From: Trichoplax sp. H2
Lineage: Eukaryota
DNA: 64,000 nucleotides
Reading direction: 5' to 3'
Assembly (NCBI GenBank): GCA_003344405.1
Contig: NOWV01000019.1
Coordinates: 682,001-746,000, forward strand
Under the pieces are notes generated by a model. It did no database searches. It worked only from the letters and a program-made list of their open reading frames with translations, and was not told the origin of the DNA. A program made the position numbers and the translations under genes. Shown piece after piece: positions 1 to 64,000 of this stretch (positions are counted from its first letter, which is position 1; each line of letters starts with the position of its first letter).

Positions 1-805
1 GTCATGTGCAAGTCAAAATAGCCAAATTGTCTTTCTGCAATTGGTGGTGATTGATGTCGACCGTAATTCATTTGCTACCGATGAAGATTAAAGGTATGTC
101 CGCTCTAACTGACACTGTCTAGCATTCATCAATATAATCTTAGGCAATTGAGTTCGACTTGTATCCAGTAGTCCAAGTTGATAATGATGTAGCGTAGCTT
201 CAAGGTAGTCCAATATTGCTCGATCGAGTTGGAGAAGCTGAGATACCTAGAAGCAGCTCCAGCTCAGGAGGTGCAAGCAAGCAGAGCTTGACCTATAGCT
301 GGACCTGCAGTGCAGTACGATTGTTGTTGAAATTATCAGTGGGTGCCAACTCGATTTCACTGCCTATTTCCATATGGATATCGTATGATCGATATCCTGT
401 TTCCGACGCACTCTGTTCAGGTAGAGGTGGATGATGTTTGCATCGGATACCTGGAGGCATGGACTACTCGAATAAGACCTGGAAAGATCACCCTTGGACG
501 GACAGACATTTTCAAAATATTGTGCCCAATTCTTGGTGATGACAGTGTTTTAGTATGCAGACGGTCGATTTTGAATTGACTAATTTTTTGTAAATTAAGT
601 AATATTACGTTGAGTCTTATAATCTATTACTAAGTTTGGCTAGGAAACAGTTATATAAGATCGTCGATGGTATTGAAATTAGTACTAGTGATGTCGAAAA
701 GAGGCAAGGAAGATCCATACAACGTCCTGTAAGTTGTCATTTTTCGATACTGACCGCCTCATTTCATTTGCTAAGAATAGTCCGTCTGTCTGAATGACTG
801 GACTG

Positions 806-880
806 GTGTACTGTACAGTGTACAGTACAGTACAGTGAGTGTATACTGTACTGTACAGTAAACAGTACTGTACAGTACTG
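806..880. repeat. Low-complexity cluster of self-complementary TGTACA/CAGTACTG motifs
   Basis: gtgtactgtacagtgtacagtacagtacagtgagtgtatactgtactgtacagtaaacagtactgtacagtactg; a smaller cluster lies at about 1135-1185. Confidence 0.8.
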
Positions 881-1461
881 CTCAAATGAGAAAGAAAGGA
901 AAGAGGGGACGTAAAAGCGATCGTTGACTATACAGTACTGTATACAATATTAATAAATAACAATCATTAATTTGGTCATTTCAAGTATATAGCATCTGGC
1001 ATACTCGGATTGACATCTAATATGCTGCTAAGTTGGTTTTGTGCAGTATGATATACGGTTTCATTGGCACCATATCGTAGAATGGGCGGAAAAATAATCC
1101 GACTCCACATTTTTTTGCACCGATAGCCGCTACTTACAGTACATGTTTGTACTGTACCTTACAGTGTACAGTGCACAGTACTGTAATCAGTCACGGACGA
1201 CTAGAAGAGAACCTTGCCGTGCCGGTCCCGGTACTCAGCTACGCAGTCACAGTGTCATCTTTGGTAGGCTTGAAAACTGAAATAAGGGTCTTTCTATCTA
1301 GCTCGTATTGAGTGGATGACTGTTCGCGTACTTGGATAGACTTGCTGGCTATTGATGAAGTAGCTCGACTGCTTGTATCCAGTCATATTGACACACTCCA
1401 TGTCCAGGAGTCCTGGAGTCTGTTTCTACAAAGGGCGGCAAACGAGGAAGGAGGGGACAGG

Positions 1462-1886
1462 GCGCTACTTTCGGTACAAAATAAAGTGGAGGCTGTTCCC
1501 GTCATTCTACTATATCGTGTCAATGAAAGGGTATAACTAGAACATACTGCACAAAACCAACTTAGCAGCAGTTTGCAGCTAATTTAGATACGATTAGTAG
1601 AGAGTATAGGAGCTACTTCACCTCGTAAAATGGTCTGAGTAGCGACTATAGTTGTCAAGGAAGGGACGCGCGATTCGCGCTACTTTCGGTACAAAATAAA
1701 GTAGAGGCTGTTCCCGTCATTCTACTATATCGTATCAATGAAAGGGTATAACTAGAACATACTGCACAAAACCAACTTAGCAGCAGTTTGCAGCTAATTT
1801 AGATACGATTAGTAGAGAGTATAGGAGCTATTTCACCTCGTAAAATGGTCTGAGTAGCGACTATAGTCGTCAAGGAAGGGACGCGC
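1462..1886. repeat. Near-perfect direct tandem duplication, 2 x 210 bp (1462-1671 and 1677-1886)
   Basis: Both copies run from GCGCTACTTTCGGTACAAAATAAAG to CAAGGAAGGGACGCGC; I saw 4 substitutions. Confidence 0.95.
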
Positions 1887-2337
1887 CTACACGTATTTCA
1901 TCACTTGAAGAACAAGTCGCAGACTGTAGAGATTGTATGGAATGCGCAGCCATGTTTGAGATGTCATGCTGATACAGTGTGATTGAACTCCAGCCTCGTC
2001 ATGCTGCTGGTAGCGATGGATGATAGTGTAGTATGGAATTTTCAGACTGTTTGAAACAGCCTACCCTAGTACTGGCCAGATCGGCTTGGATCGTGTCTGG
2101 ATTTCCGCAGTCCGTAGCTCGTCCCATTCTTATTACCCGCCCAGTTCTTAATAATCTTGCAGCAACTCGAGATCAAGCTCGACGACTGGGGGCGCTTCCT
2201 CCATTTTTCCGATCGTTACCACTAGAAATGCCTATAGGATTGGCTTATCCTCTAGAATCGACCGCTTAATTAGTCTGCAATTGTTCATTACGACTTGTTG
2301 ATTATTGGTGTCTTGATTATATGTGTTCATTTTGCTA

Positions 2338-9769
<7,432 letters not shown>

Positions 9770-10889
9770 AATCGTCAACATCAGCGTTATATCACCATTC
9801 TTCTCTTGTATTTGAAAAGTGCATGGAAGTTGTTAATTGTAAAGATATGTGGTTCGAGCATGATTTTATGTTACGTAGTGAATTATCGAAGTATTTAGTC
9901 TTGTAGCTTAGTCTACCAACATGTGTGTGATTGGCCATTCGACCATGATAGTTTTGGGTCGTTTGTTATTGTTCTTACAGGATTTTGCAGTTGCACCCAA
10001 TCGTGGATACCGACATAGTGTAATGTATCGCATTTATTGATTACCAGAAATAATTTGGCCATTAAAGTAATCGCTGATGAATGTTTAACATCGATAAACT
10101 ATTTCAATGGTCATGCTGGTGATATTGTTTTATGTACTATAAAACTAAGAATAAATTATTCGTTCCTTCAACATTTGTATCTTGTATTAATTCCATTTGG
10201 TGGAGCGCTTTTAGGTTGATTGATGCTATCCCGCTGCTAGTGATTTTTTTTAATTTAATTAGACCTGAAGCAGTCAGCGCCTGCTGTATGCATAACAAGT
10301 GTGTAAGCACCAAACAGGTGAGTAGCGAAATGTGGTCATACAGAACGGATAAATCAATCGCTATCTGACGATTTTTGAAATGTCGACAAGAAGGTTTTTA
10401 GACGTACTGTATATATACTGTAGTAGTTTGCGTTGATTAGCGAGGTTACCTACCTTTTCGATTTCAGTCGAATTTCTTAGCGAGAATAGAGTTTGGAAAG
10501 CATAATAGTTTCAGTAGGAATCTTATCACGTAGACATTGCGCTACTTATATATACACTTATAGCGAGAATATGTAGAAAAATGGAACGGATTATATATGT
10601 GGGAAGCATGACTAGCACTGTCCAAAAATTGAATATCAGTAGTCCGAATCGCAGTATATGCTTCCTAAACTGCGCTTTACTGATCCCTACATCTGATTGA
10701 GTAAAAAGATGATTAGTTTTAGGTCGTTAACAACAATAACGATGCAAAACTGATGATAGCAATATGTTTCCTAGAAAAACAACTTTAACGGATGTTATCA
10801 AAAGTAAGCGCTCACATTCTCTCCTGTTACAATAACCGAATCCATTTATGAAATTGAGCACTGTACTGTAGGTGGAAGCTAGAAACTTT

Positions 10890-11765
10890 TCTTGCGTATT
10901 GACTGCTTCAAATAGAGAAAGCAAGAGAGTGCACATATAGTACTGCATCATTCTACAGTATTGTACAAGTTTCAATTGAAGGCATTCTTAATGACCACTT
11001 TTATTTAACTTAAGGAATCATTGCATACTGTCTCTTTTTTGTCATGCAATCGTAAGTCTCGCTGTGCGACACTTCTTAAACTGGTATGACTGATTGAAGA
11101 GAAAGTGTTTCTGTAGTACTATACAAGTTTCAACTGAAGGCATTATTTATGATCATTTTATGCTATCAATCAATATATCTCGTCCCTTTTGGTTATCCAG
11201 TCGTAAAATCGCGGTGAGATACTTCTTTTCTTGGCAACACTGCTTCAAGAGAGAATGCACCTACAGTACTGTACTGTCCCAGTAATAAGCAGTCAAGATT
11301 GGAAACTTTTTCCAATTTGATATTCAAGACATACCCTCGTATTTGAGTGACCATTGGTGTAAAGAATCAATGCATACTGCCTTTCTTTTGCTAGTCTCAA
11401 TGAGACATTTTCTTTCCTAAGATATGAAATTTTTTCATAATCTTCATTTAAGGCTAGTACGCGTACTTGAATGACCTTTTTATGCAAGAATCAAATGCAT
11501 ACTGCGTTCTTTTGTAATCCAGTCATACAGTCTAATAAGTGAGACACTTCCTTTTGTGGCAGGACTGCTTAGAGAGAGAGAGAGAGAGCGTCTACAGTAC
11601 CTATCAGTAAGTAGTCAAGAATTGTACAAGCATATTTAAATGACCATTTCATGTTTAGAATGAAATCATGCTATCTATCTCCTTTTGTAGTTTAGTCACA
11701 GAGTATCCGTGAGACACTTCCTTTGGTAGCAGAACTGCTTCTCTCTCTCAAGAGTGTGTCTACAA
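10890..11765. repeat. Degenerate tandem array, about 5 copies of a 150-190 bp unit, including an (AG)9 tract at 11571-11588
   Basis: Recurring blocks in the same order: TGACCA..., AATCA(A)TGCATACTG, GTGAGACACTTC, ACTGCTT...GAGAG...TACAGTAC. Confidence 0.75.
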
Positions 11766-12359
11766 TATGCAACGCAATGCAATTGCGTCGGCAATGGTAG
11801 CCATGGATTCTTCCACGTTGACCTATTTGAAGTGGTAAGCAGCTTGAACTAGTGGAGTAATTTATACACTGCTATCATCATCATCTTGCGTAACAGATCA
11901 ATTCCAGCTACAAGAAATCGAGTTAATAAATAAGTTGTGCGAACACTTGAACGGCAGTGTTTACAGTAGAAACATTACTGTACGTCGGAGTGTGACAATC
12001 AGTTCAGATTGCTTTCTGCTTGCAGTTACCATATCCAGTCAACTTTTGCACAGTTCCTATGTTGAGGCGAGCTAGGTGTTACCTTGAACAAGGGATTTTA
12101 TTCTAATCAATTATTTATCTACCCACCAAAACAACAGCAACAGCAACTGTACTAACAATGCTAACAGTAAACCGAAAGAGAGGCGAATAGGCAGCAGTCG
12201 TTCAAGCATTTAATAAGGATACGAGCTAACGATTTGCTGGTTATCTCAACTAAAGTGTGTATCTAAAATGATACCCTCAATGTGTCCACGATAGGCAGGC
12301 CAACGATGAGCTGCTTACTTGCTTCATTACTGAATTAATTGATGGCTGATGAAACTTTA

Positions 12360-12610
12360 TTATACTGTATATAAATTAAGTCTATATCATGTAACAAAAT
12401 ATATTATATTATATGTATTATATTATATATAGATTAAATCTGTATCATGTAACAAAATATATTATATTATATTATATATAGATTAAATCTATATAATGTA
12501 ACAAAAAATATATTAGATTATATATATTATATATTATACAGTATATAAATTAAATCTAATCTATATAATGTTGCAAAATATATTAGATTATACTGTACAG
12601 TATACAGTAT
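12360..12610. repeat. AT-rich minisatellite, about 4 copies of 50-65 bp
   Basis: Repeated ATTAAATCTATAT(C/A)ATGTAACAAAATATATTA. Confidence 0.85.
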
Positions 12611-12757
12611 TATAAACTGTACAGTACATGATATTATTAGTTGAAACGGTTGCGTTTCGTATCCACTGTAGAAGTCCATAACATAGGCAAGCATAAATAG
12701 TGTCACCCTAAGAGATAAGAATAACTGGCCAAGGAGGACAGATATTTTCAGCGGTAG

Positions 12758-12950
12758 TTACTGTACTGTACTGTACAGATGTGGTTTTTGCTCACTGCAC
12801 ACGTACAGTACTTTACACTGTTGACTGTTGGGTACTATACTGTACAGTACACTGTACAGTGTACTGTCCAATACTGTACGTCCATTACAGTACCTGTCAT
12901 GCCCTTTACAGTACTGAGTACTGTGAGTTACGGTACTGAGTACTGTACGG
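12758..12950. repeat. Second cluster of TACTGTACAG-type self-complementary motifs, upstream of CACYBP
   Basis: ttactgtactgtactgtacag...tactgtacagtacactgtacagtgtactg...cagtactgagtactgtgagttacggtactgagtactgtac. Confidence 0.8.
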
Positions 12951-13541
12951 TCGGAGGCTGCATCATGGCCTGGAAAACATGCTGGAAAAACGGAGACATT
13001 CTAATGGAATGCATGAATAACGAAGAGTCGATGCCTTTTCCCATAGAATCTTGACATTCTCAGAGATTCCTATCGGGACTCTCCTACATTACTCTATTTA
13101 TCATCGAGTCAACTTTATGACAGTCTTGGTCAGCCAATAGTCAACAATGCACAAGTTTGATCCACAAAGTCCAAATCTCAGAAATTTCTAGAATGAATCG
13201 AATGATTGCAGTCCAAACGTACCGCAACAGGAACTCGTACTAGGCAAACTACCGGTCGTCTACCTCAATGGACAGTATAATACCTCGGGGTATTGATCCA
13301 GTCTGTACCGTAATGTCCGTCAGTCCAATACAATTCCAGTCGGTACGAGCAAACTTGTTAAAAGACAAGTCGCAGTCGGTCCAAGCCAATTTTGCCAGTC
13401 ATCTCGCTCGAGCTAGTGAGGGAAAGAGCTGCAAGCGTAGTTGTAATTTTTTGCTTCCTTGGTCAAGCATTTCACTCCAGTGATTTGTCCAACCTTGAAA
13501 TTTGTGACCTATTCCAACCACTTAGTGTCAAATTGTTAGCA

Positions 13542-15238
13542 ATGGAGGTAATGTGCAACTTGTATACAGTAGTAGTACACTTGTTATTGGTGGGCTATTT
13601 GGCAACCTCATATACAGCTCTCGGTGGTCTATTCGAGATTGAATCGTCTCGATTGATTGGACAACCTGGTTGCAATTCATTTTTCAGGGCCAGGATAGGA
13701 TTCGTCATCGAGTAGTGGAGCATAGCATTTTGTAGTCCACTGTATACTGAGGCAAACTGCTTTCTTATAGTCCACTGCTGTACAAAATAAGAGTGTAGAC
13801 AATCTATAGTTAGTAGCCATTACCAATGGATCGTACTCGTAGTATGAAACTTTGATGCGATTCTTGTCGTCATCAATCGGTAATGCATTACTTTACTACA
13901 AAGCACCTTGATACATAATGGACGAGTGCCATCGTCGATGGACGAGACGGGACTTGGAATAGACGATCAGCCTAACTGAGGCTAACTCTTGGATCTTTTC
14001 TTTTACTAGGAAGAGATTATCAATGATCTTAAAGAACTCATCCAGTCTGCCAAGACCCAGCATGTCAAGCAACTTTTAACAGGCGAATTAGCAAAAGTAG
14101 AAAATAGGAAAGCGACTACAGCTCGAAAAAATGAAACTGCTGTCAACAAAACCAGTATAAAAGCGGCTGCAAGTGTAAAGAATATTGATCGATACGGTAA
14201 AAATGACAACTCCATTTGCAACCCATGATTATGTATTGTAGACTAGCTTTCAACATGAGTGAATACACTTAAATGATTTGAACCTAAAGTAATCGTGGTA
14301 GGTAACACATTATACGTATACTCTTCTTTGGCTTACACAGGATGGGATCAGTCCGATAAATTTGTTAAATTATACATCTCTCTCAGTGGAATCAATGCTT
14401 TGCCAAAAGAGCAAATTAATGTCACTTTCACCTCCAGGTCAGTAATTGCATTAATAAAATACAACCTGCTCTTGTGGATATTCGCCTGAAGGTGTTGGAC
14501 GTTTAATATCAATGGATGAAAATGACTTACTTTTTATCTCAATCCTATTTCTTGATGGTTATTTAGCTCTATTAGTCTTTCTGTCGTCAATTTCAATAAC
14601 AAGAACTATGCCTTAAATATAAAGGGACTCTTTGCTAAGATCGTTCCAGAATCGAGCACATTCAAGGTGAATTTATATGCTGTACTACCATACGCGTATC
14701 GATAATTAAAATGTAGACCATAATGAAAGGAATAAAGTTACTGCCATTACAATAAAACCATTGCCAGGTTCTGTCATGATGCTCTAAATGAACCACAGTT
14801 ATTTTATTATCAAGTGGACAATAACATGATCTAGTCGTATTATCGGGTGGTTCATTTTAATCTTGATTCAATTACCTACACTATTATCGCCTGCTATTAG
14901 GTGAAAACAGATGATATCGTCGTGAGTATGAAGAAAGAGAAAACAAGTGAACGCTGGTCTCATTTAACAAAGTCGGAGGTCAAAGAGACAGTGTAAGTCA
15001 CTGAACGTCATGCTGTTGATCCGCTTTATCGGTACATGTCGCTAACTCATTCATATTAACTATTCATAAAACTTACAATGTTATTAGTAAGCCAGAACTA
15101 AATTCAAATGAAGATCCTTCTAAAGGTATTATGGATATGATGAAGAAAATGTATGATGAAGGCGATGATGAAATGAAGCGAACCATTGCTAAAGCGTGGA
15201 CCGAATCGCGAGATAAAAGCATGCAAGGACTAGCATAG
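13542..15238 (+). CDS. CACYBP: Calcyclin-binding protein / Siah-interacting protein (CS and SGS domains), 6 exons
   Basis: Exons 13542-13547 (ME, the least certain), 14010-14196, 14341-14437, 14567-14667, 14901-14992 and 15088-15238 join in frame. They contain YGWDQSDKFVKLYISL (CS domain start) and EDPSKGIMDMMKKMYDEGDDEMKRTIAKAWTESR (SGS domain), both diagnostic of CacyBP/SIP. Confidence 0.95.
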
Positions 15239-17479
15239 AATCAATTCAACTGGCTATTTTATGCAACTACGGCATTGCTGGAAATAAAATAGGATTCTCC
15301 ATTTAGATGTATCTGTCAAATACGCATTATCTTATGGCATTAGTGATAGTGTTGTTCGCATTCACTGTTTATTATCGTACTGTTTTCGCACTTTTTTCAA
15401 ATTATACTTCCATGACTGTAGCCTACCATTCCCATACTGTGATACCATAAGTCATTTCGTAAGTATGATTACTGCCGTTAGCGGCCAAATTGTATTCTTG
15501 CAGTAGTTCGTATTGAAGCTTTTAATAAATTTCATGTAAATTTGTAAGAGTACCTCGTACTAAGAATTGTGTGATTATGTAAGTAATCGTTTTCATTAAA
15601 ATTAACCAAGTTCTTAAGATATGGTATTTGAAATAGATTAGGGCATTCTTTTGCTGTATATGTTATACTCAGGTAGCTAGCACATGCATAGATTAAAATG
15701 ATTACAAATACTGAAAACCACCTATCCTAATCTACAGTAAAAGCATTAGTAGGTATTACAATCGTCTTACATGATGATGATTTATTTGCTCATATTGATT
15801 TTATGTCGTTTAAGTTCATACTCGTATATATATACTGCGGGCAGTATTGCATATATACATATTCCATATACGCGTATATATACACATACAGTACATACAT
15901 ATACTCATAGAATATAGATGTCCCATTGGAAAAACATAAATAGACCTCAGTTTAAAAATTTTACAAAAAAAGTGCAATGTTTATCATTTGCAACTTATGC
16001 AAACGACTATTAGGGTAAATACCATTCAGCCAAGTAATTGACAGCATTATCGCAATATAAAGCTATTCCTTCGAGAAAAATGGTTACCGAGAGTGACATT
16101 TTTGTAAGGTACGGTACATAAAGTGAATTTCATATTTAGAGCAGATACGTACTATTGCTATTTCAAGGGTCAGTAACGTTACCACAGTAATGATAACCAC
16201 CGTTGTAATTAAGGAAAATTTGAAAAAAAAACATCAACTAAAGCGCAATCTAAAAGGCAATATTCAAACTACAATACTAGAAATATAACTTTAAAATACA
16301 ATTACCGCAAATAAATCAAAGATCATAAATTTCATAGCTGCTAATGTTTACTCATTTTATCACTTCTTATTAGCTAACTTTTGAAAAAATGATCAATTTT
16401 GTCAATTTTCTTTGCTACAATTAGATACCTATAAGCCTTTAGACGGCGCATTGCGTACCTACAATGATCTGAGATATTTGATAGTACACCGTAAACAGAT
16501 ATCGAGGACATTCCGTAGTAATTTATGACTGCAACAAAACAGAAATTCGACAAACTCGTATTTGAAATAGTACGTTACTGCTCCATTGAGATTGAGATAC
16601 AAGTTATAACAAGTATGGAAACAAAAACAAAAAAATAATAATAATAATTGTTGCAATTCTAAACAATCATGACGGCAAAGAATAGTCACAAATGCCCACT
16701 ACTCTAAATGCATTTAGACAGATGCAAGCCAAGATCGCCTATTGAGTGGAATATTACACTATACAGTATCTGAATTAAAGCCGATACAGTGATACTTTTG
16801 TAAATACCTTGAATTGGCTAGCCATTCTCCAAATGATTAGCAATAAATTATTTAAGAATCTGCACTATGGCAATTTTTAAATCAAAATACGATCGTACTT
16901 GAAACGATTCTAAACGCACTCAACCATAGTTTATGTTCAAAAATACAATAGCGAAAATTTGCAAACGTAAACTGGTTGTTCATGTTGTTGTATTGTTGTA
17001 TATATATAGCACTACTGACTAACAATTCAAAGTTATAACTGCAACATGTTGCACGAAAAATCTATTCTGCAATACCGCTTTAGCTATTATTTAGGTTAAC
17101 ATTACATCCTCAATCCCATGAGGGAAACTCAATTGATAATAAATATTACAAAATATACAAAGTTATTGTACCACATTTAAAATAAATAAATCAACACTTT
17201 CTTTTAAATCCAGTATTGAAATTGACTTAAGAAACATCCGATGCAAGTTAATTTTTTATCATTACAATGTTATTAGACAGTAGACACTGTATTTCAAAAT
17301 AAATCCCAAACAAGATGCTGAAATTGTATTCCATGGATACTATGAGTTGCACAGGACAGTAAAGAAGATGAAACAATATCTAGTAGCTTCAATGTCGAAA
17401 GGAAATATCGACATTTCGATTTAGAACCATACAAAGCCTTTCTGTCGTTGAATCGCTGTGATAAATGCAAAAAAATCAG

Positions 17480-20400
17480 CTATACACTTGGTACATGTTG
17501 ATGTTGCTGATATTTTGCATGCATGGCATTAGAAGTTTCATCAGGTGCCATATATGAAAGATCATTATAATTACTCCATGAACCTTGTGAATAGGTCATC
17601 AAGTTGGATTGCATCGATTCACCAGAAGTGGATAAAGGACACTCAGAATCAGTAGCGCCTTGAACACTGCCCAACGGCTGTATGCTCTGGCCATATGAAA
17701 TCGGGCTCTATAAAGAGACAAAGTTGAAAAAAGATTTAAAGTCCATCTTGCTATTGCTAGATATCTATATTGCAAATAGAGCCTCTTGAATTATTCCAAT
17801 GGTTCAGATACACCAGCAATCTATTCATATAATTCCAATACATAGAATATATCAAGAATTAACTCTATTAGGTATTTAACAAATAGAAGGCGATATCATG
17901 GAGGAAACGTTATCACATCAAAAGACATTTCTTGAAGTTAGCTGAAGTCAGAGTAACAACTATATAGCTGTAAAGTTAAAACGATTTTACATTTACTAAT
18001 GAATACTTTTGCAAGGTGATTAGTTATTAAGGTATAGTACAGTAACTGTTCAGAATGATTTTATAGCTATAACTAACTACTCTTAGTTTTTCAGCCCTTT
18101 TCCTCTCAGCAATCGAATACCTAGACTATTGTGATAATGTATCAATAATTACAAAATATAAATTTAGCGATAATTCTACTGGAATAGGTAGATATTCACT
18201 ATCCACGAAATTATATAACGGATTTAATCGAAATAGAATCGATTAACGTATATTTGCTATATTAGCTATTTTGATAGCAGCAATACGGTCCGCTATACAG
18301 CAATAATATACTGAGTGCTGTACTGTAGGCACAGTATTAACTGCACAGTTTGCAAATACTTTTGGTTCGCTGATGAGAGATATAGTGAGCATAAATGCAC
18401 AATAAGAAATACTTATGGTATTTTACTTATGATATCGAAAACAAAGCAGGTATTTTAATGAAATGTCACAATATATACCACTAGAATCTATTATAATTAT
18501 TAATTCCCTGTCTTCTATTATGAGCCATGAATGTCATGATCATTATGATAAAATTATCTATCAGCAGATACTGACGGTATATTGCAGGATTATTCTTACT
18601 ACCTCTTCCTCTAGAGCTTGCTCTCCAGCTGCTTTTATTTTCTTATCTTTACATCTTTTATTTTGAAACCAAACGCGTATAACTCTAGGATTTAGTCCTG
18701 TTAATTCTACCAATTTTTCTTTTACTGTTGAATCGGGCCTTGGATTACTCGCATAATACGATCTAAGCGTCTGCAATTGCTTCTCATTGAGTACCGTTCG
18801 AATTCTTGTTCCTTTCATACCTTTCCGTGAAGTCAATTGTTTCGATTTGGCATGCGTTGACTGAGACTTGGTATCAGTATCTGAATATTGAAAGTACATA
18901 AGGGAATGGTTATTACAATTTGTTTATTGTGATATTTTATAGGGCAAAAAGGAAGTAATGGAATATATGATTGGTCTTCTTTGTCTTAAGCTAAGAAAAT
19001 TATTATATCATTTATATTTACTTTTATCTAGGAATGTGCTCGACTAAATTATAGATGATATGGCACAATATGATATTACTTAGTATTATAGCTTCAGTTT
19101 CTGTTTTAATACACGACAACTACTATATCAAGATTTAAAATCACTTGATGGCAGTATGGGCGTACGCTAAAATATTGCATTACAAGGCCGAGTCGATAAC
19201 GATTGGGTAGCCGACAGATATGTGTAAAGAACTCGACCCTAACGTAGGTTACTCTAATAATTAGGTGCTTAAAACTTATTTTATGTACGAGTAAGAAAAT
19301 AGTATTGCCCAATATTTTGATTCTTCCGTATTAATAATTATCAGCAGTGGTTATAGATAATTGTCACCGTCTGCTTAAAGAGTAATCAAAGAGCTACCTC
19401 TATTCTTCTAGTGTTTGATTTTAAATAGATCTTATCGTTGCTTATAAGAAATTGAAGATGTCAAATTACTAGTCAAATTGAATGAATTAATTATTTTAGG
19501 CTTAGATCGTTTGAAAAAGGTGATAACTGCCAGTACACGCGTCTTTGATAATAATTATTAGTATTTTTGATTGAGATAAACAGTATTAGCGAGTAATCAT
19601 GTTGCGAAAGTTACACTATCGCAGTACGTACTTATAAATGTTGGGAAAATTAGAGCAATACCATTAATTTGTATTATGCCCTACCACTGCCGAGCACTAT
19701 GATGTACCAAAAAGTAAGTTACTTAATGAAAGAGAGCCTGAGATCTATATTACGCATACTTTATCGCTTACGAGTTATGATTGAAAATAATGTTCAAATT
19801 ATTCTCAAAATCGATTAGAAACCAACATTCTACAAAGACAAGAAATCAAGAAGGATCAACCTACTAGCTATTCCCCAAGTTTATTATACGCGTAAAGCAA
19901 TATACGGATACTACCGAGACAATACAAGAACAACGTACTAACTGTTCCTCCAATTTCATTAGAAATCAACATACTGCCAAGGCTTTCTTAAAGAAGAATA
20001 ATGTAATCTACTAACTCATTCTCAAGGCTGATGCAAATCCGTATACTACAGAAACTCGACAAAAGAATTCCAGTTATTATGTGTATACTAGCTAAAGCAA
20101 GATACATTAAGAATAATCTACCAACTCAAGTCCGCCACAAATCCATAAGTTGTCAAAGATAAATTAAGAAATAATCCACCTACTATTTCTCTAACGTTCC
20201 GTTATAAATCCATATAATAAGACGGCTGAAATAAACAAAAATAATCGGTCCGCTCATACTCAAGTTCGATGCAAATCAATATATTACCAAGACTAAGAAA
20301 AATCGAACAACTACCCCTCTAATTTGTTACAAATCAACACACCGCCAAGAATGGATAAAAGAAGAAGAATGTACTCACTGTTCCTTAACTCCGTTACAAA

Positions 20401-23400
20401 AAAAAAAATGCTACCAAGACTAAAACAAGGATAAAGTAATCGCTATTCTTCAAGTCTGTTACTTATATATATAAATATCAATACATTGCCAAGACCCCAT
20501 AAAATAAGAATAATGTGCTCAGTATTCTTCAAGTCCGTATGCCAATCAATATACTGCCAAGACTTGATAAAACAAGAATAAGCTGCCCACTGTTTCTCAG
20601 GCCTGTTGCAATTCAACATTCAACCAGGATAAAAATAAAACCGGAAGAATGTACTCACTATTCTTCAAGTTCGTTACAAATCAACATACTACCAAGACTA
20701 GATAACTGTCAGGCAATTGTCAAATCTATTATTATTATATGTAATTAATTACTACCAAGACTACATAAAACAAGGTAAATGCACTCACTATTCTTCTATT
20801 CCGTTGCAATTCAACAATACAGTACTACAGTTTCAAGGCTAGATAACATAAATAATGTATTAATCCAATTGTCAAGTCTGTACAGATCAATCAACTACCA
20901 AGATCAATGTAGACAAATGTATCCACTATTTTTCATTATCTATGAACACATCTTCAAAATTAGACAATGCAAGTATAATCTACTAAATTATATCCTCTAA
21001 TCTATTACAGACCAACATAATGCCAAAATAAAATAATGGATGAATAATCTACCCACTATTCCTCGATTCCATTGCAAATCAACATACTATCACGATTCGA
21101 TAAAAGGAGTAGAGTATATTGATTCAACCGGCTACTTGTCAAGTCGGTTGGAAATTGATATACAGTTACACCAGACTAAAAATAATCTCACGACCATTCC
21201 TCCAATTTATTTGCGAATCAATACACTATCAAGAGCGGATAAAGCAAGAATAATCTATCCACCGTTCCTCAAGTCTGTTACAAATCAATATATTGCCGAA
21301 ATTCGATAACACAAGAATAATCTATCCACTGTTCCTCACGTCCGTTACAAATCAACATACTACCAAGACTAAATAAAACAAGTATAATGTACTCACTATT
21401 CTTCAAATCCGTTACAAATCAACAATACTGTCAAGACTAGATAACATAAGAATAATCTATCAACCAATTGTCAAGTCTGCTACAAATCAATCTACTACCA
21501 CGATAAGATTAATGCAGAAGAATATATCTATCCACTCTTCCTCAACCTTCATTATCCATCACTACCCTATCAAGACTAGACATAATAAGCAAAATCGACC
21601 AACTTATTTTCTCTAGTTCGTTACAAATCAATACATTAAAAAGACTCGAAAATACATAGATAACGTGTAGAAGTAATGATGCAAATAAAAGCCCGACTAT
21701 TATCTTTGCTTATTGTCTAGGGCAATCAATATCGCTCAACAATAAAATTGATATGGAAAAAGTTATCGATACCGCAATCTATTGTCAACTTATCCAACAA
21801 TGGAATAACGAATAAGGTTATTGTCATGTTAAGTAATAAATTCCTCTATCACTAAATGCCAACGACTAACTATCTTATCTAAACTTTCCTTGCTTTGATC
21901 TTGAGTAGGAAATAAGATAAAAACTTGGTTCGTCAACTAGCCCTGCGTTGGATGATGTAACAACGCAGTGGATCAAGAGCAAGCTGCCGGCTGTAGACTT
22001 GAAAAAGGTAGCAGGAAGATGTTTTGATCCTATTTGTACAGTATGAAGGGATCAACCTGGGTAGAATCAAACTGTTTGCTATTGCTATCCAATTGAGAAT
22101 CATGTCGACATGCCGCGTAATTGCTCAACCGTAATGAACGTTTCGATAGTAATAGATTAAATGCAGTAGGTAAGTTGATCTATGAGTCGATAGCATTGCT
22201 CTAGTCTACTTCCTAGTGGGCTATTCTGAAGATAGCACTACTATGATGAGTCTTGATGATGAAAATTGCAGCAATCGTTCGAACTGCTTTGTAGTTAGGC
22301 TGGATAGAATGTTATTTTCAGCCTACTGCCCACAAAATACACAATCTTCATCATTATCGTGTTGCTGTTAAGGGCCAATCTTGCTATCAAGATCAATAAT
22401 ACGCGTAGATCACTGTTAACCAACCAGCTATTGAGTGTGATTTACCCGTAAAGTATGCAAAGTAGACCTGATTGCAAAGTCCATCGCTACTCTTTCAGTT
22501 CGATGAAATAAGCTTTCGAATACAGTATCGCTAAAGCCATGACGATGAGTTAATGATTCTCATCATTTGGATAAAATACGGGTTCTATTTGCAATAAATT
22601 ATTACTGTAGTCGCTAATGACGAAAGGTATCACGATAGTCCAAGACTATCATCATTTCCACAAGTACGGATTGTATTTGCAATGGATTCTTACGAACGAT
22701 ATGATGATGATAGTCATGGTCATTTCCACCAACTACGGGTTTCATCGGCAATAAACTATCAATAAAGGCATTACGAAGATCAATCATTGCCACCCGATGC
22801 GACTTCTGTCTACAATGGACTATCGCCAAAGGCATCACGACGGCACTTTATTCAAGATGATTGCTAATCGGCTATGATAAACAGCATTACCCTAGTCTTT
22901 TAACATTGATTATTTTACTCCAACATTTTATCCCGGGTGGCAAGCTAATCTGTTCCCCTCCCAGAATGGAAGTTAGCTCTACTTAGCAGGATCACCGTAT
23001 TGGTGACCAAAATGGATGGTCATGATCACGTATAAATAATTCATGGAATGATCGAGATCCATGTTGTAAAATGGCAATTTTGCCTATCCTTTTCATGAAC
23101 GGAAACGCAAGACGATTAACATTCTATTACTTTCAGTTTCTAACTAGCGTCATGGATGGTAATATATTTCGACAGTTACGGATCGTAAACGTGTCATCGA
23201 TCACCGTTTGGGATGGAAAGGGAAGACTCTTGCTACTCCGTGGATAAAGTAAAAGTTTACACTCCATGGATAAAAAGTCAATTCATGAATTGGTATTTTA
23301 ATCTATTTTAATCTATTTTAATCGCCAGGATCAATATTATTCTTACAAGATTATTATAATGGCTGATTTCCTTGCAAATCAATAAAATCAATAGCTGAAA

Positions 23401-26249
23401 GAAATGTGATGAATAGCTGTCGTTAAAAACAACTTACCCTCAGGACTATCGGAATTTTGCCAATCGCTGTCCGCCATCGTTGATTGCAAGGTATCATGAT
23501 TGCTACTACTACTCATTTTATTTAAGTAATGCTCTTTACAATATAAAATGTAAGTGTCGACGCCATATCGATCACCAGGAATTAGCTTGCGCATACAGCT
23601 ATGACATCGGAAGCAATCGATATGGTAAGGATTGCCTTTGGCTCTCATGATAAATTCACTTGGTTCAAATATTCGGTTACACTTTGTACAACGATTATGG
23701 AATAACCTAGAATGAAACAGGTGAGGCAAAAAAAAAACATCAGATTGAAACTTGGACCAGAAAGCTCGGCTATTGTCAAATGTCGTTCAAGGAATCCAAA
23801 TCAAGAATAAAATGGCTGTGTGTGTTTTGATAGAAATCAACGTCAAACGAAACCGTCTTTGGATAAGGGTTTTCTATCTTGTCGCCATTGCAAACAGATA
23901 AACGAAACGGATAAACTCAAAGAAGGAGAGAGACAACATAGCAAGTAAAATAATAGCAAAGCGTCACAACAAGCCATATCCGCGGTAAAATGGGCCACAA
24001 GCATTAATAAGACTCCCCTAATTGTCTTGGTTATTGGATCCAAGTCCATTTAAATTGTCGAACCGGTGGAAAAAGTGGACAATGTATTGAATAATAATTG
24101 TTGCAAATAAAAGAAACGATTGTCGACGTATACAGTAACCAATACGTTGACAATAATCATTGACAACGATGAGCATCGTCAATTTTTTAAAACATGGTGG
24201 ATGATGATTGAAATCGGCGTTAGCGACCACCTTTATCTTGAAAAGATATTTTACGTACTCATGGCCATTAAATCTAGCCATTTCCTATGATATATGCTGA
24301 AATGCTGAGCCGAGGGAGAAAAGAAATTGTATTTCCGTTAACAGGGATATCAGTAGGACGATAGTGTTAGCTAAATGGAGTTACTGATTGCCTCAAGATG
24401 TTGACTACCCATGTACCGGATATTATGGTGATTGTATCCGATTTTTCAACGATTCCATTTCTCACTTTCATTCAATACTATCAACAGAATGGCTACCAAA
24501 ATAAAAGAATATCATTATCATGGCCTTGGGTAGACAAAATAAGATCATTATTTACGCCAATGGAACAGATATGTTGCCTATACGTAATCATTCTACATCC
24601 ATTGGGTCACACAGCAATAGTCAAAATAAACGGGAGGAAAAAAATTTCAATACAAGTGAAGTAATTAACTTAAAATTGAATTCTATCTTGATCGCTGCTA
24701 GCTTTCAATACAAGGAAAATAATGCATGGCAATGGATGTAGACGGATTGATTAGGAGAAGGAGGACTATTTTTTTTCGGTCAAATAGAGGACAATTTAAG
24801 ATTTGTTATCGGTTGAGAAAAAAATGGATTACCAACATTTAAAAGTGAAACATGTCAAAAAAAGACAATAAGGATAACGAATCATTGGCAGCATTTTGCT
24901 GTCACTTATGAACAGGAAATGGATATGGAAAATGGCGTGAGAGAAAGCAATATTAAAATTCGTCTTAGTGTGACCGACATAATACCGAAGGCGTTAACTT
25001 TATAGTGTCATGAAAATAAAGTATTTGCAGTAATGATTATGACTGAAAGTTCTTTCAATACATGCCAATAAGACTATAAACACAAGCTGGATAGAAAAAA
25101 ATTCAGACACAGACATCCACGCACACATCAAAAATTCAAAGGCAAAAAAAAGCCTCAACAAATTGGAGAATGCAACACTATCGCCATGGATTCTACGCTT
25201 CTTCATGACTTTCCATGGGGCAAGTGATGGAATCAACTCAATTCAGCATTTTGTTGTAAAAATTTTTTTTTTTACCCTATTTGACAGCCGACTAGATACC
25301 CCATAGAGCTGTGCAAAACGATCAAGACATGTCGGCTATTATTCCAACTTACATTTTAAAATCTGACTTGCAGTAAGGTTTGCCATTTCGTAGGAAACAT
25401 GTTTCTTTTTCATCTAACAGTTGCTGGCACGAAGCGCATTTTAAGCAAGCTGCATGATATTGCATATCAGGTGCAACCTGCAAGATGTAGCGATCGTTGA
25501 TCTTGCCACCACAACCAGAGCAAAAAGGTAATTGATCTGGGCATTCAAAAAAAGAAATCAAAATGAGCATAGATATAGGATTGCATGTTAAAGTTGTAGG
25601 CTAAAGGAAAGAGTTAAAATAGTATGATGGAGATGTGGCATAATGGAATAGACTAGTTGATTGGTGATGAAGAGTGTACATTTGCTAGGATAACATGGGT
25701 GTCCAAGGATGGCATAAAAGACATGAAAATCATCATGCCTTTTTGCCATCCCTTGAATGAAATTGGTAATCGTACATTAGGATAAATTGGTCAACTACAG
25801 CCACAGGATGGTGCCTAAAGTATCTTTCAACTTCTTTCCAAGATAAAAGCAAAACAACCGCAATAGCCATGTCCAATTGAAAACAATCGTCAAGCACCGG
25901 ACAAGTGGACATGGCCTAGATGAAGACGAAGGTTATCGAGCCAAGAAGATATAGGCTGTTATAGCCATCCATGATCAAAATGGATGTTATCGACGGCGAT
26001 CGCTCTGGATTGTTTGGTAACGAAAATGAATCAACTACAGCGTTATTGCAGTTAACAGATGGAATGAAATAAGGCAGCATAGAATTGAAAAGATGATCAA
26101 CCATTTGTACGGCTGTCCTATCAACGGATGGAGAAACATTCATTCTCCATCTCTTGCTATTACTGTAACTGACGAATCAAGGCAGAAAAGATCAATATGA
26201 AATTCCAATGTTACATACTTTTGCTCTTGTGTGGAGCTTGCGTCTCCAT
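17480..26249 (-). CDS. isl: Islet-class LIM-homeodomain transcription factor, 5 exons
   Basis: Minus-strand exons with compatible phases: 26249-26219 ([10 protein letters not shown], phase-1 GTATGT donor), 25536-25353 (LIM1 [32 protein letters not shown]), 23706-23438 (LIM2 CTKCNRIF...[11 protein letters not shown]), 18880-18600/18603 (homeodomain [57 protein letters not shown], the Islet signature) and 17707-17480 (C-terminus to TAG). Confidence 0.95.
19790..21670. repeat. Degenerate tandem array of a ~67-bp unit (roughly 25-28 copies) within Islet intron 3
   Basis: Approximate consensus AAGAATAATCTATCCACTATTCTTCAAGTCCGTTACAAATCAACATACTACCAAGACTAGATAAAAC; unit starts at 21246, 21313, 21380 and 21448 give a period of 67-68. 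Confidence 0.9.
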
Positions 26250-26869
26250 GTATGAAAGAGTGTCGTAAAGGAGGATTTACCGCAAGTAGATAGGAAAAAA
26301 AATGAGCTAGTGTGATGCCATGATAGTTTACTTAATATTCCACGTGATGCTTGCCATTGGACTTGATTCGATCTCTCGCCTACAATCTATTTTCATCAGA
26401 ATTACTTGCATTGAATACGAGAGGAAGATGATTGCAGGTGGTCCAACCTCCTTATACATTGTTTTCTCCATTGGAGACATACACTTTTATTTAAGACAAC
26501 AGCAAAACAAATAAAAGCCCACACCGATGTGAGACAAGCATCAAAGGCTTGTATTCTCTTCCATCAAGGCATCCAATAGCCAACATGGCCTACAAGTGTG
26601 GACAGCAAGAGAGGCCATGCTGATCAAGACAAAACATTGCAATCTTCTCATTCATGCCAATGACAACTTGAATTCCAAATGCATTGATCAATGCCTTGCT
26701 ACATACAACACTAAATACTGGCAAAGCCATCGTAAACCTGTCTAGGCAATTTGGCGACTGCATTGTCGTTCACAGTATCTTGATCGTGACGGTTAAAAAC
26801 AAAATGTTGAGACCTATTCTTACTGTAGACTCCAACCGTCTTGTTCATTTCCTTAACTGTTGACCTTGT

Positions 26870-27800
26870 CGTACTGGTATGGACCAAGTGAGACTAACTT
26901 ACTCGTTTCCAGTTGGCAACAACAGGCAATGACGGCGATGTTCGGCTTGGCTGAAGACTGAATCTATCCTATCCCTAACGCTCATCATGTCGTGTTGCTA
27001 TTTTCCAACCGAGATGACTTGACTTCCTGTATTTGGAGTGCTGTGGGTACTCACTTGAACTGCCTTGCTCCTTCCCTTAACGTTGATCATCTTGTGTTAT
27101 TATTGACCAACCGAGACGACTTGACTTATTGGGAGTGGAGTTGGTAGTAAAAACACAAGAAGAGGACCATGCTAGGATTAGATGTAGACTAGATCTGTCT
27201 TGCTCTTTTTCCTTTGATTATGTCGTATTGATACTCGTATCTTCCGACCGAGACAACCAGACTCATTTCGGGTAGCGTTAGCAATAATAGGAGAGTTGGC
27301 CAGGTCGTGTTGATATTTCCAAGTGAGACTCTAGATTTATTTTTACATTGCCGTTGGCAATAACGGGAAAATTCTCCTTACGTTGATGATATCGTGTGGT
27401 GATATTTTCCTATCAAGACTCTTGAATTTGTTTCCAGTGCAGTTGTTGGCAATAACAGGAGAGTTGCCTATGCTCGATCAAACTATGTGTTCATATTTTC
27501 CAACCGAGACGACTCGACTTGTTTCCTATAGAGTTAAAAGCACAAGGAGAGAATGACTACGATAGGATTACCTAGCATTGATCATGTTATGTGACTTTTT
27601 TTCGACCAAGACCACTTGATTTGTTTCAAGTGGAGCTGTCAGTCAAAGGAGAAGAAGAACATGGTAGGGTTACGTTTACACTCAGATCTGTCTTTCTCCT
27701 TTTCCCTAATAACATGGATCCTGTTGTATGCAAGTTTTTCAACCGAAACTATTCGACTGACGAATTTGAGTGAAATTGAAAATAGAAGGAGAGAATAAAC
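26870..27800. repeat. Degenerate tandem array, about 9 units of variable length (75-140 bp), just upstream of Islet
   Basis: Core CCAACCGAGACGACTTGACTT recurs near 26884, 27005, 27107, 27244, 27319, 27409, 27499, 27602 and 27739, often followed by TTGGCAATAACAGG. Confidence 0.8.
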
Positions 27801-28689
27801 ATATAAGGGGTTAGGCCGTTAGAGACTGGCATCGCTACGCTATCATAGCAAGTGGGCACTGCTTAGTCAATCCAAGCGGCGATTGCCAAAATGAAACTTT
27901 CCATCGTCATGAATGAAATGGCAGATATAAAAAAATTGAGAAATTAAACTGAAATGCTGTACTCATAATAATCGAGGATAGGTATTCTTCATTTCTTTCC
28001 TATCGTAGAACGACATTGAAATGAGATTGCAATGACAGCAATGGAGGAGATGTTAACCGTCCTCGTGGTCATCGTTATCATGGAGCCTGGATAGTAGATG
28101 GATTCATACACTCATCCATTCTAACTATCCTTCTTGCTTTAAGATAGTGTCAAGACGTTGTCTAAAATGCATATTATTGACATGGGCAAGATGGCGGGAT
28201 TGCATGCCAAATCAATAAAATCATCCATTCAATACAATTCTCGCTTGATTCAGTAAATTATTGCTCTCACGATTTCTTGTGCTCATCAAAAGGATGCAGA
28301 AGGGGGAGGGATGAATTAATCGGACATTGGATAAAAACAACAATAGGTGAGAGACAATCAATAACGGCTTTACTTAATCCGTTAGTCTTGCATTTCTTTC
28401 CATTAAAAAAAGAAAGACAAGAGCAAGAGAGACTCCCTTCTAATGCAAGCTCATTCATCTACTGTCCAAACGATGATTTGTGACTGTCAATACGTTGCAG
28501 ACAAGGTGAAAAAAAATCGACAAGCACGTCTGCTAACGCCTTGAATAGGCACCATCAATAGGTTATGATTCAGAGTTTTCCATTTGGAGCTTCTACATTA
28601 TATTATATTGTTTTTATTTCCAGTCGAGCCCCATTGAAATATTGACTCAAGGTTAGGGTTACAAATGGAAGGAGATTACAATCAAGAAT

Positions 28690-28980
28690 CCCACTCTATG
28701 ATGGTAGAAAAATAGAGTCATAGCAGTCAAGGAAAAATCGTATTCGAATACGGTAGAAAAGTACAGTAAGAGTCAAGATTGAATCAAATTCAATTGTGGT
28801 AGAAAAATGGAGTAATACGGTAGAAGTGAGCGAAGAATGCTATTCTATTGTGGGTAGAAAAAGGGAGTAAGAGTCGAAAAAAAGTGTCTAATTTCAAGTT
28901 TGTAAAAAAATGAAGTAAGGAGAGTCAACAAAGTATCGTATTCTATTGTGGTAGTAAAGTGGAGCAAGAGTCAACTAAAT
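28690..28980. repeat. Degenerate tandem array, about 6 copies of ~50 bp
   Basis: Recurring TTCTATTGTGGTAGAAAAA..GGAGTAAGAGTCAA. Confidence 0.75.
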
Positions 28981-29289
28981 GCCTTCTCCTTCACCATGAG
29001 GTAGCTGGTATTATAGAAAAATAAAATACAGATGCTAGTTTCTATCAGCACTGTCCTGCCACATTGAAAGATCTAACGAAGTGGACACCGCAAGATCAAT
29101 CTGCTGTATAGCCCAATCTGTCTACAGCATAAGATGGCCATTATGAGTAAACATGTAGAGCCATTTTTAGCAAAGTGAACATTCTAAAATACGATGCGGT
29201 GGATCGAGAGTACTGACTGATGTAGAATAAAATCAAACGCAAGCACTGCATAGTAAAAATATCAACCTAAACGAGGCACTCCAACATAT

Positions 29290-30170
29290 ATAGTCTATCC
29301 TTAATACTGGCTTCTACTTTTAGAGTAAACTGCATCTATAGTACATACAAGAAAACACTACAGCTATCGTGCAACCGAAAGAGAGAATTGACCAGTAGTC
29401 ATGGATTCGAATCGATGCAGTCTAGCCTTGTAAACTAGTTTCTCCCGTTCTAGTCAAGTGCAGCTCTAGTAAACGAAATATTCAAAACGGAGTACGATCG
29501 ATTGACAATCTACTAAAAATCATATATTCGAATCTAAGCGGTTTGCCCCTATCAATTAATGTCCTGTTTTAAAGCTCGTTGAGTAAAGTCCAGCTATGGC
29601 ACCATAATATACCAACAATAAGGTGGTGCAGTTAGTGGCCACCATTGACAAAGGCCATCTACTCAAATCGAAACTTTCTATCCGTCTAAACTAACTCCTA
29701 CTTTTATAGTCAGAAGCAACTGTAATATAATTTACCTGTATATTCAAAATAGGTTGCAACCGATTCAGAACCTGGCTATCTACTAGGATGGAAGCATTCT
29801 ATCCGATTATGTACAGTAAAACACTTTCCACTTTTAAGCTAAAGCTCAAATTGAGATCAACGCCATGTTCTCCAATTGAAAACATTCTACGTGTCTCATA
29901 ATAATTTCTACTTTTAGAGTTATGTGCAACTCTAATACACTATTCGTACACTCAAAATAGATTGCAACCGATTGAGAACCTGGCTCGAGAATATTTACTC
30001 GAATGGAAGCATTCTATCCGTCTAGAATGGCTTCTACTTCTAGAGTAGGCATAGCTCTCATACAATATGTTCATCCGCGCAAGTAGATTAAATTTTAAGT
30101 TGCAACCGATTAAGAACCTTAGCCAAGGTCATCTACTCGAATCCAAACTTTCTACCGCAATTAAAAGTAA
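29290..30170. repeat. Degenerate tandem array, unit of about 120 bp
   Basis: Recurring CATTCTATCCG, TTCTACTTTTAGAGT and TTGCAACCGATT.AGAACCT blocks. Confidence 0.75.
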
Positions 30171-31129
30171 TATTATTAAAGAAAGTTCAGCAGACGCAAT
30201 TCAGCATCCTAGTACGATATGTTGAGAACATTGGTTAAGACTATATGAGTATACTGTAGAATCAGTCAGAGTCAACTAGACTGTCATTATATTGTATAGG
30301 AAGAAAGTCTAATCCTGCTAAACACTCAAAACACGATACAATATATGAAATAAGGAGAAAAATCTCCTTTTATTGATTTTAACCTTACCAAAGCATGTAT
30401 CTGGCCCCTCCACGTACGCCTGGACCCTTCTCTTATAATACTTTATCTTAACTTAGAACGATAATTAATTTTAATGGAACGATTGACATTTAAACTATTT
30501 TAACTACTGTAATTAACAAAAACAGTGTTGCAAAAGAGTTACGAGTGATCGAGATAATCTATTTCTTCAGCAGGAAAAAAAATCTCTTCCAACTGAATTA
30601 CCAGCTCTGAACGAGTGTGATCCAACGCAACTCCTTACATCGATTCGATAATTACTAGCAACTCATTATTCACAAGCAGTTTACAATTTTTCAATATTGT
30701 CTACGCTGTTGTAAGACTATCATGTTATCAGTCAGACACTAAACGCAAAACAAATACTATATCAATGTCTATTCCTGGTAATTTTCTTCATCGATAGGGA
30801 ATCATGATCCTTTGTGGTCTCAGTACGTGCAGCACTCACTATAAAGCATCAACATCCATAGGCCATATTAAGCTTACTGGGCGAGTATTCTATTTTAAAT
30901 AGTTCCATCAACTCATTTACTTTATCTAAAGTTTGAAAAAGTTGAAAAGTCAATTAGAATAATGTCACAGCATGCATCCTATTCTATGTTCGGCCTGAAA
31001 GCACAGCTAGGCGACTTAAAGCCACAGGACACTCTTTCCGCTTTTATTACCTTCATCGTTGAAAGCAATATCAGTTAGAGTACCCGCCGAGCCCATTGAG
31101 CCTTGTAAAATTGTAGTTATGAGCACAAG

Positions 31130-32370
31130 GCTTCTCTTTGATACTCGATGTGGATTCATAAGTTCAAGTTGTTAGCTTAAATTGAATAATGGATTGAGTA
31201 AATATCCGATAGAATGGCGTGTAATAGTATAGGTGTAAGTGTCGCCGTGACAGTCGACGAAATAAAGATAGGGCTTCTCTACAGCTTACCTCAATATTCA
31301 GCGTCGATGCATACTTTCAAGCTATTAGCCTAAATCGATTAACGGATTGAGTAAGCGTCCGATACAATTAAGTATAATAGCATAGGCGTTCGTGTCGGCC
31401 ATGGCAATAGACGAAATAGCGATAGGGCTAATCGACAGCTTGCCTCGATATTCGGTAAAGACGCAAACTTTCAAGTTATAAGCCAAAATCAGTTAACGGA
31501 TTGAGTAAGCGTCCAACACAATTAAGTATAATAGTATAAGTATTACTGTCGGTCATGACTATAGACGAAATAAAGATAGGGCTTATCTAGTTTTGCCTGG
31601 AACTTATCTCGATATTTGGTATAGATGCATAGTTTCAAGTTTTAAGCTAAAATTAATTAACGGATTGAGAAAGCATCCAGTAGAATTAAGTGTTATAGCA
31701 TAGGTATTGGTGTAGGCCATGACAATAGACGAAATAATGATAGGGCTCATCGGCAGCTTAAGTCGATATTCGGTATAACTGCATATGGTACCAAATTGAA
31801 TAATAGATTAAGTAAGCATCCGATAGCATAATGTGTTATAGCATCGATTATATTCTCGCCATGATAATTGCAATGACCGAGTAATAATCTCCTGCTACTA
31901 CTGTTGGTTCGCCTACGTTACTCAAAATTTGAGTTAACAAAAATAGAGTAATTCCCTAATGTGGCACACGAAGGTCTTGTACTAGAAACAGTGCAAGTGC
32001 ACCGTTTCATCCTATTCGCCAACTACTATACTCCTACAATTAACTGAAATCATTACAACGACGGACGAAATAAGGATAGGGCTTATCGACAGCTTCTCTC
32101 GATATTCGGTATAACTACTTGCTCAATTGAATAATGGGTTGAGGAAGCATCCGATAGAATAATATGTTGTAGCATAGGTATTAGTCTCGCCACGACAATA
32201 GATGAAATAGCGATAGGGTCTACTTACAGCTTATTTCGATATTGTTTCTAGATGTATACTAAATGGAATAATGGATTAAGTAAGCATCTAATAGAACATA
32301 CAGTAAAATTACAGCATAGGCATTATTTAGTCTTGCCCAGACAATAGACGAAATAGCAATATGGCCTCTT
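31130..32370. repeat. Tandem array, about 7 copies of a ~150-bp unit, interrupted once at about 31870-32060
   Basis: GGATTGAGTAAGC(G/A)TCCGATA...GACGAAATA..GATAGGGCT...CAGCTT..CTCGATATTCGG; cores near 31191, 31344, 31498, 31662, 31805, 32136 and 32272. Confidence 0.9.
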
Positions 32371-35300
32371 GTCATCACATTAGTCATCCTATAGAATCCT
32401 ATATTAGAATATTAAGTAGAGTTCTGTCAAGTGCATCATGCCATCCAACGTTAATAATATCTCAACAATTATCATCAGTAATTCCGATTCTATAGCATAA
32501 AATAGTATTGATCAACGTCATAAATCAATCCGATTTAGCACGCTGTCATAGCTAGTTAAAATGTTGCGTATACTGACATAATCCAATTGTAAATAATAAT
32601 GCTACAGCAAAGAAGGCGAGGTAACGGATAGGCAAAGACCATGCTTTGCTCCATTGATTTCGATATCCGACCGGCGTTTGCATACATTACTCCTTCTACT
32701 TGGTCTGCTTCATCGTTGCTTATACACTCACTGTTCATGAATGATTGATTCTATCCTTCAATGGTTATGAGTAATATTTCTAGGTCAATGTAGTTATCTA
32801 TAAGAAATAATAATGCGCAGATCTGATTTATATTATATTCAGATAGATTTAGAAAGGATTATTCATCAATAGAAAGTAGCTGAGTGATCCACTAGACGAG
32901 AGATAATAAATTGAGCTAAATAGCTAATAGAATAGTAAGCTATACGGCTTGATCAAAAAGTCATCTGTAGGATAAAGGTGGACAAGTACTCATTATATCA
33001 ATACAGCAACAATTATTAAAAGAATAGTTCTACTTACTATCAAGTTGCGAGCTAGCATTGCTGAATCAGTGACACTAATTAATAATTAATCACTTGTTTT
33101 ATATTATCTTCTTGTGCCACAACAACCTTTGGCTGTGATAGTCATATACGTCAATTTTATTGCGGAGTAGATCAGTATCCATGCTCATTTCATCTGTGTA
33201 AATTGCTGAATCCATTGTAGGAAGATGAAATTTAAATTTCATATTAAATAGATGAACTTATTTGTTTTTAAACTCGAAGCAAAATTTTAAAGTCTCATCC
33301 AATTATGTAGCTTAAAATATCAATCATCAATTAATCATTAAATTACATTAATGCGATTGTACATGTGTCACTCTGTTGGTACATTACTATCGTAATTAGC
33401 TGAAACCATTGTAATGCATGACTGCTATCTAATTCAAATAATGTGAACTAGAATTTAAATTGCCCTTGCTGCTAGTTTCCTACAATAGCAATTTATACCA
33501 AATATGCTCCAGTCTAATACAATAACACTCGTGTTTGGTATTACTTGTCTTGTCTAGCACTTAAATTATGGATTTGTATCATATTAGCTACTATTATTTT
33601 ATACACCTTAGCTATTCCACGGCAAGGTAACATTATAACAATATCTGACTTCTTTAATAGCTTTCGATAATATAATATTTGTAATTACTATTGCTATTAT
33701 ATTAATAAGTAAGTAATATATGTCAATGTTGTATCTATGCAGATATTGCCTTGGATGCATCACTTGATTGATTGAATTAATTTCTTCTTTTCCGCTTGAC
33801 TAATTATATCTAATACCAGTATCAAATGATTGAACAGCAAAAGGATTTGTTTATAAATATAGTTACAGACATATTATACCCATACCTTACAAGCTAATGT
33901 AGACACTTGCACTTTCATCCATTAATTAGAATATTTTAACTGAATAAAAAAGAAAACATAAGATTCCAGAAGAATTAAGTTCCAATAATAATTAATTTTT
34001 TTTATTATTTAATCATCGTCGCGAATTTTATTCTAATCGTAATCCATACATCCAATACTTTCTGTTTAGTAAATAAACTCTGCAATATTAAAGAACCCGT
34101 TAATATACACTAGATAACAAGCTCGTCAAAAGGCCTCAGTAGATGATATGTGTGTCATCTCAAGCGAATAATTCATTCATTTACAGTCAATTATCTCTCA
34201 GTTAGTAATTACATTCCTTCTATAAATAAACATATTTCATAATCATAACAATATTTATTCTTATGGTCTCTTAAATAATTCACTAATGTACTGTATCTGA
34301 CGCACTGAATTTTTTATCGAGTAAACCCATATTTGTTACATCTGCTATTCGTCCTGGACATCGCATGCTTGGTAACTATGACAATAGTAACTATTAGTAG
34401 GTCGATACTATTTAAATGTGGAGCATTTATAAATTTTTACGGATATTAAGATATGATTATAAATGAAATTGTAGCTCTAATATATAAATAGCACTTATAA
34501 CAATACGGTAAAAAATTGTAAACCTGCATGTAAAGGTTCTTGACAAAAGCTATTCACATAGATTCACATCCAAGCAGAGTTTATGAAGGGATTTCGTTAA
34601 CATATATTCTACGACTGAAGATTGTAATTTCGAGAATGAGAATAATTATTATAATTATTGATTAATGCAGCTTCTAAGAAACTAAAATTGGTGTTTTCTT
34701 ATCTGCCACTATAGTATGATTATCCTTGTTTTAGCAGACTACTTTTAAAGTAGGAGAAAGTAGCGAGTAGTTCCAGGTCATAGCTACGTTAAATAATTCG
34801 ATACTTATACTATTATTAACAGTCTGTGCAATTACGCCGACAAAAGATTGCCAGTCTGTAAACGTATATAAATGTCACAATCCAGCTTCGTGACAAGGAT
34901 AACGTAAAACAAATCTCTAAATTACTATAGTCTTCCGGAATTCAGTATCCCTTAACTACCTCACAAGAATTTAGACGCCTTTGATTCTACGTTAAAACAA
35001 CTATACAATTGAGAACTACTTTATTCAACTATCTGACGGGCTTATATACCCTTCTACAGTAGCTAACATTCACAATTCATCTTATAAAAATACTTAGGTG
35101 AGATAACTAGTTTTTCACAGTCGGACTACAATATGTCCATTCACAGAATCATTTCAGTGCACATTACAGTACAGCATTAAATTTACTATAACACATTTAT
35201 AATTAGAGTAATTCCTATAGTAAGTAACTAGTTGTAATATAATATCACTATATTATATTAACCAAATTTAGATAGATATTTCTTCACGGTAGTTCGTACC

Positions 35301-36117
35301 GTGACAATAAAACATAGTTGGTTTATAAAATTCACACGTCAAATTGTAAACTCCCTAACTTTTGCAAAATTACGAGTCCGCTAATAAAGTATCTAGATAG
35401 TTTAACACATAAGGAGTCTAATGATTACAGATACCGGTATTTTACTGTAGCCTAGATAACTAGAAATTACGGTAAAATATCTGATATTTTTATAGCTTAG
35501 AGGAAGGAATTTAATGGTTAAACTATTTTTGATTTTAAATGATATCCAAAAATTAACAATTTATTTCAATCTTCAAAATATTATTATTACCAACGCCGGT
35601 TTAAAATTTTATTGAAATGCAACAATTGAAAGCTACTCAAAATAATTGACATATTTACATCTCTAATAATATTCATTACCTAAATTATAAGAGAAAGAAA
35701 TAATTTGAATCTATCACTATGGAATATTCTACTTTAAACTCATTGTTCGATAATTTTTACCAGTATTCAAAATTCTAAAACATCACGCAAGAATAGCATT
35801 GTCAATAATTTAAATTTTATAAAATAAAATTAATAAATTACGTAACTGATTAAAAAACTATTGTAATCTAAAAGTGGTAATCTAATTATTTCGGTTTAAG
35901 TATATGTATATAAACTATTGCAGAACGATAATTATACTCATAAACGGCCTATTCTTCATCCTGGTTATATCTAAAAGAATCAATCCTAGAACATGACTCT
36001 TTCATAAAGACGCAATACGTGTAGGACGCTCCCTGTATCAATAAAATTGAAGCAATTGGAAAAATAAACCCTTAATAAAGTCTTCCTAATCTAAACCAAA
36101 ATACCATTATCACAAGA

Positions 36118-39100
36118 ATGGGAGAGCAAAATTTAAAAGAAGTTTCATTTTTTATCAGGATTGGATTACTTACTTTTGCTATAGGTCAGGTTGAAATATA
36201 AAATATTTTAATATATTGCAAATGAATTAAGCGATTTATTATTGAACCTATTTCAATATTGGTGTTGATTCAAAAGCTGCGCATCCTACTATCAGTAGCA
36301 CCAACTATCGATAAAATATGGAAGACTAATTCTGAAATGTCGTATATGCCTCGTGTTTTTATTCAGAACTAATTTTTCTAGCCATGGTATGTCATTCATG
36401 GCAGCTTAAAACAATTCACGAAATTTGTGATTGCAAATTAGATTCCATGAATATTGACGACGAATTAGGTTGTGGTAAGTAGAAGATGAATACTTACGTT
36501 TTATGCAAGTACATAGTGATTGGTAACAATTAATTATTCGATGCCGCTAGTATTTATCTAAGTAAATGTGAAATATTTAGAAGTGAAGCATAGGAATTCT
36601 AATGATTAGACCTTTTTACTTTCATCGCAACTAGTCGAAAATATTATGCGTAAAAATTTGGCGGATAAATTAAAGTATGCTGGATAACTATATACAAGTA
36701 TAAAGTTAATGTATAATCCAGAATTAGTTTATTTTAAGCGGTACGATATTTCAATTACTAACAGTTAAGCTGACTAGAGCAGTTTCTAACCTCTTTGACA
36801 CAGCTTTGGGGTGTATGATAATCACTAATGAGTGCGACAGCGTCTATGTTTTGAGTGAGCTTCAATCATATCACAATCTCACTATCACATATTTGTCAAT
36901 CTAAACTTATTTACGACCACAACACAACTACGCTTACTCTCAATTTCTAGATAAGTAATTATCAGAAGCTGACAGCATTTATTCTTTAAAAAGTAGTAAC
37001 AAATTTAAGTAGCTTTTAGCACAAAGCAGTGTATAGCATAAATTTTTCATCTATATATACTATTTCCATGTATATAAGCTATAAAATAAGAAAGGCTAAA
37101 TGCTGTAGCATACATGTATGATTAGGCAATGTTTCGATTCAGTACAGTCCAGCTCAAAATTAAGGCTATATGATTGTGCAAGAATGGTTTAATTGCAAAA
37201 TTGAGCAACTATATGTTTTAGGGTACCATTCACAGCAAATATTTTGGCCAAATACAGATTTAGCAAGTCAGATCGAATTAGACCGAAAGTAAATGGCCCT
37301 TTTAGGATACAAAAGATATGCCAATCTATCTGCTTAAATACAGTTTTATAAAACAATCGTTACTGTAAATTTTATACACTTTATCATACCTGTAAGAAAT
37401 AGCTTAAATCATCTCAAAATGCCCATGATAGCTTTCACTCTACATTCTAAACAAATATTCTATTTTCATTAAAGTGTTAGATATTCAAATTGTTGTTAGA
37501 TTGAATGATTGCCATAGTATCCTTAGATGTAGAAGCTAGACAAAGAATATTTTCTGAAATTATCCGTGCTTTCCGCTAAAGATTAGCAATATCTTGATTA
37601 TATAATATAATTATTAATTAAAGAAGAAAAATTAAATTGCAGAATAATTTCTTCATATTGTATAGTTGAAGATTTCTGACTATAACAGGCAATCGTTAAT
37701 GATTAAGTTAAGCGTAGCAGCAGTAACATAGTCTTCATAAGATTACTTATCTAGGGGCGTATTGATAATAATTTATCAATGATGCATTACGCATACATGT
37801 TTTGAATAGATAGGTGCATAGTTTTATAATATCATATTAATACTGTAGCGATAACTGATATTATTGCTATTGTACTATCAATTGGCGGACTTTTTAATAA
37901 TATTTGGGTTCATTGTTAGCTAAGAAAGATATGTCTTGTTAATGTTCCTCCTGACAAAATGTAATCGTTAGTATTTAAAACCGTACCATAGGTAGATGTT
38001 GGGAGAACAAGCCTGACAGTACACTCGTAGGGTTTAATCTTTCTGATTTAGCTTACATCTCTTGCATAACAAATTTGGATTTGTAACTGCAATCTTAATA
38101 TTCTTTTTAGTGCCTTTCAAGTTATCCAATTTAACACGGTACAAAAACGTTCATCTTTGCCATGATTATGAAACTTGTCTTTCTTGGGCAGAAAAACCTG
38201 TGAGATGTACGTACTCTAGGATTTAAAATTTTATTTACTAATAATAAAGCGCTTTTTCATTTCTATAATGTGTAATAACTTACGGTATTAAAGATATATT
38301 AAGTTTATATTTATCAAATTTAGTATGCAAATTCCAGTCTTGTCATTTATGGAAAGATCAAGGCTTTGCTGAACTGGTTAATGGAAGCAAATTAATTTGC
38401 TGTGAGTTCTAATCCATTTTATCGCCATAATTTTGTTTAATTTTTATGGTTTACACTACGCTTACATACATGCCTTTTCTTTCAATAAATTAAATATAAT
38501 ATAAAAATTTAATTAGCTACAATAAAACTTATTGCGATAAAGGGATGATGATAAATGATACCCTGTAACAGATACCAGACTATATTCATATATTGATTGA
38601 AATTGTATTGAATTTCCATAGTATCAGTATTAAAATTTACATTTATAATCTTTAGAATTTGTTTACTTAGCCAACTACCCTAAATGCCCTGGCAGTGGTA
38701 AATGATTTATTATATCATAGTAAATTAATCCATTAATGAGATACAATATTAAAGCGGTACCTACGATCATAACTAATAATTCAATACTATCTTTCGTAGT
38801 AAACCAACTATCGTATCAGTATACCCTATCTTTATTACTACAATGAGTTATTTCCTTATATTCGCATCTAAATGTTCATGAGACTGATAAAGTTGTAGCA
38901 TTCATGGCTTTATCAAGTAAAAATAAGATAGAATAAATAATAAGACGGGAGGATGATTTGCATTAGCAATAGGTAAATTGTTATATATTGATGTACCAGA
39001 TTATGACTACTGTAACTTATCAAAATTAAGTTAATAAACAAGTTTAATATTAGATAGCTTACTTTATTGTCTAGATTCAATTCTGACTTTAAATATGTTT

Positions 39101-42100
39101 TTGGGTAATATATTTGTACTAAATCAGTTACCGTTGAGCCCTTAACTGGATGTAAATATTCCAATACAAGCATGATATGTACGAATAACCGGATGAATCA
39201 GTTACTAAGAAGATTACTATTGCCATTCTCAATCATGTGAGTAAAAAAGAATTGAATATGCGATTAACTTGGATATAATATGCTGCGTTTTTTATGTTTT
39301 ATTATTTTAATAGTAAACTGCAAATACTCGTATGCTCTAACTGGTTTATATTCTACCAATATGTTTGCCAAAAAATTAGAATAAATAGCATATCAATCTT
39401 TCCATATGTTTGATTTAACGGTTACAATTATTGCCTTCTTGTAATAGATTTCATAGATATCGTAATGATGATGAATACAGTTATTTCTAAGAATGCTATC
39501 AGCTGACTTTAGAACTAGTTACAGCTATCAGATTATTTTAGAGTCTGTAGTAGTGCATTTTTGCTGCCTTTTTAAAAACAAAGTAATTATTTAGGACTTT
39601 GCAATACTGTAGTACCCAAATTTTGAAATCTCTATATTTTATGTCCTTAGCAACTTGGAAGGGAACGATTTTACAGATTTCCCAATTGACCCCACTACCT
39701 TTCAGCCATGGATTTATAATCTGTAAGTTAAAGTGAAATATTTCTCAAAGTTGAAAGTTTTCGTATGTTGAAATAAATTGAAACTTTTAAATTTACTCAT
39801 TTATTCAAATCTATCTTTACTTTCTAAGTAATCTTGCAAGAAACAAAATGAAAATAATTTCTGCAGCTGATCTCCAAAATTTGCCTAATTTACGTTCTTT
39901 GTAAGTAAATGAATAGTGTAATAGAGCGAATGATTATTTTGATCTATAAATATACTATTTCTAGTACTCTAATCATTAAAATTATTGTTTTCTTTCTAGA
40001 AATCTAAGCGATAATTATATAATGCAGCTTAAGTCTGAAACGTTCCAATACAATGAACTCTTGCAAGCCTTGTAAGTATGCTTCTATAAATTAGCTTTAA
40101 AATAATGCAGCGAATGCTTAATAGTGCAATTCATAACTAGCTACAATTAATGTGAGAGTAGTTTGAAAAATAACTTAATGTATGTATGAAAGATGCTTGC
40201 GCGAATAAATTCTTTCTTTTCATACACAAACAGAATGGTATAGTTTATTATCCAATTCATTAAGAGATATGTAAATTTAACTGTAATATAATAAATTAGA
40301 GAAAATTCATTTACTTGTTCAATGGTGCCACGTTGATAAAGGTTTATGTCGAGAAACAAATTATTGGGCGTGGAAAAAGATGGTTTTAAAGGACTTTCTC
40401 GCTTAAAAACTCTGTTTGTAAAAGAAGTGTATTTAATAGATTATATAAGTGTCATCATTTGTTATTGTTTGTAAAGAATATGAAAGTAAATATCATTTTT
40501 TTATATAGGCATCTAAATGGCAACCCAATGTATGAAATTCAGAATGGAACATTCACCTCATTGCAGAATTTACGTGTTTTGTTAGTTTCATTACCAATAG
40601 TACAGTTTTTATTTACGATGTTCATGAGTTTCTGAAGTTTAAGTAAAGTATGGTAAAATATTTATCAGAATCCATCTTCCTTATTAGACTTTTGTTTTTA
40701 AGACAAAAATGTGATAAATTAATTTACCATTTGCGGTATTTACTTAATGCAGTCAACCTTAAATATCCTTGAGTTGAAAACCGAGCCTTCATTAAGTAGC
40801 GAATGCAAATGACGTATGAATAAGTAAACTTATGATTATACAGCATATTAGTTTATTTAAATTGTTGACTTGTTTATTAGAAATGAAAATAATTGCAATA
40901 TATAAAGTAGTATCATCAAATTTTAGGAAGATTTAACAAACTAAAATAGGAACATAATTTGCTCTATGGTCTATGATACAAGAAACAGTCTTGCAATAAA
41001 ATTATCCATCTGAATCCTATTTCTCTTTAATATCACGGTTATGTTATGTATGCTAATTTCACTCTTAGACATTATATGCAATTTTAATAGGTTATTACAG
41101 AAGTCGTTGATTCGAGCTATTACTAAGGAGCACTTTCATCAGTTGATCAACTTGAGGACTCTGTATGTATCTAAATATAAATCCACTTTTTTTGTAATCT
41201 TAGTAAATCAGGCTTTATTTAGGATTATGCTAATATAAGTAGTGAGCAATAAATTAATGCTATTTTGACTTCCCTACATTTATTTAATCAAAGTTGTGTA
41301 AGCATTATCGATGCTTATAAACATTATTAAAAACTTTTGTAACATATGAGTACTATTTATACTGGAAAATTGGACAGTTTACTGTAATGTAACTCTATTT
41401 ATTTTTCCTAACTTAAATCTAATAATGCAATTAAATTCTTTATGACCTATTTTTTAACGAGCTAGAGATCTTTCTCTGTCAAACATTATGAGCATTGAAC
41501 ATGGTTCCTTCCAGTCACTAAAAAAATTGAATTATTTGTATGTTATTGATATCATAAGATCTCGAAAATTACTGTATGAAAACGTATTATTAATATACAA
41601 ACAAAGTTTTGACTAAACGAAAAATATTTATTAGCCTGAAGTGTTATTAATTCTTAATTGCAGGTATTTACAAACTAATAACATTCGCCAAATTTCTAAT
41701 GGAACATTTAACGGACTAGAGAATCTTTTTTTCCTGTAAGTTAATACACAATAGAATTAATCCTCAGACAGTAAATATGCAAATGTGGCAAGAATAAGCT
41801 CCATCTTAAAGCCGTTTTAATAAGTGGTATCGGATTTAACATAGTCTGCAATTGCTTTAATAAAAAAAATATATGATTCAAATGGGAGGAAAATCTTCAT
41901 CATTTCATATCTAAATTTTATCTAGGAGTTCCCACAGTAGCTGTAAGCACGAATTAGATGATCCCTTTTTGTTATAGAACATGAATTTTGTCTAGTTTAT
42001 GAAAATATATACCTGTAGCCTAAGTAATAACGGTTGGCCCTTCTAGATTAGTTGATTTTTGAATGCAATTTGGGCTTCATGGATTACCGTACTATAAATG

Positions 42101-45100
42101 AGACATATAATTACGATAGCCTCATAGCAGTAGGAAATCATGACCGTTCCAGTCTTACTTCAGCTAAATGTTGAGGAAGATGCATCCAGCAGTAGAATCA
42201 TAGTTTTTTTATTTTCGACGTACATATCTAAGCTTTTAATAGCTACTGAAGTTGCCTTGATGTAAATTTTATTCATCTTTTTTATTTTCGATTTAGTGAT
42301 CTTACAAATAATCCAATTTTTATCTTGCCATCGGGATTGCTTTCATCCAAACCCAAACTTAGCAATGTGTAAGTAGCATATCTTCGTATAGAATAATCAA
42401 TGTTTCTTTATGTGCGCGTGATAAAGTGATCTTCAAATAATAAATCAAGAACCAAAGTTTCTTATAAACTTCACTTTACTACATAAGTTAGGTTCATCAA
42501 CCTTCTACAATATACTGCAGTAATACTAAGTTGAAATTGTAAATTATAATTTTAGCCGGTTTTCTACATTGGGTCATGGAGGAGCTAAAATTGGGGCTTT
42601 CCGAAATTTAACAAGCCTGAAAACAATGTATGACATACGTGCATATGTTTTATATGATATTTAAAATAATCAAGATTCTTTACTTTAAATATAGTAATCA
42701 ATAACTTCAATTAATGCTATGACAACATAACTACTTCAATACTTCTGCATATCGCAAAGTAAAATATGGGGAAAATGTTTCAGCCACTAAAATCATTAAG
42801 TACGACACATTAATTTTTTACTTAGATTTATCTTTGGTGGCTTCATTAACCGCATCAAATATGGAATCTTTGCTAATTTACCTTCAATCACACATTTGTA
42901 ATGACTCCAGCGTTAAATTATTGCTCATACTTGAGTATAATATTTACTAAATCAAAATAATAATAAATATCGTCTCTTTAATTCCTAAAGTTTTATGATA
43001 AACACCTGGACATCGGAAATTGAAGATGGAGCTTTTCGAAATTTGTCAACCCTTTCATATCTGTATGAACTCTAAATCTGGTTTTACTAAACTAGCCTCT
43101 ATAATTATGTATACGCTTGTGATTTTTGTATCAGAAGTCGATTTTTAGCCAGCTTTTTATAGCATTGTAACATTAAAAACGTCGTACGCCCATAGTCCTG
43201 TCTTAAATATTAGTGCAAAAGCAATGAACCTACTTATAACTTTAGTTCAAGTTTTGAAATAACTTAAATCTTGATTGTGCATCGAATATGCAATTATACA
43301 CGTATTGTAACTCAACGGCAGATTTTATGATACAATATGCGGTACACAAATTTAGGATTATATAAAATTAGGTGAAAATGCCTTTTCTTATTTAATTATT
43401 CCGATTTTATACCGCTAGAGACTTATCTGTGAACGAAATCTCCGTCCTAACCAACAAATCCTTTCTGGGTTTACCGTCTTTGCGATTTTTGTACGTTGCT
43501 ATATCGCTTATTTGATGACGGATTTTAGTAATTTTCGATTTATAACATTTTTTTACGTGTACCAATATCTTTTTATAGCTAGCTTAGAGACTTTTTCGAT
43601 AATAATTATTATAGAAAATGAAAGTATCCCCAAGCTGGTTCACGACTAGAAATGATCATCATGATCTTATTTTAATATTCTTTAGTATAATCTAATAAAT
43701 ATTATTCAATGAACTATGTTAATGAAAATGAGCATATTTAGCATATAATTTAATGAATTCAGAAATGTAAGAATATGTTCATAATCATGAAGGCGAGTCC
43801 ATGCAAAGAAGCAAGCATTGCTCTCTATAGATGCACGAATCTTATAGTTGCAGTCCTAGTCCAAATTATTCAAATATCAAGTAGCAACAGATTAAATGTA
43901 TTCAAAAGTATAAAATGATCAGCTTATAATATTCTACAGGTTTAATTATAGCCTAATACAAATCAGAAATTGATAAATCATAATTCACTACAAAAGTAAT
44001 AATTAGGCCAATACTGTGCTGTGAGAATGTAACTATAGCATTCTTAATACATGCAAATGCTTATGATTAACTAACATGTTCATACTATGTATAATGTAGG
44101 ATTCAGATATTGTGCATCTGGTATATATATATCATGAAATTACCATCGCACGACATCACTGCCATATAATTTTTTATATTTTAGGGGACTAACGCTAAAT
44201 AGAATAAACCATATTTCTAGCGGAACTTTTCGTCATAATCCATACCTTCGATACATGTATGAATAGTGCATTTACTAGAATAGTAACATTAAAGTAAATT
44301 TCCTATCATTTTATGCCTTTGTATACCTTTAATACGCTAATTTATTATCACTACTATCTTAGTAAATGATAAAGTTGAATTTAATGATATTATTGTCTTG
44401 TTGTTGTGGACTAGACGATTGAACTTCAATCGACTGACCTTTATAAGTTCAGCGTTATGCGATGGACCGTATAATATGTACCACTTGTAAGTTTACAAAT
44501 TTTTGTAATGATTTAGTTGAAAAGAAGTAAAGCTAGCTCTCAGTACTGCAAGTAACACAAGATTGCAATAAATAGTGTAGCAATTCGTGACTTATTTCAG
44601 TAAGGTAAATAGAATTCACTGAACATCTGCTGTATGTTAAAATTTCAAATAGAGATTTATCAAATAACAACTTGGAGGAGTTTGGTATTGAAGCACTACT
44701 AAACTGCGCTCATAGCTTGGAAATTCTGTAAGTTCAATAGATTTTATTCTAATGCTTATGAAAACAATTAAAAATAATCCATAGTTTTGAATTATAAATC
44801 AACATAATGTCTGAGATATTATAGTGACTTTTAAAATCTAGAAGTAAAAAGAACAAATAAGTATGTAATAAAGCCGACTTCATAAGCCTTTACATTTATG
44901 TTTACTATGTATAAATTAATAATCAAATAAATTGATACGTATAGTATAAGTAATTTAAGTGAGTTAAACACCAGAGTCAAGATCTTGTCATTTGAAATTA
45001 ATTCAAACGGAAACGCTTAATAACGAGGCCAATACTAGCTGGCAAACTCTTAGATGGTGATTTACTACTTAATCAACATCAAATAGAATGTTACTTCTTA

Positions 45101-48100
45101 ATGCAAACTGAATTTCCTATAAATCATTATGGTAACTGTCCAAAATTACTATCGATTGCAGATACTAATCAAGTTTATGTCATTTTAAAAATAACTGGTG
45201 CAAATGGGAATTATAGAGCATTGTCGCGTAATAAAATCAGTGTCTTCAATCAAACCTATCTGCCCAAATTCAGGAAATTAAAGATTCTGTTAGTATAATT
45301 ATTAATTCTCAGAACGTGATTCTGCACAACTTAATATAGTAAGAAATGTAATTCGGTTTAAAGTCGGTATTATTGTATTCTTATGTAGAAATATGCGAAG
45401 AACTCATATCGCAAGAATATTGCCAGCAAATAAGCCCATGATGGCAATACAACAAGTGTACGTATTTATTTGAATTGTAATGTATAATATGATAAGAACA
45501 GGCTTCTAAACTAATTTACAATCGATTACGGCAATTAATTACTTTTTTCCCCTCAAAAAGCAGAAATTAGTATCAGTTACAAACCAGCTTTGTGACAAGA
45601 TTTACATAAAGAGAATTTTCGAAATTTCTAAAATTTACGGGACTCAGTCTTCCTTAAATAATTACAAGAACTTAGACCCCTTCCTTCTATGTTGCAATAC
45701 CAAAGAATTGACTCAATTCAATAATCTGCTGACCTTATATGCCTTTCAGCAGAAGCTAACATTAATGCATCATCTTACAATAATAATTATCAATATGGGT
45801 ACCAACTGAGTGATTTTACACAGTCGGATTACAGTACAGTATATCCATTCATAGTCATTTCAGCACTCCTACAATCTACTATTAGTAAAAATTTCATTAG
45901 TAAGAGCTCGTATTGTATTCTATTCCTATATAAGACTTTTATTACAATAAAACATATAATTTAGTGTTACATATTTTAACTTCAGTGGTTCATACTGTGA
46001 GTAACTTATTGTAATCACCATATGCAAATGTTAAATTCGCTAAATTTAGCCATTTAACTCTTCATGGTACGAACGTGTAAGAATCCCTTTTTAGCTTGAG
46101 ATTCATATTCCGACGTAATTTATAATACTGGAGTTATATTCCTGCATGATTATACCTGATTTAGCGTGTTTATTCGCTGATTAATAAGTGAATAAACCAA
46201 AGCTGCTCAATAGTAGTATTAGAACATACAGTATATGATAGCGTTTTAGTTTAAAGTCAGCGAATAATTTGCTATGATTAACCAAAGCAGTTCCGAACAC
46301 TTACAGATCTTTAAATAAGATATTTTATCGAATTATTGTTTTCAAATATAGATTTTACTCACTAGATTATTTGCTATCTTACTAAAGTTGTCCCAGTGTC
46401 TAACTGTAAACAATTTCGAAGTTAATCGAAAATACAATTTCAGATACCTTGGTGTCAACTATTTGGTCAATCTTACAATTAACTCACTTTCAGTATTCGC
46501 AAACGCAAGTCGCATGTAAGCATAGTCTTTAAAGCAGTAGAATTATCTCCCCATTGTATAAGGCAATAAATAATCTCAACAATTTCACGACGTTTATATG
46601 CACTTACTAAAGCTATTACACCATTTGATTCAATTGTTACTGGTTTCTAAGTACTCCTAAAGCATGTCTTTATTCTCTTAATTTAAATGGCTCACTTTCC
46701 AATAGCTCATTATATATGGCCAATATTAATGATAACAGTGCAGCAGCTTTAACAAAACTAAAGAAAATCCAGGATCTGTAAGAATTAAAGAATTAAATTA
46801 ATAATCAATATATTTAATGAAGAATTGTTGTTCCTAAATCTTAACCACCAGATCCCACAGCTACAGCAATAAATAAATAGCATTCCTTCTTAGTTAGAAT
46901 ATTGATCACAAATAATTTATAGACGATTGGATTTTAATCACATATCTAAGGACTTCAACTTTAGCGCTAATCAAAATTTATTAAAGCTGTAAGCATATAT
47001 TTATCTAGTATGATTCAAAATTAAATTGAAATATTTGTACCAAGTATATCTATCGATATTTTAATATCGAAATGATCTGTTTATATTTTTAGCAATCTAA
47101 GTCATCAAAATTTAGAGAGCTTAAGTGATGAAAAATTTAAGGGTCTCGTTAAATTAAGAACACTGTAAGTGCAGCAATTGAACCAAATCTCATTATTTGT
47201 ATAACTATTTACAAGATCTGCGAAAAATTTTCTTATATAATTTGATTATTATTCTGGCTTTACGACGTATTATTCATCCAACTCTAGAGATGTTACATCA
47301 AACTATGTCAGCTTTATCAGTAAATCTATTTTTACAAACTTTCCTTCCTTAGTCGAAGTGTAAGCAATTTTGAATTTTAAGTAATCGTTTATAATTCGTT
47401 GTTGCTATAATTAGTCAATAAATTAAAAGTATTTCTTCCATTTTCCTATAAATTAAGGATATTTGACTACAACATTATATCAAAGATTGAGTCCGGAAGC
47501 TTCAGTAATCTGACCAGACTCTACAAAATGTGAGCTTATTCTGCATTTATAATATTTTAGTAATGTGGAAAAGATGAAAACGAATAATAAAACCATATCG
47601 GGAAGTTAGAATTTCTTCATTTAATGCACTAATACATCTTCTAAGATAAAATATTCTTACTACAGATCATTAGTTGCAAATAGATTGAGAGCTATTTATC
47701 GAGATACCTTCCAAGGCAACAATTCCTGCAGAATTTTGTAAGTATTCTCAAAATACGCGATAATTAAAGATGATGCCACCTTCTACTATTCTCACAAATA
47801 TAGTTTAATAATACTGTGTTCTAATAAAATACATATATAAACTTTTGATAGTAATTATCCTATTTGCAGATGTTATATTAGAAGAATTTTACTGTCAAGT
47901 GCAATAAATATATTAATGCCGGCACTTTTAGCAAACATATTATATTTACGATGAACGTATATATAAATCATCTATGAAACAGGCATTTGGCTAGTAACAC
48001 CATCGCAGAAATTCACGAAGATTCCTTTAGTGAAATGAGTTATTTGGAAGAATTGTAAACTTACTAAAATTTAGCAGTTTTCAGAAGACTAAGTTGCAAT

Positions 48101-51100
48101 TGATAAACTCAGATTCTACATTATAGGAATTTAAACGATAATATCCTTAGCTCCTTACCTCTTCGTTTATTTATATCACTTAAGAATTTGAAAATTCTGT
48201 AAGTATTGAATCATTGATCTTATAAAACAAATACATTAGTTGCTTATGAAATAATCATGCTATTCTATTAGTTTAATCTATCTGAGAGTATTTAGAATCA
48301 TATCTTTAAAGTAAATGATATAGCACCAAATTATATTTCATGAGGATTTTCTCATTACGTTATGATAAATTCAGCAGTAGTTTCAAACTTATCGAAAATT
48401 CTGTATTCTATTTAGAGTATCGCATTTTAAGAAAAATATGGCAATGGCCAATAAAGAATCTGACTATTAGCCAGTAGTTCTAGTCTGCAAAAACTACATA
48501 AAATACGTCATGATAAAATTAATAGCAGGCCTTATCCTATAAATATAAGAATTTATGGCAATACTGAAGTAGCTTTGACAATTTTTATTCATTAGCTGAA
48601 CAATTTTACAGCTTATTATGCTTCATTATTTAAATCTTAGAAAATAAAATTTTCAGCTTAAAAACGATCCAATCATACTATCCTCTTAATAATCAGATCT
48701 TGTCTAGATAAATATAATCTGAATGATTAGTACTTAGTTATATGTAACATCTAAATCAATATTTGTTCTTAATATTAGTCATTTGTCTGGTAATGATCTA
48801 ATTCAAATCAGCCTGCAAGTATTTGGCTCAATTAGCTTACTATCATACTTGTAAGTTACACAATGAATTGAGAAACACATCATTAATACAGTTAGTTATC
48901 GCTTTTTAATACTACTATAAGATACGTGAATATAAATACTGTTCTTAAAATTAAATCATTCTAAACAAATACGTAAATAAACTTGCAAATGAAGGTCAAA
49001 ACTAGAAAATCATTTCAAGTAATATAAACCACGAAATTTACTTTGTATATTAGTATTCGAATACTTCGAAAGCAAATTTAGCATTAAGAGATTTTATCTG
49101 TAATAAATCTCTGATAGATAGCTTTTAGTATAACTATTTAGGATAAAAGCTGATGTTCAATTAAATCTACCGGGTATGCATCTGAATTCTCGTACATTAA
49201 TTTAGAGATCTATCTGGAAATGGACTGACTACCGTAAAGTCATCCGGAATGGAAGATACGTCAGATTTATTTAAAAATCTAGAAAAAATGTGGGTAAATC
49301 GATGATGGTACCTAGCGCAAGTGTATTAATCAAAACTGCTTAATTTTATTTTGACCATTGTTTGACAGCTATTGTTCATGACTATTTAATTTAAATCAGT
49401 AATTTAAGTGTGAACAAACTAAAACCTTCAACGTTGATGCTGTTGCATTTCAACAATTTACGTCATCTGAGGGAAATGTTAGTAACAAAGAAGATTTTCT
49501 TAATCAAATATATCGATTTAACTAAAAAAAAATTACCATCAAATTGTTAGAATAAAAGCATTTCAAATTGATTCAAAGCATATAAAGTTATCGAGTTCTC
49601 TTATTATTAGAGCATATGAAAAAAATGGTCTTCAAAGCATTGATGATTTATCTGGATTTATCTATCTTCGACGTTTGTTAGTAGTTGAATCAATTAATCT
49701 TGCCATATCATTTTCTAGAGTCCTTACACAGTTATCATGAATATCTTTCAACATTATCAAGGAACATGAATATTATAATATCCTATTTAGGTCATTCAGG
49801 AATAACTATTTAACCAAATTCCGTCCGAAATTTACTGAAAAATTATCTAAATTGCAATTACTGTATGTATAACTTGAGACAGCTGTATATTTTGATAGCA
49901 ACGATTTGCAATATTTTAAATGATTAATTTGGTGAAGAGATATTTATGTAAGCGCGCTTATAAATTGGTAGTATATAACAGTTTATTAGTTTCCTTACAT
50001 TTACTACAAATAATTAAAAAACAGCCTATCCATACACTCAAAAAATATTTAATTTTTACTCTAAAAGTACCTAGCAGAATCACAATAGTCCATTTCTGAT
50101 TGCACAGTTTGGCATAGCTGATAGTAGCTGCTTAAGCAATACTAAATAGTGACATTTAAATCTTAATGACACTATAAATAGGCTTCTTTAAGCTTCTCAA
50201 TATTGAATTAGTTTAAAATAAAGGAAATATCTAAAAATTGTAGTATTATAACGATATCATTTCATATTATTTCTTAACGAAATCGGGATATTTTTCAGCA
50301 CGGTTTCGAACTTTTCATAGAACGAAACTAACGAAAATATATATTTAATGATGTAATGTAACTTAGTATTGTGATTGTAGACTGTTAGCCATGTGTAGTA
50401 TAATGTACGGTAGATATTTATCCTAAGAGATATTTGTTAGCTGTAACTATAGACTGTAGTGGTAGAGACTCTATGCTAGAGTACAGATGACTATATACAG
50501 TAAGGTGTTGAGTTACTAATATGGCTATAGGTAAAAATAGAACAGTAAATCATATATTAGGATATGGTTAATTCATTGTACTTTGGCTGGTGTGAATAAT
50601 GTCTACGTAAGTACTGTAGTCGTATCCATATTGGATTAATGATGGTCCGCAGTAGAATAGTCTTACTAAGAATAATTTAACTATGTGTAAAATAAGGTAA
50701 AAGGTTGCCATGCGGATTGTAGCTGCGAATGCTACGAAAAGTATAAAAGCATGCAACTTTAGATTATTCTGTTAGTTCGTTCTAGAAGTCTTTAGTAGTA
50801 GTATTTGGCTAGAGTAGAGCTGTGTGTAGTTGATCTTTGTATAAGATTCAATAAAGCCCTTATTTTTCTAAAATTTGGAATTTCGTGATTGGATATATAA
50901 ATGACTATACTGCTATCGTATTTTTGAATACTTTGGCGAAATGGTTTCGAACTAGTTAGTTTAATGTATTTAACAGGTAGTAGCTGCAATCGATCATTTT
51001 AATTTCTTTAAAAAGATCTTGAATATCTATTGCCTTAGAGATTTGTCATGCAATGGGATAACCAATTTTGATTGGAAGGTGCTTCATTATATGCCTAATT

Positions 51101-54100
51101 TGAAACAAGTGTAAGCAAAAACAGATCGATCAATTTTAAATCCTAAAGACTGCATGAGTATCTCCTTGTACGGGTATCCGTAATAGTAGCTTAATACTTA
51201 TAATGCTTACGATATGATTCTAAAATTAACCTGTATTATAACTGTAAACTTACCGAAATATTTAAAACGTGTTAGCAATTTAGAATTTAACTATTTAATA
51301 AAGCTCCATCGAGACTTCAAAGTTGAAGAGTTCCGGTTACAGATACTGTAAGGAAACCATATTCCATGCTAATGCCTTAGAAATTAAATACTGTATGTTC
51401 AATTCGATTATTAACAGAACATTTAAATCATACTACTATCATCGACCAAATTTTAACCCATACAGCTCAATCAAAGCCAACTACATTACCGAAATCGAAG
51501 ATAATTTCTTTTCTATATTCGTTGGCCTAAAAACTCTGTAAATACGTATTGATAAATCAATATTTCGGTGACTATAAATTTATATAACTATAAAATACTT
51601 TTTATCCTGTTAAATACCAATTTGATACTATTTGCAACTGTTTCACGCTACAAATACTGGACATTAGTGTCACAAAACAGCTTTGCAACAAGATGACACA
51701 ATATACGATCAAAAAGTCAATTCCTTGAACCACGTATCAAGGAACGATATCTGCACTATCACAAAGACTTTTGCTCTACTAGCAGACTACACAAGGACTT
51801 AAACGCCTCGTATTTTACGTTAAACACTAAGTTGGAGAATTCTCTTTATTTCACGATATACTGCATTTATATACTACTTCTCAATAGTTCATGAGTCACA
51901 TTTAATACAATTAACATTGGAATCATTTACTGGATTAGATATTAATTTTAGCTNNNNNNNNNNNNNNNNNNNNTAAAAACTCTGTAAATACGTATTGATA
52001 AATCAATTTTTCTGTGACTATAAATTTATATAACTATAAAATACTTTATATCCTGTTAAATACTAATTTGATACTATTTGCAACTGTTTCACGCTACAAA
52101 TACTGGACATTAGATATCAGTGAGAATTTGCTTGCATACGAAATTTAAATTCATGCTACTAGGCTAGAATCATGTCTTAAATACAGGAGCTTTGTGCGAA
52201 AAGGCTTGTTTTCTGTAATGTCTATTTAAGACCACTCAGCTGACTTTAGCGTCACAATTAATTATAGAAAGTTACAAATAACCTACTGCAAATAAGCCAT
52301 GCTTCCTGCTAAGACTCGTTGCCAAGTACGATAGATACTTAGCAAAAATTGAAATGTAGATATCATTAGAACCTATTACGGATCAAATCTACAACCGTTC
52401 TTACAGATTATATTTAAAATTCAACGATCTTAGAAGAGCGGTACATTAAACAATGAAATAATGGATATAGTTATAATTTGTATATATTTTACACTATAGT
52501 ATTCTAGCTCCTTTATCTACACGTAAATAACACTCATTCAAATCTTTGATCTGGAAATATAGTTAATGAAATATATGGTAGTAAACCCCAGATGTGTACA
52601 GGGAGCTACTACTGATATAAAACTAATCGAAACTAACCTTTAAATTTCCAGTGATCTAAGTGCTAATCGTATCAAGGTCTTACCAGGATACCTATGTAAT
52701 GACACGCTACTTTCAAAGCTGTAAGGTTGAATGTGGTAATGCGATAAGATCTATCATTAATTAATTACATTGTGGTTAAATTATATTGTTAGCGACCTCA
52801 GCCGTAACAGAATTGGACGAATAAAGCCGTCAGTTTTATCAGAATGCTATCTGGTGGTATCACTGTAAGTAATTCTTAACGATAACATTTATAATATAGA
52901 AATAGTAAAACGGTAAAAACAATAATAATTCTAATGACAATTATTTCTCAGTTAACTTTCTCCACGTAATATAGATATCACGACAAAATTAATGATACCT
53001 AATGCTAACAAACGAAACCTTTGTATATTAATTTTTGCTCGTCTTAAGATCAGATTATCTGATTAAGCTTAGCTATTCTTTCCGTGATGAAATAACGATA
53101 TTGTGTGTTTGAGTCTCTGCTTGCAGATGTTGTAACTTAGATTAAGCAAAGTGTAAGTTGATGACGAAACTCAATGCAAAAGATTTAGTTTCTTTTCGTA
53201 ACTTACTTAATAATACTTATCAAATAACAGTATTGGCCAGTACTAAACAATTGGTAATGCAATAGCAGCGAATTAAGCTATGCAAAATTGTGCACATATT
53301 TATGCATATTTCATCTCTGCATTGTATGTACTATGTTTCATACTTATAATATATTTCTTTTTCTTTTGTGTCTTCATCTGTATTTAGAAATTTGACAGAA
53401 AATCAAATACATCTGTTAGCAAGTAACACATTCAGAAACATGATCTCCTTGAAATATCTGTAGGATAAGAGTTTAATAAATGTTGTCTGAAATGAGCAGT
53501 AATTTTAAAAACTTAAAGAAAAAATAGATCATCATCACATATCGCTAGTACTCCAAATATTTATAGACGCAATAGCAATAATGGACGTGCAATTATTGAA
53601 CTAGTAATGGTTAAAATTTCAACTTAAGCTCGGTTAGGAAAAACTAAATTATTGAAGCAGTACCAGTAAATTTCAAAAAAAATCTGAAGACTTTTAGAAA
53701 GAGCAGAAGTTCTACCTTAATTAAGTAAAACATCAAATAAATAGGACTTAGTCATGATTTTAGAAATTTCCCACTCGTTTCTTGTTAGCTCGTTAATTTG
53801 AATTAACTACTGATCTACATCACCTTTATATGCAGAGCATTTGGTAATACCAGACTATCGACTTATTATTCTTTACTATTCCAATTCAGACTTGACATTA
53901 ATCATATGATATTGTAAATTTTACTCTAGATTCTAAAACTAATATATTATTAGCAATAATCATAATTTAATGGCTAGTTATGTCTTTCTACCGTATATAA
54001 CATATAACAAAAAATACCAAGACAAACCGGCAATTTTTGAATTAGAAACTTTATCTACAGATCCAGGTTTAGACTACATTAAAATTTCATTAAAATATAA

Positions 54101-57100
54101 AATGTTGAAGAAGATGTATAAAATTAACGTTTACAACAAAATGTGCTTAAAAAACTATCGTCTAAGAAAATATAACTACGGTGCAAGCATTAGATGCATA
54201 TGTCTCTGTTTCTAGTTTTAGGTTGATTTGTTGTCCGAAATTCTATCAAAATTGAGTTTTAGTACATGAGTATCTTAATTTGCTTTATTTGCAGTCACAT
54301 TAGAGAAACTACAGTACCTTATATATGATCATAACGTTGTTAAATGAGTAAATTGTTATTTCTGAGATAAATATATTAAGTAATGAATAATACCATATTT
54401 CAACCATGATATTTATTACTCTATGTTCTATAATGATAATTTTATCAATGATTTAGATACTTAAACAATAATAAGATCAATCATATCAGCACTCACACTT
54501 TTCCTTTTCCTTCAGCCATACTAATCATGTACGTAAAATTTATCCATGATATCGTAGGTCAAAATTTGTAATTACGGTAGTTACCATTTTGCCAATAGTC
54601 TCCTACTATAATTTGACTACTTAAATTTCTTTATCTAATAGTTACGCTACAAATGATATTAAATTACAATCAGTTCACTAATGCAATTATTTTGTGATTA
54701 GGCACTTAGGAAATAACGGAATTACTAGTATATCTAAGGACACTTTTGCTGGCTCATCCATTTTAAAATCATTGTAAGCAATTGAAGTGTTTTGGCAGCA
54801 TACCAGAAATTTAGCTCACAGACCATCCAATAGAAACAGGACTGAACTTTTTTGAACATCTATAGATATTTAAATAAGAATAATTTGGCTGGCATACCGG
54901 TTGAATTTATCAACAGAAATCCTTACCTTATGATATTGTAAGATATGTATAAAATATGCTTCCGAAAATGACGAGATATGAGTTTGCATATTTACTCCAA
55001 ACCCTAAAATTATTTTCTTAATGGTTGCAAGGACTAAAACGTACCATACTCTATTTCGAAAATCTATCAAACCCTAAAATTGTTTTCTTCATTACAGCTA
55101 GGACTTACAATTTTTTTATCCTATTTCAAAATCATTCTCAGTAGTACACTTACAGTTACAAATACTAATTCTTTGGAGAAAGTCAAATTTAGTGATAGTA
55201 GTATTAAATAGCTGACGATATTGTACCTTAATAAAATAAAAAATATCAATACCAGATAAAAGCTAATTGCTATCATCTATGAAAAGAACATCATGCATAT
55301 AGAATACAGAACAGGATTTCGAGCAATATAAAAATAGTTGCTTTATGCGCTAAACGATATGGTTTAATATCAACGAAAGATTAGCAAAAGCAATATTTTT
55401 GCGAACGTGTTTTTGCATTACGTAATCTTTACCAAACGAAGTCGTATTTAAAATTAAAGAAGAATTTGTAGCAGCTAAAGCTATAGCAAACCAATTCTAA
55501 TGATACAATGAATTTACTGTAGCCTTGCAATAGCTTTAAAAGCGATAATTACTAAGGAAGTTAAAAATCAAGAACTATCTCAACCATAAAATATTAATTA
55601 TTCTACCCCGTGGCTGAACTTTGAAAATCTCTAATTTCTCCACTATCTGTATCCATTAAAGTATTTCTTTCGGTTTTATTACTTATGTTGATTTAGTGAT
55701 ACTTCTATTTTTTATTGATTAAAATATGAACTAGAAATCTGTCTGAAAATAGAATTCAAGAAATCCCTGATCATATCTTCCGAGATCCTATCAATTTGAG
55801 ATACTTGTAAGTCAAAACGTTCGTACGAACGACGCGCAAATCTTTTAGATTAGAAATTTCTCCTAGAATCCTCACCTACGTAATTTCTGCAATATTTAGA
55901 CGGATAATGAATGAATAATTACCTCTAACTCATTAATATGCAATTGTGAGAATTAAGTACTATATCCTATAGAAAGCTTAAATAAAACAAACGATATATA
56001 ATTTTGAGGTTGATATAATATAATTCTAATATTCCGTAAAAATGATCGATTAGCCTGTGTAGTATTTTCACTTATTTACAGTAGCTTGGTATATTGTAAG
56101 TATGAATTAATGCGAAGTAAATACTAAATAACGTAAAATAGTCGGTATGCTATATAAACCGTAAAATTGATAAGATATTAAGCCGTGAAAAATAAACTTA
56201 TGTGGCCTTATCTTACATTAACCTATATCACAGTGAAACATAACTTAGGAATACTTAAGTATCTACCGACTTAAATATTGCTGCTACCTGAAGTAAAATT
56301 CACTTTACTTAGTACAGGAAGATGAAACATTTATAAGCAATTACCTTGTCATTTAAATTGCTCTCGTTCATATTCGTGAATGCATCTAGCTGATATGCTT
56401 CTGCAGATTATTCATCGTAATTTACTATGCAAGATTTCTTCAAGTACAGCATTCGCAACATAACATTTCACTTAAGTAAAAATTTTTATCCACTACTCAT
56501 CAGTAACTTTAGCTGTCTTATTTAGCTATTCTGAATTAGGATATAATCTTGTTGCTTTCAGTGAGCATTAATGGTAGCTACTAAATACGGGAGTTTATAG
56601 CATCCGATCTTAAGTATCAATTCTAGTATGACATTAGCAACAAATCTAGCTTTGCAATTGCGGACTTTGCTATAACTATATATAGCTATGTGAGTGGTAA
56701 AAATTTCACCGTATGAGACTTGCATGTATGCTTTCCTTCAATTAAGAATTGTGAATTTAATAGAATGATCATCGAACTTTCATAACATTGATTAATTATT
56801 AAAGGACTAAAGGTTTAGTAAATGGTTGCGATAATAATATATATCCTACCTACATTGGGTGTGATTTCTATGCTTATTATACTTTTAATACATTAAAATG
56901 GATTTTATTTTATGTATTAGACATTAATGGTATCTTACTTCATAGGTCTTTGGCGTATAATGGAATAAAATCATTTAAAATTCAAGCATTTCAAGATTTA
57001 AGATCAATTTATTTCTTGTACGGTTAATTACATGATTCTCATATGGGCAATAATTTTCGATTTTTACAATGTTCTAATATTACCGAACAATATATGCCAT

Positions 57101-60100
57101 TCTTGTTTTATTCTAAGTTCGTTAGATGGAAATTACAACATACAAGCGTCAAATTATGCAGTATTGGAACTATTCCCTCATCTACGATATCTGTATGAAT
57201 CCTTACATGATAAGCTATTGAAATTTTCATGATCTCTATAGCTAAATTTTTTAACTCTAATCTTACTGTATTACATGGCTAAATCGAGCTCTATCTGATT
57301 TTAGTATTGCTGTTATAGAATATTATGACTGATATTATGCGGTTGCATAAAATTCCAAGAATTATCATAGCTTATTTATTACTAATGCGTATTTTAATTA
57401 TTCCATGTCTTTATATGTTCTAAAATGACTGTTGATGTTACCAACAATAAGTCAAATACGAGAGTGCAGGTTAAACAGCACAGTTATTATGCAAGAAATC
57501 ATTAGAAGAGCTCCAAACTTGAACACAATGTAGGTTTGATTTTCAGATAATCTTAATATCTAGAAGAAATATATTTGAAAATCTTTTAATTGATATTCAT
57601 CAATGATAGAATCCTCTATGCTATCAATTTAGCTTCATTTACGCAATTTTACCGACGTTGTCATTCCAAGACTTAATCTAAAATAATATTTTTGGAGAAT
57701 AAAATTGATTTTAGTGGTCAATAATATAATCGTTAACTACTGTATTTCATATTGCTACAATTACTGCATTGCCTTTACTACTCCAGTATTATCACCTTCG
57801 AAATATTCTAGTGCATAATCTCTATGTAATCTAATAGATGAACCTACGTATTCTATTCGATCCCAGCCCTACAGCACAGCAGCGAATCCTACAAAGGACA
57901 ATCAGAAAAGCGAATAACCTATGTTGGGCGATATGCGCCAATTTAAATTAGTTACTACTATTATAGCAAGTACAGTTTTCTCAAAGTTTATGCAAACCCT
58001 ATAAAATGTTTACCAGAAGAACTATAATTCATTATTTTTTTAATTTTCAAACGGTTTCTATAAATTATCCATTTAAATCTTTGATCTAAAATTAGAAAAT
58101 TTACGTAGGTTTCGGTCCTTGATATCGATGTTAATTCTTTTAACCGTGAAATAAACTGTTTAGTAATTGAGCAAGTTTAAATTTAGGAATTAATCTAATT
58201 TGATCACATTACCATTACCGTAAAAAAGTTACATTAGAATTCTGGAGTAAACATCGTCCGTTTTAAATAAATTAATTTCACCGTTAAGGCTTTAGTTAAG
58301 CTTCTAAATTAATTACAAGAAATTAGGTTATTTCATGTCAGCAATATTATTTGGTTATAATAATTTAAAAGTTATCTCGTTCGTAGACTTTTAGATGGCA
58401 ATAATCTTACTGGTACTCCTTTACATATACTTAAGATGCTACCCAAACTCGAACAGATGTGAGTCTTCCATCTAAATATCTAATAATTACATCTTCATAC
58501 TGTAGCCATGCTGATTTCCTTCTTGAACATTGCCTAGCAGTAGCTTAAGCTACACAAATGTTACGCTTAAAGAAGTGGTTGCTATTCTATCAGAGAATTG
58601 GTATTCTGCCATGTATGTAAAACTGACGTACTATACATAACATAGTATATATAAAAGTCAAATACTCAAAGATGGGAATAAGGAAATTTCCTACTATTGG
58701 AAAAGATACTAATGGATGATTATACGTTTCTATCTAAACATTGTAGATCTCTGAAAGGTCTCAAACTTCGTAAGATGCCAGTAATCGTAATAGAATCGAT
58801 TCCATTTTTAGGAACTATGTACGAGTAAAGAAAAATTCGAAAACTTTAAACTGGCTATCACGTATAATACACGTATACCTAAAACTTGTTAATTTTTCTC
58901 TACATTTAGCAGTCTTTTTATCTTCTAATTTTTATAGGATGCTTGATAATAATGAAATTGACGAAGTACATATGTCAGATTTATCAGCTTTCAATTATCT
59001 GAAATTCTTGTGAGCAATTCGACTAATCTATATTTTGCTACTAAGTTTGAAGGATATAATAAATGACGCTAAATCGGTTAATTATATTATTCGCTAAGTA
59101 AATCCTAAAAAGTTTAGTTTTTTAGTCTATATTGTTGAGTAAATTAATCATTAAAAGATAAAATTTTATTTTAAAAATATGTTGTACTAATTTAATGAAA
59201 ATCTAATTTTGCAGATTTCTCTCCAACAATAGATTAAAAGATTGGGATTACAACACTTTAATCAGACTACCAAATGTTGCAACTTTGTAAGTGTTTCAAG
59301 CTTAACATAATAATAAAAAAAAGGAAGATTGACTATCATTTTACGACAATTTATTTTAATAGTTCCTAATTACTTTAAAGAATTATTTTCCTTCAACTGT
59401 AATATCTGACCTAAAATTTACTGCTACAATCATTACTGAGTAATTTTTCGGCTTGCGTATTAAAGGAACAGTGCAGTATATTTATGATGATACAGTTACT
59501 TCAATAGATTTTTTTCAGTATTTAATATTTATTTAATGTTAATAAATATTTACTAATAACACTGTGAACTAGCGATATTCAGCGCGGTAAGTTTACTCCT
59601 AGCGCTGTATAGGCATTCATTGCACAAAATATACTGTAGCAATGATATCTTAAATTCTTAAGCATTTGCAATCCGAGAATGAAGCAGTTAATATCATAAT
59701 CAATTTGATTGCTGTTGCAGAGATTTGTCGCACAATCAAATATATGATATTTGTAATCGTACTAAGCCAAACGTTTCCTTGCGGGTTTTGTAAGTGTACC
59801 AATTAATTTAATTTGATGTCTATACAATTAAAGTTAATCTTGCTTCATTTATGTTTTGCTACCAATAATGTCAGTAAAATCAGTCTATTCAAATATAATA
59901 AGACGGACACATTAAGCCGATATCACTGTATTGAGGTTACCTAGAAGTTGATTGGCCTAACTATGCTTAAGTTCTCAAAAATAGCTTTGACGCGATAATG
60001 CATCCTGTAATGATTTCAGCTAATTTTAGTAGTACAGTAGGTGGCAAATAGAATGAGGTAGTGTACTTGTACTGTTTCTAGAATAAGACTGGGATTGTCC

Positions 60101-62224
60101 AGTTAAGGCTGTATCTGATAGCCAAATTCATATTTCTCATTAGGGAATTACTCAATTTTGTTAACTCAAATTTTTGGCTACATAGGCGAACCAACAATAA
60201 CAGCAGAAGACTATTACTCGATCTTTACTGCCTTATTTTTTATTCTAATTAATAGATATCTCCATTACAACCGGATTAGCAAACTGGACAAATTTTGCTT
60301 TTTTGGACTACCCTATCTTCAATTAGTGTATGGAATAATTAACGAATTATATTATTAACTTAATTTTCTACGCATTAAAATATTAAATTCTTAGACCTTG
60401 ATGGATATTTAGAACTGTAATAGCTACAATTTTTTCAAATATTTTGTTAGAAAATGTTTACAATAATTTCTATGCCATCATTTGTTGTCTTTAGAGAATT
60501 CTTTTAAAGTTTTAGAAGTACGGTATCGTTATTGACCCTATCCAATACTCTATTGAAGATAATATTTAGGATAATTTTATGTATTGCTGTTCTAAAGGTG
60601 TCTAGTAACTACTTTAATAATGATTATGGATCATTAAAATGTAATAGGCCGAATTACTGTGTATTTGCTTAAAATTAACGCATTCAGATATTAGATTCCC
60701 AAATATTACATCATTTGCATATTCAGTAAAATCTGTTAATAATTAATTAATAATACGGATATGATCACTTTTCGCAATTGAAAAATATTTATGGCACATT
60801 TACCATAATTATCAGTAGAGAGACATCATATCGGGCAACTAAAAAAAATAATGCACTATCTATTTCTATCTTAGAACTTTAGATCACAATCCAATCATGG
60901 AATTTAGTAGCCAAGCCTTCTGGTTCTCAAGATCACTTACAGAAATGTAAGAATATTATTTCATTCAAATAATCCATAGAACAGCTACTAATTACTGATG
61001 ACTGCAAAGCAAAATTGATTCAGCATGTATCTTGTTGGAGCTATTAAGAAATCATTCATATCGTACCTATTTTTCAGCATAAGTCAAAAATATCGCTTTC
61101 TCTTAATTTTAATTAGATCTTCTACTCGTGAATACCTCTGCTGCAATATACCTTCCACGGTTATCTCTTGTAAACCGCTACCTAGTCAACTTAGCTTATC
61201 TACGTGTTCTTATATTCTATCGCATAACATCCTAAGAATAATTATTTGGATTTTGGGTAACCTTGCAGTGATTGAAAATGCTATATCTATTGTTTGGCAC
61301 TCTCCATTCCGAAAGGATGGAAAGTGCGTTCCAAAAGTATTAATTGTAAACTTATCCATTGCGGACTTTCTAATGGGAGTCTATTTGATCATAGTCGCAT
61401 CTGCTAATACGTTTTATGCCCAGCGCTACTCAGAATTTGTAGAAGTTTGGTTAAGAAGTCCAGCATGTTTGATTTCATGCTTTCTTATCTCGCTATCTTG
61501 TTTAACATCGACAATTATTTTACTACTCATCACGGTTGATCGCTTTCTTTATTTAGTCTTTCCTTTTACTAGTTATCGCTTAAGATATTCCTTATTATTA
61601 TGGGTTTTGATTGCGGTTTGGTCTATATCTATCGCTTTTATAGCTGTTCCTATCGCATCAAGCTTTGGTCAATCCTCATATTATCGCCTATATGGCACGA
61701 ACAGCGCTTGCTTGCCTGGAAATGTCGATAACTACTGGTATTTAACATGGTTAATATTATATTGCGGCTTCACATTTGCAGTATGGATAATTATTGCAGT
61801 CTTATATATACTTATCATTAAGTCACTTACGCAGTCTAGGCGGAAAACAAAGCAAAGTTTATCGAACATTGATAAAATTGCTACAGCTAAAATGGTTTCA
61901 GTTGTTATAACAGATTTTATATGTTGGCTGCCGTTTTATGTTATTATTACGCGGGTTTTATTGGGATATGGATTAGATATTCATACGTTGCCATTCATCG
62001 CAGTTTTAGCTTTGCCCTTGAATTCTTGCATTAACCCAATCATTTATACCATCTTTACGAAAAAGTTTACGAATTACGTGAATTCTTATCTAACTTGTTA
62101 TAAGTGTTATAATCGTCAGTATCATGCATCGATGGCAATATACACCACATCGATAATTAGTAAAAACGCTATTAGTAAACTGAATGTGGTAGCCAAGGAA
62201 GGTAATGAATCTGTCAAGAAATAA
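36118..62224 (+). CDS. Giant leucine-rich-repeat GPCR, type C (RXFP/GRL101-like): putative signal peptide, degenerate LDLa-like module, Cys-rich region, LRR N-cap, about 51 LRRs, hinge and rhodopsin-class 7TM
   Basis: Exon 61117-62224 encodes a hinge (YLCCNIP...CKP...STC) and a 7TM with type-C LGR motifs NLSIADFLMGVYL, ITVDRF, YGTNSACLP, VITDFICWLP and LPLNSCINPIIYT. I counted 51 AG/GT-bounded phase-2 exons of 66-84 nt (mostly 72) between 39651 and 60946, each encoding one LRR (e.g. 39829-39900 NLARNKMKIISAADLQNLPNLRSL; 41664-41735 YLQTNNIRQISNGTFNGLENLFFL; 55735-55806 NLSENRIQEIPDHIFRDPINLRYL). The N-cap exon is 39128-39236. The 5' exons (36118-36184, 36382-36474, 36804-36854, and those starting near 38111, 38323 and 38671) are less certain. 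Confidence 0.9.
51954..51973. other. Assembly gap (20 N) inside the GPCR gene, with a 140-bp duplication (51528-51667 and 51974-52113)
   Basis: The run of N is visible; the sequence after the gap repeats TAAAAACTCTGTAAATACG...GGACATTAG with 4 mismatches. Confidence 0.97.
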
Positions 62225-62951
62225 ATTTTGCAACTAATGCTCATCTTATTTCATCAAATAAAATATCTTAGTATTAGTTGATTATTACCTTTTTATATAC
62301 TGAAAGTTTATATCAGAAGCGCATAGTTTTAAATTATCGGAGTACTAATAATTATAACCAATTTTATTGCATGGATACGTTAAAATGATTGACTTTTCAA
62401 TAAAGTTTGGATTCAGTTTCTATTAAAGAGACTATAGGTGTACTTTAACCTTCAGACCAAGGAGAAATTATTTATCAGTAATAGATTTTGCTGTAGGTAG
62501 TTGTCACTTGTCAAAGAAGACAAACTTGACATTAGATTTGATGTGTTAAGTCGTTAATGGCATATTTAATTTCTTCGTTATAAGTTTTAACTTTTAACAG
62601 TATCATACCGAAATTATCATATTTTAGTCTAAAATTAAATATATCTTGATATACTTAGTGTAATAGTTTTGCAAGCAAAAATGTACTATTTTTCAAATTT
62701 TAATCTAAAAAAAAATATAGAAAATCTTTATTTAGACGTTAGCAAGTAATTTTACGATAGTAACGAAATCACTTTAATATTTATACCGATGTATATATAT
62801 AATTCAGTAATTTACTTCAAATCATATTTTGGAATTAAATCGTATCCGTAGTGGGAATGAGAAATGGTACATGATCACTTGTAAATGAATTTTACCGTGA
62901 TTAATATTTATTACCTAAACTTTATTACCTTGTAATCTAAACTTAAAAAAG

Positions 62952-63739
62952 ATACTGGCTTTGCCAATTTTCAAGTCGTAATACTCAACCTTGGCGAATT
63001 TCCTCTTAAATCTGTAAGTATTTCACTCCTATAGTGTATGTTATTCACTCCAGACAGTTATTAGCAGTCCTCGAAATCAATCTTAGTTTGCTAATTTGTT
63101 ACGAAAAGAGTTCCGTTGCAATTTATAATATAAAATTATTGATATTTTTCTTTGACTTCAGGGCTATATCCGTGCTCAATTTATTAATAAAAATGGAAAA
63201 ACCTTATTTGCTTTGATAAAATTATATAATAAAGCTGAAAGAAAATTATGGGAAAAGGAAGTAGATTTCTATCGCTACGTTCACATGAGACGTTGGTGTT
63301 TACTAAACGTATCTCAATGTCTTTGGATATGTGAAGGAAAGAAATGCCATATCTCTTTACTAAAGAAAGATAAAGCCAAGCTACTAGATAAATTGTAAGT
63401 TGATCACAATCACTTAATAGTATTGGATTAAAAGTCCCAGTCATATAACTTTAATACGCAATTAATTAGAAATAGTCAACGTAGACAGTTGCAATAAATC
63501 CACGGTTTAGAAATGAAGAAAGATTATTAGTAATAAAACTGTCAAATATATGAGATTTCATCTGCCAATTGCCCATAATAATTATCAGATTTCTAAAGCA
63601 AAGCAAGTAAATTTGTAATGTCAAGATATATTAAAACTTACAGTGGTACATTTTATCATCCTGCTCACTTCTGGGCAGAATTATACCTGCCAACGATTAT
63701 ACCATTACTAGATGAAATTCAGTTTAACGAAATTGATAG
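62952..63739 (+). CDS. Exons encoding a protein-kinase-like N-lobe fragment resembling TGF-beta-receptor-type kinases; probable spliced C-terminal extension of the upstream GPCR, possibly continuing beyond the window
   Basis: 62952-63013 (phase 1 to 0, GTAAGT donor) reads TGFANFQVVILNLGEFPLKS. 63162-63394 (phase 0 to 2, TTCAG acceptor, GTAAGT donor) reads GYIRAQFINKNGKTLFALIKLYNKAERKLWEKEVDFYRYVHMRRWCLLNV... A further open phase 2-2 exon at 63644-63739 is weaker. The kinase resemblance is by eye only. Confidence 0.55.
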
Positions 63740-64000
63740 GTAATACTTTATTTATTAATCTAAAAGTATAAACCACATCAAATTATAAATACTGTTTTGT
63801 CAACTGTTTTGAAGCAAAGGTAATTTTGAACCTATATCGCTTAAATTTCCTAAATAAAGAATCTACCTACAGAATACACGTAACTGTTATTAATTATAGT
63901 ATTTTAATGCAATATAGCTTTAAATAGAATAGCAAAGGTTGAACTCGATACTATACACATGCCATGTGATTAAATAACTACTGGTATTTATATCGTCCTT

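Follow-up and report, generated by a model that had tools for sequence, protein, structure and literature searches.

A single Trichoplax gene in the 64,000-nucleotide stretch of DNA analysed here (hereafter the window) probably encodes an LGR that carries about 53 LRRs, belongs to a placozoan-specific expansion and may work through a long solenoid. As predicted from the sequence, the full protein should reach about 1,970 residues.

The LRR exon array

On the + strand, an LRR profile, a splice-site matrix and RNA joints together identified 53 small exons from 39651 to 60946, each encoding one 'typical' LRR of about 24 residues (43 exons of 72 nt, three of 69, two of 75, two of 66, two of 78 and one of 84). 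The profile, derived from 25 seed exons, was used to score all 3,899 open intervals of 60–90 nt bounded by AG and GT/GC on both strands. As a strand control, 73 intervals on the + strand and none on the – strand scored at least 10 bits; a threshold of 8 bits gave 82 and 2. The degenerate repeats at 45389–45457, 57452–57529, 58541–58612 and 58747–58818 were added by splice-site matrix scan or RNA joints, which also gave the full 72-nt form of the exon at 44415–44486. The RNA consisted of assembled contigs from four runs of four studies (X5, X6, X7 and X9), compared over 41450–61449. All parts of the gene are listed below, where P0254 denotes the public H2 model RDD45091.1 and P0041 a public protein aligned to the 3' part.

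39171–39236, +, rival candidate first exon: donor GTGAGT, splice-site scan
39280–39329, +, candidate first coding exon, tentative: Met and hydrophobic signal-like peptide, donor GTATGC, right phase (ATG-to-donor scan, hydropathy filter)
39651–39722, +, LRR exon 1, degenerate, 72 nt: 3.1 bits; splice scan; outside the RNA-compared stretch
39829–39900, +, LRR exon 2: 21.1 bits; open joined frame
40000–40071, +, LRR exon 3: 25.0 bits; open joined frame
40342–40413, +, LRR exon 4: 19.8 bits; open joined frame
40509–40580, +, LRR exon 5: 25.7 bits; open joined frame
41091–41162, +, LRR exon 6: 17.5 bits; open joined frame
41466–41537, +, LRR exon 7: 22.1 bits; open joined frame
41664–41735, +, LRR exon 8: 28.2 bits; RNA joint 41735>42297, 4/4 runs
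42297–42368, +, LRR exon 9: 18.8 bits; RNA joints both sides
42556–42627, +, LRR exon 10, most degenerate repeat: 16.9 bits; RNA joints both sides; core positions 2/4
42826–42897, +, LRR exon 11: 18.9 bits; RNA joints both sides
42991–43062, +, LRR exon 12: 22.4 bits; RNA joints both sides
43419–43490, +, LRR exon 13: 24.7 bits; RNA joints both sides
44185–44256, +, LRR exon 14: 29.8 bits; RNA joints both sides
44415–44486, +, LRR exon 15: 72-nt form set by RNA joints 44256>44415 and 44486>44653
44653–44727, +, LRR exon 16, 75 nt: 17.8 bits; RNA joints both sides
45217–45288, +, LRR exon 17: 18.0 bits; RNA joints both sides
45389–45457, +, LRR exon 18, 69 nt, degenerate: RNA joint 45288>45389 in 3 runs; 69-nt side in X5, X9; splice scan
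46444–46515, +, LRR exon 19: 12.4 bits; splice scan
46706–46777, +, LRR exon 20, degenerate: 2.0 bits; good splice sites; no RNA row among those listed
46923–46988, +, LRR exon 21, 66 nt: 2.5 bits; splice scan; no RNA row among those listed
47093–47164, +, LRR exon 22: 19.6 bits; RNA contigs over 47126
47288–47359, +, LRR exon 23: 22.2 bits; RNA joint to 47458
47458–47529, +, LRR exon 24: 23.4 bits; RNA joint from 47358/9
47666–47737, +, LRR exon 25: 19.7 bits
47983–48054, +, LRR exon 26: 21.3 bits
48127–48198, +, LRR exon 27: 15.7 bits; X7 record 17 over the exon, continuing into the intron
48779–48850, +, LRR exon 28: 17.5 bits
49206–49289, +, LRR exon 29, 84 nt: 16.5 bits; RNA joint to 49400
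49400–49477, +, LRR exon 30, 78 nt: 14.9 bits; RNA
49611–49676, +, LRR exon 31, 66 nt: 13.2 bits
49791–49862, +, LRR exon 32: 4.1 bits; RNA contigs over 49823
51039–51110, +, LRR exon 33: 25.6 bits
51276–51347, +, LRR exon 34, 72-nt form: splice scan (acceptor 3.6, donor 11.0)
51466–51537, +, LRR exon 35, last before the N gap: 16.1 bits; RNA contigs over 51503
51954–52113, no strand, 20-N scaffold gap (51954–51973) and 140-nt copy: 97% copy of 51528–51667 (last 10 nt of exon 35 and 130 nt of intron)
52652–52720, +, LRR exon 36, 69 nt, start of P0254: 14.6 bits; RNA joint to 52793
52793–52864, +, LRR exon 37: 18.7 bits; RNA; P0254
53388–53459, +, LRR exon 38: 22.3 bits; P0254
54457–54528, +, LRR exon 39: 21.9 bits; RNA over 54496
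54702–54773, +, LRR exon 40: 24.3 bits; RNA over 54739
54866–54937, +, LRR exon 41: 19.5 bits; RNA over 54900
55735–55806, +, LRR exon 42: 30.3 bits; RNA over 55770
56946–57017, +, LRR exon 43: 23.4 bits; P0254
57118–57192, +, LRR exon 44, 75 nt: 3.5 bits; RNA joint 57192>57452/4
57452–57529, +, LRR exon 45, 78 nt, degenerate, left out of P0254: RNA joints both sides in X5
58387–58458, +, LRR exon 46: 18.6 bits; RNA joint from 57529
58541–58612, +, LRR exon 47, ambiguous acceptor: RNA joint 58612>58747, 4/4 runs
58747–58818, +, LRR exon 48, degenerate: RNA joint; splice scan
58938–59009, +, LRR exon 49: 18.9 bits; P0254
59215–59286, +, LRR exon 50: 23.1 bits; RNA over 59255
59721–59789, +, LRR exon 51, 69 nt: 19.8 bits; P0254
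60256–60327, +, LRR exon 52, left out of P0254: 25.0 bits; RNA joint 60327>60875, 3 runs
60875–60946, +, LRR exon 53, last: 23.3 bits; RNA joints both sides
61117–62200, +, hinge (CC..C.P..C) and complete 7TM exon: RNA joint 60946>61117; Pfam; donor near 62200 inferred from P0041 alignment
62945–63013, +, C-terminal tail exon: tblastn with P0041
63159–63395, +, kinase-like tail exon, N-lobe: tblastn with P0041 and P0001
63645–63737, +, kinase-like tail exon: tblastn with P0041; about 189 more residues beyond the window

Every intron of the array splits a codon behind its second base, the codon being that for the first L/I/V/F/M of LxLxxN; all exons share one phase, and the frame joined through to 62200 is free of stops over 1,636 codons. 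At least three of the four core LRR positions are kept in 51 of 52 scored repeats and the ladder Asn in 41 of 52. A preliminary description of this DNA had proposed about 51 LRR exons in one ectodomain, uninterrupted by a stop or a 7TM, with some 1,230 residues of LRR in a receptor of roughly 1,800 or more; the present model of 53 exons and 1,274 residues of LRR bears this out, and tblastn with P0041 and P0001 found no 7TM in the window other than the one beyond the array. The exact number of LRR exons is uncertain by about two, and for exon 47 the acceptor could be 58538, 58541 or 58544. Extra small non-LRR exons may lie within the longest introns, the joints listed being 15 of 57 plus a table of alignment variants. 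Pairwise identity between LRR exons averages 37% (maximum 56%); random intronic 72-mers give 30% and 47%. Such low mutual identity marks the exons as old and diverged, and the array therefore arose neither by recent duplication nor as an artefact of assembly.

Transcripts and the scaffold gap

Among the joints listed, at least 18 of the 47 neighbour joints (GT..AG) expected are visible in RNA, 13 in the main table and five among the alignment variants. All 18 connect adjacent exons of the chain, most of them in three or four runs, including 60946>61117 into the 7TM exon, and an RNA row is listed for at least 33 of the 47 small exons that the comparison covered. One 360-nt contig (X7 record 24) covers exons 51–53 and 156 nt of the 7TM exon. 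The RNA is in pieces, with no single contig across the whole array among the records listed. Retained-intron or shorter isoforms are possible, since a few contigs run on into intron sequence: X6 record 9 beyond exon 18, X7 record 17 beyond exon 27, and X6 record 10 over 48416–48635.

The preliminary description had allowed for a division into two or more transcripts, for instance at the gap near 51960. The 140 nt that follow the 20-N gap restart inside exon 35 and repeat its end and the adjoining intron at 97% identity; the two sides are therefore overlapping contig ends of one locus, and the gap is no gene boundary. Public models cover this gene only in part: TRIADDRAFT_60495 has 697 residues and RDD45091.1 has 1129, and both are truncated, with most LRRs missing. 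The latter, itself flagged partial, starts directly after the gap at exon 36 and omits exons 45 and 52; against the exon chain it shows three mismatches in 855 aligned columns, the remainder being gaps.

Two other gene structures have to be weighed against a single, constitutively joined chain. The public H2 annotation would imply an upstream LRR-only gene (exons 1–35) and a downstream LGR (exons 36–53 and the 7TM), and the joint 51537>52652 is indeed absent among the RNA joints listed. This division is nonetheless hardly credible, given the sequence overlap, a phase and LRR register that run unbroken across the gap, and the lack of a start, stop or terminal-exon signal there; contig depth is also the same on both sides in X5 (7.57), X7 (5.1) and X9 (10.4), which is suggestive, equal depth not being proof of one contig. 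Alternatively, the exons could form a library of cassettes whose main products are shorter, with variable LRR subsets or as LRR-only secreted forms ending in retained introns, the 53-LRR protein being made rarely or never. Since all exons are phase-symmetric, any subset would stay in frame; 57 RNA joints were reported against the 47 needed for a constitutive chain, and both the contigs entering introns after exons 18 and 27 and the omission of exons 45 and 52 from the H2 model would fit. We consider this quite improbable, as every visible canonical joint links immediate neighbours, no skipping joint occurs among the best-supported ones listed, and RNA contigs do join exons 45 and 52 to the exons next to them. 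For at least five of the surplus joints, an alternative alignment of a neighbour joint is a sufficient explanation, and three are non-canonical or lie in repeats. Minor isoforms are still possible, because contigs drop rare variants.

Protein domains and relatives

The LRR solenoid is uninterrupted, without internal Cys caps, and contains nine Cys in total and 22 N-glycosylation sequons. An extracellular domain of 1,300 residues requires a signal peptide; at the 5' end, an ATG-to-donor scan with a hydropathy filter found no clear signal peptide and LRRNT cap. By arithmetic only, if X6 record 9 holds all of exons 1–17, its length would leave about 189 nt for exon sequence 5' of 39651. The array is followed by a short hinge whose four Cys follow the type C pattern of RXFP/GRL101, as seen in the hinge alignment, and by a rhodopsin-class 7TM (61118–62203; Pfam 7tm_1, E=8e-27) that keeps the motifs DRF, CWLP and NPIIY and whose exon is 99% identical to P0041.

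Downstream of the 7TM exon, the gene goes on to encode a kinase-like C-terminal domain that extends beyond the window, a tail absent from the preliminary description. Pfam kinase matches stay below threshold, for P0254 (E=3e-4 and 7e-4) as well as for P0253, P0079, P0083, P0001, P0151 and P0220. Weak PDB sequence matches are protein kinases in 41 of 45 cases, the pseudokinase VRK3 being the best, and the 50 best Foldseek matches are all of kinase fold. In ESM Atlas, the feature score was 0.97, and TM values to Pkinase clusters were 0.52–0.57. With the catalytic HRD and DFG aspartates missing (alignment A1), the domain is predicted to be a pseudokinase, a kinase-like call drawn from sub-threshold Pfam matches and low-confidence models (pLDDT 49; Atlas model pLDDT 0.64).

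According to the main text of a 2022 review (PMC9545775), LGRs of types A and C have 7–9 LRRs and those of type B 14–18, figures with which the earlier comparison to the classical types is consistent. The same text counts 46 LGRs in T. adhaerens, of which 41 are specific to the lineage and unusually rich in LRRs, and includes Tadh-LGR-15, with 34 LRRs, as an example (Koch, Hauser and Grimmelikhuijzen group, Front Endocrinol 2022); the word 'kinase' does not occur in it, and the C-terminal pseudokinase is thus without mention there. Our gene is an extreme member of this known placozoan-specific expansion. It comes from the same organism group as these receptors and, like them, joins an LRR ectodomain that greatly exceeds those of types A, B and C in length to a Cys hinge and a rhodopsin-type 7TM, the last being 49–54% identical to at least eight other TRIADDRAFT proteins. 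It differs in its 53 LRRs, the published example having 34. The uniqueness that the preliminary description had implied for such a long array does not hold, given the receptor in print and P0031, a 1,634-residue LGR from a public assembly with about 43 contiguous LRRs (21 LRR_8 stretches; 41 motif matches) before 7tm_1. This gene is thus not the only GPCR with an array of more than 40 LRRs. P0031 differs in a 7TM only 26% identical, a large non-LRR N-terminal region and an insertion in the 7TM; a kinase-like tail was not found in it.

Outside placozoans, the best named 7TM matches are type C receptors (RXFP1/RXFP2 and GRL101, the latter at 30–34% identity), which also have the short hinge CC-x-C-x-P-x-C before TM1. 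They differ in having about 10 LRRs instead of about 53; here, no LDLa module was found in the 64-kb window, a kinase-like tail is present, and the third and fourth hinge Cys are more widely spaced. The type B receptors LGR4/5/6 resemble the present protein in their LRR horseshoe and rhodopsin-type 7TM, LGR4 being among the weak LRR matches, whereas they have 14–18 LRRs, another hinge, LRRNT/LRRCT caps and a lower 7TM similarity, none being among the best 7TM matches listed. Long arrays of 24-residue LRRs also occur in chaoptin, artichoke, Toll/TLR and plant LRR-RKs (BRI1), and chaoptin, artichoke, Slit and Toll are the best generic matches to exons 36–53. In plant LRR-RKs, too, an LRR ectodomain is found together with a kinase fold in the cytoplasm. 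Chaoptin, artichoke, Toll and BRI1 have a single-pass or GPI anchor, in contrast to the 7TM found here, and Pfam detected no TIR domain in our protein. BRI1 is superhelical with 25 LRRs, TLR8/9 are ring-shaped with about 26, and the number in chaoptin is about 41.

Proposed mechanism

We propose that the glycosylated solenoid would offer a very large concave binding surface and, being too long for a planar horseshoe, would spiral or kink at its degenerate repeats. The preliminary description had suggested that such a solenoid may form a superhelix and may serve pattern recognition, adhesion or large-ligand sensing rather than peptide-hormone binding. It could bind a large or multivalent extracellular partner, and binding would be relayed through the hinge to a 7TM that, with its microswitch motifs intact, is probably signalling-competent, the dead kinase domain serving as a putative intracellular scaffold. 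By inference only, a non-hormone ligand, such as a microbial or food surface, matrix or the surface of another cell, is more likely than a small peptide hormone.

The same gene might instead act without GPCR signalling, as an adhesion molecule or co-receptor in which the 7TM is an anchor and the pseudokinase a scaffold. There are analogues for such a role, LGR4–6 acting for R-spondin and chaoptin being a long-LRR adhesion protein. The nearest generic relatives of the LRR region (chaoptin, artichoke, Slit, Toll and LGR4, at 21–30% identity), the absence of the LDLa module, which activates type-C LGRs, and a tail that appears catalytically dead would all suit it. We regard it as unlikely, since the conservation of DRF, CWLP and NPIIY favours a working activation switch. 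The RNA variants listed point the same way, in small numbers: nine nonsynonymous and six synonymous variants fall in the LRR exons, a ratio that among these variants gives no sign of diversifying selection, whereas the 7TM exon holds four and six.

An array of LRR exons joined to a 7TM receptor

The window is AT-rich, with a GC content of 28–30% across the receptor locus versus 32–42% upstream, and the genes within it are split into small exons. All open-frame intervals of 60–90 nt preceded by AG and followed by GT or GC were collected on both strands (n = 3,899) and scored with an LRR profile derived from 25 obvious LRR exons and refined in one iteration. On the + strand, 73 intervals scored at least 10 bits, and every one of them fell within 39.8–61 kb; the - strand had none. 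Degenerate repeats were recovered through RNA joints and with a weight matrix for splice sites, based on 43 confident exons, resulting in a chain of 53 LRR exons (39651–60946, + strand). Forty-three of these are 72 nt long and the others range from 66 to 84 nt, each length being divisible by three. Intron phase is uniform, the codon being cut after its second base in every intron, and the split codon specifies the leading hydrophobic residue of LxLxxNxI, which is L in 27, I in 7 and V in 5 of the 42 rows of 24 residues. The repeats belong to the "typical" 24-residue type, with the consensus LxLxxNxIxxIxxxxFxxLxxLxx; the ladder Asn is present in 41 of 52 repeats and at least three of the four core positions are kept in 51 of 52. 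The whole LRR region spans 1,274 residues, including nine Cys and 22 N-x-S/T sequons, with no Cys-cluster cap inside it.

The open frame at 61019–62224 (401 codons) encodes a rhodopsin-type 7TM domain (Pfam 7tm_1, E = 8.2e-27, 94.7 bits for a cut-off of 30.5) that keeps the microswitches DRF (at the DRY position), CWLP and NPIIY. After exon 53, the 7TM exon begins with a hinge containing four Cys (CC-x7-C-x-P-x9-C), a motif common to the Trichoplax paralogues and found with a shorter spacing in receptors of the GRL101/RXFP type. The locus combines three attributes of an LGR, namely a rhodopsin-type 7TM domain, in-frame N-terminal LRRs on the same transcript and a Cys-rich hinge. Adding 319 residues of C-terminal tail and a short N-terminal exon to the 1,636 codons of the joined LRR-to-7TM frame, the predicted protein reaches about 1,970 aa. 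The preliminary description had counted about 51 LRR exons, equivalent to about 1,230 aa of LRRs and a receptor of at least 1,800 aa: the long array is real, the number arrived at here is 53, give or take about two, and the sizes, although of the right magnitude, were slightly low. Its statements on the open frame and on the classical LGR types hold: the frame is open over all 1,636 codons and across the joint 60946>61117, leaving no stop between LRRs and 7TM, and the repeat number lies above those of the classical types (7–9 for A and C, 14–18 for B, in the review PMC9545775).

The database protein closest to the 7TM frame is TRIADDRAFT_60495 of T. adhaerens (P0041, 697 aa; 99% identity), which shares a 90% cluster with RDD45091.1, the public H2 model annotated as "GRL101-like, partial" (P0254, 1129 aa). 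The latter shows 3 mismatches to our spliced translation over 855 aligned columns, the remaining differences being gaps; the H1 protein carries several substitutions in the tail exons. The window thus derives from a Trichoplax genome of the H2-like kind. Public annotations contain 0 to 16 of the 53 repeats. The gene model given here is corrected and supported by RNA, and the case shows how severe the truncation of genes with one LRR per exon is in placozoan annotations. The LRR numbers of published surveys probably represent minimum values on the same grounds.

DNA identity between LRR exons is 56% at most, and the repeats show no super-repeat period (|z| <2 at every lag, 500 permutations). 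The array is old and stems neither from a recent amplification nor from a collapsed or expanded assembly. There were no Rfam matches in 39000–64000. Two tandem 64-nt units, 72% alike, were noticed at 54998–55061 and 55068–55131, within the intron 3' of exon 41.

Transcript evidence, the scaffold gap and the 5' end

Among the runs containing the window DNA, three held 64–69% of its words and were DNA-like, and several held 7–15%, as expected of spliced RNA; two of the latter are recorded as RNA-Seq. Logan contigs from four RNA runs of four studies (X5, X6, X7 and X9) were aligned to 41450–61449 only, where 57 joints were detected and the exon chain predicts 47 joints between neighbours. At least 18 of these 47 were observed among the joints listed, mostly in three to four runs each, all of them GT..AG and each connecting adjacent exons. 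They run unbroken from exon 8 to exon 18 and further include 23-24, 29-30, 36-37, 44-45-46, 47-48, 52-53 (60327>60875) and the joint from exon 53 into the 7TM exon (60946>61117). RNA rows exist for at least 33 of the 47 small exons of this stretch, variant rows included; exons 45 and 52, skipped by the public H2 model, are spliced in according to RNA. The 3' part of the array is bridged by a 360-nt contig (X7 record 24) that passes from exon 51 through exon 53 and into part of the 7TM exon, and contigs of 2.0–2.2 kb from X5 and X9 begin 8 nt 5' of 61117 and extend far past 61449, as expected if tail and 7TM lie on one mRNA. None of the records listed covers all 53 exons, and part of the stretch, e.g. 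56124–56790, is free of RNA cover. Equal depth does not prove a single contig, because in X5 a depth of 6.52 occurs both at the contig starting 8 nt before 61117 and at exons 44–50. The long array is supported by RNA, and the gene is one unit.

Some contigs depart from the chain. A few run past the donor of exon 18 or exon 27 and enter the intron, or carry intronic sequence joined to upstream exons (45389–45557, 48127–48269 and 48416–48635); these may represent pre-mRNA, retained introns or alternative ends giving LRR-only products. In three runs (depth 15–31), position 59757 is joined back to position 49056, the two being separated by 29 other letters, and the same contigs, which contain the segment 59697–59757, have a long loose end before 59697. 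The contig may be chimeric, or the join may come from a repeat shared by both sites or from a different transcript. Nonsynonymous and synonymous variants among those listed number 9:6 in the LRR exons and 4:6 in the 7TM exon, with 29 further variants; these counts are too few to be conclusive and give no sign of diversifying selection.

The preliminary description had allowed for a split of the exons into separate transcripts near 51960, where the scaffold has a run of 20 Ns (51954–51973). The next 140 nt (51974–52113) are a 97% repeat of 51528–51667, a segment that comprises the final 10 nt of exon 35 and, from the donor onwards, 130 nt of the following intron; the first copy continues into 51668–51953. 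The flanks of the gap are thus overlapping contig ends of a single locus, with no gene boundary between them, and such ends are the likely reason why the H2 model is partial and begins exactly at exon 36. RNA depth reaches hundreds to thousands at 51718–51953 and at 50352–50892, as compared with 2–15 for the receptor gene, and the second of these segments shows heterogeneous loose ends with many different flanking sequences attached. Both resemble copies of an element that is present many times and transcribed widely, for which neither an Rfam match nor a second copy within the window was found, and the break at the gap probably results from a repeat insertion.

The 5' end of the gene is tentative. 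Two candidate first exons fit in phase:

39171–39236, + strand: candidate first exon with the stronger donor and a weak hydrophobic core
39280–39329, + strand: candidate first exon with Met and a nine-residue hydrophobic run, signal-peptide-like

In the profile scan, no LRR-like exon upstream of 39651 scored above 3.1 bits. If an X6 contig of 1,595 nt holds exons 1–17, simple arithmetic leaves about 189 nt 5' of exon 1. The N-termini of eight paralogue models, which start within LRRs, gave no convincing match to the window upstream of 39651. Regular expressions for a Cys-cluster cap (30000–39660, + strand) and for an LDLa signature (six frames of the whole window) gave no match, the latter result to be read with the tentative 5' end in mind. 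Some 13 kb upstream of the array, 26197–26264 (+ strand) combines an ATG, a strongly hydrophobic signal-peptide-like run and an in-phase donor; it probably belongs to another gene, the alternative being a distant first exon of the receptor. Pfam searches with 150 of the 157 frames of at least 55 aa starting before 39700 (all but seven from 33611 on) matched neighbouring genes only, all of them upstream of the receptor:

14010–15235 and 9426–9668, + strand: CacyBP/SIP-like exons (Siah-Interact_N, CS, SGS) and a weak Spc25-like match
18564–18923, 23391–23786 and 25352–25600, - strand: LIM-homeobox gene (homeodomain, E = 2e-15; two LIM domains, E = 1e-14 and 5e-17)

A kinase-like tail

Mapping P0041 onto the window placed three tail exons 3' of the 7TM domain:

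62945–63013, + strand: tail exon
63159–63395, + strand: tail exon
63645–63737, + strand: tail exon

About 189 of the 319 tail residues lie beyond the window end (64000). PK_Tyr_Ser-Thr and Pkinase matched P0254 with E = 3e-4 and 7e-4, their scores on the tail being just below the Pfam gathering cut-offs (20.5 bits for 23.1 and 19.4 bits for 31.7). These profiles also match the Trichoplax paralogues P0001, P0079 and P0083, the LDLa-bearing LGRs P0151 and P0220, and the fragment P0253, named "Protein kinase domain-containing protein" in UniRef. Protein kinases account for 41 of 45 weak PDB sequence matches to the tail, the pseudokinase VRK3 being first. In the ESM Atlas, the feature score was 0.97, nine of ten rows reached the bar for Pkinase or PK_Tyr_Ser-Thr, and residues 380–697 gave structural TM scores by query of 0.52–0.57 to Pkinase clusters. 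An AlphaFold model of the tail from a 7-row alignment (pLDDT 49) retrieved only kinase folds among the top 50 Foldseek rows (E ≥0.005), which for a model of this pLDDT is a weak pointer to that fold.

The beta-3 Lys and the Glu of the next helix are kept in the aligned tails. At the HRD and DFG places, the five aligned tails, as well as the alignment with VRK3, read HG[N/S/G] and [E/K/N]F[S/T], respectively. From this alignment, we read the tail as a pseudokinase, as the catalytic Asp of both HRD and DFG is absent. No LGR with a kinase-like tail was found in the literature searched, and the word "kinase" does not occur in the portion of the review text available (PMC9545775). The data point to such a tail in some members of this receptor family, a feature that merits separate attention.

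Relationship to known LGRs and possible function

PMC9545775 reports 46 LGRs in T. adhaerens, 41 of them placozoan-specific, and a placozoan example with 34 LRRs. An LRR-rich placozoan LGR family is therefore already in print and the present locus is an extreme new member of it, raising the largest repeat number known for an LGR ectodomain from 34 to about 53; the gene, with its number of repeats, may already be included in the supplementary table of that review or in a thesis cited there. The 7TM domain shares 49–54% identity with at least eight other TRIADDRAFT proteins (including 61227, 32194, 61684, 31783, 32302 and 18229) and at most 38% with all remaining matches. The locus thus fits the placozoan-specific LGRs, with which it shares being encoded by Trichoplax and having its nearest 7TMs there. 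In a simple LRR motif count covering 252 relatives, this protein gave 42 hits (out of 53 repeats), P0031, an unnamed LGR of 1,634 aa, 41 (about 43 repeats by length), the H2 paralogue P0124 32 and P0118 28; the counts of relatives are lower bounds because many models are truncated. With residues 1–450 of P0254 as query, only generic LRR proteins (chaoptin, artichoke, Slit, Toll, LGR4) were retrieved at 21–30% identity from 8,000 candidates scored, a search that did not return the query's own cluster and hence does not imply the absence of a longer ortholog.

Two known receptor classes were compared. Type C LGRs (RXFP, GRL101) share the CC..C.P..C hinge, although the spacing before the last Cys is longer here, and GRL101 proteins are the best named non-placozoan matches to the 7TM in the similarity search. 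In contrast, type C receptors have about 10 LRRs instead of 53 and an LDLa module, of which no signature was detected in the window; membership in type C thus fails on both counts, although the hinge pattern and the resemblance of the 7TM domain suggest that the receptor is type-C-like in origin. Toll-like receptors combine a TIR domain with a single TM, whereas no TIR domain occurs among the Pfam matches of P0254 and a 7TM domain takes its place.

About 26 typical LRRs close a ring, as in the ectodomains of TLR8/9, and plant LRR receptor kinases show a superhelical twist. Given ring closure at about 26 LRRs, 53 uninterrupted repeats cannot stay in one plane; the solenoid would spiral for about two turns, or kink at the degenerate repeats 10–12, 18–21, 29–31 and 44–48. 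Such a long LRR surface would be better adapted to partners that are large or multivalent than to a small peptide. Ligand binding could be passed to G proteins or arrestins, as the intact microswitches of the 7TM domain argue, while the dead kinase domain might serve as a docking platform. Switching presumably proceeds via the hinge and, for want of an LDLa module, would differ from that of type C receptors, whose activation needs this module according to PMC4837482.

Placozoans are described as being without canonical TLRs in PMC6321704. In an animal that also has no neurons, a large lineage-specific family of LRR-GPCRs would be an evident candidate for the sensing of surfaces or microbes, a role that we find attractive. 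In its boldest and rather improbable form, the proposal would be that the longest known uninterrupted LRR solenoid of any GPCR, of about two turns and coupled to a pseudokinase, belongs to a placozoan family replacing Toll-like receptors, in which 7TM-pseudokinase proteins sense microbes, food or self surfaces through a new signalling architecture shared with P0151 and P0220.
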